Assembly (NCBI GenBank): GCA_002688335.1
Contig: NZCQ01000035.1
Span: 1-39,680 of the forward strand
Source of the DNA: Candidatus Pacearchaeota archaeon
GTDB taxonomy: Archaea > Nanobdellota > Nanobdellia > Pacearchaeales > GW2011-AR1
DNA length: 39,680 bases
Direction of reading: 5' to 3'
In this document: positions 1-39,680 of the stretch, one piece after another
Position numbering within the stretch: the first letter of the stretch is position 1
How the letters are laid out: each line of letters starts with the position of its first letter
The notes under the pieces: generated by a model
The model's input: the letters and a program-made list of their open reading frames with translations, nothing else
Told to the model about the DNA's origin: nothing
Databases searched by the model: none
Program-made: the position numbers and the translations under genes

Positions 1-718
1 CCAATAATGACTGCTCAGCAGTTCCAATCAAGTTTAAATCCTCTCCTTCAATACTGTAAACAGATTCCTCAATAGCAGATTTATCCATAGATGCAAATAT
101 AGACTTCTCATTTAACATCAAAGGAGTCTCGATATAGTCATAGCCTTTATCCCTCATAAAATCAATAGCAAACCTAATCAGAGCCTGATTTAATAAAGCC
201 AATTCATTTTTAATATAGTAAAATCCCTTTCCAGAAACATCTCCAGATTTATCAAAATCCCCCACCCCCAACCCTTCAACCAATTCAACATGGTTTCTAA
301 CCTTTTCCAATTTATTAATCTTACCCCATTTTTTAATTTCCTTATTCTCCTTATCATCCTTTCCGCTAGGAACCTTATCAGAAATTATATTTGGAATCCT
401 AAGCATCAAATTATGAATATCCTTAAGCAGATCTTCATTATCAGTTTCTATCTTTTCAATCTTCTTCTGAATTTTCGCATTCTTTTGAATCAAATTTTTC
501 TTCGTCTTAGCATCTTTCTTTATTCCAGCATTCTTAATGCCTTCCCGAATCTTATTTCTCTCACTCCGCATTCTGTCCGCATCATACTTAACCTTCCTCC
601 AATTCTCATCTTTTTTAATAATCTCATCAACTAACTTCAACTTATCCTCTTGAAACTTCTTCTTAATATTTTTCTTAACAATCTCAGGACTCTCTCTAAT
701 GAACTTTATATCTAACAT
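1..718 (-). CDS. serS: Seryl-tRNA synthetase, N-terminal portion (gene continues past the window start)
   Basis: Absent from the supplied ORF track because it is cut by the window edge. Reverse-strand translation from the ATG (complement of 716-718) reads MLDIKFIRESPEIVKKNIKKKF..., then a long K/E-rich coiled-coil arm. It continues ...GFYYIKNELALLNQALIRFAIDFMRDKGYDYIETPLM...YSIEGEDLNLIGTAEQSLL. This is the typical SerRS N-terminal arm plus the start of the class II core. Confidence 0.8.
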   Translation of the reverse strand, partial: MLDIKFIRESPEIVKKNIKKKFQEDKLKLVDEIIKKDENWRKVKYDADRMRSERNKIREGIKNAGIKKDAKTKKNLIQKNAKIQKKIEKIETDNEDLLKDIHNLMLRIPNIISDKVPSGKDDKENKEIKKWGKINKLEKVRNHVELVEGLGVGDFDKSGDVSGKGFYYIKNELALLNQALIRFAIDFMRDKGYDYIETPLMLNEKSIFASMDKSAIEESVYSIEGEDLNLIGTAEQSLL

Positions 719-773
719 TTTACTAAAAACTTAAGAGAATATTTAAATATTCCTCTCAACATAAAATTACAAG

Positions 774-1394
774 ATGGTGACAGAAGAAATCCTTATCAGA
801 AGAAAATGGAGAAGATTAAAGAAAACCTCTAAATTTCTAATCATAATCTTGGTTATAGCATCAATATTCGCACTAACATATTACATAGGTTACTCAACAA
901 AAAAACCTCCAATAATTAATCAACAAAAAGTTATTATAGAAAATCCTTTAAAAGATTTGGTATTTCAGAGCACTAACAATGAAGGAGAAGTGAACAAAGA
1001 GCAAGTTATTGAGCAAGCAATTCTAGATTTTGACTTAGACTATATAAATTACATTCTAATCGCCTTAGGAGTTAACAATCTATACAAATCAAAGATAGGA
1101 TTTGGAAATCCAAGAGTTGAATTTAAGATAGATGATGAAATCTGGAGTTCAGAGATAATCAATAACAATCTAAACACAAGAAAATCCTCGATAGACGATC
1201 CCGACGTAAGATTCCATATGAGCAAAGAGGAAATAATAGAATCGTTATTGTCATCGAACTTAAACCAATTCGTAATAAACTCCGTTAGTTCCGGGAGAAC
1301 ACAAATAGAGCTAATTGCAGGAAAACCAGAGTTATTAAGCAAGGGTTATCTAAAAATGTACTCTGATCTAACCGGAAACAACTCTGAAATATAA
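774..1394 (+). CDS. Hypothetical membrane-anchored protein
   Basis: 206-aa ORF with a single N-terminal hydrophobic helix (FLIIILVIASIFALTYYIGY). No family recognised. Confidence 0.45.
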   Translation: MVTEEILIRRKWRRLKKTSKFLIIILVIASIFALTYYIGYSTKKPPIINQQKVIIENPLKDLVFQSTNNEGEVNKEQVIEQAILDFDLDYINYILIALGVNNLYKSKIGFGNPRVEFKIDDEIWSSEIINNNLNTRKSSIDDPDVRFHMSKEEIIESLLSSNLNQFVINSVSSGRTQIELIAGKPELLSKGYLKMYSDLTGNNSEI

Positions 1395-1572
1395 TAAACA
1401 TCAAGTAACAACACCCTGTCACTAGCCCCCCTAGTAAACTTATTTTGTTACTATCTGGTTAATTTTTTCTACAGAAAGCTTTATAAGCTAATATATAACT
1501 ACTAATATATAGTTTTGAAAAGTATCTTTTAATAGATACCTTAGAAACATAAATAAATCCCTTTAGAGAAAA

Positions 1573-1839
1573 ATGAAAGACAATTTTGATATATTTTTTA
1601 GAAGAAAACCAGCTCTAATGCTAGTTGCTTTGAAAAAGATGTCTAAAGCAAGGTATGGTTCTTTGTTAGCGAAAGAAGTCGATTGCACTTATTCGCATGC
1701 TGTAAAAATATTACAGACATTAGAAGCATTAGGGTTAGTTGTTTTTGAGAAAAAGGGTAGAATTAAACTGATAAAACTCACCAAGAAAGGTGAAGAAATA
1801 TCTGAAAACATAGATTCTATCCGAAGACAATTAGCTTAA
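1573..1839 (+). CDS. Small winged-helix DNA-binding protein (MarR/ArsR-like)
   Basis: 88 aa. The stretch SLLAKEVDCTYSHAVKILQTLEALGLVVFEKKGRIKLIKLTKKG has an HTH-plus-wing pattern. Confidence 0.5.
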   Translation: MKDNFDIFFRRKPALMLVALKKMSKARYGSLLAKEVDCTYSHAVKILQTLEALGLVVFEKKGRIKLIKLTKKGEEISENIDSIRRQLA

Positions 1840-1893
1840 TTATTATTTTTATTATTATTTGAGAGGTGGTTTTAATTTTTATTGAATAAAAGA

Positions 1894-2601
1894 TTATCCA
1901 GAAGGATTTCTCTTTACATATATGTCCATATATTCAAAATCTTTCTCGCCCTTTTTCCTATCAAAACAGGGCAATGTAGCCATTATACCTTCCATACTAT
2001 CTTCAAATTGATCACTTATCTTCAACCGTTCTTCCAAAATATCTCTGAGCCCAAAAACAGTGCTGTAAAAAGGAGTTCCCCCAACTAAAATCCCCCCACC
2101 GAATCTTGAATGTCCATAAAAATGAAAATTAGCATCGCTTAAAACATCTGCAATTAACGGAATTTCATATGGTTGATTATAAACTCCTCTTACATCATGT
2201 GTTTTTGTACACCCATTTCTAAATGTTTCTTCTACTTCAACATCTTCAAATAATTCAATCTCAAAATCATCCTCTCTCCTACCAATATAAATGGCTCTAG
2301 GTCCTTCACCATCTAAGAATCTTTTTAATAAGGGATGTAGGGAAGTTTCGGTTCTTGCGGATTCTTGATCTGTTCCTGTAACATCCCTCCATTTAACTAC
2401 ACCATCAACAGGAAAATCGAAATTAACATTTATGTCTCCCTTATAACTCCCTTGACCATCTATCATTTGATTTTGAATGTCTAACGGATTTAATTCTCTT
2501 TTTAGATTGTTACCAATACTTTCATTATATTCAAACTGTGACAATTCATCTAAGTCTGATATATCTGTTCTTTCGCTTACTTTCCAATCTAAATCTTTCA
2601 T
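1894..2601 (-). CDS. Hypothetical protein
   Basis: 235-aa ORF of non-repetitive composition. The overlapping + strand ORF 1882-2088 looks like a shadow. No family recognised. Confidence 0.45.
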   Translation of the reverse strand: MKDLDWKVSERTDISDLDELSQFEYNESIGNNLKRELNPLDIQNQMIDGQGSYKGDINVNFDFPVDGVVKWRDVTGTDQESARTETSLHPLLKRFLDGEGPRAIYIGRREDDFEIELFEDVEVEETFRNGCTKTHDVRGVYNQPYEIPLIADVLSDANFHFYGHSRFGGGILVGGTPFYSTVFGLRDILEERLKISDQFEDSMEGIMATLPCFDRKKGEKDFEYMDIYVKRNPSG

Positions 2602-2710
2602 ATAATCTATTAAAAACTCCCCCTTATAAATCTTTCTGCATGTTACTACTACACAAAAACTACAGATAAGGGATAATCTTAAATATAATTCATCCTTACC
2701 TTATAATGCA

Positions 2711-2851
2711 ATGAAAACTATAACAATTCCCTTAGAAGATTATAATAAGATGAAGGAAGCATCAGAAGTAGATGAAGAATTAGTCAATAAAATAAAAAGG
2801 AGTTTAGAAAATATAAAGGAAGGGAAGATAAAAGAGTGGGTAGACAACTAA
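2711..2851 (+). CDS. Small antitoxin-like ORF (46 aa)
   Basis: MKTITIPLEDYNKMKEASEVDEELVNKIKRSLENIKEGKIKEWVDN. Below the track's size cut-off. Its 3' end overlaps, convergently, the RelE-like ORF at 2848-3192. Confidence 0.25.
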   Translation: MKTITIPLEDYNKMKEASEVDEELVNKIKRSLENIKEGKIKEWVDN

Positions 2852-3192
2852 GCTAGTCCTCTTTTCTTCAGTTCTTCAACCACATAATTCTGATAATGAT
2901 CAATATTCAATAGGATTCTATTTATTGTTGCCTGTTGAGCTTTTTTACCACTTATTGCTAAAGATAAAACTACGGAATAATTATTATAAACTAAAAAATA
3001 AATCCTTTTTCCATCAAATTTCTTCTCACGAAGAATTGAAATTCTCAGCCCCTTTCCAACATTATCTCCCTGATTTCTAAGTTGATTAAAGATCTTCTTC
3101 ACCCTATCTTTATCAGAGTTATCTAATTTATCATAATCTCTATCAAACTCATCTGTTGTAAAAATCCTAAACATTATAAAAATTAGATTCAT
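2848..3192 (-). CDS. RelE/ParE-superfamily toxin-like protein
   Basis: FRIFTTDEFDRDYDKLDNSDKDRVKKIFNQL...GKGL...REKKFDGKRIYFLVYNN matches the usual RelE/ParE layout. The true start is probably the internal Met (MFRIF). Confidence 0.5.
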   Translation of the reverse strand: MNLIFIMFRIFTTDEFDRDYDKLDNSDKDRVKKIFNQLRNQGDNVGKGLRISILREKKFDGKRIYFLVYNNYSVVLSLAISGKKAQQATINRILLNIDHYQNYVVEELKKRGLA

Positions 3193-3219
3193 TACCTTAA
3201 AAATTATATCCTCAGCCCT

Positions 3220-3870
3220 TCACCTACTCTTCTCAACCCCAACTCTCAAACATTCCAAACTAACTGGACACCCACTACAAAAAGGACTCACTGGAACGCA
3301 AGTACTTTTCCCATGTAACATAAACAGAGCATTTGCTCCCCTTAAGGACTCTCCTTCTAGCGAATCAACCAACAATTCTTCAACCTCATTATGCTTATCA
3401 CTATCAATCCACCCTAACCTATTAGCAATTCTAATTGTATTTGAGTCAACAGGAATAGCATTCTTTCCAAAGGCAAAACAAAGAACAACATTACAGGTCT
3501 TAGGCCCAATTCCATTAATAGACAATAATTTATCTTTATCATCAGGAACTTCTCCATCAAACTTCTCAATAATCTCCTTACTAACGGATTTCAATCTAGC
3601 AGCCTTAACCTTCCTATATCTTGCCAAATACAACATATCCTCTAACTCACTAAGATCCATATCAATTATATCTTCAAAATTACCAACTCTCTCAAAAAGC
3701 TCTTCCAAGATCTTATCTGTCACATCATCTTTAATATTGATACTAACTAAACACCCAATTAAAATCTTAAACGGATCTGGATTCTCTCTCATTCTATTCA
3801 ACGTTGTCCTAACCTCATCACTATAATGACTTTCAAGAATCTTCAGTATTTCTGATATGTTATTTTTCAT
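3220..3870 (-). CDS. nth: Endonuclease III (HhH-GPD DNA glycosylase with 4Fe-4S cluster)
   Basis: HhH element LLSINGIGPKTCNVVL, a downstream Asp, and the C-terminal Cys cluster CVPVSPFCSGCPVSLEC. Confidence 0.85.
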   Translation of the reverse strand: MKNNISEILKILESHYSDEVRTTLNRMRENPDPFKILIGCLVSINIKDDVTDKILEELFERVGNFEDIIDMDLSELEDMLYLARYRKVKAARLKSVSKEIIEKFDGEVPDDKDKLLSINGIGPKTCNVVLCFAFGKNAIPVDSNTIRIANRLGWIDSDKHNEVEELLVDSLEGESLRGANALFMLHGKSTCVPVSPFCSGCPVSLECLRVGVEKSR

Positions 3871-3871
3871 T

Positions 3872-4096
3872 TTAGAAATAGTTGGAAATCTCCCTCATGT
3901 CAACTTTTGAGTCTTTGATAATTCTTGATAATGTCCCTTTTTTCATTCGATCATGCAGGGGAACTGTTAATTTAATAATATTGCCGTCTTCTTTCTTCAC
4001 AAGCCTTACATGACTACCTTTTTGTCTTATTGGAATAAAATCAAATTTGCTGAGTACTTTAATAAGTTTGAATCCAGAAATCTGCGGAAGTTCCAT
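3872..4096 (-). CDS. hicA: HicA mRNA-interferase toxin
   Basis: 74 aa. LIKVLSKFDFIPIRQKGSHVRLVK carries the GSH motif typical of HicA. It lies directly downstream of hicB. Confidence 0.8.
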   Translation of the reverse strand: MELPQISGFKLIKVLSKFDFIPIRQKGSHVRLVKKEDGNIIKLTVPLHDRMKKGTLSRIIKDSKVDMREISNYF

Positions 4097-4097
4097 A

Positions 4098-4307
4098 TTA
4101 TATTTCTATATTCATGATTTTTCCTTTAACAGGAATATCTTCAGGACCATCATCGAGATAAAGTTCTATAGCCTCTTTAATATTATTAATTGCTTCCTCA
4201 AGTGTATCTCCTTGAGAAATGCATCCAGGCAGCGATGGAACATGGACAGTAAAACCCCCTTCCTCGGCCTCCTCTAACATAATCTTAATTTCCATAAACA
4301 TTAACAA
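4098..4307 (-). CDS. hicB: HicB antitoxin
   Basis: GGFTVHVPSLPGCISQGDTLEEAINNIKEAIELYL is the canonical HicB N-domain. There is a 1-nt gap to hicA. Confidence 0.7.
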   Translation of the reverse strand: MLMFMEIKIMLEEAEEGGFTVHVPSLPGCISQGDTLEEAINNIKEAIELYLDDGPEDIPVKGKIMNIEI

Positions 4308-4485
4308 TCTTTATATTATTTAATTCTTTCCCCAAAATATGCCCAACACCTTAATTAAAGAACTAAAATCCCGGCTATCTGAAAAACTAGAAGGGTACAG
4401 AGATGAATACAACAATATCTGCTTTGGAAATAAAAAACAAAAACTATATGCCATATACATTCTTACAGAGATATTAGATTAGAGA

Positions 4486-4797
4486 TTACAATTCATATCT
4501 ATCTCCAATATTAACTTTAAGCTTTGACAAAATAGGGTTTGGAATATTCGCTTTAACTAATTCAATTGAAACATCTGGAATAATTTTATGCAAATACCCT
4601 TTAAGATCCTCAGGACCCTCTCCCGTAGGAATAGCAAATCTGACTGAGTTTTCAATATCCTCTGTATTCTCTGCAAGAACATTCCTATTACTTTCTAAAC
4701 AAAACTTTCTAATTCTTCCCCTAAGCATAACTCCATTTATTGAAGTGGACTTCGTTCTAATCTCATAAATATCCCAGTTAATTAATTCTCTATACAT
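4486..4797 (-). CDS. Hypothetical protein (possibly acylphosphatase-like fold)
   Basis: 103-aa ORF. INGVMLRGRIRKF...LAENTEDIENSVRFAI loosely resembles the acylphosphatase pattern. Weak call. Confidence 0.35.
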   Translation of the reverse strand: MYRELINWDIYEIRTKSTSINGVMLRGRIRKFCLESNRNVLAENTEDIENSVRFAIPTGEGPEDLKGYLHKIIPDVSIELVKANIPNPILSKLKVNIGDRYEL

Positions 4798-4807
4798 AGT
4801 ATAATCA

Positions 4808-4849
4808 TGCCCTAGACAGGATTTGAACCTGCGACACCCTGCTTAAGAG
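4808..4849 (-). tRNA. 3' half of a disrupted/split tRNA-Lys(CUU)
   Basis: The complement reads CTCTTAA GCAGG GTGTC GCAGG TTCAAAT CCTGT CTAGGGC A. These are the anticodon loop, anticodon 3' stem, variable loop, T arm with TTCAAAT loop, acceptor 3' strand and discriminator. No 5' portion is adjacent. It pairs with the fragment at 24324-24363. Confidence 0.75.
4843..4849. repeat. Left copy of the 7-bp direct repeat TTAAGAG (attL core or target-site duplication)
   Basis: Identical heptamer at 24324-24330. On the tRNA strand it is the complete anticodon loop CTCTTAA. Identity ends exactly at 7 bp. Confidence 0.8.
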
Positions 4850-4854
4850 TCAAG

Positions 4855-4870
4855 TACACATATGTGTACC
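4855..4870. repeat. Perfect 16-bp palindrome GTACACATATGTGTAC at the left element end
   Basis: Read directly. It lies 5 nt inside the 7-bp core and shares the GTACAC half-site with GGTACAC at 24303-24309. Confidence 0.8.
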
Positions 4871-4880
4871 TTTTACTAAA
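4864..4880. repeat. Left arm of the terminal inverted repeat (GTGTACCTTTTACTAAA)
   Basis: 15 of 17 positions match the complement of 24293-24309 (GTGTACCTATTAGTAAA). Both arms begin 14 nt from the 7-bp core. Confidence 0.65.
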
Positions 4881-4882
4881 TC

Positions 4883-4890
4883 TTTATAAA
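4883..4890. promoter_or_regulatory. Palindromic TATA box TTTATAAA
   Basis: It ends 21 nt upstream of the integrase ATG at 4912, consistent with a leaderless archaeal mRNA. Because it is palindromic, it could also drive transcription toward the tRNA 3' half. Confidence 0.45.
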
Positions 4891-4911
4891 CCTCCTATTT
4901 TTACTCATTTT

Positions 4912-6051
4912 ATGGTAAGTCCTATACGAATAGTTAATGTTGAAAAAGTTCTTAAAGATATGGAGAAGTGGAAAATTCCAGAATCAGAGAAGAAGGCATT
5001 AAAAGAATTCGCTAAGGAGTTTAGGTCTGGAAGGATTACAGGACGTATAGGAAAAGATATTGAAGGAAGCATACAATCATCCATCTACCTTTTAAAATTG
5101 CCCTTAGAATTCATTAATAAGCCAATAAATAGTAAACTAACTGAAAACGATATTAAATCTTTTTTCGATGCCTTAATAAGCGATAAACTAAAAAAGAGAG
5201 TTAGAAAAAGAGTTAACAAAAAACTAAAGTGGGTTGATAATGGTAATTACCAGCAAACTGGAAAGAAGAAGTTTATTAGAACTTTGTCTCTCTATCTTAA
5301 ATATAGATTAGGAAAATATCCAGAGAAATTAGCTAAGTTTGACAATATTTTGAAGGTCATTATAACTACAGTTGACAAAGAACCTAATTCCCTAACTGAA
5401 GAAGAATTTGATAAATTATATGATGCTAGTTCCGAACTATGGCAAAGATATTTTCATATGGTTAATGTCTGGGGAGGATTTAGAGCCGGTGAATTCCATT
5501 CATTAGTAGATTCGGATATTAATCTTCCAGACCCCAATAAAGGAGAAAACTATGTTAAGATATGGGTAAGATTTGCTAACAGCAAAACTAAAGGAAGAAT
5601 GGTTACTTTATTCAACACTAAATGCAATAAGGTTGTTAGAGAATATTTGGAAAAAAGAAAAAAGGAGGGGTTAAAGCCAGATGAACCAGTTTTTGAAAAG
5701 AGTTACAATGCAACCAAGATTTGGATAAGGAGATTTGGAAGAAGGGTTATGAATAAACACGTTCATCATCATCTCTATAGATCAACATGTGCAACTTGGT
5801 TAGTAGACAAACACATTATAACAGACAGAACAAACTTATGTCTTTTCTTTGGTTGGAAATTTAGCTCCCCAATGCCTGATACTTATCTCAATAGAAGTAA
5901 GATTAGCCTAAGGCCAATAGAAGAAGCTGTTAAGGGGAAATCAATGGAGGAAATAGATAAAAGAATAGAAAAGCTGGAAGAATTGATGAATTTATTCTCG
6001 GAAAAAAGAATAGAGACGTTTGAAACCGCAAAGGAAATACTAGCAAAATGA
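4912..6051 (+). CDS. Tyrosine recombinase / integrase
   Basis: Catalytic-domain landmarks are GGFRAGEFHSL (Arg), HHHLYRSTCATWL (H-x-x-R) and a C-terminal W...PDTYLN (Tyr). The track starts at a GTG at 4864. I prefer the ATG at 4912 (MVSPIRIV) because of the TATA spacing. Confidence 0.8.
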   Translation: MVSPIRIVNVEKVLKDMEKWKIPESEKKALKEFAKEFRSGRITGRIGKDIEGSIQSSIYLLKLPLEFINKPINSKLTENDIKSFFDALISDKLKKRVRKRVNKKLKWVDNGNYQQTGKKKFIRTLSLYLKYRLGKYPEKLAKFDNILKVIITTVDKEPNSLTEEEFDKLYDASSELWQRYFHMVNVWGGFRAGEFHSLVDSDINLPDPNKGENYVKIWVRFANSKTKGRMVTLFNTKCNKVVREYLEKRKKEGLKPDEPVFEKSYNATKIWIRRFGRRVMNKHVHHHLYRSTCATWLVDKHIITDRTNLCLFFGWKFSSPMPDTYLNRSKISLRPIEEAVKGKSMEEIDKRIEKLEELMNLFSEKRIETFETAKEILAK

Positions 6052-6425
6052 CTTCAGAAAAAACAATAAGGATAAATGAGAAGGGATTGAAAGATATTTT
6101 TGATGATGCCATAAAAGACCATGTTATTCTCACAAAGAAATCTTTTGATATGAACAATAAATCGATAGATGAAATAAAAAATAGTATAAAAGAGCAAAAA
6201 GAAGTAATAGATACTATAGATAATAAGATTAAAGAAATAGAAAAAGATGCTGAACATAAAAACCTTAAAAAAATTATTTTTGAAGTCCTTAGCCAGATTT
6301 TTATAATAGTTTCAGCAATTTCAATTGGAGCTAATCTAACTTCTGGAGGAAGTAATGGGTTTCCAATGTGGCTGAATGTATCGCTAGTAATTATCGGAGT
6401 TGTGTTAAGGCGTATCTCAAATTAA
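6048..6425 (+). CDS. Hypothetical coiled-coil protein with C-terminal membrane segments
   Basis: 125 aa. The N-terminal part is K/E/I-rich, followed by FEVLSQIFIIVSAISIGA and WLNVSLVIIGVVL. Its start overlaps the integrase stop. Confidence 0.45.
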   Translation: MTSEKTIRINEKGLKDIFDDAIKDHVILTKKSFDMNNKSIDEIKNSIKEQKEVIDTIDNKIKEIEKDAEHKNLKKIIFEVLSQIFIIVSAISIGANLTSGGSNGFPMWLNVSLVIIGVVLRRISN

Positions 6426-6428
6426 ATA

Positions 6429-8987
6429 CTATCTCCTAGTAATTGATTCCTTTTTTCTTAAGAACCTTAATCCAATCCATCCAAAAACAACTAATCCAAT
6501 AAATAGCAGACCATAAGCAATTGTTTGCTTACTCTCTGGACCTCCAATAGCAGCTCCAGTAATATTTGGTCTAAATCTATTTATTAAATTTCTAAAAAAT
6601 TCTAATAATGGATTCCCTTGGTTTTCTTCACTTTCATTTATGATAATATCTTCTATCTCATTATCCACTACTTGTTCATCGATACTCTCATCATCAATAA
6701 CCTGGTTATCATTACCTGTACTAGCAGAACTTGTTGTAGTACTTCCCCCAGAACTTCTGCTACTACTAGAACTTCCCCCTCCACCTCCTCCGCCACCACT
6801 ACTAGGAGGAGCTGGACAAGAACCACAATCTACACCACATGAAGAACACGATTCTCCTTCGCTACATATAGAATCTCCACAAAATTCTTTTTGTTCTTTA
6901 ACAGCAGAATGCTTTAATCCAGTTATTTTATACTGCGTATTGTTATTTATTAACTCACATCCATAATCACTAGTTGTTCCAGGACAAGTTATCCAATATT
7001 CATTTTCTCCAGTACAATCTAATGTAAACTCATTAACTGATTCTATTTCTTGATCTTTAATACATAATCCAGTAACATCAGATATTTTATCAAGATAAAT
7101 AGTCTTAGTTTCATTTTGAGAATCTAAGTCTAATCCTCCTATAATTAGATAAGAATAACTACTCTCTTTAGAGTTTTGTTGTATAGAAAAATTCTCTATA
7201 TCTAAGAGCTCTCTAGTAACATCAAAATCAAATTCAATTAAAATCTTTTCATCACTTTCTACTTTATGTGATGTGAAATTCTCTGAGCTTAAATTAATAG
7301 TCGTTTCATTGTTTGATAAATGACTTAAATCACCAATAAATCCATCACAATTATTATCTGCCCCATCTCCCCTAATTTCATCGACTGGATCACCAGGAGC
7401 ACAGGTGTCTTCCTTTTCTCCAATAATGCATAAATAACTACCTTCCCTAGAACACTCACCTATTCCGCAATTAGTTGTCTCATTAAACCAAGTTTCATTA
7501 AAACCATCATCTTCTAAATCATCAATGCAATTATCATCTATAAGATTACAAGATTCAAAAGCTCCTGGATAAGTTAAGTCTCTTGAATCATCGCAGTCTG
7601 AACCTCCAACAATATCTATATCAAAATTATCTGCATCACTATCCAAATTTAAGCTCAACAAACTAACTGTTAAAGAGTCAACTTCAATATCTATAAAATA
7701 AAATCCATTAATAGCTATCTTATAATTATCGAAAGGAATTAAGGTTGTGAAGTCTATACTTTGTTCTGGGACAATATTTGATTTATCAACATAAAACCAT
7801 CTCTCAGTATTGATATTCTTCTCTAAAGATAAATTCTCAAAATCATTATTAATTGATATATCATCAAGTTGAATCTCAGAATAATCAACATCTATGATAA
7901 TAGCACCTTCTTTAGTTTGAGTTTGAGATAGACTCTCATAAAAAAATTCATTATTTCCAATCTTATCTTCAACATTTTCTCTGCTTAATTCATCTTTAAA
8001 AAACAAATTTGCAATTTGTCCTGAGGTAAAATCATCCTTAATGCTACTTGTTACAGCATGAAAATTATTTAGTAAAACCAAAGGAACATTTTCATCTAAT
8101 AGATGAGAATAAACAGTAGACACTACGCCATCGTTTGTTTCATCATGATTTGATAAACAATAACCATAAGCAGGACTTCCTCCACTTGTTTCATCAAACA
8201 ACTTATGGCCGGCAATGGTTAAGTAACTAACATCTTTATTTAACTCATTAGAATGGAACAATTCCCAAATATAATCACTGCCTATCTCAAAATCTTTGGT
8301 TGCCTCAGAATTTCCATTAAGCGATGGTACACTAAACAAATTATAGGGTTTAGCGGTACCATCAATTAGTTCCTGACAGTATGGATGATCTTCGTTAATA
8401 TTAATATTGGTTATACCGTCTACTAAATTGGCAAAATACGATCCATAAAGAGGGCTAGAAATTGTAACTATTTTGTTTATATCATCATTATATGCAAATA
8501 CATTTCCATTAGTATCAATCCCTAAATTGTGTATATAACCAATAACAGCTAATCCTCCCTGGCTGTGCGCAATAACATTAACATTATCAAATCCATTATC
8601 CCTGTATCCTTCCCCCAATATTTTACCTATAGATTCACCAACTACCCCTGCATTCTTTCTACTGCTCAGATTTGCAGGATAATAATCTAACCTCCAAACA
8701 TCATAACCTTCATTCCTTAGATAGTCTTCAATTTTCCATTCATCATCTTTTTCAGTGTTCCCATTAGCAATATTACTCCATCCATGAACTAATAAGATAG
8801 GTTGTCTTGATACATTGATAGTGTTGTTTTCAAATGTAATCGGTGTGCATGCAATACAACCTCCTCCGGTTCCCGTCCAACGTCCATGTGTTAAATCATA
8901 AGCAGGATAATCAACACCAACTTCATATGCATTAATAAAAGATATGTAGATTATCAATGTGGCAACAAGTATCGTTTTTAGTTTCAT
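6429..8987 (-). CDS. Large secreted, C-terminally anchored surface protein with an N-terminal lipase/esterase (alpha/beta hydrolase) domain and Cys-rich modules
   Basis: Signal peptide MKLKTILVATLIIYISFINA and nucleophile elbow VIAHSQGG (AxSxG, as in Bacillus LipA-type lipases). Repeated D/N/C-rich motifs follow (CDDSRDLTYPGAFESCNLIDDNC, DGADNNCDG). Then comes a G/S/T linker and a terminal TM helix plus a basic tail. Confidence 0.7.
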   Translation of the reverse strand: MKLKTILVATLIIYISFINAYEVGVDYPAYDLTHGRWTGTGGGCIACTPITFENNTINVSRQPILLVHGWSNIANGNTEKDDEWKIEDYLRNEGYDVWRLDYYPANLSSRKNAGVVGESIGKILGEGYRDNGFDNVNVIAHSQGGLAVIGYIHNLGIDTNGNVFAYNDDINKIVTISSPLYGSYFANLVDGITNININEDHPYCQELIDGTAKPYNLFSVPSLNGNSEATKDFEIGSDYIWELFHSNELNKDVSYLTIAGHKLFDETSGGSPAYGYCLSNHDETNDGVVSTVYSHLLDENVPLVLLNNFHAVTSSIKDDFTSGQIANLFFKDELSRENVEDKIGNNEFFYESLSQTQTKEGAIIIDVDYSEIQLDDISINNDFENLSLEKNINTERWFYVDKSNIVPEQSIDFTTLIPFDNYKIAINGFYFIDIEVDSLTVSLLSLNLDSDADNFDIDIVGGSDCDDSRDLTYPGAFESCNLIDDNCIDDLEDDGFNETWFNETTNCGIGECSREGSYLCIIGEKEDTCAPGDPVDEIRGDGADNNCDGFIGDLSHLSNNETTINLSSENFTSHKVESDEKILIEFDFDVTRELLDIENFSIQQNSKESSYSYLIIGGLDLDSQNETKTIYLDKISDVTGLCIKDQEIESVNEFTLDCTGENEYWITCPGTTSDYGCELINNNTQYKITGLKHSAVKEQKEFCGDSICSEGESCSSCGVDCGSCPAPPSSGGGGGGGGSSSSSRSSGGSTTTSSASTGNDNQVIDDESIDEQVVDNEIEDIIINESEENQGNPLLEFFRNLINRFRPNITGAAIGGPESKQTIAYGLLFIGLVVFGWIGLRFLRKKESITRR

Positions 8988-9054
8988 TTTAGTTTAGTCT
9001 TAACACTCTTATAGCGATGTAGCATTTATTTATAAACATTAATGTTTCCCTTTT

Positions 9055-9312
9055 ATGATATTTGAATTTGCAGAAATTAGGTGTATCTTAGAAGTTTTGA
9101 AATTGTTGAATAAGAATGAATCAAAATATTCTACGATGTTTAGGGAAACAAAAGTTAGCCACACTACTCTGCAACCAGTTTTAAAAGAATTGAATGAAAA
9201 GGATTTCATAAACAAACACGATGTAGGTCACATGAAAGTAGATTATGAAATAACTGATAGAGGAAATAAGCTCTTAAAACTCCTTACCGAATTAAAACAG
9301 CTAGTGAACTAA
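9055..9312 (+). CDS. Small winged-helix DNA-binding protein
   Basis: 85 aa. YSTMFRETKVSHTTLQPVLKELNEKDFINKH has an HTH-like pattern. Confidence 0.45.
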   Translation: MIFEFAEIRCILEVLKLLNKNESKYSTMFRETKVSHTTLQPVLKELNEKDFINKHDVGHMKVDYEITDRGNKLLKLLTELKQLVN

Positions 9313-9324
9313 AGAGCTTTTTAG

Positions 9325-9798
9325 TTATTTTGATAAGGGTCTAAATATATATAGGTAACACAATATAGCAAAGAAAACTGTTACAGCTATGTAGCTCCAA
9401 AATAACTCAATTTTTCCCATTATCTCCAATTCATTGATTAAGGTAAACATAGAGGTTAGAAAAATAACAGATGTTAAGTAGATTATTACGGTATTAAAAA
9501 TAGCACTTAATTTTTCTTTTTCATTATGTAATGCTACATCAAATCCTTTTTGAGTCAATTCTATGCTCCACTCACCATACCTTTTATCCTTATTCGTAGG
9601 TTCGATAATCTTTATCATCTCTTGTTTCTCCAAGAAATGTAATGGAGAAAAAACATCAAACTGAGTAAGACCTATTTCTTCTGCTATTTTTCTCTCAAAT
9701 TCATCTATGTCTTTTATGAACCCATATACCATGTTCGGGTTGTTATAAAGATATTTCAATAATCTTTTCCAAACATACTTATGTTTCTTTTCTTTCAT
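9325..9798 (-). CDS. Hypothetical protein, wHTH-like N-domain plus two C-terminal TM helices
   Basis: IAEEIGLTQFDVFSPLHFLEKQEMIKII is followed by VIIYLTSVIFLTSMFTLI and IAVTVFFAILCYLYIF. Confidence 0.45.
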   Translation of the reverse strand: MKEKKHKYVWKRLLKYLYNNPNMVYGFIKDIDEFERKIAEEIGLTQFDVFSPLHFLEKQEMIKIIEPTNKDKRYGEWSIELTQKGFDVALHNEKEKLSAIFNTVIIYLTSVIFLTSMFTLINELEIMGKIELFWSYIAVTVFFAILCYLYIFRPLSK

Positions 9799-9829
9799 TA
9801 AAATTAGTAGATTTTGTAGTTAAAAAATA

Positions 9830-10471
9830 TTAGTAAAAAGGGGTTACGGTTTCCTCTCCCCCAATATCTTTTGATTCATATTTTATTTTGCAGATTCTTT
9901 CCTCAGGGATAGATTCATAAATAAAGGAAACCATATATTCTGTAGTTCTATCAATTTCAGGAATACTAATAACAAACTCATCTTGTTTAAGCTCAGATAT
10001 ACTAACTCCATTTTCAGGACAGGCCATCATAAAAAAACCATCGAGAAAATCCTCCACAGACTCCCTATCTTGATTATGGCAATCAATGTTTAAATTTAGG
10101 TCATAAGTTTTTTTACCCTCATTTCTAATATAAATCCTAAGAAAATCATATCTATCTTCTTGTTTATCTAGTTTTAATCTCCACAATAGACTTGATGAAC
10201 AGGCATCTAGCTGATAGAATCCACTCAAAAATTCATAACTCATATCTTCTTCAGAATGTATTGAAAACATTATTTGAGGTTTATCTGGGATTAAAAGTGA
10301 AATATCCTTCTTTATGTCATTTATATCCTTAGATAAATTTTGATATTGATCATTAGTGTCTTTATCCATTTGATAGTCATGATATAATCCCCACCCCCCA
10401 ATAATTGTTCCTACTCCCGCTACTAGTAGCGTTAACAATGATATCACTATAATCCATTTATTTTCCATCAA
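9830..10471 (-). CDS. Hypothetical membrane-anchored protein
   Basis: 213 aa with an N-terminal TM helix (WIIVISLLTLLVAGVGTIIGGWGL). No family recognised. Confidence 0.45.
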   Translation of the reverse strand: MMENKWIIVISLLTLLVAGVGTIIGGWGLYHDYQMDKDTNDQYQNLSKDINDIKKDISLLIPDKPQIMFSIHSEEDMSYEFLSGFYQLDACSSSLLWRLKLDKQEDRYDFLRIYIRNEGKKTYDLNLNIDCHNQDRESVEDFLDGFFMMACPENGVSISELKQDEFVISIPEIDRTTEYMVSFIYESIPEERICKIKYESKDIGGEETVTPFY

Positions 10472-10549
10472 TATTATCTGTTTCGTGGAATTTTATATCT
10501 TTCTATACTCCTAAAATAATCTTATATACTTCAAATCTTTCTTTTTAAC

Positions 10550-11464
10550 ATGAAACAAATAATTGAAAAAGAAATTGAAAGAATCTTTAGCAAGAATAGT
10601 ATAGCTAAGGTAAAATCTATAAAAAAATTTGACATTGGATTTAATAATGACATTTATTCAATTAATGATAAATTCATTATAAAAATATGTAAAAATAGAT
10701 CAAAAGAGAATGATTTTAAAAAAGAAATTATTTACTATAAACTATTTAGAAACGAAATTCCAGTTCCTAAGATATTATTTGTGGATATATCTAAAAAAAT
10801 AATAAATAGATGTTATTTTGTTTACAAAAAGATAGAGGGAGAAAACCTCTATGCCAAATGGCACTTACTTAAAGGTTCTCAAAGAAAACAAATAGTAAAA
10901 CAAATTTGTGGGATATTGAAGATAATCAATAATTCCAATAAGAAAGGCCAAATAGATTGGCATAAGAAAAGATATTCTAAGATTAGAAAACTTCTTACTA
11001 AAATCACAAATAAAAACATCTTATCAAGTAAACTTATCCAAAAAACAAAAGATTTTGTAGAAAAAAATCATCATATATTAAAAGAGCAAAAACTAGGGTT
11101 AGTATATTGGGATTTGCATTTTGATAACATTCTCATTAAAAATTCAAAGGTGGTGGGATTCTTAGATTTTGAGGGTATTGATATTAGATCAATTGATAAC
11201 GTCTTAGATGCCATAAGAAGAATGCAAAATTATCCTAAAGTATATGCTTCAAAAGAATCTGAAAAATTTGTTAAGAGAAAAGACTACTCAAGTCTATTGA
11301 AATGGTTCGAGGAATTTTATCCAGAACTATTTGATTTTGACAAAATTAATAATAGATTAGATTGGTACTCAATAGAATATGATTTATCATTATTGCTCAG
11401 ATATCCTGACAATTTGGAGCTGAAGAAAAGATTGGCAAAAACTGTAAAATGGAAGATAATCTAA
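10550..11464 (+). CDS. APH/choline-kinase-fold phosphotransferase
   Basis: N-lobe IGFNNDIYSINDKFIIKICK (Lys), catalytic loop YWDLHFDNILI (D-x4-N, as in HGDLxxxN) and metal-binding GFLDFEG. Confidence 0.7.
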   Translation: MKQIIEKEIERIFSKNSIAKVKSIKKFDIGFNNDIYSINDKFIIKICKNRSKENDFKKEIIYYKLFRNEIPVPKILFVDISKKIINRCYFVYKKIEGENLYAKWHLLKGSQRKQIVKQICGILKIINNSNKKGQIDWHKKRYSKIRKLLTKITNKNILSSKLIQKTKDFVEKNHHILKEQKLGLVYWDLHFDNILIKNSKVVGFLDFEGIDIRSIDNVLDAIRRMQNYPKVYASKESEKFVKRKDYSSLLKWFEEFYPELFDFDKINNRLDWYSIEYDLSLLLRYPDNLELKKRLAKTVKWKII

Positions 11465-11937
11465 AGAAGTTGAAGTTAAAAGTTAGTATTGCAAAATTTT
11501 TAACATTTCATAAAAATAGAGTATCTCTTTTGAAAGAATTGTTGCAAAAGAAGGTTCATGGAAGACTTATATTCCAAGTTTCATTTCTTGGTTTCGAGAG
11601 TTTGGGAAAGGTATTATATCCAAAAGAAGAAAATTCCAAAAAAAGATTTCTTGATGCCTTGAAGGTTATTAATGTGGATGATGCTATTATTTTACATAAA
11701 TATTGGAGAAATCCTTTAACTCATGAAGGATTTGTATCGGGTATCTGGACATCATTAGAAACCTGGGGTGATGACGATCTCTCATTTGCATCATTTATTG
11801 ACGATTCTGATACTAATAAGATAAGAGGCGGTGTAGAATATCCCCCAGGTTCGATCCTTGCAATGTATGAGGGATTAATTAGATGTTCAGAAAATTACTT
11901 CAAGGAAAGGGAAATCAAGGAAGTTGTCATAGAATAA
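11449..11937 (+). CDS. Hypothetical protein with HEPN-like RNxxxH motif
   Basis: 162 aa. KYWRNPLTHEG matches the Rx4-6H HEPN signature, with the frequent Asn after Arg. It overlaps the kinase gene by 16 nt. The motif-only call is weak. Confidence 0.4.
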   Translation: MEDNLKKLKLKVSIAKFLTFHKNRVSLLKELLQKKVHGRLIFQVSFLGFESLGKVLYPKEENSKKRFLDALKVINVDDAIILHKYWRNPLTHEGFVSGIWTSLETWGDDDLSFASFIDDSDTNKIRGGVEYPPGSILAMYEGLIRCSENYFKEREIKEVVIE

Positions 11938-12028
11938 AACCTTTGGTAAAGGCTAACTATTGACAATTCAATTTGTAGGAAATTATTTAAAAAGAAATTA
12001 ATTTAAAATTTTAAGGTAATAATACAAA

Positions 12029-12703
12029 ATGGTAGGAAGATTATTTCTAAGCGGTGGAGGAGATGAAAAACAAACTTATAAAATTGATGAAGAATTTTTA
12101 AGGGGGGTTGAGAAAATTCTTTACATTCCAATTGCATGGAAGGATGGAGATTACGAAAGTTGTAAACGATGGTTTAGTAATGCAATGGGAATGCATAAAA
12201 AAGTTCATATTACGACACTAACAGAACTTTCCAATGCGCCAAGTCTTGAAGATTACGATGCAGTGTATGTTGGAGGGGGAAATACTTTTAAACTTCTTGA
12301 TGAAATGAAAAGATTTAATTTTGATGATAAATTACATAAATACTTTCTAAATGGAGGAACAGTTTATGGAGGTTCTGCTGGAGCAATAATCTGGGGTAAT
12401 GATATTAATATTGCATTGTATTGCGAAGATGCTGATGAAAATAAAGTTAATTTAAAGGATACAAAGGGTATAAACGTAGTCAGTAATTGTGATGTCCAAT
12501 GTCATTTCTTTGATAATCAAGAAAAAGAGCATTTAGATTATGTTGATGAAAATAATAGGAATGTTGTAGCACTACCAGAAGAATCTGCTTTATTAATATC
12601 AAAGGACGGGTCTAAGGTAATTGGTGATAAACCGGTAACTTTATTTACAAGGGGAAAGATTAAAAAATTTGAAGTTGGAGAAAATTTCAATATGAGTTAT
12701 TAG
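12029..12703 (+). CDS. Peptidase S51 family (dipeptidase E-like)
   Basis: VYVGGGNTFKLLDEM and the nucleophile motif YGGSAGAII. Confidence 0.7.
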   Translation: MVGRLFLSGGGDEKQTYKIDEEFLRGVEKILYIPIAWKDGDYESCKRWFSNAMGMHKKVHITTLTELSNAPSLEDYDAVYVGGGNTFKLLDEMKRFNFDDKLHKYFLNGGTVYGGSAGAIIWGNDINIALYCEDADENKVNLKDTKGINVVSNCDVQCHFFDNQEKEHLDYVDENNRNVVALPEESALLISKDGSKVIGDKPVTLFTRGKIKKFEVGENFNMSY

Positions 12704-12733
12704 ATTTTTATACATCTATAACCATCAATATAT

Positions 12734-13480
12734 ATGAAAAAGAAAATAGCAGTTATTGGTAAGGGAAAGTTTGGATCTCAAATCGCCACAATATTAAAAG
12801 ATAAATATGGATCAGAATATTTATTTCCAACAAGAAAAGATAAGAATAAGACTGATAAAGATAAAACAGATTTCCCAAATATATCCATTAATAATATTAA
12901 GGCTGTAGAAAATTCAGATATAATTCTCTTACTTACGCATCCAAAAGATGCCAGTGAAGTCTTACAAGAGATAGATTCAGTTATTAATAATAGATTGATA
13001 GTTAATTTTACATCAAAGGAGTTAGATTCACAACATCCCTTATTAAATGTTGCTTGTTCGCCAGTAATTGAAGGAAGAATTACTACGATTTTGTATAATC
13101 CAAATGAAAAAGTCAAGAAAAAAGACATAGAAATGTTTGCAGAAATATTTAAGCCATTAGCAAAAAATTTCATGGAGTGTGATAATTCAGTTGCTGAACT
13201 AGGTCTTATGTCAAGAATCCGTGCTCATATTTTCAATTATTATAGAGACTTATTAAAAGAAGGTCATAATGGAAGTAATCTTAAATCTCACTTTGACCAT
13301 GCTATTGAAAGCCTACTAAATTCTGAAGGTATTGAGAACCAAACACAAAAAGCTCAGACCAAGGGAGGATTTACTGAGGAGATAAATAATCTATATAATG
13401 AAGACAATTTATTTGAAAAATTGGTTAAAAAAGAAAAAGATGTCATAAATAGTAAAATAAAATCTATTCAGGAAAATTAA
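12734..13480 (+). CDS. NAD(P)-binding oxidoreductase, pyrroline-5-carboxylate-reductase-like
   Basis: N-terminal Rossmann stretch KKIAVIGKGKFGSQIA. The C-terminal TKGGFTEE resembles the ProC SPGGTT motif. Function uncertain. Confidence 0.5.
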   Translation: MKKKIAVIGKGKFGSQIATILKDKYGSEYLFPTRKDKNKTDKDKTDFPNISINNIKAVENSDIILLLTHPKDASEVLQEIDSVINNRLIVNFTSKELDSQHPLLNVACSPVIEGRITTILYNPNEKVKKKDIEMFAEIFKPLAKNFMECDNSVAELGLMSRIRAHIFNYYRDLLKEGHNGSNLKSHFDHAIESLLNSEGIENQTQKAQTKGGFTEEINNLYNEDNLFEKLVKKEKDVINSKIKSIQEN

Positions 13481-14616
13481 CTATCATACCTATTAGACTT
13501 ATCATATCCAATAACTAAAAGGTTTTTTCCTTCAACATTTTTAGCTATATCTAATGCGACATTGATTCCTGCTTTTGTGGTTCTACCAAATCCATCTGCA
13601 GATTCAATAGGAGAATCCCAGTGTACTAATTTCTTAGTATCATCTCTACCAGTTAGGTCACTATACTGTGCATCCATCCTCTCACTGCTAACAAGAGCAA
13701 CATCATCAACCAATTCTAATGAATTTGTTATATGGGGAAAGTCAATTCCTTGAAAGCTAGTTCCAGGTAATTCATGTCTAGATAAACTTCCGGGTTTAAT
13801 TCCAAATCTTCTCTCATACTCTCCAGGATGTTTTAAATCATATAGAACAGCAGCTTGAACAGTCTCAAAAGGAACAATTCTCGTTCTTGTATCATCTATT
13901 GATTGAACTTCCTTTCCTAAATCAAATCCTCGTAAATTATAGGGAGCTCCTTCTTCCATAAAAGTTCCAAGAATGCCTTGAGCCATATTATTCCAATACT
14001 GAAATACTCTACCAGGCCCTAAAACACTAGATCCGTTTCCAATTGCTGGAATAAAGTAATGAATATTATCTAATTCCTCAAATGCCTCACTTGCTATGCC
14101 TTCTAAAGCTCTTAATGTGAGTTCATTATTGGTCCCCCTTTCTTCACCCATTGAGTGGTTCATAAAATGATACTCTCCCTTATTTTTAACCAAAAATCTT
14201 CTTAGAAATCTTGGAAATCCATTTACATAATCTTCCGCAGGAGTAAAAATTAAATGGTCTTCATCAGGTAATTGTTCTAATATAGCTCTTTCCCTTGCTT
14301 TCTCTCCACCTGCAGGTAGAACCATATAACAATCATATCCTAGTTCCTTACCAATTCCTGCAAAAGAAACTCCTGCAGAACCAGAACTTGTTTCTAACAC
14401 CTTATCTCCTGGTTTAATCCTACCTCTTTGCTCATCATGCTTAAATATCTCAAGATATACCCTATCGTAATGACTTTGAAAAGGATTGTCAAATTCCCTT
14501 TTTATCCATATAGAATTACCATTAGGAACTTGTCCTTCGTATCTAACTAATGGAGTTCCACCTATTTTTTCTTCCCATTCTCTATAAAGTGTTCCTCTAT
14601 CTTCTTGCATTTTCAA
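13477..14616 (-). CDS. Fold-type II PLP-enzyme homologue (cysteine synthase / Trp-synthase-beta superfamily) lacking the expected Schiff-base lysine
   Basis: IGGTPLVRY, ETSSGSAGVSFAG (compare TSGNTG) and IPAIGNGSSVLG (compare GxGTGGT). The NPxxSxKxR motif reads NPFQSHYDR here. Confidence 0.65.
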   Translation of the reverse strand: MKMQEDRGTLYREWEEKIGGTPLVRYEGQVPNGNSIWIKREFDNPFQSHYDRVYLEIFKHDEQRGRIKPGDKVLETSSGSAGVSFAGIGKELGYDCYMVLPAGGEKARERAILEQLPDEDHLIFTPAEDYVNGFPRFLRRFLVKNKGEYHFMNHSMGEERGTNNELTLRALEGIASEAFEELDNIHYFIPAIGNGSSVLGPGRVFQYWNNMAQGILGTFMEEGAPYNLRGFDLGKEVQSIDDTRTRIVPFETVQAAVLYDLKHPGEYERRFGIKPGSLSRHELPGTSFQGIDFPHITNSLELVDDVALVSSERMDAQYSDLTGRDDTKKLVHWDSPIESADGFGRTTKAGINVALDIAKNVEGKNLLVIGYDKSNRYDS

Positions 14617-14820
14617 TTTTCTCAGAATTAATCTGAGGTATTATCACCTCTATAATATATGTTAAAATACACATTTTTAAGCCTTTCGCATTATAGTCTA
14701 TTTTCCGAAATAAACTGCTGAATCTTATGTGTAAACTTACGAAAGAAATTTCGGATTTTGGTAAAATAGATGGCATTTTAATAGATAAATTAATTTAAAT
14801 CATCCTTATGTTAGGATATC

Positions 14821-15600
14821 ATGGACTTTGAACCAATTAATTTAGATGGATTTGATGGTAGAGATGAAGCATTGGCAAAAATTAAAAGATATATCCATCA
14901 TATAACGCCTATAATGTTCTATAGAACAAATGATTTGATTCATTCAAAAAGGGTCCTCTGGCACCTTGAACAAGCCATACCGGACATTTTACAAGTATAC
15001 GGGACGGACTTTGATGTCAAATATTCTAGGACATTAGCACTAGTTCATGATGATGTTGAAATACTTACTGGAGATGTTCAATTGCATGATAAAGAACATA
15101 TGGGATCTGGGGAGCTTGAAGCCTTGGCCGCAGAAGAAAATAATGCTATACCAAAATTAGTGTCGATGTATAATGGAATAGCAAATGGATACGATTATGC
15201 TGAGTTACTAGCTACTGCTAAAGAAAAGGATAGATTAGAATCACAATTTGTTTCATTTTTTGATAAATTTGACGGAGGAGGTGAAGCATGGCATGAAGTA
15301 TGGGCAGGAAATCATTGTTTTCTACTTCCTGCTGGAGGAAATCACGGAAAAGAAGGAGGGTATGTAAGGAGATTAAATGAATTTCCAACTAAATATCCTG
15401 CTATGTCAAGATTCTTTGATCAATTTCCAGAATATTTACCACAGCCGTTTGATTTTAAATCAGTAGCAGATAGAAGCAAACCTCATACAGAAATTTCATT
15501 GCAAGAAGATAGTGGGTATTCTCCATATGAAAGATGGAGAATACCAATTATGAAACATGAAGGTGCTGATATCCTTACAACACAGATAGAATTTAGCTAG
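14821..15600 (+). CDS. HD-domain phosphohydrolase (YfbR-type 5'-nucleotidase-like)
   Basis: H...HD...D pattern: IHSKRVLWHLE ... LALVHDDVEILTGDV. Confidence 0.6.
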   Translation: MDFEPINLDGFDGRDEALAKIKRYIHHITPIMFYRTNDLIHSKRVLWHLEQAIPDILQVYGTDFDVKYSRTLALVHDDVEILTGDVQLHDKEHMGSGELEALAAEENNAIPKLVSMYNGIANGYDYAELLATAKEKDRLESQFVSFFDKFDGGGEAWHEVWAGNHCFLLPAGGNHGKEGGYVRRLNEFPTKYPAMSRFFDQFPEYLPQPFDFKSVADRSKPHTEISLQEDSGYSPYERWRIPIMKHEGADILTTQIEFS

Positions 15601-15647
15601 AAATTCTAAATAGAAAACAATATTAATGCTAATTTTGATTATATTCT

Positions 15648-16613
15648 ATGAAAGAAGTAATAATAATTCATGGAACAGAAGGCAGTCCAAAATCAAACTG
15701 GTTTCCATGGTTAAAAAAAGAATTGGAGAATTTTGATTGTGATATATTTATTCCAAAATTTCCAACTCCAGAAAATCAATCTTTAAATAAGTGGCTAGAA
15801 GAATTTGACAAGATTAAAACTAATATAAAAGAGGACACTATTTTAATTGGGCATAGTTTGGGCCCTGCATTTATTCTCTCGGTTCTTGAACAAATTGATA
15901 AACCTATAAAAGCGGCATTTCTTGTTGCAGGATTTACAGGCAACCTCGGGAATGAACATTTTGATTCTTTGAATGACACATTTGTTAATAAAAAATTTGA
16001 TTGGAATAAAATAAAAGGAAATTGCAAAAAATTTTATGTGATTAACTCAACTAATGATCCATATGTACCAATAGAAAAAGGGGAAGAATTAGCCAATAAT
16101 TTAGATGTTGATTTAGTTCAACTAGATAATGCAGGACATATTAATGCCGAATCTGGTTACAATACGTTTGAGTTTCTTCTTGACAAAATTAAAAAAGAAT
16201 TGTATAGAGAAACTGAAAGTTCAGGAGGAGTTGTTCTCAATAAAGAGGGCAAGGTCCTAGTTGTAAGTCAACATGGAACTTCTTGGTCACTACCAAAAGG
16301 TCATATTGAAAAAGGAGAAAATCAAATAGAGTCAGCAAAAAGAGAAACCTATGAGGAGTCTGGAATAACTGAATTAGAACATATATCTTATCTTGGAAAC
16401 TATCAAAGATATAGATTAAACAAAAAAGGCGGAATTGATGAAACAGAAAGAAAAACAATTCATATTCATTCATTTAAGACCAATCAAGATATACTCAAAC
16501 CAGTTGATCCAGAAAACCCAGAAGCAAAATGGGTAGATAAAGAAGAAGTATCAAATCTACTAACGCATGAAGCAGATAGGGAATTTTTTAAAAAAATTAT
16601 CAATACTATCTAA
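15648..16613 (+). CDS. Fusion protein: YdeN/RBBP9-type serine hydrolase domain plus Nudix hydrolase domain
   Basis: N-terminal half: VIIIHGTEGSPKSNWFPWL and GHSLGP. C-terminal half: Nudix box LPKGHIEKGENQIESAKRETYEESGI (GX5EX7REXXEEXG). Confidence 0.7.
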   Translation: MKEVIIIHGTEGSPKSNWFPWLKKELENFDCDIFIPKFPTPENQSLNKWLEEFDKIKTNIKEDTILIGHSLGPAFILSVLEQIDKPIKAAFLVAGFTGNLGNEHFDSLNDTFVNKKFDWNKIKGNCKKFYVINSTNDPYVPIEKGEELANNLDVDLVQLDNAGHINAESGYNTFEFLLDKIKKELYRETESSGGVVLNKEGKVLVVSQHGTSWSLPKGHIEKGENQIESAKRETYEESGITELEHISYLGNYQRYRLNKKGGIDETERKTIHIHSFKTNQDILKPVDPENPEAKWVDKEEVSNLLTHEADREFFKKIINTI

Positions 16614-16647
16614 AAGTAATCTTGAAAACACTAAAACAACAATAAAA

Positions 16648-17553
16648 ATGAAACCAGAAAAGCTAAAAATAGGAGATGCTATTGGAATTGTATCACCTTC
16701 AAATCCAGTTGAAGGAGAAAGCATAAACTTACTAGAGAAAGGAATTAATTACCTAGAAAATTTGGGTTTTAAAATTAAAAGAGGAGAATTTCTTTCATCA
16801 ACAAATCCTGAAGATAAAGCTAAGGATATCAATAACTTCTTCTCAGACAATGAGGTAAAGGCTATAATCTGTACTCAGGGAGGGGATAGTGCTGAAAAAA
16901 CTATTCCATTTATTGACTGGGAGATTATAAAAAAGAATCCTAAGATATTTATGGGGATAAGTGATATAACAGTTCTTCTAAATTCAATTAATCATAAAAC
17001 CGATTTAATCACGTTTCATGGAAATGATATATGCTATGGGTTTGGTAGAAATCCAAATAATTATGACCTAGAGGAGTTTAAGAAAATTTTAGTTAATGGA
17101 AAATCAGGAGAGATAAATTCTAATGGAGAAAGAAAGACGATAAGGTCTGGTGTAACTACTGGTAAACTTTCTGGAGGAAATATAAGGTGTCTATTAAAAT
17201 TAGCTGATACAGAATATTGGCCAGATTTTGATAATTCTATACTAATATTGGAAGCTTATAAGATTGATGAAGAAAAATGTTTGGAATATTTTCAGATTTT
17301 AAAAGATAAAAAAGTATTTGATAAAATTAATGGTGTAATCATTGGATTCATATATGAAATGCAAAAAGAAAATCCAAATGAAAAACAAATGGAAGATTTA
17401 CTATTGGAATTTACCAAGGAATATGATTTTCCAATTCTTAAGATTAATGATTTTGGGCACAACTGTCCAAATACAACACTTCCAATTGGAGGCAAAGTAG
17501 AAATGGATGCTGATGAAAAGACAATAACAATAATAGAAGGATACATAAAATAA
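16648..17553 (+). CDS. LD-carboxypeptidase / MccF-like peptidase S66
   Basis: IGIVSPS, nucleophile motif FMGISDITVLL, and DFGHNCPNTTLPIGG near the C-terminus. The track start at 16567 overlaps the previous gene, so I prefer the ATG at 16648 (MKPEKLKIGD). Confidence 0.75.
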   Translation: MKPEKLKIGDAIGIVSPSNPVEGESINLLEKGINYLENLGFKIKRGEFLSSTNPEDKAKDINNFFSDNEVKAIICTQGGDSAEKTIPFIDWEIIKKNPKIFMGISDITVLLNSINHKTDLITFHGNDICYGFGRNPNNYDLEEFKKILVNGKSGEINSNGERKTIRSGVTTGKLSGGNIRCLLKLADTEYWPDFDNSILILEAYKIDEEKCLEYFQILKDKKVFDKINGVIIGFIYEMQKENPNEKQMEDLLLEFTKEYDFPILKINDFGHNCPNTTLPIGGKVEMDADEKTITIIEGYIK

Positions 17554-18075
17554 TCAGTCTTCCCACTCCAACTCCACTAAATCCTGTGGACTAACATGAC
17601 AATAAATTTCTGTCGTTTGCAATTTTGCATGACCTAAAAATCTCTGTACCTGCCTCACATCCCATCTCTTTTTATTCAACAACCATGTGGCTCCAGAATG
17701 CCTTAATGTATGAAAATGTAAATCCTTGTTTAAAACTTCTTTTGCTTTATTCTTAAATGCAATCTCCAGTGCCCTTTCACCACAATTGATAGGCAATTTA
17801 TTCAAAGCATGTAGCACTCCAGACTGATTAATCTGCAAGGGTTTAATAATCGGAATATGTCTATCTTTCTTTCCCTTTGCTTGCTTAATCATTATCAAAT
17901 GTTGTTTCTTATCAACATTCTCTAATTTCAAATTAACAACTTCGCTTACCCTCATAGCCTGATAAAATCCAAGAAGAAAGGCCAGCTTATGATTATTTCT
18001 TTTTGTTTTAGAAATAATTTTTACTAACTCGTCCTCAGTTATTGTTTCTGGAATTCTTCTCCCTTTCATCTCCAA
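17554..18075 (-). CDS. Minimal tyrosine recombinase (catalytic domain only, 173 aa)
   Basis: FYQAMRVSEV (Arg), HFHTLRHSGATWLL (H-x-x-R), FLGHAK (His) and TTEIYCHV (Tyr). Confidence 0.8.
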   Translation of the reverse strand: MEMKGRRIPETITEDELVKIISKTKRNNHKLAFLLGFYQAMRVSEVVNLKLENVDKKQHLIMIKQAKGKKDRHIPIIKPLQINQSGVLHALNKLPINCGERALEIAFKNKAKEVLNKDLHFHTLRHSGATWLLNKKRWDVRQVQRFLGHAKLQTTEIYCHVSPQDLVELEWED

Positions 18076-18485
18076 AATCCCTCCCTTTTCTGTCTTCTTC
18101 CAATTATTTGTCTGGGATAGATTCTTTTTTGAGGGCTTAAGATTTTGGAAGTCACAACTTTCTCCTTAGGCAACTCTTTATCAAAATCTATGTCGCAATT
18201 ATCTGTGCCTGTATGAAATGTTCTGGAACTAGAACCAAAAATATCAGAAAAATGTTGCAAGTCCTCAGAATTCTTTCTATGTTGAGGATTGTTCAAATTT
18301 AAGTTTGTGTCAAATTCACATGCAACCGCCTTCGGAGATTTATCCTTTCCAAAACAAGCTAAGTCCAGTTTAGAGAGAACAGAAAAATCTTTTGAAGGTA
18401 TAATAAATTCAGATTTGCATCTATATCCCTTTTCTTCCAATTTTCTTTTATTCAACTTCTGACAATCTGAATGTTTCTTATCCAT
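18066..18485 (-). CDS. Hypothetical protein
   Basis: 139-aa ORF overlapping the recombinase start by 10 nt. No family recognised. Confidence 0.4.
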   Translation of the reverse strand: MDKKHSDCQKLNKRKLEEKGYRCKSEFIIPSKDFSVLSKLDLACFGKDKSPKAVACEFDTNLNLNNPQHRKNSEDLQHFSDIFGSSSRTFHTGTDNCDIDFDKELPKEKVVTSKILSPQKRIYPRQIIGRRQKREGFWR

Positions 18486-18659
18486 TTATTCAAACCTCCT
18501 TTTTTCCCCAGTTCTCCGATTGATTCCAAACTTATACAAAACTTTATCATTAGTTTTATCCCTTCTCTCAAATATATCCCACTCATCTTTCTTTTTAATC
18601 TTAAAGATTATGAATATTATGATAGCAATAACAATTCCAATAATTATCTCTTTTTCCAT
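18486..18659 (-). CDS. Small membrane protein (57 aa)
   Basis: MEKEIIIGIVIAIIIFIIFKIKKK... Not in the track. Its stop abuts the next ATG (TAAATG). Confidence 0.3.
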   Translation of the reverse strand: MEKEIIIGIVIAIIIFIIFKIKKKDEWDIFERRDKTNDKVLYKFGINRRTGEKRRFE

Positions 18660-19045
18660 GTTTTAACATATCTGTCCTCAAATTCTATTGTTTTAGTTTT
18701 TTCAACAGGAACTTTCTTTACTACTTCTCTTACCTCAACTTCTTTTTTTATTCCTTTCTTTTTAGGAAGATTCTTTATACCCTTATTACTCAACTGATAC
18801 CATCTATTATCTAACATCCTTCTGGGACCTATTGACTTACTATTCACAAAGCGGGATACTCTCAATAAATACAACCAATTCCATGCAGTTTTTCTATCAA
18901 CTTTAAGAACTTGCTGCATCTCAGACAGAGTAAACTTTCTTTTTCCAAATTTCTTTCTTATAGTATTAACAGCTATTCTATTAGCGCTAAGATTCCTTTC
19001 CTGCCATTGGCTTAGATTTTCAACCCATACTTGTTTTTTGGCCAT
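18644..19045 (-). CDS. Putative winged-helix DNA-binding protein
   Basis: FTLSEMQQVLKVDRKTAWNWLYLLRVSRFV is HTH-like. The C-terminal tail is basic. Confidence 0.45.
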   Translation of the reverse strand: MAKKQVWVENLSQWQERNLSANRIAVNTIRKKFGKRKFTLSEMQQVLKVDRKTAWNWLYLLRVSRFVNSKSIGPRRMLDNRWYQLSNKGIKNLPKKKGIKKEVEVREVVKKVPVEKTKTIEFEDRYVKTWKKR

Positions 19046-19067
19046 TTTCTAGACTAGTACAGAATAG

Positions 19068-19802
19068 CTATATGATTTCATCAGAATCCAGCTTATCTGT
19101 TTCAATATTATCTCCAAACAATTCTTGCTCAGATTCGAATAACTTATCAATATCTGAATAATCTTTCTCAATATTATCTGATTTATCTATGGATTTTTGA
19201 CTTTCTGCCTTCGGAACTAATTGCATTGATGATTTGGTTATCTTTCCTCCAGTCAACACAAGCAAAATTCTATCAAAAGAACCAGCTCTTGATACAATTT
19301 CTTTATGAAACTCTTGATAAAATTTTTTCTTGTTACAATATCCAGCAGAACCATTTTTAGATTTCTTCCAACAATTTAATAATGTGGGGAGTATTATCAT
19401 ATTTAACACACTCAATAAATTTTGAGAGACATTTGATAAAGTAAAGGGATTAATTCTTTCCAAAGGACCAGAAAATAGGCCATCTATTTTAATTCTTAAA
19501 TAAGTAAGATAGTTATAAATATCATTTTCTAAATCATTAATAAGTGCATTATCAGAAACATGACTTTTTGTAAAAGATAAAAATTCAGATAATATTATTT
19601 CTAGTAATCCAATAAGTTCATTGATAGGAGAAATTAGGGTATCTAATCTCTTGTAACCTTTTCTATAATTATTAAACTTTAGTTCATAAAGTTGATATGT
19701 CTTTTTGAATTTATATAATAGCTCAGCTACATCTTTAGCATCATCAGGAGCTTCATGCTTTACATTTATTATATCTAAATTATCAGGCAATTGTTCATAC
19801 AT
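19068..19802 (-). CDS. Hypothetical protein
   Basis: 244-aa ORF with an acidic C-terminus. No family recognised. Confidence 0.45.
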   Translation of the reverse strand: MYEQLPDNLDIINVKHEAPDDAKDVAELLYKFKKTYQLYELKFNNYRKGYKRLDTLISPINELIGLLEIILSEFLSFTKSHVSDNALINDLENDIYNYLTYLRIKIDGLFSGPLERINPFTLSNVSQNLLSVLNMIILPTLLNCWKKSKNGSAGYCNKKKFYQEFHKEIVSRAGSFDRILLVLTGGKITKSSMQLVPKAESQKSIDKSDNIEKDYSDIDKLFESEQELFGDNIETDKLDSDEII

Positions 19803-19803
19803 T

Positions 19804-20049
19804 TTACTCTCCTTTATTTATTTGCAATATCTTTTTTCTTGCACAGGGTTTACAAAGATAATCAATGAAACAACCATGAGCTGCATTTGAAAACTGAACA
19901 AACTCGCATTTACATTTGCTTGTATTTCCCTGGATTGTACAGCCTAGACAGATTTCATTTCTTGGTTTAAACAATCTTTTTACAACTACGTTGCTATTGT
20001 AATCCCAATCAGGAATTCCCATTTCTTCCTTTAATTGATTCATTTTCAC
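19804..20049 (-). CDS. Small Cys-rich (zinc-binding-like) protein
   Basis: 81 aa with CLGC...CKCE...C...CKPC. Confidence 0.4.
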   Translation of the reverse strand: MKMNQLKEEMGIPDWDYNSNVVVKRLFKPRNEICLGCTIQGNTSKCKCEFVQFSNAAHGCFIDYLCKPCARKKILQINKGE

Positions 20050-20201
20050 TTCTTCCTTTCTTCAAATTTTTTCCTGCATTTTTTAATAGACTCTTTTTTT
20101 GATCTTTTGTTCTTCATCTCTTTTCTTATGCAAGCATTGAACTCTTTCTGATTCATTGTTCTTTCCTCCAAATTTAATTTCTAATCTGTTGCTTCATTTA
20201 C

Positions 20202-20369
20202 TTAAGCAATATAAGGCATCACCTTCATTCTGTTAGGAATTACAACAAGTTGATTAACAGCCTCTACGCATTGCTGATGTCCCTTTATTTCAAGGTATGT
20301 TCCAATAACTGCTGCATTGCATGTCCAATCATCCTTTTGCTCTTTTCCGCAAATATCACATTTTTCCAT
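20202..20369 (-). CDS. Small zinc-ribbon-like ORF (55 aa)
   Basis: MEKCDICGKEQKDDWTCNAAVIGTYLEIKGHQQCVEAVN... Not in the track. Confidence 0.3.
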   Translation of the reverse strand: MEKCDICGKEQKDDWTCNAAVIGTYLEIKGHQQCVEAVNQLVVIPNRMKVMPYIA

Positions 20370-20418
20370 TTTTTAGTCTCCCTTAATTTAATTTGAAAAT
20401 AAAGGTCCAAGGGAACCT

Positions 20419-20748
20419 TTATTTTGTTGCAACATTATACTGTTGCTTACCATTAACCATTGTTTTAACAATGGTAAGTGTCTTATCTTTCAAAGGACCC
20501 TGAATTTTCAAAGCTCTTAAAAGAGTCCAAGCACTTGTCATGATAACTTTTTCTTCACCATTCTCTTTGGCATGAAATAAATAATAAACGCCTTCACTAC
20601 CAGTTAGCTCTACTGGCTCATCACCAATAAATGTAACTTCTACAGGTTTGTCAATCTCAAATTCTACTTTTGGTTTTCGCTCTATTTCAGTTGTTGGTAG
20701 TTTGTCCCATGCGCCAAGTTGTGGTGTTGTGGTTTGTGTCTGTTCCAT
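20419..20748 (-). CDS. Hypothetical protein (position compatible with a DNA-binding accessory replication protein)
   Basis: 109-aa ORF immediately downstream of the NTPase gene. No motif recognised. Confidence 0.45.
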   Translation of the reverse strand: MEQTQTTTPQLGAWDKLPTTEIERKPKVEFEIDKPVEVTFIGDEPVELTGSEGVYYLFHAKENGEEKVIMTSAWTLLRALKIQGPLKDKTLTIVKTMVNGKQQYNVATK

Positions 20749-20766
20749 TTTTATACCTCCTATAAT

Positions 20767-22575
20767 TTAATTGTAATCTCCCTTGCCATCATTTAGAAAA
20801 CTATTGTTAATATCGTTAGCAATAGTGTTTTTTCTGTGTTTTACAATAGGAAATTCCTTTCTAACGATAGAATCTTTTTTATCGTTAGAAGCTGTTAGTA
20901 CTGTTAACTCATTTAACGGCATATCTATTTCTTTCTTAGCATTATGGAAATTATCGTTAGCTGTTTTAAGGCCTTCACCTCCTGAAATTTCCACCTCTTG
21001 AGCTTTTTCTAACGATGAAACAGTACTAACAGTACCTTTTCTTATTGTAATTACTCTCTTTTTACCATCATGACTAGTATCAACCTCTATATCTTCATCT
21101 TCTAGGTTAGTTTTTATCTCATTAATCCTCTGAGTTAGCTTATTAGGTGCTTTAGGCCACATAGGTTGCTTAATATTAACATTGAGAGTAAATGCTCTTT
21201 GACCTAATTCATCTAAAAGTTGGCTAGGAGTCCCAGTCCATTCATTACAATCATTAATTAAATCAAGTATGCAAAGAGCTATTGGATTTGCTTCAATTGC
21301 TTCCTTGTTAAGAGATTCAATCTTATTGAAATATTTATTTAGATAAACTTTAGGCTTCTCCCCAAGGATTCGACTAGCAGATTCACACCATATAGCATAA
21401 TCTGCCATTCTAGGTAAAAATTTAATTTCACTTTCAACCTCATCAACAATCCCCAATGTTTTTTGAATAATCTTAAATATGGCTCCCGTAATCTTAGGCC
21501 TATCCTTTTCAAAATCACTATAGATTTGTCTTTCTGTTCTTCTATGCTCTTTCTTAATTCTTTTTAAATGAGTAATCACACTTCTATCTAAGAAATCTGG
21601 TTCCTGACCTGCTAAGTTAATGCCATTAAATCCAACTCTCCTGAGATAATTATAAATAATATCATCATCATCTGAAAAAAGCTCTCTTTTTGTAAATCCC
21701 TCTCCTGTCACCACCCTACAAAAGAAGTCTGAATATGTCTTAGAAAGATTTGTGACATTGTCGTAAAAAGCAAGATAATGATGACTTACCTGCTGCACAA
21801 GTTCAATCCTATCTTTCGGAAAACTAAGAATTTTTAAACTAGAAGGATCAACACATAACCTAATCAATTTTTTAGCCATAGATTTTCCTGAACCCTGGTC
21901 CCCATAAATAATCCATATTGCATAAGGTATATCTGATATTAATAGAAGTGATATATGGGGCCTTAGTATTATCTTATCTGATTCTTCCTTTACAGGAATA
22001 TACTTCCACAATAAATCAATATCTTTAATATCTGCATCTAAGTCGAAGATTAATGGTTTCATATGATTATATCTTCTAAATTTAACCGGAGGATTATTAA
22101 TCAAATTAATGGAATCTTTATCGATCCTTATGCAGCTCCATTTATCATCCACTATATCAATATAGATAACATTATCTATACGCGCAGACCTAAGATAAAC
22201 TTCCTCTCTTATTCCATCGTACATCGCCTTTGCTGAAAAGATTGAGATTAATGAGTTTACTCTTTCCTTTGTTGGAGGTTTACCAAGATTTTCATATATT
22301 TGTTTTACTACGTAATTATTAAATTGTCTTGATCGTATCGGCCAATTTTCTGTATGATTATTAATTCTTATTGTTGCGTATGCTACACCATCGCTATCAA
22401 GAAAAAGTTCCTCAATGTCTTCATCAATTGATTCGGAATCGTCTTGCTCCTCTTTAGATATTTCTTCATTTCTTTTTCTTATAGTCTCATTCCTACTATC
22501 AATTAGTTCTTGTGCTGCTTGCTTCTCAGATTCAATATCTTCTCTTGTTTCTAGACTATTCAATTCTTTTTCCAT
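20767..22575 (-). CDS. VirE / P4-D5-like replicative NTPase (SF3-helicase-like)
   Basis: Walker A IIYGDQGSGKSMAKKL (GxQGxGKS, as in the VirE/primase-helicase family) and the Walker-B-like HYLAFYDNV. The N-terminus is acidic. Confidence 0.65.
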   Translation of the reverse strand: MEKELNSLETREDIESEKQAAQELIDSRNETIRKRNEEISKEEQDDSESIDEDIEELFLDSDGVAYATIRINNHTENWPIRSRQFNNYVVKQIYENLGKPPTKERVNSLISIFSAKAMYDGIREEVYLRSARIDNVIYIDIVDDKWSCIRIDKDSINLINNPPVKFRRYNHMKPLIFDLDADIKDIDLLWKYIPVKEESDKIILRPHISLLLISDIPYAIWIIYGDQGSGKSMAKKLIRLCVDPSSLKILSFPKDRIELVQQVSHHYLAFYDNVTNLSKTYSDFFCRVVTGEGFTKRELFSDDDDIIYNYLRRVGFNGINLAGQEPDFLDRSVITHLKRIKKEHRRTERQIYSDFEKDRPKITGAIFKIIQKTLGIVDEVESEIKFLPRMADYAIWCESASRILGEKPKVYLNKYFNKIESLNKEAIEANPIALCILDLINDCNEWTGTPSQLLDELGQRAFTLNVNIKQPMWPKAPNKLTQRINEIKTNLEDEDIEVDTSHDGKKRVITIRKGTVSTVSSLEKAQEVEISGGEGLKTANDNFHNAKKEIDMPLNELTVLTASNDKKDSIVRKEFPIVKHRKNTIANDINNSFLNDGKGDYN

Positions 22576-22830
22576 AATGACTTATCCATGTTCTCAAGAT
22601 AGATTCCTCCATTTCAGTTCTTTGTCCGATAGGTTTATCCAAAAACTCCCTTATCTTCTTTCTTCTAAATGCTGCTGCATCTCTATGCAATTGCTCATTA
22701 AATGAAATCAATAATAATTTCATCACCCCTGTTTCCCCTATATTTATTTTTCTTACAACAATCTAAGTAGGGAGCTAATCTACATATCTCTAAATAGAAT
22801 TCTGATTCAATTTCATTGACAGATTGCAAA

Positions 22831-23154
22831 TTATAGTTTGCCATTTTGTAGATTATTAGAAAACTTTTCCCTCCATTCTTGCCAATATTTTGTATGACCA
22901 AATATTACTAATGAATCGCAACCAAGTACTTCTGCCATTTTTATTTTGACATAAGAACTTGGACGCCAATCCTCGTTCACTATCTTACTCATCGTTCCTT
23001 TAGAAATGCCAATCTTATCTGCTAATTGATTTTGGGATATGCCTACACGCAACAACAATACCCTAATCCTGTCTTTCACGGATATACTAAAACAATCTGC
23101 AACAGCATCAGCAATAAAAAAATCTTTTTTCTTAGTTTGTATTGTAGATTCCAT
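22831..23154 (-). CDS. XRE-family HTH transcriptional regulator
   Basis: IRVLLLRVGISQNQLADKIGISKGTMSKIVNE is a typical HTH_3. Confidence 0.7.
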   Translation of the reverse strand: MESTIQTKKKDFFIADAVADCFSISVKDRIRVLLLRVGISQNQLADKIGISKGTMSKIVNEDWRPSSYVKIKMAEVLGCDSLVIFGHTKYWQEWREKFSNNLQNGKL

Positions 23155-23156
23155 TT

Positions 23157-23312
23157 TTAGTCAAAATTAGATAGATTATCAGATTTAAAATTCGGATATT
23201 TTTCTCTTATTATAAAATCTAAATCATCAGAGATATTCATCAGTCTCTTGAACCTTCTTTCCAATTCTATCAATCTCTGGTTAGTTTCTTCTATTTGCAT
23301 CTTGTATAACAT
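23157..23312 (-). CDS. Small hypothetical ORF (51 aa)
   Basis: MLYKMQIEETNQRLIELERRFKRLMN... It ends 2 nt before the XRE start. Not in the track. Confidence 0.25.
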   Translation of the reverse strand: MLYKMQIEETNQRLIELERRFKRLMNISDDLDFIIREKYPNFKSDNLSNFD

Positions 23313-23430
23313 ATTTTTTTAATAGAGAATTTACAACAGGGCTTAACTTTTTATCTTGATTTTGTAAAATCTTTAAAGACTCTTTCAAAACTTCAGGTTC
23401 CAATGTAACGGTTGTAATCTTTTTCATCAT
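23281..23430 (-). CDS. Ribbon-helix-helix (CopG-like) small protein (49 aa)
   Basis: MMKKITTVTLEPEVLKESLKILQNQDKKLSPVVNSLLKKYV has a beta-strand-then-two-helix pattern. Not in the track. Confidence 0.35.
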   Translation of the reverse strand: MMKKITTVTLEPEVLKESLKILQNQDKKLSPVVNSLLKKYVIQDANRRN

Positions 23431-23432
23431 AC

Positions 23433-23550
23433 TTAGGAAATTTGTTTATATTTCCTAATATAACTAAATAGTTATATTTAAATCTTTCGGATTATTAATC
23501 GTAATTTCCTAATAGTTACAACCATAGGTTTATATATCTAAATTTCCTAA
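23433..23550. promoter_or_regulatory. Divergent control region with four copies of the 9-mer ATTTCCTAA/TTAGGAAAT plus a TATA box
   Basis: TTAGGAAAT at 23433-23441 is inverted against ATTTCCTAA at 23450-23458. Direct copies lie at 23504-23512 and 23542-23550. TTTATATA at 23529-23536 lies 21 nt before the ATG at 23558. Confidence 0.55.
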
Positions 23551-23557
23551 AACCAAT

Positions 23558-24193
23558 ATGAATACAAAAAAACCTTTGGTAGCAAAAAAGAATGTAGTTA
23601 ACATGCTTGCTTTAATTTTAATGAGAATAGATACTAATAAAAAAATAGCAGATACACTAGGAAGAAATGAAGCAACAATATCTGAACATCTCTCACCATT
23701 AAAAAAAGAAGGTCTTGTATTCACAAGAGAAAATAAAAAGAACAATGAAAAAAATTACGAAGTCAATTGTAGCAGGATTGCAGAATTATTCTTTACCAAA
23801 TACTTAAAAGACAAAAAGATTCTGAAATATAAAAATAATGATTTTGTTACATTAACATTCGCCGGAGTTGTTTCAATCAAAAAAGGATTATTAACAAAAG
23901 ATCCAAAAAGATTTGATAGAATTGATTTAACAGATATATTTAGAGAAACCCATGAAAACTTTTATTATAGGGGACTAGAATTAATCAAAGGAAAAGAATC
24001 TATTGCGCTTCAAGGGTATAGAACAAATAATGCAAAAACATTAAAATATTTTAAGGAATTTATAAAGTATATTTACTATGACATGAGAAACAGGATTGAA
24101 GAAAAAAAGAAAAAAGAGGAAGAAGATAGATTAAGAAAGGGTAAAAAATCTGTTGAGGAGATATCATTAAAAAATGCCCCCGACCGGATTTGA
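23558..24193 (+). CDS. Winged-helix (ArsR/MarR-like) regulator with extended C-terminal domain
   Basis: IADTLGRNEATISEHLSPLKKEGLVFTRE. The last 19 nt, including the stop codon, lie inside the 3' end of the intact tRNA-Lys gene on the opposite strand. Confidence 0.5.
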   Translation: MNTKKPLVAKKNVVNMLALILMRIDTNKKIADTLGRNEATISEHLSPLKKEGLVFTRENKKNNEKNYEVNCSRIAELFFTKYLKDKKILKYKNNDFVTLTFAGVVSIKKGLLTKDPKRFDRIDLTDIFRETHENFYYRGLELIKGKESIALQGYRTNNAKTLKYFKEFIKYIYYDMRNRIEEKKKKEEEDRLRKGKKSVEEISLKNAPDRI

Positions 24194-24249
24194 ACCGGCG
24201 ACACCGTGGTTAAGAGCCACGTGCTCTAACCAGACTGAGCTACGGGAGC
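24175..24249 (-). tRNA. tRNA-Lys(CUU), intact
   Basis: The complement reads GCTCCCG TA GCTC AGTCTGGTTA GAGC A CGTGG CTCTTAA CCACG GTGTC GCCGG TTCAAAT CCGGT CGGGGGC A. This is a full cloverleaf with anticodon CTT. No CCA is encoded. Confidence 0.9.
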
Positions 24250-24292
24250 ATGTATGTTTATAGCTCGCAATTAGAGTATTTAAGTGCTATTT

Positions 24293-24309
24293 TTTACTAA
24301 TAGGTACAC
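24293..24309. repeat. Right arm of the terminal inverted repeat
   Basis: The complement reads GTGTACCTATTAGTAAA, a 15/17 match to 4864-4880. It is 14 nt from the 7-bp core. Confidence 0.65.
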
Positions 24310-24323
24310 CGTAGGACTCTAGA

Positions 24324-24330
24324 TTAAGAG
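24324..24330. repeat. Right copy of the 7-bp direct repeat TTAAGAG (attR core or target-site duplication)
   Basis: Identical to 4843-4849. Confidence 0.8.
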
Positions 24331-24363
24331 GCAGGTGCTCTAACCGGACTGAGCTACTAAGGC
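24324..24363 (-). tRNA. 5' half of the disrupted/split tRNA-Lys(CUU)
   Basis: The complement reads GCCTTAG TA GCTC AGTCCGGTTA GAGC A CCTGC CTCTTAA. These are the acceptor 5' strand, D arm, anticodon 5' stem and loop with CTT. The next bases (TCTAG...) cannot close the anticodon stem. Confidence 0.75.
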
Positions 24364-24386
24364 TTCCTTAATACTAAAAACAGGTG

Positions 24387-24394
24387 ATTTAAAA
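24387..24394 (-). promoter_or_regulatory. TATA box (TTTTAAAT on the minus strand) of the original tRNA-Lys gene
   Basis: Its proximal edge is 24 nt upstream of the tRNA 5' end at 24363, which is standard archaeal promoter geometry. Confidence 0.45.
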
Positions 24395-24476
24395 GATTTG
24401 CCCTAACAGGTAGTAACCATTATATAATTACGACAGACAAAACATTTAAAAACTCTAATTTTCTAATCTTTTTACA

Positions 24477-24698
24477 ATGGATGAATCTGAAAGAAGAATC
24501 GCAATGTCTTTTAGGGCTGTTAAAAAAGATATCTTGGAGATGAAAGACCAAATACTAAGATTGGCTGAAACCCAAGAGAAAATCGAATCTGCTTTAGACG
24601 ATATTAAAAAAAAAGATAGTTTAGTGCAAATAAAGTCTAAACCGGCATCTAAAAAAACTTCTAAAAAGAAGACAACTAAGAAAAAGTCTAAGAAGTGA
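24477..24698 (+). CDS. Small coiled-coil protein with lysine-rich tail
   Basis: 73 aa, with C-terminus KPASKKTSKKKTTKKKSKK. Confidence 0.4.
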   Translation: MDESERRIAMSFRAVKKDILEMKDQILRLAETQEKIESALDDIKKKDSLVQIKSKPASKKTSKKKTTKKKSKK

Positions 24699-24790
24699 TT
24701 TGATCAGCTTGGAACAATATAATCTTAACCAGTTTTAGAGCCTCTAACTTTTTTTAACCCCTATCTAGAAATCTCAAGAATAATAACTTT

Positions 24791-25642
24791 CTAATTATCT
24801 TGATTCACCACCCCATTTCCCATCTGCATTTGATTTTGCACCTCTTTCATTCTCTCCTGCCCTTCAATAAGATCTGTTATCATTTTATGAAAGGCTATTA
24901 TCGGGACTAAACTGGTTTCCTCCATATACCCCTTTGTACGGTCAGGACAATTAGATATTTCGTCAGGGCCAATTAACTTTGAATAAGTCAGGTCCATTAT
25001 TTCTTTAACTTCTCCAACATCATACATGGGTCTATTAACATCAAAGGTTCTAGAACCATAGACACCATGATTCATTAAAGAATCCAAATCGGATCTTAAA
25101 GGCAAATCTCCGTCAACTAGTCTTAAGTTTATATTGTATCTTAGTCCAATTCCCATCGCCCCAAGCTTTTTATCCTGCAAGGCTGCATTATACCAATCCA
25201 GATCAATATCAACCCCCTTACCTCTATATTGTTCAATAAGAAACTCGGGAACGAGGCCCTGTTTAACATTTAATTTGCTTTCAGGATTTTCTCCTTCTTC
25301 AAGAGAAGGTGCAGGAATGTTTCTTCTCATAAATTCCAAGCAATCTTCTGTTCCTCTAACTATATCCGATTTTATCTGGTCCGGAAGTTTCTCTATAGCA
25401 GATTCTAAGCTGCTTTTATTCGATTTTACTCCATCGGGAAGAACAAGAGAATTACCACTCAGCCCCGAAGTTATTCCTTGAACATAATCAACAACATTTT
25501 GCTTATCAGGCACAATAAATCTTGAATACAAAATTACAGAGTTCATCAAAACAGGATCTCCATTATTTGGATGAGTAAAACTTTTTGAGAATACGTAATT
25601 GCCTATCACTGGTCGATAATCTGAGTTTTCTCCGCTGGTCAT
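24791..25642 (-). CDS. Hypothetical protein
   Basis: 283-aa ORF of complex composition. No family recognised. Confidence 0.5.
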   Translation of the reverse strand: MTSGENSDYRPVIGNYVFSKSFTHPNNGDPVLMNSVILYSRFIVPDKQNVVDYVQGITSGLSGNSLVLPDGVKSNKSSLESAIEKLPDQIKSDIVRGTEDCLEFMRRNIPAPSLEEGENPESKLNVKQGLVPEFLIEQYRGKGVDIDLDWYNAALQDKKLGAMGIGLRYNINLRLVDGDLPLRSDLDSLMNHGVYGSRTFDVNRPMYDVGEVKEIMDLTYSKLIGPDEISNCPDRTKGYMEETSLVPIIAFHKMITDLIEGQERMKEVQNQMQMGNGVVNQDN

Positions 25643-25888
25643 TTTAATACACTTGTAATTCCTAACTTTTTAAATCTTGTGTTCAGTTTTTGTTATCAGT
25701 CGATAGTATCTTAATATTTTTTACCAATGCCCTAAACAAATTCAAAGAGTATCTATAGAAATATTTATGAAATTCATGCAATTAAATATAATATGATAAA
25801 AGAAATTGATTATAAACCAGGAAAATTAAGATGATAATAGATCAGAAATCGCACATAAATTTATATATAATCTAAATTTGTTAGCGAC

Positions 25889-26128
25889 ATGCTTGACTTC
25901 AATGTAATCATAAGGAAGGGAGAAGACGAATTCTTTATATCAGAGGTAGTTGAAATTCCTGGATGTCACACACAAGGAAAAACTATAGATGAATTAATGG
26001 AAAGAACTAGGGAAGCTATAGAATTATGCCTCGAAGATCGAGAAGAAGAAGATATGAATCTCAAGTTTGTAGGTCTGCAGAAGATAGAGGTTGAAAATGG
26101 GCAGGTTGCCTCAAATTATACCAACTAA
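25889..26128 (+). CDS. hicB: HicB antitoxin
   Basis: FNVIIRKGEDEFFISEVVEIPGCHTQGKTIDELMERTREAIELCLED. Confidence 0.7.
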   Translation: MLDFNVIIRKGEDEFFISEVVEIPGCHTQGKTIDELMERTREAIELCLEDREEEDMNLKFVGLQKIEVENGQVASNYTN

Positions 26129-26323
26129 CTAATAAAAATTCTAGAAGGGCCCGGATTTAAGATTGTAAGGCAAAGGGGAGGCCGTGTATCTTTAAGGCAC
26201 ATAGATGGGAGATCTACAACTGTTCCTAATCACTCTGGAGAAAGATTAGATAGGAGTCTGCTTAATAAAATTCTTAAGAAGGATATTAAGATCTCAAGGG
26301 AAAAGTTTCAAGGATTATTGTAA
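26097..26323 (+). pseudogene. hicA: Decayed hicA toxin (frameshifted, GSH motif lost)
   Basis: The ATG at 26097 gives MGRLPQIIPTN and then a stop. The remainder lies in another frame with no start codon: LIKILEGPGFKIVRQRGGRVSLRH...REKFQGLL, 26129-26323. Where the intact copy at 3872-4096 has RQKGSHVRL, this copy has RQRGGRVSL. Confidence 0.55.
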
Positions 26324-26398
26324 CTTCTCAATACTCCGACCATTATGAAGGGAATATTCTTGTAGAAAGATTTAAATTATTCATTCTATTAATAGAAT

Positions 26399-26566
26399 AT
26401 GGCAAAAGAAATTGATTATAGAAAAGAGAAAATTGAACCGGATTATAACGATAATTCAGATTCCATTCTTTCTCCTAGAGAAAGGAACGAACTTACGAAA
26501 ATTTTATTAACTGGAATTGAGATTTCTGAAGGGGCAGGAGATCTTCAAACGATTACTGGGAGTTAA
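26399..26566 (+). CDS. Small hypothetical ORF (55 aa)
   Basis: MAKEIDYRKEKIEPDYNDNSDSILSPRERNELTKILLTG... Its first ~20 nt are repeated at 25793-25814. Confidence 0.3.
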   Translation: MAKEIDYRKEKIEPDYNDNSDSILSPRERNELTKILLTGIEISEGAGDLQTITGS

Positions 26567-26650
26567 ATTAAATAATAAATATTAATTCTACATATACTTA
26601 CACAAAAACTACCGATACTCTCACCAAGTATGTAATTGCGTATGGTTACA

Positions 26651-26905
26651 TTAATCATAAACTCTGCTTCTTTTATCTATTTTTACAATACCTAAAATCT
26701 TACTCTCATTATCTACATCATAAATAATTCTAAACCTACCAACTCTAACTTTATCATAATCCGTACCTTTAACCTTACTTGATACTGAAGGATAAGGATT
26801 CTCTTTTAGTTCATTAACTTTATCAAGAATTCTTTTAGTAGTATCTTTATTCAGTTTTCTTAGAAACTTTGAAGCTTGGTTTGAATATTTGGCATCATAA
26901 CTCAT
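26651..26905 (-). CDS. RelE/ParE-family toxin
   Basis: ASKFLRKLNKDTTKRILDKVNELKENP ... KVRVGRFRIIYDVDNESKILGIVKIDKRSRVY is the canonical RelE/ParE pattern. Confidence 0.7.
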   Translation of the reverse strand: MSYDAKYSNQASKFLRKLNKDTTKRILDKVNELKENPYPSVSSKVKGTDYDKVRVGRFRIIYDVDNESKILGIVKIDKRSRVYD

Positions 26906-27108
26906 AATTCCAACTCTTTTTTTAATTGTTCTTCTGAGATTAATCTTCCCTCTTCTTTCTCCCCTTCATATTCGGTAAAATATCTTTTGTCTTCTTCTGT
27001 GACTATATCTTCGTCAACAATATGTTCCTTAAGATAATCCACATCTTCCTGTAATCTTGCAAGTTTTCCCATTATCTTTTTAACATCTGATTTTTGTATC
27101 TGTTCCAT
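26902..27108 (-). CDS. Cognate antitoxin (small acidic protein)
   Basis: 68 aa, with a 4-nt overlap onto the toxin start. Assigned by position. Confidence 0.5.
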   Translation of the reverse strand: MEQIQKSDVKKIMGKLARLQEDVDYLKEHIVDEDIVTEEDKRYFTEYEGEKEEGRLISEEQLKKELEL

Positions 27109-27198
27109 AATGCAAATAGCAATAGGGATTATTTAAGATTATCGATTAGAGAAAATTAAGTAAGAAAATTATGATAGATTGAGAAGAGAGGTTTAAAA

Positions 27199-27507
27199 TC
27201 ATCTATATTCTCGCCAAGTATGCTTACACTTTGTACACCTATAGAACTTAGTTTCAGCTTCATCCCCTGCCCTCGTCTGAGAGGTCCAGAAATAAGCCTC
27301 TTTATTTTCACACTTAGGACAATCTCCATTAGTTATTGGAAAAACATCTGTATCTTTATCTGTAATAACTCCTATCTCTCCACTAGCCTCAATTTTCTCA
27401 GAAACCTCTATCTTCAGTTTAGTCTTAGATTTATAATTACACCTAGCGCACTTAGTATCTTTCTTCTCACCCATCAAAACACTACCACATTTTGGACAAA
27501 ATTCCAT
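27199..27507 (-). CDS. tfs: Transcription factor S (TFS / RpoM-like)
   Basis: N-terminal zinc ribbon MEFCPKCGSVL...CARC. C-terminal ribbon CPKCENKEAYFWTSQTRAGDEAETKFYRCTKCKHTW carries the acidic hairpin. The track starts 9 nt further upstream. Confidence 0.85.
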   Translation of the reverse strand: MEFCPKCGSVLMGEKKDTKCARCNYKSKTKLKIEVSEKIEASGEIGVITDKDTDVFPITNGDCPKCENKEAYFWTSQTRAGDEAETKFYRCTKCKHTWREYR

Positions 27508-27604
27508 TCTAATCAAATATATAATTTTTCACCTGTCTAGTCTAATAAAAATCATTTAAAAATCTTTCCCTTATTTTTATTAATTAAGTAGTAATGAAAG
27601 GAAA

Positions 27605-28279
27605 TTAAAAGAATATCTTCAAAAACTCAACAAGCCATATCTTAAACCATCCCAGATATGGAATCTTAAAAACAACCTTGCCAATAACTTGATCATTACC
27701 AATATTAGTCTCATCAGTGCCTAAAACATTATTATTAACCTCTAGTTGCTTTTCATTATGATCCCCTTTAGTTTCTATAGAATCTCCAATCTTAACAATT
27801 CTATGGACAATCGGCCTAGGAGCACTAGATTCTTGATTTGGTTTAAATATTATTACATCTCCAATTTTTGGATTAAATCTTCCATAAACAATTACTATAT
27901 CTCCTTTTTTAAATCCGTTTCTCAAGGGAAAGTTAGAAAATTCTTCCTTGTTGATATCGTTTTCTTCATACCATCCTCCACAAGTCTTCCAATATTCATC
28001 AAAATCAATATATTCCTTTTCCCCATCATATCTTCCACATAAACTTAACACTCCGTCATCTACAATTTGATGATCCATACTAGAACTTTCAACCCCTGCC
28101 AGAGGTAAGCTAGTCCCCATAATCAGAGATAATGAAGGAAAGAAGATAAATTTAACAAAAATAAAAATTAAAAGCAATGCAGCAATCCAGCTAAGAACAG
28201 AATCTGAATTCCAAACCCAGTTCCATGCTTCCTTAATCTTTCTAAAAATATCTTTAGTATCCATACACAATAAGATCAA
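27605..28279 (-). CDS. Signal peptidase I, archaeal/ER type (S26B)
   Basis: N-terminal TM helix, the Ser motif GVESSSMDH, then PIVHRIV and TKGDHN (compare the KGDNN box). The start may be the Met at 28264. Confidence 0.75.
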   Translation of the reverse strand: MILLCMDTKDIFRKIKEAWNWVWNSDSVLSWIAALLLIFIFVKFIFFPSLSLIMGTSLPLAGVESSSMDHQIVDDGVLSLCGRYDGEKEYIDFDEYWKTCGGWYEENDINKEEFSNFPLRNGFKKGDIVIVYGRFNPKIGDVIIFKPNQESSAPRPIVHRIVKIGDSIETKGDHNEKQLEVNNNVLGTDETNIGNDQVIGKVVFKIPYLGWFKIWLVEFLKIFF

Positions 28280-28316
28280 AAAGAGTTTTTAAGAGTTTTG
28301 GGAAAATAATCTTATT

Positions 28317-28388
28317 GCTACAACTGGGTGTTATACCTTGTAGCTTGCTACGAGTTGGACTCGGTGGGGTGGCTTCTCCAGTTGTAGT
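28317..28388 (+). ncRNA. Candidate structured RNA (class unknown; strand not established)
   Basis: CTACAACTGG at 28318-28327 pairs perfectly with CCAGTTGTAG at 28378-28387, plus a G.U closing pair. This encloses two hairpins: GTAG-CTTG-CTAC (28340-28351) and CGAGT-TGG-ACTCG (2852-64 of the same kilobase, i.e. 28352-28364). The segment is visibly GC-enriched against the AT-rich background. Confidence 0.3.
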
Positions 28389-28713
28389 TTAAAAATACTC
28401 CGCAGCTTATGGCAACTCGCTAGAGTTGACATGCTCGAGAATTTTTATCTCAGATTTTTTCACTCCCAAAAAATGATGAGAAACCTTTAAATAGTATCTA
28501 ATTCCAGTATATACATAAAGTATATACTTATCTCAGCATTGAGTTGGGTATTAGCTTTATAACACCTCTTTTCCCCTGGATGAGCAAAGACATACCTTGT
28601 ATGACACCTGCTTTTCTAGGGTTTCAATTAATAAAAATAACTCAAAATGTACAAAAAAAATAACTATAATGTAATTTCTCTCCTTAAATCAATCAAATAC
28701 ATCATCAATTAAA

Positions 28714-29103
28714 ATGACAGACATCTTCGACAACAAAATTCTCTGCAAATCTTGCAACGTCGAGATGTCTCCACTAGAACTAACGAAAAGCGGATTTGTT
28801 TTAAGAGCAGTTAACTGTCCTAAATGTAACATACGAATTCTCCATCCGAAAGACGAACAAGAATACAAAAATTTTACAAACTTAAGAAAAAAACAATTTA
28901 ATGTAAAGATGAGATTTGTCGGAAATTCCTATGCCGTATCCATCCCTAAAGAAATAGTTAATTTTATAAAAGATCATGAACGAATAATGGATGATATGGT
29001 TAAACTTTGTTTTGAAGAGTTCGGAAGACTCAGCCTAGATTTCGGATGCAAGACTCCGGATTGTAATGATAAATTAAAAGAAGATATTCGGAGAGTTAAT
29101 TGA
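28714..29103 (+). CDS. Zinc-ribbon plus AbrB/SpoVT-like DNA-binding protein
   Basis: CKSCNV...CPKCN is followed by VGNSYAVSIPKEIVNFI (looped-hinge-helix motif). Its stop is 3 nt before cdc48. Confidence 0.55.
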   Translation: MTDIFDNKILCKSCNVEMSPLELTKSGFVLRAVNCPKCNIRILHPKDEQEYKNFTNLRKKQFNVKMRFVGNSYAVSIPKEIVNFIKDHERIMDDMVKLCFEEFGRLSLDFGCKTPDCNDKLKEDIRRVN

Positions 29104-29106
29104 AAG

Positions 29107-31383
29107 ATGAACCAAATAAAACTTAGAGTCGCAGAAGCATTACAAGACGATGCATATAGGGGAATCGCAAGAATTGATTTTGAAGTAATGAAAGAACTAG
29201 GAATCAGGAGAGGGTACATTATCTCAATCAAGGGGGGAAGAGATACTGTGGCAATCGTAGATAAAGCATATCCTGCAGATGTTGGAGAGGGAATTATAAG
29301 AATTGATGGAATCATAAGAAAAAACGCAAAAACCGGTGTTAGCGAAAATATTATCGTAACCAAGTCTGACATTAAAGAAGCAAAAAAAATAATGATAGCC
29401 CCCGCGCAAAAAGGGATAAGGGTTCAAGGAGATTTAAAACCCGGATTATTAGGAAGAGCCGCAGTTAAAGGAGATATAATCGTTCTAGGTGGAATTCAAA
29501 GAAGAAAGGAACTTATGAACGAAGATTTTGGAATGGATGATATCTTCGGAAATCTTAACGATATTTTTGGAGGGATGAACAATCTAGGCGGAATGCAACA
29601 AATTAGATTCGTAGTTGCAAATGTAGCTCCTAATGCTCCCTGTGTTATAACAGAAAATACAGAAGTATCTCTAAGCAGCAAATCTATAGAAATCTCAGAT
29701 GAATCAATCCCTGAGGTAACTTATGAAGATATCGGTGGTTTGACAGACGAAGTTAAAAAAATACGGGAAATGGTTGAAGTGCCTTTAAAACATCCAGAAG
29801 TTTTTGAAAGGTTAGGAGTTGAACCTCCAAAAGGAGTTTTACTCCATGGACCTCCAGGAACGGGTAAAACTCTTTTAGCAAAAGCGGTTGCGAATGAATC
29901 AGATGCTAATTTTATTTTATTAAACGGTCCAGAAGTAATGTCCAAATTTTATGGAGAGAGTGAGAAAAAAATCAGAGACATTTTTGAAGAGGCCGAGAAA
30001 AATTCTCCCTCAATAGTGTTCATAGATGAAATAGACTCAATTGCCCCTCAAAGAGAAGAGGTTGGTGGAGAAGTTGAGAGAAGAGTTGTCTCACAATTAT
30101 TAACCATGATGGACGGACTTCAATCAAGAGGCAAGGTTGTTGTTATAGCTGCAACAAACAGATTAAATTCAATAGATCCAGCACTTAGACGTCCGGGAAG
30201 ATTTGACAGAGAAATAGAATTAAGAGCTCCAGATAAAAAAGGAAGACTTCAAGTATTGAAGATACACACAAGAGGAATGCCTTTAACAAAAGATGTAGAC
30301 TTGGACAAAATCGCAGGAGTCACTCACGGGTTTGTTGGAGCAGATCTTTCTGCTCTAGCAAAGGAAGCAGCAATGGTCGTCTTAAGAAGAATTCTTCCAA
30401 AATTAGATTTAAAAGATAATGAAGAAATCTCAGAAGAAGTTCTAAAAGACCTAAGAGTCACGAAAAAGGATTTTGACGAATCATTAAAAGTTGTTAGACC
30501 TTCTGCAATGAGGGAAGTATTAGTAGAGACTCCGAATATAGGGTGGAGAGATATTGGAGGTTTGGAAAAAATCAGGCAAGAATTAAAAGAAGCTGTTGAA
30601 TGGCCCCTCCAATATCCAGAAGCTTTTACCAGAATTGGTATAAAATCCCCTAAGGGAATATTACTTTACGGACCTCCCGGAACTGGAAAAACATTACTAG
30701 CCAAAGCCATTGCAAAAGAAAGCGAAGCAAACTTCATACAAGTCAAAGGCCCTTCATTATTGTCCATGTGGGTTGGAAAAAGTGAAGAAGGGGTAAGAAA
30801 AATATTCGATAGAGCAAGACAAGTCAGCCCTTGTATAATCTTCTTTGACGAAATAGATGCTTTAGCTGGAAAAAGAGGGATGGAAACCGGAACGAAGGTA
30901 ACAGAACGTGTGTTAAATCAATTATTGGCAGAAATGGATGGAATTGAAGATCTTTCAAACGTAATAGTCCTAGCTGCAACGAACAGACCAGATATGTTGG
31001 ATTCAGCGTTACTTAGGCCAGGAAGGTTTGATAGAATATTATTGGTAGGATCTCCAGAAAGAAAAGGCAGAGAACAAATATTAAAAATACACACAAAAGA
31101 TATGCCCTTACACAAGGATGTAGATTTAGACAAGGTCCTAGATTTAACAGAAGGTTACGTGGGAGCAGACATAGAATCATTGGTAAGGGAAGCAGGAATA
31201 CTTTCATTGAGGGAAGATATTACAAATAAAGAAGTAAATATAAGGCACTTTGAAGAAGCTTTGAAAAAGGTAGGCCCTAGCGTAACCAAGTCTGACATGG
31301 ATAGATATAGAAAGATTGAAACAGAATATCTGAAAAGCGCAAAAGCTGCACTAGAAACAAAACAAAGTGCTTACTTAGGATAA
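29107..31383 (+). CDS. cdc48: Cdc48/VAT-type AAA+ ATPase (N-D1-D2)
   Basis: VAT-N start [20 protein letters not shown]. Two Walker A motifs [13 protein letters not shown] and two Walker B motifs ([18 protein letters not shown]). RPGRFDR occurs in both domains. Confidence 0.9.
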
Positions 31384-31384
31384 A

Positions 31385-31765
31385 ATGAATTTCTTTAATG
31401 ATGATGACCCATTTGAAAATGTCGTAAGAGAATTCCTTGGAGGCAAAGCCAGAAGGGAGAATAGTTTCACCTCAGGAGAGGAAGAAGAACGCCATATAGA
31501 TTTGATAGAAAACTCTGAATATGTTTACATCATCTTCGATCTTCCAGGTTATAATGAAGAAGATATAGACATTAATATAAGGGGGGACATAATAGACATC
31601 CATGTATCCTCAAAAAATATCTCAGGCATACAAGAATATCTCCATCATAAACTCAAGGAGGGAATCTCACTTTCAAAAAAGCTACCAAAATTTATCAATC
31701 CAAAAGGATATAAGAAAAGTTTTAAAAATGGGATCTTAGAACTAAAATTCATGAAAAATGGTTAA
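31385..31765 (+). CDS. Small heat-shock protein (Hsp20/alpha-crystallin)
   Basis: YVYIIFDLPGYNEEDIDINI ... FKNGILELKF is the alpha-crystallin domain pattern. Confidence 0.7.
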   Translation: MNFFNDDDPFENVVREFLGGKARRENSFTSGEEEERHIDLIENSEYVYIIFDLPGYNEEDIDINIRGDIIDIHVSSKNISGIQEYLHHKLKEGISLSKKLPKFINPKGYKKSFKNGILELKFMKNG

Positions 31766-33977
31766 CCCGATAACACTAAAGATAGCAGAGTCCTTACAGG
31801 AAGATGTAAACAAAGGAATAGCTAGACTATCCTCAAATAATCTTAACAATTTGAGCATCTCTTCAGGCGATTTAATAGAAGTAGGAACTAAGGATAAGAT
31901 TGTTGTTAAAGTCCTTCGTTCAGATAAGGTTGATGATGAAAGCATAACTCTAGATGGAACAACAAGGCAGAACATTAATTCTTCGATAGAAAACGATGTA
32001 ACAGTAAAAGTAGCAAAAGTTGCCGAAGCCAAGATGATAGTTCTATCTCCATTACAAGAAGCAAGATTAAGCGAAGAGTCCTCTGCATACATGCATTCTA
32101 AATATCTTCATAGGCCTTTTAGAATGAAACAGCAAATGGTGATCTTTGCTAGCGGACAAAAACTGCAATACATAGTTTCTAAGATCTCTCCAAAAGGAAA
32201 TGTCATCATTACTGGAAAAACAAAGTTCGTGATCTCAGAAGATGTTTACTCGAAGGATGAATCAGGATCTGGGATCTTCTATGAAGATATTGGCGGATTA
32301 AAAAATGAGATTGAATTAGTGAGAGAGATGGTCGAACTACCGATGAAGAATCCAGAGGTTTTCCAGAAACTAGGGGTTGGTGCTCCAAAAGGAGTATTAC
32401 TTACTGGACCTCCTGGAACTGGGAAAACTCTTTTAGCAAGAGCAGTAGCAAGTGAAACAGATTCCTCTTTTTATTCTATTGCAGGACCAGAAATAATGAG
32501 TAAGTATTATGGAGAGTCTGAGAAACACATCAGAGATATATTTGAAAAAGCCACCAAAAACGCCCCTTCGATAATCTTCATAGATGAAATAGATTCAATA
32601 GCTCCAAAAAGAGGAGAAGGAACAGATCAAACTGAAAAGAGAATTGTTGCTCAGCTTTTGACTTTAATGGATGGTCTAAAAAGCAGAGGTCAAGTAGTTG
32701 TAATGGCTGCAACAAATAGGCCTGATGATATAGATGAAGCATTAAGACGTCCAGGAAGATTTGACAGGGAATTAAAAATAAACCCTCCAGATGAAGATGG
32801 AAGAAGAGAGATATTACAAATACACACAAGAGGAATGCCCTTAGGAAAAGATGTAAACTTCGAAGAGATATCTATGAAGACAATAGGTTATACTGGCGCA
32901 GATCTTGAGGTTTTAACAAAGGAAGCAGGACTTAAGGCAATTAAGCCGCATTTTGCAAAGTTTAAGAATCAAGAGAAAATCCCTGCCCAGGAATTAGACA
33001 AAATAAAAGTCAACAGAGAACACTTTCTAGAAGCAATGAAGCAAGTAGAGCCCTCTGCAATGAGAGAAGTTCTAATACAAAAACCACACGTTAAATGGTC
33101 GGATGTTGGGGGGCTTGAAAAAGCAAAAGAGAAACTTAGAGAGTTGGTAGAACTTCCATTATTGAGACCAGATCTTTTTGAAAAGGCAGGAATAAAGCCC
33201 GCAAAAGGAGTACTACTTCATGGACCCCCTGGAACAGGTAAAACTCTTTTAGCAAAAGCGGTTGCAACAGAAACCAACGCTAATTTCATCTCAGTTAAAG
33301 GACCTGAGTTAATCAGTAAATGGGTCGGAGAATCTGAAAAACACGTTAGAGAAATATTCAAGAAAGCAAGACAGGTAGCCCCATCAATTATCTTCTTTGA
33401 TGAATTTGACAGCATTTCAAAACAACGTGGTTCTTCAATGAATGATTCAACAGAGAAAGTTGTAAACCAGCTTTTAACAGAACTTGACGGAGTGGAAGAG
33501 CTTGAAAAAGTGATTGTAATTGCTGCGACAAACAGGAGGGATTTAATCGACCCATCATTGCTAAGGCCCGGAAGGATAGAAGGAGATATAGAATTGTCTA
33601 TTCCAGATGAAAAAACAAGAGAAAAGATATTCGAAGTCCATACAAAAAACATGCCGCTAAGTAAGTCTATAAATTTCAAGGAGTACATTAGCAATACAGA
33701 AGGATTTACAGGCGCAGATATAGAGGCAATTGCAAGGAACGCAGGAATAAACTCAATAAAGAGACATTACAAGAACAAGAAAGATGAAGATCTAACAATA
33801 ACTAAGGAAGACTTTGATTTAGCATTAAAGACGATTCTTGATTCAAGAAGAAAGAATAAGGACGACGTCAATCCTTCAGAAATCAATCCAGATCTGAATA
33901 ATTTATTAAAGAATAAAGAAATTATAAAAAACTTATCAAATAAAAAAGAAAAGAAAAATTTTAAATCAAAAAAATAA
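31758..33977 (+). CDS. cdc48: Second Cdc48/VAT-type AAA+ ATPase paralogue with lysine-rich C-terminal tail
   Basis: N-domain [18 protein letters not shown]. Two [11 protein letters not shown](R/K)A motifs, plus IIFIDEIDS and [10 protein letters not shown]2 reads RPGRIEGD instead of RPGRFDR. The tail ends ...[11 protein letters not shown]. Confidence 0.9.
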
Positions 33978-34064
33978 TCATTAATTTAAAATAGGGGTTC
34001 TAGAGCTAGAGTAAATATACTTTTCCATACAATATTCAAATTATTGTAAGGAGGTTAAAACAAA

Positions 34065-34586
34065 ATGTGGGAAGACCATGTATGGAACGAAATTAAACGT
34101 ATGAAAGGTATGATGGGCAGAATGCTTAATTCTACTGATTTTAGGGAGGAAGAGATAGCTATTCAGCCGAGAAATCTCCGTCATGCTAGATGTGATTTAC
34201 GAGAGAATAACGACGAATTCCTTATAGCCGCAGAGGTTCCGGGAGTTAACAAGGAAGACATCAATTTAGAAGTAAAGAATAATTATCTAATAATCTCTGC
34301 AGAAAAAAAGTTTGAAAAATCAGAAATCAATAGAGAGAAATTGAATAAAGATTCTGAACTGATATCTGAAAAAGATTCTTCATGTTGTAACGATGATGAT
34401 TGCTGTTCTGATCAGCCTGGAAGCTTTGAAAGAAAAAGTTATCTTAGCGGATTTTATCGAACAATTGCACTACCAAAGACTGCAGACATGAACAACATCA
34501 ATGCAGAATACAAAGATGGCATACTAAAAATCATTGTTCCAAAAGACAAAGAAAAGATACAGAAGAAATTCGTCGATATAAAATAA
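34065..34586 (+). CDS. Small heat-shock protein (Hsp20) with a Cys/Asp-rich insertion
   Basis: FLIAAEVPGVNKEDINLEV ... AEYKDGILKIIVPK. It contains the insert SSCCNDDDCCSD. A GGAGG ribosome-binding site precedes the start. Confidence 0.7.
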   Translation: MWEDHVWNEIKRMKGMMGRMLNSTDFREEEIAIQPRNLRHARCDLRENNDEFLIAAEVPGVNKEDINLEVKNNYLIISAEKKFEKSEINREKLNKDSELISEKDSSCCNDDDCCSDQPGSFERKSYLSGFYRTIALPKTADMNNINAEYKDGILKIIVPKDKEKIQKKFVDIK

Positions 34587-34626
34587 TTTTTATTTTTATT
34601 TTTCTTATTTTTTTCTTAAATTCAAA

Positions 34627-35517
34627 TTAATCCTTAGTACTCACAACAACTTCTCCATCTTTCTTAATAAAGGTGTGCTCTGCTTGAGCAACAGGTTTAT
34701 GGGATTTTTCAACTAGTTGTAAATGGTGTTGGATTATCCCTTGTTGTTCCAATTCTCTCATTCCCAATCTTACCATACCTCCAAATTCTTTTTCAACATC
34801 TCTCAATGCAAAAGGCAGTGTCTTATATTTCTCAACAATAAAACTAAGCACCTTTCTAGCAATAGGGCTTCTAACACTTTTCTCCTCAATTAGTTCGTAA
34901 ACATTCCCAGGCCCACCGTTGTAAACCCTACCCTCTCCAGTTGTTGCAAAAGGCTCAACAGCATACAATCCTTCACCAAGTTTATTGCTATTACCATTAT
35001 TATAATTAGGAATAGTTATTCCAGCATGAATTTGATGTCGATCAATAGAGTGTCCAGATAAGTTTACAACCGGAGAAAACCCTTTTGATTCAATCGTACT
35101 ACCAATCAAATCTCCTATTTCCCCAATAGTGGGATCCTCCTTAATAAAACTCAAGGCCTTGTCCAAAGCAAGTTCAACACTTTCTATTAATTCCTTATGT
35201 CTATTATCTTCTGTTAGATCTATACTAATGGCAGAGTCTGCTATAAAGCCATCAATAGCTATTCCAAAATCAACCTTCAACAAACCTTCAGCCTTCCTAT
35301 CATCTCCAATGTTAGGACTGAAATGGGCAGCAACATCATCAATAGCTAAGCTAACTGGAAATGCAGCTCTAGCTCCAAGCTCTTCAATTTTATCACTTAT
35401 CAAATCAGCAATTTCATCAAGCAACCTTCCCGGTTCAACAATTTCTTTGATATATTCACGTAACCGCTGAGATATTTTTCCAGCTTCAATGCATTTATCC
35501 ACATCTGATTTATTCAT
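34627..35517 (-). CDS. map: Methionine aminopeptidase, type 2 (archaeal)
   Basis: AAFPVSLAIDDVAAHFSP, DFGIAIDGFIADSA, SGHSIDRHQIHAG and AQAEHTF: the pita-bread metal ligands in type-2 order. Confidence 0.85.
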   Translation of the reverse strand: MNKSDVDKCIEAGKISQRLREYIKEIVEPGRLLDEIADLISDKIEELGARAAFPVSLAIDDVAAHFSPNIGDDRKAEGLLKVDFGIAIDGFIADSAISIDLTEDNRHKELIESVELALDKALSFIKEDPTIGEIGDLIGSTIESKGFSPVVNLSGHSIDRHQIHAGITIPNYNNGNSNKLGEGLYAVEPFATTGEGRVYNGGPGNVYELIEEKSVRSPIARKVLSFIVEKYKTLPFALRDVEKEFGGMVRLGMRELEQQGIIQHHLQLVEKSHKPVAQAEHTFIKKDGEVVVSTKD

Positions 35518-35652
35518 AAAAAAACAATCAAAGAGAAGTATTTAAAGTTTTAAGATCTCCTTTCCATTGAAAGATAATTTAACTACATTAAATATCGAAA
35601 ACAAAAATCTTTATTAATGCTTATGCATTAATAAAACGAAAAGGAGGTTAAA

Positions 35653-35823
35653 ATGGCAAATACAATTCAAGGACAAACACAAAATACTGCAATGAATCCT
35701 GCGCCCGCTCAACAATCAATGCAAATGCAGGCAGAACCAGAAAAGAAATCTAGGAAATGGTTATGGATAGCAATTGCAATCATAGTAATATTGATCGGAA
35801 TAGGTCTATGGATCTGGCTTTAA
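35653..35823 (+). CDS. Small membrane protein (56 aa)
   Basis: An AAGGAGG site lies 5 nt upstream. The protein is Q-rich at the N-terminus and then has WLWIAIAIIVILIGIGLWIWL. Not in the track. Confidence 0.35.
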   Translation: MANTIQGQTQNTAMNPAPAQQSMQMQAEPEKKSRKWLWIAIAIIVILIGIGLWIWL

Positions 35824-35871
35824 CCAATCTTTTTTTTATTTATAACATTAGTATGTATTGGAGATTACAAT

Positions 35872-36633
35872 ATGAGAAAACTTAATCATAATCTAGAGAA
35901 ACTTTTAACTAAAAACAAAACACTATTTTTAGCATATGATCAAGGATTAGAACATGGTCCAACAGACTTTAACGATAAAAACGTAGATCCTAGATCTATA
36001 ATTAACATAGCAAAAAAAGGAAAGTTTAACGCACTTATTTTTCATAAAGGTATAGCCGAGAAATACAGAAAAGAAATTAAAGAAAGTAAAATCCCGCTTA
36101 TCCTCAAGCTCAATGGAAAAACAAACCTAAGGGAAGGGGACCCAATTTCTATGCAATTAGCAACCGTAGAAGAAGCAATAAAACTTAACGCAATAGCAGT
36201 AGGCTATACAGTATATATTGGGAGTAAACACGAACCAATAATGCTAAGAGAGTTTGAAAGAATCCAGAAGGAGGCTCATAAAAACAATCTCCCTGTAATT
36301 CTATGGATATATCCTAGAGGAAAAAGCATTAAGGGAAGGAATAAATCAAAACTAATGGCTTATGCATGCAGAGTGGGTTTAGAAATTGGAGCAGATATTG
36401 TTAAAGTGAAATATGAAGGAACTCCAAGAGATCTAGCTTGGGCAGTAAAATCTGCGGGAAAAACAAAAGTAGTAATTGCAGGAGGAACTAAAAAAAATGA
36501 AAAAGAATTATTAAAACAAGTTTCTGAAATCATGAAATCAGGAGCCATAGGTTTAGCTATTGGAAGAAATATCTGGCAAAACAAAGATCCAGTAAAGATA
36601 ACTAATAAAATAAGGAAGATGGTCTGGAGATGA
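35872..36633 (+). CDS. fba: Class I fructose-bisphosphate aldolase, archaeal type (DhnA/FbaB family)
   Basis: FLAYDQGLEHGP, the Schiff-base Lys region GADIVKVKY, and GLAIGRNIWQ. Confidence 0.75.
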   Translation: MRKLNHNLEKLLTKNKTLFLAYDQGLEHGPTDFNDKNVDPRSIINIAKKGKFNALIFHKGIAEKYRKEIKESKIPLILKLNGKTNLREGDPISMQLATVEEAIKLNAIAVGYTVYIGSKHEPIMLREFERIQKEAHKNNLPVILWIYPRGKSIKGRNKSKLMAYACRVGLEIGADIVKVKYEGTPRDLAWAVKSAGKTKVVIAGGTKKNEKELLKQVSEIMKSGAIGLAIGRNIWQNKDPVKITNKIRKMVWR

Positions 36634-37259
36634 CAATAATTATTATTAACTTTAAAACCTACAAGAAAGGAAAAGAAGTCTTAAAGCTCGTAAGAATAAT
36701 AGAAAAGATTAACAAGAATATTATAGTTGGATTAATACCCCTAGATATAAAAGAGATTTCTAAGAAAACAAAACTAAAGGTATTCTCACAATACCTTTCA
36801 GATGATATAAAAGAAATTAAAGGCTCAGCCTCTGGAGTCTTCCTCAATCATTCAGATCATCCCCTAACTTTCAATAAATTAAAGAAATCAATATCTCTAT
36901 GCAAAAAGAATAAACTAAAAACTGCGGTCTTCACAACCTCATTAAGAGAAGCAAGAAAGATAGAAAAACTAAAACCAACATACTTAATTTACGAACCAAA
37001 AGAACTTATTGGAGGAAAGATTTCAGTTTCACAAGCCAAACCAGAGATCATAAGAAAATTCAAAGATAATCTCTCAATGACTTTCCTGGTCGGAGCAGGA
37101 ATCAAAACAAGTAAAGACATAAAAACCGCGTTAGATCTAGGATCTTCAGGAATAGCAATATCTTCAGTGATAATGAAATCTAGAAATCCTGAAGGGAAAT
37201 TGAAGGAGCTAATAGGATCGGTGACATCTAGCAAGGCTAAGTATTACTATGATATCTAG
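36630..37259 (+). CDS. tpiA: Triosephosphate isomerase (short archaeal form)
   Basis: IIINFKTY, FLNHSDH, IYEPKELIGG and VGAGIKT. There is a 4-nt overlap with fba. Confidence 0.8.
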   Translation: MTIIIINFKTYKKGKEVLKLVRIIEKINKNIIVGLIPLDIKEISKKTKLKVFSQYLSDDIKEIKGSASGVFLNHSDHPLTFNKLKKSISLCKKNKLKTAVFTTSLREARKIEKLKPTYLIYEPKELIGGKISVSQAKPEIIRKFKDNLSMTFLVGAGIKTSKDIKTALDLGSSGIAISSVIMKSRNPEGKLKELIGSVTSSKAKYYYDI

Positions 37260-37641
37260 CTAAATATTCATCCTTACTTTTAGAATGAAATGTCTCATGA
37301 TCTAAGGTTGCCCTATAACTATGCCCGTCTTGATCCTGAATAGAGTCCTGACTAATTTCATCAGTAGAAGGATTATAGGTTCCCAATATTCTTCCAAAAC
37401 CTTCCTCCTTCATAAGGTAGGATAATTTATTGTTAACGATTTTCCCAGAATCAGGATCTCTAAATCTACCATTAGCTAATCTAAATGACAAGCTAAAGAT
37501 ATCCTTCTCATAAGAATAATCTTTCATTCCAGTTCCCAAAGAACCATTTACAATCCTTTCAAGAAAATTATCAGGAGCATTAACTTTAAATCTTCTATCA
37601 GAACTATCTTTCAAATCCCTATTGGGTTTACCACACGTCAT
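37237..37641 (-). CDS. Hypothetical protein with an HExxH motif
   Basis: 134 aa. LDHETFH is the only recognisable element. Any metallopeptidase call would be speculative. Confidence 0.4.
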   Translation of the reverse strand: MTCGKPNRDLKDSSDRRFKVNAPDNFLERIVNGSLGTGMKDYSYEKDIFSLSFRLANGRFRDPDSGKIVNNKLSYLMKEEGFGRILGTYNPSTDEISQDSIQDQDGHSYRATLDHETFHSKSKDEYLARYHSNT

Positions 37642-37682
37642 AACAAAGATAACTTAAACAACTATTAAAAATTTTATCATCT

Positions 37683-37894
37683 GAGTAATCAGGAAACCAC
37701 ACCTTTTAAGGTGCGGGATTACTCTAGATCCTAACCGATGAAAATCTGATAGATTTTCGTGGCCACAAAATTCTTAAGGAATTTTGATGGAAACGAGGCG
37801 CTGTAACAAACCACACCTCTCAAGGATCTGTATGATCCTTGATGATCATCAAGAACTAAAAGTTCTTGAGATTTTAAGGTGTGGTGCGCCATCG
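37683..37894 (+). ncRNA. Candidate ~210-nt structured RNA (class unknown)
   Basis: Helices seen by eye, all with coordinates: GAGTAATC/GATTACTC (37683-90/37717-24) encloses a CCACACC...GGTGCGG hairpin. GAAAATCT/AGATTTTC lies at 37740-47/37751-58 and AAAATTC/GAATTTT at 37767-73/37779-85. GGCGC/GCGCC (37797-801/37886-90) and CCACACCT/AGGTGTGG (37811-18/37877-84) enclose two further hairpins. A T7 run follows. Confidence 0.4.
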
Positions 37895-37901
37895 TTTTTT
37901 T
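37895..37901 (+). terminator. Oligo-T (T7) archaeal-type terminator
   Basis: TTTTTTT lies 4 nt after the last helix of the candidate RNA. Confidence 0.4.
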
Positions 37902-37903
37902 GA

Positions 37904-38146
37904 TCAAAAGAAATAATCATAAAGACAATACCCTCCGGCCAAAGCCCCAATAACGCCTAAACATCCCATCCTAAGGCAACAATAACTTCCTATTTTTGAA
38001 GTTATCTTTCGCAAATCAACCGGCTCATCAGCATCTATATGCGTATAAACTTTATTTTCTAGAAAATCACCTTCAACACTCTTTATCACCAACCCATTAT
38101 CATCTTCATACCTTCCAAAGTTCCGATCATCAATTTCTCTCGCCAT
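37904..38146 (-). CDS. Small protein with C-terminal membrane helix
   Basis: 80 aa, with C-terminus CLGVIGALAGGYCLY. Confidence 0.4.
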   Translation of the reverse strand: MAREIDDRNFGRYEDDNGLVIKSVEGDFLENKVYTHIDADEPVDLRKITSKIGSYCCLRMGCLGVIGALAGGYCLYDYFF

Positions 38147-38230
38147 CTAATCTAAAACAAAAACAGATTAATAAACATATATTTTATTTCATATATATTC
38201 TTTAAAACCAGTTAATCTATTTAAATTAAA

Positions 38231-39091
38231 ATGGGGTTATTTTCCTTTCTATCGCCAAAAACAGCCTATATTCCGGGGTGTACTACCTATTATAAAAACA
38301 AGGAGGAACTGGAGTTATATAAAGAGATTTTCTCAAGGCTAGGAATATCATTTAGGATCTTAGATCAGCACATATGTTCTGGCATAGAAGCATTTGAAGC
38401 AGGATATGAACAAGAAACAAGAAAAATAGCAATGAAAAATCTGTCCATCTTCCAACAAGAAGGAATTAGAAAGATAATCACAAACTCTCCAGAATATTAC
38501 AAGATATTCTCAATAAACTATCCGGAAATGTTACCTTATTGGGATCTAGAGGTAGTTAATCTATGGGATTTAATTCTCGAAAACTTACTTAAAAAACATC
38601 ATCTAATATTAGAAAAGCCAATGGAAACAATAACTTTCCACGACTCTTGCCATCTAGGAAGGCATTGCAAAATATATGATGAACCTAGAAAAATACTAGA
38701 GATACTAGGATATCAAATAAAAGAGATGGATAATTCTATGGGAAATAGTTTTTGTTGCGGATCTTGTGGGGGGCTCAATAGAACAAATAAGAATTTAGCA
38801 AACAAAATAGCAAAAGAAAGAATTCTTCAAGCAAAAAGAATTGGCGTAAATAAAATGGTCGTAACAAGTTTAGATAATTATAATCTTTTAAAAGCTAATA
38901 TAAGAAATACAGGAATCTCTGTTTTAGAGCTGTCAGAGGTCTTAGCAGAATCTCTAGGAATTAAAAAAACAATTAAAGAAGAAATAGAAGACGGAGATAG
39001 AATCTTAATGGAAGCAAAATCTAATATAAGGTTTCAAGACGAATTAAAAGAGGAGGAATATTACGACGATTACACTTATCAAAATGAATGA
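38231..39091 (+). CDS. Cysteine-rich (CCG-domain) Fe-S oxidoreductase subunit, LutA/GlcF/HdrB-like
   Basis: Two CCG-type motifs: ITFHDSCHLGRHC and NSFCCGSCGG. Confidence 0.65.
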   Translation: MGLFSFLSPKTAYIPGCTTYYKNKEELELYKEIFSRLGISFRILDQHICSGIEAFEAGYEQETRKIAMKNLSIFQQEGIRKIITNSPEYYKIFSINYPEMLPYWDLEVVNLWDLILENLLKKHHLILEKPMETITFHDSCHLGRHCKIYDEPRKILEILGYQIKEMDNSMGNSFCCGSCGGLNRTNKNLANKIAKERILQAKRIGVNKMVVTSLDNYNLLKANIRNTGISVLELSEVLAESLGIKKTIKEEIEDGDRILMEAKSNIRFQDELKEEEYYDDYTYQNE

Positions 39092-39599
39092 CCACACTTG
39101 CTACAATACTGACGGTTCAGGAATAATCGGGAATGCTTCAAGAGTAATATTCCCAAAAAATAATGAAGAAGTCCAGAAAGCAGTATCAACAAATAATAAC
39201 ATAGTTCCAAGAGGGGCTGGAACAAACTTAATGGGATCTGTTATACCTGATAACTCTCTAGTTATTTGCATGAAAAAAATGAACCTTGTAGGACAATTAG
39301 ATAAAAGAAATCAAATAGTTTACACTGAACCTGGAATCACAATAAAAGAACTAAATGAAAAACTAAAATCGGCAGGTTTTGAATTACCCCTATTTACAAA
39401 TAATGAATCAACGCTAGGAGGAATGGTTGCTAGAAATGAATTAAGTGATCTTTCAGGATACGGCCACATCAAGGATTACCTCGAAGAAGTAGATTTAATC
39501 AATAGCAGAGGAGAATTGTTTTTAAAGATTATTATGATAAAGGATAAGATAGTATATAAGATAAGATTCATTTATAAAATAATTAACTGGAGGCAATAA
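39084..39599 (+). CDS. FAD-binding oxidase N-terminal domain (GlcD/D-lactate-dehydrogenase-like), apparently truncated
   Basis: IVPRGAGTNLMGS is the FAD_binding_4 signature. The ORF is only 171 aa and ends in a low-complexity I/K-rich tail. Confidence 0.5.
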   Translation: MNDHTCYNTDGSGIIGNASRVIFPKNNEEVQKAVSTNNNIVPRGAGTNLMGSVIPDNSLVICMKKMNLVGQLDKRNQIVYTEPGITIKELNEKLKSAGFELPLFTNNESTLGGMVARNELSDLSGYGHIKDYLEEVDLINSRGELFLKIIMIKDKIVYKIRFIYKIINWRQ

Positions 39600-39680
39600 A
39601 AATGCAAGAGAATTCTAATTCTGAACCAAGCTTAAAAGAGAAAAGAATCAGAGATATTACTATAATTTATTATTTTAATA

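What the first reader, a model, noticed from the sequence alone, without database searches (positions are those of the whole stretch)
4808..24363. A single tRNA-Lys(CUU) gene is present as two mutually fitting halves 19.5 kb apart
The complement of 24324-24363 gives GCCTTAG TA GCTC AGTCCGGTTA GAGC A CCTGC CTCTTAA. The complement of 4808-4849 gives CTCTTAA GCAGG GTGTC GCAGG TTCAAAT CCTGT CTAGGGC A. CCTGC/GCAGG form a perfect anticodon stem. GCCTTAG/CTAGGGC form a 7-bp acceptor stem with one G.U pair. Both stems differ from the intact tRNA-Lys(CUU) at 24175-24249 (CGTGG/CCACG and GCTCCCG/CGGGGGC). The fragments therefore co-vary with each other and not with the intact copy. The 5' half keeps a well-placed TATA box (24387-24394). 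Everything between the halves is accessory, and everything outside is housekeeping.
Basis: seen in the sequence. Interest (0 to 1): 0.8.

Follow-up and report, generated by a model that had tools for sequence, protein, structure and literature searches.

The report
Mobile element splits archaeal tRNA-Lys gene
A 19.5-kb mobile element has cut a DPANN archaeon's lysine-tRNA gene in two at the anticodon loop and carries its own complete lysine-tRNA as a substitute, a trick so far shown only for bacterial viruses.

Summary
24363..24324(-) and 4849..4808(-) are the 5' and 3' halves of one tRNA-Lys(CUU) and share only the 7-nt anticodon loop CTCTTAA. Joined, they are called as tRNA-Lys. They are 74/75 identical to an uninterrupted gene in a related metagenome contig (L025) whose flanks match both window flanks, which makes it an empty site. 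Three more uninterrupted-gene contigs exist; two (L023, L026) show flank homology on both sides and L024 on the right side only.

The interval 4850-24323 is an integrated element. A complete tyrosine integrase (4912-6051) abuts the 3' half. An intact, different tRNA-Lys(CUU) (24249..24175) lies 74 nt inside the other end. Relatives of this integrase in Woesearchaeota contigs repeat the pattern, with orphan halves fused at CT[C/T]TTAA. A ~16.5-kb circular relative carries integrase, core, trailer and tRNA-Lys contiguously, matching the window's two ends joined.

No bulge-helix-bulge forms, so Nanoarchaeum-type trans-splicing is unsupported. Both junctions recur in five or more independent assemblies, so this is not a chimera.

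The strategy matches "tRNA-dependent lysogeny" (mycobacteriophages, 2024). Here it uses an unrelated integrase, in Archaea, as a portable integrase-att-tRNA cassette. I rate it a new variant of a known kind. Complementation by the element tRNA is inferred, not shown.

The parts
24387..24394 (-). TATA box (TTTTAAAT) of the disrupted host tRNA-Lys(CUU) gene, spanning -31..-24 relative to G1
   Evidence: Sequence read. A TTTT(T)AAA block aligns here in three of the four empty-site orthologs (L025, L023, L024); L026 aligns only TTTT, with a TTTTAAA slightly further upstream.
24324..24363 (-). Host tRNA-Lys(CUU) 5' half: acceptor 5' strand, D arm, anticodon-stem 5' strand and the anticodon loop. 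This is the attL junction in the tRNA's orientation.
   Evidence: One D-loop difference from the L025 ortholog. Not called as a tRNA on its own.
24324..24330 (-). Core copy 1, CTCTTAA (anticodon loop); crossover region
   Evidence: The only sequence shared by the two junctions. In L027 vs L028, identity is 100% through the core and breaks at the third base after it.
4850..24323 (.). Integrated mobile element, 19,474 bp (19,481 bp with one core copy)
   Evidence: Absent from empty-site contigs L025, L023 and L026. None of its 23 ORFs has a homolog in L024 or L025. It is bounded by the two tRNA halves.
24250..24323 (-). Element 'trailer', 74 nt between the core and the element's tRNA. It contains one arm of the symmetric inverted repeat (24293-24309, GTGTACCTATTAGTAAA) and a TATA-like box.
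   Evidence: 15/17 inverted repeat, 0 of 20,000 random pairs reach it. Collinear with the contiguous region of L017.
24277..24284 (-). TATA-like box (CTTAAATA), -35..-28 of the element tRNA. Candidate promoter of the element's own tRNA.
   Evidence: The block TTAAATACTCT is conserved between the window and the L017 episome at the same distance from the tRNA. Its function is inferred.
24175..24249 (-). Element-borne intact tRNA-Lys(CUU), followed by a T-run. Presumed replacement for the disrupted host gene.
   Evidence: ARAGORN. Rfam 66.3 bits. Empty-site relatives have only one tRNA-Lys at this locus, and it matches the orphan halves rather than this copy.
4912..6051 (+). Tyrosine integrase, 379 aa from the ATG. 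Complete, divergent from the 3' half, not split.
   Evidence: Pfam PF00589, 38.3 bits against a cutoff of 27.1. Candidate catalytic residues R191, K225, R290 and Y325 are invariant and H287 nearly invariant in 24 homologs. No ORF continues across the circular junction.
4850..4911 (-). Element 'leader', the att arm between the integrase start and the core. It holds the palindrome GTACACATATGTGTAC (4854-4869) and the other inverted-repeat arm (4864-4880).
   Evidence: Nearly identical to the L017 leader.
4808..4849 (-). Host tRNA-Lys(CUU) 3' half: anticodon loop (core copy 2, 4843-4849), anticodon-stem 3' strand, variable loop, T arm, acceptor 3' strand and A73. This is the attR junction.
   Evidence: Identical to the 3' half of the uninterrupted orthologs L025 and L023.
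17554..18485 (-). Second, Xer-like tyrosine recombinase inside the element, read as two overlapping ORFs (apparent frameshift)
   Evidence: PF00589 at 90.5 bits for 17554-18075. NCBIfam XerA/XerC/XerD-like but below the cutoffs.
22831..23154 (-). Cro/CI-type HTH regulator of the element
   Evidence: Pfam HTH_3. PHROG transcriptional-repressor families.
23558..24193 (+). ArsR/TrmB-like winged-helix regulator. Its 3' end overlaps the element tRNA on the opposite strand.
6429..17553 (.). Cargo block: 852-aa protein, APH-like kinase, peptidase S51, NADP/F420 oxidoreductase-like, PLP enzyme, HD, Ser-hydrolase-NUDIX fusion, LD-carboxypeptidase
   Evidence: Pfam hits.

Best explanation
The interval 4850-24323 is a site-specifically integrated mobile element of a marine Woesearchaeota (DPANN) archaeon.

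Proposed mechanism:
1. The element's tyrosine integrase (4912-6051) recombined an element att site with the anticodon loop of the host's tRNA-Lys(CUU) gene. The att site's 7-bp core, CTCTTAA, is identical to that loop.
2. The element att site shares nothing but those 7 bp with the tRNA gene, so the host gene is not rebuilt. Its 5' half (still with its promoter) and its 3' half are left 19.5 kb apart as attL and attR.
3. The element carries a complete tRNA-Lys(CUU) gene of its own 74 nt from the core, with its own TATA-like box. After integration this gene sits just downstream of the orphan 5' half, on the same strand.
4. That tRNA most likely supplies the lost tRNA-Lys(CUU) function.

Shown: the insertion, the crossover position at the core, the non-reconstruction of the host gene, and the element origin of the intact tRNA.

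Inferred: catalysis by this particular integrase, expression and necessity of the element tRNA, and the ability to excise.
For: 1. Empty sites.
- L025 has an uninterrupted tRNA-Lys(CUU) 74/75 identical to the joined halves. Its flanks are homologous to window 41-3858 on one side and to 24324-24450 and 27192-27522 on the other.
- L023 and L026 show flank homology on both sides; L024 shows only the right flank.
- Each of these contigs has a single tRNA-Lys.

2. A complete tyrosine integrase starts 62 nt from the core.

3. An unrecombined relative.
- L017/L018/L019 (integrase 63% identical) carry integrase, leader, CTCTTAA, trailer and intact tRNA-Lys(CUU) contiguously.
- This region is collinear with the window's two ends joined in silico.
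- L017 and L018 close into a ~16.5-kb circle.

4. Independent integrated relatives.
- L012 has both halves. They co-vary with each other (CCACA/TGTGG, GGTCCGT/ACGGGCC), and an intact but different tRNA-Lys(CUU) lies inside the interval.
- L014, L027, L028, L029/30 and L031/32 have orphan 3' halves fused at CT[C/T]TTAA to the integrase leader.

5. L027 and L028 are 100% identical up to and through the core and diverge from the third base after it, becoming unrelated beyond the tRNA 3' end. This places the crossover at the core and shows recent mobility.

6. Core and carried tRNA co-vary. The core is CTTTTAA where the carried tRNA is Lys(UUU) (L009); orphan Lys(UUU) halves fused at CTTTTAA occur in L014 and L031.

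7. A 15/17 inverted repeat lies exactly 14 nt from each side of the core (0 of 20,000 random pairs reach it). In-register repeats at 12-14 nt are seen in relatives. This fits recombinase-binding sites.

8. Both junctions recur in five or more assemblies.

9. Precedent for the strategy: PMC10865867.
Against: - No read-level or experimental evidence of excision or of a circular form of this particular element. The attP junction is absent from IMG/VR. Every assembly of this population shows the integrated state.
- Whether the host has another tRNA-Lys(CUU) elsewhere is unknown, so the element tRNA may not be essential.
- The element has no recognisable viral or plasmid hallmark genes. It carries a large metabolic-looking cargo and a second broken recombinase, so it may be a decaying or composite island rather than an active element.
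- G+C content does not differ from the flanks.
- In bacterial-context relatives (L009, L011, L021) the cassette is unrecombined inside chromosome-like contigs. The simple model does not explain this.
Confidence: 0.88

Rival explanations
1. Genuine split tRNA gene of the Nanoarchaeum type. The two halves would be transcribed separately, anneal through complementary leader and trailer sequences, and be trans-spliced by the archaeal splicing endonuclease into a functional tRNA-Lys(CUU).
For: - The host is a DPANN archaeon, the superphylum in which split tRNAs were discovered.
- The 5' half keeps its promoter.
- The 5'-half trailer and 3'-half leader contain a 15/17 complementary stretch.
- A cofold of the two RNAs restores the acceptor, D, anticodon and T stems.
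Against: - No bulge-helix-bulge forms at any of the 8 possible splice registers, in the window or in the independent case L012. At the canonical 37/38 site the central 4-bp helix scores 0/4.
- The cofold gives a 10x3 internal loop on one side of a helix, which is the wrong geometry.
- Both halves retain the full 7-nt loop. That is a recombination signature, not a splice design.
- Close relatives have the uninterrupted gene.
- An intact isoacceptor sits 74 nt away.
- The complementary stretch is explained as the symmetric arms of an att site, and it is contiguous in the L017 episome.
Confidence: 0.03
2. Assembly chimera, or a mis-join of two strains or loci at repeated tRNA sequence.
For: - This is metagenomic sequence.
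- tRNA-derived repeats are present at both ends and next to the intact tRNA.
Against: - The integrase|3'-half junction is reproduced in 3 independent assemblies (L001, L002, L003).
- The 5'-half|trailer|tRNA junction is reproduced in 4 (L004/5, L006, L007, L008), at 99.86-100% identity. Several different assemblers and samples are involved.
- The same architecture is found in unrelated contigs (L012, L027-L032).
Confidence: 0.01
3. Classical tRNA-targeting island that rebuilds the tRNA. On this reading the intact tRNA at 24175-24249 is the host/element hybrid gene and the fragments are ordinary displaced att repeats.
For: - Most archaeal and bacterial integrases targeting tRNA genes reconstitute the gene (PMC8371274).
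- The 3' fragment is 84% similar to the 3' half of the intact copy.
Against: - A classical event leaves one partial repeat, not a 5' orphan and a 3' orphan that fit each other.
- The stems of the intact copy are incompatible with both orphans.
- The empty-site gene equals the joined orphans (74/75), not the intact copy.
- The att identity is only 7 bp.
- The L017 episome carries the whole tRNA.
Confidence: 0.02
4. Correct insertion, but the element is a fixed, immobile remnant and its tRNA is a redundant passenger. The host would have another tRNA-Lys(CUU), or would decode AAG with tRNA-Lys(UUU).
For: - Every assembly of this population shows only the integrated form.
- There is no circular junction in IMG/VR.
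- The element has a large metabolic-looking cargo, a broken second recombinase and host-like G+C.
- In many organisms tRNA-Lys(UUU) can read AAG by wobble (general knowledge).
Against: - The integrase is intact, with candidate catalytic residues conserved.
- Both core copies are intact.
- The orphan halves show essentially no decay: the 3' half is identical to orthologs, and there is one D-loop change in the 5' half.
- The strict linkage of integrase, core and same-anticodon tRNA across at least 5 otherwise unrelated backbones argues that the tRNA is selected as part of the module.
Confidence: 0.15

Closest known systems
tRNA-dependent lysogeny of actinobacteriophages (Fionnbharth, LeBron, Gaia and others; Guerrero-Bustamante & Hatfull, mBio 2024, PMC10865867), and the Lj965 prophage of Lactobacillus johnsonii cited there
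   Same: - A tyrosine integrase recombines with an attB inside a host tRNA gene.
[quoted passage not shown] - tRNA-Lys is the commonest target there as well.
- Putative binding sites flank the core.
   Different: - The host here is an archaeon (DPANN).
- The integrase is not detectably related. A tblastn search of 50,697 phage records finds only a 26% match to an archaeal pleolipovirus integrase.
- The element shows no phage hallmarks.
- The core is exactly the 7-nt anticodon loop.
- Integrase, att site and tRNA form one cassette of about 300 bp outside the integrase ORF, found on otherwise unrelated backbones.
- Necessity of the tRNA is untested here.
pNOB8-type archaeal integrative elements, whose integrase stays intact on integration (reviewed in PMC8371274)
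   Same: - An archaeal tyrosine integrase that remains intact after integration.
- The target is a tRNA gene.
- Crossover at the anticodon loop, as shown for SSV1 Int.
   Different: - Known archaeal cases carry a tRNA segment in attP and reconstitute the gene. This one carries only the 7-nt loop plus a whole separate tRNA gene.
- It is not SSV-type, because the int gene is not split.
Split (trans-spliced) tRNA genes of Nanoarchaeum equitans and some Crenarchaeota, and the mobile-element model of tRNA gene disruption (Sugahara et al. 2012, PMC3293823)
   Same: - 5' and 3' tRNA halves lie at distant loci and are broken in the anticodon loop.
- The 5' half has a promoter.
- The flanks are partly complementary.
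- The mobile-element model predicts exactly this kind of event as the origin of split genes.
   Different: - No BHB splice motif.
- The 7-nt loop is duplicated in both halves.
- The split is not conserved in relatives.
- An intact isoacceptor is supplied in cis.

Membership tests
tRNA-dependent lysogeny / tRNA-dependent integration (functional class, PMC10865867) | Tyrosine-integrase-mediated integration at an attB that overlaps a host tRNA gene | tested here: met
   The integrase abuts attR. Empty sites show that the target was an intact tRNA-Lys(CUU). Catalysis itself was not assayed.
tRNA-dependent lysogeny / tRNA-dependent integration (functional class, PMC10865867) | A short common core, so that no functional tRNA is rebuilt at attL or attR | tested here: met
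   The core is 7 bp. ARAGORN and Rfam call no tRNA at either junction.
tRNA-dependent lysogeny / tRNA-dependent integration (functional class, PMC10865867) | [quoted passage not shown] | tested here: met
   tRNA-Lys(CUU) at 24175-24249, inside the element. The anticodon matches the core in relatives too.
tRNA-dependent lysogeny / tRNA-dependent integration (functional class, PMC10865867) | The element tRNA is required for survival of the lysogen because the host tRNA is otherwise unique and essential | not testable with these tools
   This needs the complete host tRNA inventory and genetics. Only one tRNA-Lys(CUU) was seen in each empty-site contig.
tRNA-dependent lysogeny / tRNA-dependent integration (functional class, PMC10865867) | The element is a temperate phage or virus | tested here: inconclusive
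   Pfam, PHROGs and NCBIfam find no capsid, terminase or other viral hallmark. The integrase family is absent from IMG/VR. Many ORFs have no annotation.
Fionnbharth/LeBron or Gaia integrase phamilies (sequence family) | Detectable sequence homology to those integrases beyond the generic catalytic fold | tested here: not met
   tblastn against 50,697 phage records at E<=1e-3 returns no actinobacteriophage.
Tyrosine recombinase superfamily (PF00589) | Catalytic-domain match and conserved R...K...HxxR...Y residues | tested here: met
   38.3 bits against a cutoff of 27.1. R191, K225, R290 and Y325 are invariant and H287 nearly invariant in 24 homologs; assigning them to the catalytic motif is my inference.
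SSV-type ('suicidal') archaeal integrases | attP lies inside the int gene, so int is split into two parts on integration | tested here: not met
   The int ORF is complete (379 aa). No reading frame continues across the reconstructed circular junction.
Classical tRNA-reconstituting integrative elements (P4-like, pNOB8-like) | attP contains a tRNA gene segment, giving direct repeats of about 15 bp or more and an intact hybrid tRNA at one junction | tested here: not met
   Only 7 bp are shared and both junctions carry orphan halves.
Split / trans-spliced tRNA genes (Nanoarchaeum type) | Leader and trailer pair to form a bulge-helix-bulge motif that presents both splice sites | tested here: not met
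   All 8 registers were scanned in the window and in L012. The central helix is never 4/4 and is 0/4 at position 37/38.
Split / trans-spliced tRNA genes (Nanoarchaeum type) | The split state is the only source of that isoacceptor and is conserved among relatives | tested here: not met
   An intact tRNA-Lys(CUU) lies 74 nt away. Relatives have the uninterrupted gene.

The most novel reading that the evidence does not exclude
This would be the first archaeal (DPANN) instance of tRNA-dependent integration. It is carried out by a compact, portable cassette of integrase, a 7-bp anticodon-loop att core and a same-anticodon tRNA-Lys gene. The cassette rides on unrelated backbones and occurs, at 50-55% integrase identity, in both Woesearchaeota and bacterial (Planctomycetota-type) contigs. 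As a by-product it creates tRNA halves broken in the anticodon loop, with a promoter on the 5' half and att-arm-derived complementary flanks. That is a plausible live precursor state for the split tRNA genes of Nanoarchaeota.
Probability: 0.5. Interest if true: 0.7.

Novelty: new variant of a known kind. Interest (0 to 1): 0.6.

Why it matters
1. Reach of the strategy. It would extend tRNA-dependent lysogeny from actinobacteriophages to Archaea, using an unrelated integrase. That implies convergent evolution and a much wider distribution than documented. The 2021 review of archaeal tyrosine recombinases states that integration reconstitutes the tRNA and does not mention DPANN. None of the 23 papers mentioning the term concerns archaea, judging by title.

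2. Consequences for a small genome. DPANN genomes are tiny and usually have one gene per tRNA species (general knowledge). An element that replaces an essential tRNA gene with its own copy ties host survival to the element, unless the element excises precisely.

3. Annotation. Orphan halves are invisible to tRNA finders. The tRNA that is detected is the element's, so tRNA inventories and host assignments in such MAGs can mislead.

4. Origin of split tRNA genes. This gives an observed, datable example of a mobile element cutting a tRNA gene in the anticodon loop in the superphylum where split tRNA genes occur. The mobile-element model for split tRNAs (PMC3293823) becomes concretely testable.

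5. Possible tool. The minimal cassette could serve as an integration tool for archaea that currently have no genetic system.

Tried and rejected
- Trans-splicing: RNA cofold and an explicit BHB scan in 8 registers for the window and L012 found no motif.
- SSV-type split integrase: translating across the circularised junction gave no continuing frame.
- Long att direct repeats: none found beyond the tRNA-derived similarities.
- Composition: no G+C step at the junctions, so it is uninformative.
- Exact-protein look-ups of three flanking genes, in search of an empty site: all hits were the same integrated haplotype. The empty sites came from a DNA-pattern scan instead.
- Circular-junction (attP) pattern of the window's element in IMG/VR: 0 hits.
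- Integrase relatives in IMG/VR: none. In PLSDB plasmids: none. In INPHARED phages: one weak archaeal pleolipovirus hit.
- Species-representative genomes: only 3 loci, namely 2 Woesearchaeota MAGs and 1 Sedimentisphaerales MAG.
- Pfam, PHROGs and NCBIfam on the unannotated element proteins (602 aa, 244 aa, 852 aa and others): nothing informative. Virus versus plasmid versus island remains open.
- Shared gene content among the elements: only the integrase.
- Not attempted: structure prediction of the 602-aa protein, and deeper searches of the bacterial-context relatives.

Full report
**1. The observation**

- On the minus strand, 24363..24324 reads GCCTTAG TA GCTC AGTCCGGTTA GAGC A CCTGC CTCTTAA.
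- 4849..4808 reads CTCTTAA GCAGG GTGTC GCAGG TTCAAAT CCTGT CTAGGGC A.
- ARAGORN and Rfam find one tRNA in the whole window, tRNA-Lys(CUU) at 24175-24249(-), at 66.3 bits. Neither fragment is called alone.
- Joining the fragments and dropping one CTCTTAA gives a 75-nt sequence that ARAGORN calls tRNA-Lys(ctt). It has a 7-bp acceptor stem (one G.U pair), normal D and T arms and a perfect anticodon stem.
- The stems of the intact copy (GCTCCCG/CGGGGGC, CGTGG/CCACG) do not pair with either fragment.
- The only sequence common to the two junctions is the 7-nt anticodon loop. The repeat finder returns only the similarity of each fragment to the intact tRNA.

**2. Not an artefact**

- Exact-protein look-ups of the genes flanking each junction returned contigs from other samples and assemblers (ERZ5402580, ERZ2773079/TARA, ERZ27286384, ERZ909131, ERZ840571).
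- These contigs align collinearly with the window at 99.86-100% identity across the integrase|3'-half junction (L001-L003) and the 5'-half|element junction (L004-L008).

**3. What lies between**

- Immediately inside the 3' half, on the opposite strand, is a complete tyrosine integrase (ATG at 4912, through 6051). It matches PF00589, and four residues I take as the catalytic R191, K225, R290 and Y325 are invariant across 24 homologs.
- No reading frame continues across a circularised junction, so it is not an SSV-type split integrase.
- The intact tRNA-Lys(CUU) lies inside the interval, 74 nt from the other junction, on the same strand as the orphan 5' half.
- The rest of the interval holds:
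  - two HTH regulators;
  - several unannotatable ORFs, including one of 602 aa;
  - a second, apparently frameshifted Xer-like recombinase (17554-18485);
  - about 11 kb of metabolic-looking genes.
- The chromosomal flanks carry archaeal housekeeping genes (two CDC48 paralogs, a TFIIS-type Zn ribbon, an HhH-GPD glycosylase, SerRS) plus HicAB and ParE toxin-antitoxin modules.
- G+C content is about 31% throughout.

**4. Empty sites**

A scan of JGI metagenome contigs with a 29-nt pattern spanning the joined anticodon arm found four contigs, each with an uninterrupted tRNA-Lys(CUU).

| Contig | Identity of its tRNA to the joined halves | Flank homology to the window |
|---|---|---|
| L025 | 74/75 (Rfam 70.3 bits) | One side matches window 41-3858, including HhH-GPD. 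The other side matches 24324-24450 (promoter region) and 27192-27522 (TFIIS gene). |
| L023 | 73/75 | HhH-GPD on one side; a homolog of the 73-aa gene (24477-24698) on the other |
| L026 | 72/75 | HhH-GPD on one side; the promoter region on the other |
| L024 | 69/75 | The CDC48 flank |

- Each contig has exactly one tRNA-Lys.
- None of the 23 interval ORFs has a homolog in L024 or L025.
- Hence 4850-24323 is an insertion into a pre-existing tRNA-Lys(CUU) gene, and the intact copy came in with the insert.

**5. The same system elsewhere**

The integrase has only 28 homologs at E<1e-5 among about 5.8 billion proteins, at 32-68% identity. Two species-representative MAGs that carry it are Candidatus Woesearchaeota, and one is a Sedimentisphaerales bacterium. 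Every context examined has a tRNA-Lys, or a piece of one, directly upstream of the integrase.

(a) Integrated, split state
- L012 (Woesearchaeota; neighbours include HhH-GPD, TFIIS and SerRS) has three pieces:
  - an orphan 3' half by the integrase, CTCTTAA TGTGG...ACGGGCC A;
  - 5.8 kb away, an orphan 5' half, GGTCCGT...CCACA CTCTTAA, which pairs perfectly with that 3' half;
  - between them, an intact tRNA-Lys(CUU) with different stems.
- L014, L027, L028, L029/30 and L031/32 show orphan 3' halves of tRNA-Lys(CUU) or tRNA-Lys(UUU) fused at CTCTTAA or CTTTTAA to the integrase leader. No tRNA is called there.
- L027 and L028 are identical through the integrase, leader and core. They diverge from the third base after the core and are unrelated beyond the tRNA 3' end. 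The same element therefore sits in two different host alleles, and the crossover lies at the core.

(b) Unrecombined state
- L017-L020 (integrase 63% identical) carry integrase, a 63-nt leader, CTCTTAA, a 72-nt trailer and an intact tRNA-Lys(CUU) contiguously.
- This stretch aligns collinearly with the window's leader + core + trailer + tRNA joined in silico.
- L017 and L018 overlap as a circular permutation of about 16.5 kb, equal to the stated contig length. This is an episomal form.
- L009/10, L011 and L021/22, which are in bacterial-type contexts, also have the contiguous layout. The core matches the anticodon loop of the carried tRNA: CTTTTAA with Lys-UUU in L009.

Apart from the integrase, no proteins are detectably shared among these elements. 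Integrase, att site and tRNA therefore behave as a portable cassette.

**6. The att site**

- Reconstructed attP (minus-strand view): ...TTTAGTAAAAGGTACAC ATATGTGTACTTGA [CTCTTAA] TCTAGAGTCCTACG GTGTACCTATTAGTAAA...
- It has a 15/17 inverted repeat whose arms each lie exactly 14 nt from the core. None of 20,000 random pairs of window positions reaches this score.
- The leader also contains the palindrome GTACACATATGTGTAC.
- Relatives show in-register inverted repeats 12-14 nt from the core (L011 11/14, L021 10/14) or immediately flanking it (L017 6/6). Their leaders carry similar GGTGTCAC-like repeats.
- This is the layout expected of tyrosine-recombinase binding sites around a 7-bp overlap region. 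In attB, the anticodon stem supplies the dyad. This last step is inference from general knowledge of these enzymes and from PMC8371274.

**7. Rival: trans-spliced split tRNA**

- The host is DPANN and the flanks are partly complementary, so I tested this explicitly.
- For each of the 8 registers in which the duplicated loop could be resolved, I scored the required h-B-H-B-h' geometry.
- The central 4-bp helix is never formed. At the canonical 37/38 position it scores 0/4, both in the window and in L012.
- RNAcofold gives a 10x3 internal loop beside a helix, which is the wrong geometry.
- Together with the empty sites, the adjacent integrase and the intact isoacceptor in cis, this makes trans-splicing very unlikely.

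**8. How it most likely works**

- Shown:
  - site-specific insertion with the crossover at the 7-bp anticodon loop;
  - the host gene is not rebuilt;
  - the element brings a same-anticodon tRNA gene.
- Inferred:
  - The neighbouring integrase catalyses the reaction.
  - The element tRNA is expressed and replaces the lost function. It has its own TATA-like box, CTTAAATA at 24284..24277, conserved with L017 at the same spacing. After integration it also lies downstream of the host promoter.
  - Precise excision would restore the host gene.
- The orphan halves are essentially undecayed: the 3' half is identical to orthologs and the 5' half has one D-loop difference. This argues for a recent or reversible insertion.

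**9. Comparison with what is known**

- The strategy is that of "tRNA-dependent lysogeny", described experimentally for mycobacteriophages and other actinobacteriophages: cores of 8-17 bp, no tRNA reconstruction, a cognate phage tRNA required for lysogeny, and frequent targeting of tRNA-Lys (PMC10865867).
- Differences here:
  - the host domain is Archaea (DPANN);
  - the integrase is not detectably related to phage integrases;
  - there are no phage hallmarks;
  - the core equals the anticodon loop exactly;
  - the cassette is tight and portable, and it also appears in bacterial contigs.
- I found no archaeal report. None of the 23 papers using the term concerns archaea, judging by title. The 2021 review of archaeal tyrosine recombinases describes reconstitution as the rule and does not mention DPANN. 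A search for DPANN integrated elements gave nothing comparable.
- The library is incomplete, so prior description cannot be excluded.
- The event also matches the mobile-element model for the disruption of tRNA genes (PMC3293823).

**10. Verdict**

- Novelty: a new variant of a known kind.
- Interest: 0.6. This is a well-documented natural case, with comparative support, of a recently discovered strategy. It occurs in a new domain of life, in an unrelated integrase family, and bears on the evolution of split tRNA genes.
- Open questions:
  - whether the element still excises;
  - whether its tRNA is essential;
  - whether it is a virus, a plasmid or an island;
  - how the bacterial-context relatives are integrated.

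Noticed in passing
L012 ~13108..13030 (-), next to a 100-N scaffold gap: There is a second junction in which the 5' half of the element's own tRNA-Lys(CUU) is fused at CTCTTAA to the element trailer, upstream of the intact element tRNA. This suggests a tandem or nested second insertion into the element-borne tRNA, or a collapsed repeat in the assembly.
   Followed up: partly
L012 ~7355; L014 ~2400; L027 (two copies, about 130 and 290 nt downstream of the orphan 3' half): 12-13-nt copies of the tRNA 3' end (CCTTACGGGCCA, CCTGCAGAGCCA, CCCCTCGCGTCCA) recur at intervals of about 115-150 nt downstream of the orphan 3' halves. They look like att remnants of other, classical 3'-end-targeting insertions, or like a miniature element.
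   Followed up: no
L009/L010, L011 (= L015, Sedimentisphaerales MAG), L021/L022: Integrases 52-55% identical to the window's occur in bacterial-looking contexts (sigma-70, RND pump, PEP-CTERM, sulfatase). The integrase-core-trailer-tRNA-Lys cassette is unrecombined there, yet it is embedded in long chromosome-like contigs. L011 and L021 have a second integrase just 3' of the tRNA. How these elements are integrated, and whether this reflects inter-domain transfer, is unresolved.
   Followed up: partly
window 17554-18075 and 18066-18485 (-): A Xer-like tyrosine recombinase inside the element is read as two overlapping ORFs, an apparent frameshift. The element may be composite, or it may have captured an older island.
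   Followed up: partly
window 3872-4280, 25889-26128, 26651-26905: Toxin-antitoxin genes (HicA/HicB, a second HicB, ParE) sit on both chromosomal flanks of the insertion site. The corresponding spacings are shorter in the empty-site contig L025, so this tRNA locus seems to be a general hotspot for accessory genes.
   Followed up: no
window 29107-31383 and 31758-33977 (+): Two CDC48/VCP-type double-AAA ATPase paralogs lie in tandem, separated by a 126-aa ORF. Short patches are 79% identical at the nucleotide level.
   Followed up: no
window 15648-16613 (+) and 6429-8987 (-): The cargo includes a serine-hydrolase-NUDIX fusion protein. It also includes an 852-aa protein with only weak alpha/beta-hydrolase and MopE-motif matches. 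Their functions are unknown.
   Followed up: no
L017/L018 (about 16.5-kb circle); L029/L030: The episomal relative carries a second small integrase and a serine resolvase. Another relative carries a Cdc6/Orc1-like initiator and an N6/N4 methyltransferase. The cassette therefore rides on plasmid-like backbones that share no other detectable genes with the window's element.
   Followed up: partly

Follow-up and report, generated by a model that had tools for sequence, protein, structure and literature searches.

A 19.5-kb plasmid-like element integrated into the anticodon loop of an archaeal tRNA-Lys(CUU) gene and its putative replacement tRNA

The window analyzed here, namely the whole 39,680-nt stretch of DNA from a Candidatus Pacearchaeota archaeon (GCA_002688335.1, NZCQ01000035.1:1-39680), has a G+C content of about 31%, encodes two CDC48-type ATPases and raises a specific question: why do the two halves of a tRNA-Lys(CUU) gene lie 19.5 kb apart, each of them ending in the complete anticodon loop? 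Both loops are copies of the heptamer TTAAGAG, which can be read directly from the sequence in the context ...CCCTGC TTAAGAG TCAAGT... on the left and ...CTCTAGA TTAAGAG GCAGGT... on the right (Table 1). The bases outside the two copies are unlike on either side (C and A before, T and G after), so that the identity comprises exactly 7 bp, as had been noticed in an earlier sequence-only reading of the locus. Since the heptamer alone is common, with 13 occurrences in the window on both strands together, its significance rests on the context, in which each copy represents the anticodon loop of a tRNA half.

The structural correspondence of the two halves is conspicuous. With the loop included, the 5' half (24324-24363, minus strand) reads GCCTTAG TA GCTC AGTCCGGTTA GAGC A CCTGC CUCUUAA and the 3' half (4809-4849, minus strand) CUCUUAA GCAGG GTGTC GCAGG TTCAAAT CCTGT CTAGGGC. 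They pair with each other in the acceptor stem (GCCTTAG/CTAGGGC) and in the anticodon stem (CCTGC/GCAGG), and joining them via a single loop results in a cloverleaf that is identical at 73 of 74 positions to the intact tRNA of the related contig L023. The 7-bp core is exactly the anticodon loop at both junctions, where it is flanked by the stem strands CCTGC/GCAGG; this agrees with the proposal of the sequence-only reading that the symmetric anticodon stem provides the arms of the attB site. Neither junction contains a tRNA according to ARAGORN and Rfam, and the sequence that adjoins the 5' half (TCTAGAGTCCTACGG...) is not tRNA-like. The TATA-like motif GTTTAAAA precedes the intact tRNA of L021-L024 by the same distance as the 5' half in the window, and its retention upstream of the 5' half suggests that the host promoter is probably still in place. 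We also considered an assembly artefact, which is ruled out by an independent ENA contig from a Tara Oceans marine metagenome (L001, sample ERR594346) that carries the integrase and shows the same left junction, as well as by sister insertions from other samples.

The history of the split gene could be retraced from empty sites in relatives. A search with a 41-nt pattern across the reconstructed junction retrieved four JGI metagenome contigs, each of which harbors an intact tRNA-Lys(CUU) at the site and no second tRNA-Lys. Contig L023 shows synteny with both flanks of the insert in the window (112-3798 on the left, including the gene of a HhH-GPD glycosylase; 24324-24450 and 27192-27324 on the right), and L022 is syntenic with positions 27195-39370 including both CDC48 genes, and the 19.5 kb are present in neither of them. 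This documents that the 19.5 kb represent an insertion into a formerly intact gene. An empty site in a relative had been named beforehand as a check on integration, and L023 provides it in the form of an intact tRNA between the same neighbors. The sole intact tRNA that ARAGORN and Rfam detect in the window is another tRNA-Lys(CUU), which lies inside the insert at a distance of 73 bp from the right core copy and the 5' half. Given that the empty-site contigs have a single tRNA-Lys at the site, this tRNA arrived together with the insert. Its stems (anticodon CGTGG/CCACG, acceptor GCTCCCG/CGGGGGC) are unlike those of the split gene, hence it is a separate gene and not the partner of either half. 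A canonical integration, in which the 3' half would be a displaced repeat of the intact tRNA and the 5' half the remnant of another event, was rejected, because the 3' half has a similarity of only 84% to the intact tRNA over 49 nt and stems that match the 5' half rather than the intact gene, and because the empty sites carry the joined gene.

Table 1. Location of the split host gene, the attachment cores and the main components of the inserted element in the window.
Feature	Position	Strand	Remarks
Host tRNA-Lys(CUU), displaced 3' part	4809..4842	-	GCAGG 3' strand of anticodon stem, variable loop, T arm, CTAGGGC 3' strand of acceptor; BLAST to tRNA-Lys genes
Left 7-bp core TTAAGAG, attL overlap	4843..4849		Anticodon loop CUCUUAA on the minus strand
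Left arm of element (P')	4850..4911		Palindrome GTACACATATGTGTAC (4854-4869); inverted-repeat arm 4864-4880; TATA-like TTTATAAA (4883-4890)
Tyrosine recombinase (integrase), 379 aa	4912..6051	+	PF00589
Cargo	6052..24173		Enzymes, HTH regulators, second integrase, 602-aa P-loop protein
Second integrase	17554-18485		Two overlapping ORFs, in cargo
602-aa protein	20767-22575		Walker A motif GDQGSGKS, in cargo
Complete element-borne tRNA-Lys(CUU)	24174..24250	-	ARAGORN; Rfam RF00005, 66.3 bits; followed by oligo-T run
Right arm of element (P)	24251..24323		Inverted-repeat arm 24293-24309; TATA-like TTAAATA (24277-24283, minus strand)
Right 7-bp core TTAAGAG, attR overlap	24324..24330		Read directly
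Host tRNA-Lys(CUU), displaced 5' part	24331..24363	-	GCCTTAG acceptor, D arm, CCTGC 5' strand of anticodon stem
TATA-like box TTTTAAA, candidate host promoter	24388..24394	-	25-31 nt upstream of host 5' half

Positions 4850-24323 accordingly represent a 19.5-kb integrative, plasmid-like element in a DPANN archaeon. Its cargo comprises genes for an APH-like kinase, an S51 peptidase, a F420/NADP oxidoreductase-like protein, a PLP enzyme, a HD hydrolase, a serine hydrolase-NUDIX fusion, a LD-carboxypeptidase and several HTH regulators. The cargo varies between elements, and the Walker A motif is the sole pointer to any replication module; the 602-aa protein that contains it has no detectable kinship to the large proteins of the relatives L025 or L008, the latter of which is circular and encodes a primase-polymerase-like protein. 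Our PHROG scan of eight unannotated element proteins returned no match of known function, and no relative was found among the IMG/VR viral contigs scanned with the integrase alignment. The element looks plasmid-like, without recognizable viral genes among the proteins scanned, but viral genes of archaea often escape recognition. The TATA-like boxes of the two arms, TTTATAAA located 21 nt ahead of the integrase ATG and TTAAATA located 28-34 nt upstream of the element tRNA, are candidate promoters, and each of them remains with its own gene after integration. The sequence GAGTATTTAA of the right arm is found at the same place in L008.

The integrase matches PF00589 with 38.3 bits (cut-off 27.1) and has 27 homologues with 32-68% identity. 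An alignment of 20 sequences showed that R191, K225, R290, W315 and Y325 are invariant and that H287 is conserved in at least 90%, which corresponds to the catalytic pattern R...K...HxxR...H/W...Y of tyrosine recombinases. The genomic context of nine homologues was examined and complemented with further loci from a genome scan. In the window 62 bp separate the left core from the integrase ATG, and the distance between core and integrase start amounts to 60-67 bp in ten loci (the window and nine relatives); the annotated starts in L005 and L029 are located farther away (154 and 108 bp). The relatives in species-representative genomes stem from Candidatus Woesearchaeota MAGs and one Sedimentisphaerales bacterium, with a distant one in Akkermansia. 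A tblastn search with the integrase retrieved no relative from plasmids and, from 50,697 phage records, only a 26% match over half of the protein, namely to the integrase of a Geoglobus pleolipovirus; no sequence match to any solved structure was obtained.

Two relatives exist as free circles. Contig L009 crosses the end and the start of L008 at 100% identity, documenting a circle of about 16.5 kb, and the 127-nt terminal repeat of L014 is indicative of a circle of 15.46 kb. Each circle has one core only, which is located 61-63 bp upstream of its integrase. The order in L008 is tRNA-Lys(CUU), 71 bp, CTTTA-TTAAGAG-TAAAG, 63 bp and the integrase ATG, which is precisely the order that is obtained by circularizing the insert of the window, and the arm to the right of its core is nearly identical to positions 4850-4911. 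A circular junction, the second check that had been proposed in advance, is hence present in the related elements L008/L009 and L014. The circle L014 retains only the 3' remnant of a tRNA beside its attP, which shows that a whole tRNA is not universal in this family.

Integration at the same site has occurred repeatedly. Four other contig groups exhibit a left junction directly after the loop heptamer, at the same position of a tRNA-Lys gene: L005/L006 and L025 in tRNA-Lys(CUU), and L016 and L027/L028 in tRNA-Lys(UUU), where the heptamer at the junction is TTAAAAG. The closest integrase (68% identity) belongs to L025, whose host tRNA-Lys(CUU) lies beside a HhH-GPD gene. Among these four groups the right junction is also present in L005 only. 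In this Woesearchaeota MAG (L005/L006, with L005 in GCA_964366925.1) an element of about 5.7 kb cuts the host tRNA-Lys(CUU) at the loop, the halves fit to each other across the element (stem CCACA/TGTGG and acceptor strands), and an intact tRNA-Lys(CUU) is located about 93 bp from the right end of the element. [quoted passage not shown]

The contiguous order tRNA-core-integrase was also found in three bacterial contig types (L002/L003, L004, L012/L013), where it resides inside long chromosomal contigs (10 kb examined on each side), whose G+C content is about 43-54% in the left flank as compared with about 35% at the integrase. The contigs concerned include Ga0416708_000023 (273 kb), JANQGW010000102.1 and Ga0395806_0002809. 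This attP-like order in bacterial chromosomal contigs is unexplained by a simple integration model; it could have originated from tandem or nested elements, or from recombination through the element's own tRNA gene.

In all five attP-like element types that contain a whole tRNA the heptamer on the integrase side is the same as the anticodon loop of that tRNA, i.e., TTAAGAG is associated with CUU (L004, L008, L012) and TTAAAAG with UUU (L002, L029). A core-matched anticodon in five of five types is what compensation for the broken host gene predicts, and a general helper role does not require such a match. We infer a design of the type "disrupt and replace", in which the tRNA of the element makes up for the gene that is broken by its integration. 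The only intact tRNA-Lys(CUU) within the window is the element's own, and the host genome may hold another copy elsewhere. The replacement could moreover be dispensable, since AAG codons might be read by a tRNA-Lys(UUU) as well. The sequence-only reading had recognized that the element supplies no 3' tRNA portion and that the target gene is not regenerated, which is in accordance with the lack of a tRNA at the junctions, but it had missed the compensation by the element-borne tRNA-Lys(CUU).

The arms on both sides of the core harbor an inverted repeat. Reading inward, positions 4864-4880 are GTGTACCTTTTACTAAA, the reverse complement of 24293-24309 is GTGTACCTATTAGTAAA, and 15 of the 17 nucleotides are identical. 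The repeat is located at an offset of 14 inside each core copy, and shuffling of the two 60-70-nt arms yielded a 17-mer of the same quality, at any offset, in one of 1000 cases; both ends of the element moreover start with TC.AG. The earlier description of 14-bp spacers followed by a 15/17 inverted repeat was hence correct. Its interpretation as an attP feature holds with one modification, because the repeat is real yet not a separate device: it is part of a longer attP with dyad symmetry that is found across the family. This was established by comparing the two arms outward from the core over their first 35 positions and testing their symmetry against shuffled sequences, in which about 8.5-10.5 positions were symmetric across the loci (standard deviation about 2.6). 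The window has 21 symmetric positions of 35 (shuffles 9.9 +/- 2.6) and L008 and L014 have 23 each (p < 0.0005 in all three cases), followed by L012 with 19 (p = 0.001), L004 with 17 (p = 0.005), L029 with 15 (p = 0.0135) and L002 with 14 (p = 0.053); the symmetry is weak in the sister element L005 (13 of 35, p = 0.0635). The best 17-mer inverted match is found at equal offsets on both sides in six of seven sites. We conclude that the 15/17 repeat is the best-conserved section of an imperfect palindrome, about 67 bp long, which is centered on the core and recurs across the family; this palindrome presumably constitutes the binding architecture of the integrase. The best-conserved part of the palindrome in the window lies 15-31 bp from the core, whereas classical core-type sites are located closer in. 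A comparison of attB and attP by eye revealed a weak similarity in the 10 bp beside the core (about 6 of 10 on one side).

The most plausible explanation of the locus, which we regard as very probable, is that positions 4850-24323 were inserted by their own tyrosine recombinase within the anticodon loop of the host's gene for tRNA-Lys(CUU) and brought along their own replacement tRNA. Integration by a tyrosine recombinase was also the favored version of the sequence-only reading, and it is corroborated by the empty sites of L023 and L022, the circles L008/L009 and L014 and the conserved integrase beside the core. According to this scenario the protomers of the integrase would bind the palindrome of about 67 bp around the core of the circular form, in which the tRNA is expected immediately beside attP, at a distance of about 73 bp from the core, and the integrase about 62 bp from the core on the other side. 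The enzyme would then insert the element by conservative site-specific recombination, with the cut bonds presumably at the host anticodon loop. attP and attB would have only the 7-bp overlap TTAAGAG in common, and the anticodon stem of the host would supply the short inverted arms of attB. As the element lacks the 3' part of a tRNA, the insertion splits the host gene into halves 19.5 kb apart, with the full loop in each of them. The complete tRNA-Lys(CUU) of the element, once expressed, would replace the broken gene, and excision is predicted to restore it.

Three other explanations have to be weighed against integration with a replacement tRNA. The one that is nearest to it accepts the integration as described and assigns the element tRNA a different main role, namely that of a landing pad, of a counter-measure against defences that cleave tRNA-Lys or of a helper in codon usage. 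A landing pad would receive further copies of the element, and the right-end junction on the L005 scaffold is what a second copy inserted into the element's tRNA would leave. Nucleases that cleave the anticodon of tRNA-Lys are known, and the same idea has been raised for actinophages (PMC10865867). The circle L014 moreover manages without a whole tRNA. The match of the anticodon with the core, and hence with the target, in five of five whole-tRNA attP-like types speaks against these roles as the main ones, and we consider this explanation unlikely. The roles of landing pad, defence and helper are compatible with compensation. A transposon-like insertion, with the 7-bp repeat as a target-site duplication and the inverted repeats as subterminal binding sites of a transposase, would explain the combination of a short direct repeat with inverted repeats near both ends and the shared TC.AG start of the ends. 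It is nevertheless scarcely credible: no transposase was found in the element, and the free circles already hold the heptamer once between the arms, so that it is carried by the element rather than copied from the target. The independent insertions are all located at one position of tRNA-Lys, and the heptamer that is carried varies with the anticodon, which is indicative of site-specific recombination and not of a duplication.

The third explanation starts from split tRNA genes, which are known from Nanoarchaeum equitans and some Desulfurococcales and whose halves lie apart with mutually complementary flanks. The trailer of the 5' half and the leader of the 3' half would pair via the inverted repeat, and an endonuclease and a ligase would yield a tRNA-Lys with the CCTGC/GCAGG stem. 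Both halves are undecayed (73 of 74 positions identical to the intact orthologue), the promoter-like box that precedes the 5' half in the host is intact, and a co-fold of the 5' half plus 60 nt of trailer with 60 nt of leader plus the 3' half assembles the halves into a cloverleaf. Trailer and leader can also form a duplex that contains the 15/17 repeat and has an energy of -18.9 kcal/mol. The details of this structure argue against splicing. In the co-fold a 10-nt loop faces a 3-nt UAA bulge of the 3' strand beside a 6-bp AGAGUC/GACUCU helix, which is exactly the fold that had been drawn by hand in the sequence-only reading. It lacks two 3-nt bulges spaced by a 4-bp helix, and no pairing results when a second bulge is forced. 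The long helix starts 14 nt from the exon ends, and the energy of the co-fold (z = -1.9 relative to shuffled trailers and leaders) was equaled by 9 of 200 shuffles. The whole loop is present in both halves, unlike in the tRNA halves of Nanoarchaeum, where it is not kept in both, and the duplex of the sister L005 reaches only -7.6 kcal/mol. The dyad symmetry of attP accounts for the complementarity, and the same symmetry is found in the free circles, which offer no halves to be spliced. With an intact tRNA of the same anticodon 73 bp away there is furthermore no need for splicing. The second interpretation of the sequence-only reading, a Nanoarchaeum-like guide for trans-splicing, is therefore not supported in view of the missing bulge-helix-bulge, the intact isoacceptor and the weak pairing in L005, and we regard it as highly improbable.

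A more speculative link to split genes concerns the future of the disrupted gene rather than its present state. Since the palindrome of attP is centered on the loop, each insertion leaves behind a promoter-bearing 5' half with one arm and the complementary arm with the 3' half. The resulting trailer-leader duplex (-18.9 kcal/mol in the window) resembles the kind that appears to hold the tRNA halves of Nanoarchaeum together, and after decay of the element or scattering of the halves few changes adjacent to the exons might suffice for a spliceable junction. Insertions of this type could thus have been the raw material of the split tRNA genes of DPANN archaea; this idea, whose strongest form holds that a trans-joined tRNA is already made at a low level, appears doubtful to us, with a rather small chance of being right. 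The element is in any case a direct and datable example of a mobile element that has broken a tRNA gene of an archaeon at its anticodon loop, and it bears on the debate over the origin of split and intron-containing tRNA genes. Compared with the established split genes, the locus shares the 5' and 3' halves at separate places of an archaeal genome and their complementary flanks; it differs in the lack of a bulge-helix-bulge, in the complete loop in both halves, in the presence of an intact isoacceptor and in the evidently intact, probably excisable element between the halves. The agent, a mobile element with a recombinase, agrees with the model of tRNA gene disruption by Sugahara et al. 2012 (PMC3293823).

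The integrases of the SSV and pNOB8 types are likewise archaeal tyrosine recombinases that target tRNA genes (PMC8371274), and the sequence similarity of their characterized members to the integrase of the window is at most marginal. Its gene remains intact after integration, as it does in the pNOB8 type; in contrast to the "suicidal" SSV type, attP is located outside of the integrase gene, whose intact ORF starts 62 bp from the core. Both types restore the tRNA, which is not the case here. Integration as a rule restores an uninterrupted tRNA copy, as stated in a review from 2021 on archaeal tyrosine recombinases (PMC8371274). The class of att sites in anticodon loops, in which loop and stem represent a natural analogue of a lambda-like 7-bp overlap with symmetric arms, is treated in the same review (PMC8371274) in a summary that cites Williams 2002 and Campbell 2003. 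The crossover region of the element likewise corresponds to the 7-nt loop, with the stem providing the dyad symmetry of attB, whereas a classical attP includes the portion of the tRNA that extends from the loop to the 3' end and thereby rebuilds the gene; here only the loop is common to both sites.

The closest parallel is the tRNA-dependent lysogeny of actinobacteriophages (Guerrero-Bustamante & Hatfull, mBio 2024, PMC10865867), which has been described for Fionnbharth, LeBron, Cain, Gaia, BrutonGaster and OneUp. The common core of these phages comprises 8-17 bp, the host tRNA, mostly a tRNA-Lys, is not reconstituted, and a phage tRNA with the same isotype is needed for the lysogen to survive (PMC10865867). 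Among the papers listed for the term tRNA-dependent lysogeny, none had a title or abstract opening that dealt with archaea, and as far as the searched literature goes the present element is the first archaeal example of disruption and replacement, which had previously been described for some bacteriophages only. The strategy is thereby extended beyond actinobacteriophages, both to archaea and to an element of plasmid-like nature, and the unrelated integrase on an archaeal plasmid-like element suggests an independent origin. In hosts with one gene per tRNA, for instance DPANN archaea with small genomes, the cell would depend on the tRNA of the element as long as it is integrated, and this dependence may stabilize the element. 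The compact cassette with a 7-bp core that tracks the anticodon (CUU or UUU) moreover offers a natural system to study the minimal homology of tyrosine integrases. Judged from its sequence, the element shares three features with the phages, namely a tyrosine integrase that apparently recombines attP with an attB overlapping a host tRNA gene, a core that is too short to rebuild the tRNA (7 bp here), and an own tRNA-Lys(CUU) inside the insert that is missing from the empty sites; the necessity of the tRNA has been demonstrated for the phages, whereas for the archaeal element it is inferred. The two systems differ in their unrelated integrases, in their hosts, which are DPANN archaea (Ca. Woesearchaeota) rather than Actinobacteria, and in the viral hallmarks, none of which was seen in the element. 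The core of the archaeal element is exactly the anticodon loop, and its tRNA, attP and integrase are united in a single compact cassette.

The 3' acceptor end of tRNA-Lys recurs in short additional copies (e.g., ATGGACGCGAGGGG, ATGGCTCTGCAGG, ATGGCCCGTAAGG) just downstream of the tRNA-Lys 3' half (minus strand) in related insertions in tRNA-Lys(CUU) and tRNA-Lys(UUU) and in the sister insertion of a Woesearchaeota MAG. These copies resemble scars that previous canonical integrations left at the 3' end of this gene, thereby suggesting that in these archaea the tRNA-Lys locus adjoining the HhH-GPD glycosylase gene is a hot spot for integration. In the window, a HicA/HicB toxin-antitoxin pair lies between the HhH-GPD gene and the host tRNA 3' half; this stretch has no BLAST counterpart in the empty-site contig (L023), whose equivalent interval is about 230 bp shorter.

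Features at tRNA-Lys loci, in the element and in its relatives
Feature	Location	Strand	Context
HicA/HicB toxin-antitoxin pair	window 3872-4307		between HhH-GPD gene and host tRNA 3' half; annotation of the identical contig L001
Extra tRNA-Lys acceptor-end copies	L025:1187-1345; L016:2383-2395; L005:7345-7360		
Second tyrosine recombinase	window 17554-18485	minus	inside the element; two overlapping ORFs
Core with tRNA 3' remnant	L014:9470-9582		circular relative
Repeated core and tRNA 5' halves	L005:12979-13310		sister insertion
Interrupted apparent tRNA	L020:9760-9915		another Woesearchaeota MAG
tRNA-core-integrase loci	L002:9779-10003; L004:9794-10003; L012:9815-10003; L029:1742-2006		bacterial-looking contigs

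The second tyrosine recombinase of the element is probably frameshifted, its two ORFs comprising one of 173 aa (PF00589, E = 1.4e-25) and one of 139 aa upstream. The circular relative L008 also has a second, short integrase-family gene as well as a resolvase. In another circular relative, L014 (15.46 kb, 127-nt terminal repeat), the core TTAAGAG is located 61 bp upstream of the integrase. A whole tRNA gene is absent beside this core, which is accompanied only by a 3' remnant consisting of the T arm, the acceptor strand and the 3' strand of the anticodon stem.

In the sister insertion L005, the element tRNA is followed by a 93-bp spacer, TTAAGAG and a 5' half of this element tRNA together with the flank upstream of it; beyond an N run come the spacer's final 45 bp, TTAAGAG and the host 5' half. 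This layout is as expected of a collapsed assembly if a second element copy had entered the tRNA of the first one, which suggests that the carried tRNA may be an attachment site in its own right; a scaffolding artefact could likewise be the source of the arrangement. Next to a distant integrase (30% identity), L020 contains an apparent tRNA, possibly Tyr(GUA), whose anticodon loop is interrupted by some 90 nt. ARAGORN made no call for it; it may represent an intron-containing tRNA serving as attachment site.

Four loci resembling an unrecombined attP are present in bacterial-looking contigs of up to 273 kb, one of them from a Sedimentisphaerales MAG; in each, a spacer of 41-78 bp separates a whole tRNA-Lys from the matching 7-mer core, and the integrase follows contiguously. 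The left flank has a G+C content of about 43-54%, which falls to about 35% at the integrase, and L004 and L012 harbor a second integrase gene just past the 3' end of the tRNA. This contiguous order is unexplained by a simple insertion model. The occurrence of such attP-like loci in these contigs places the integrase family in both archaea and bacteria.
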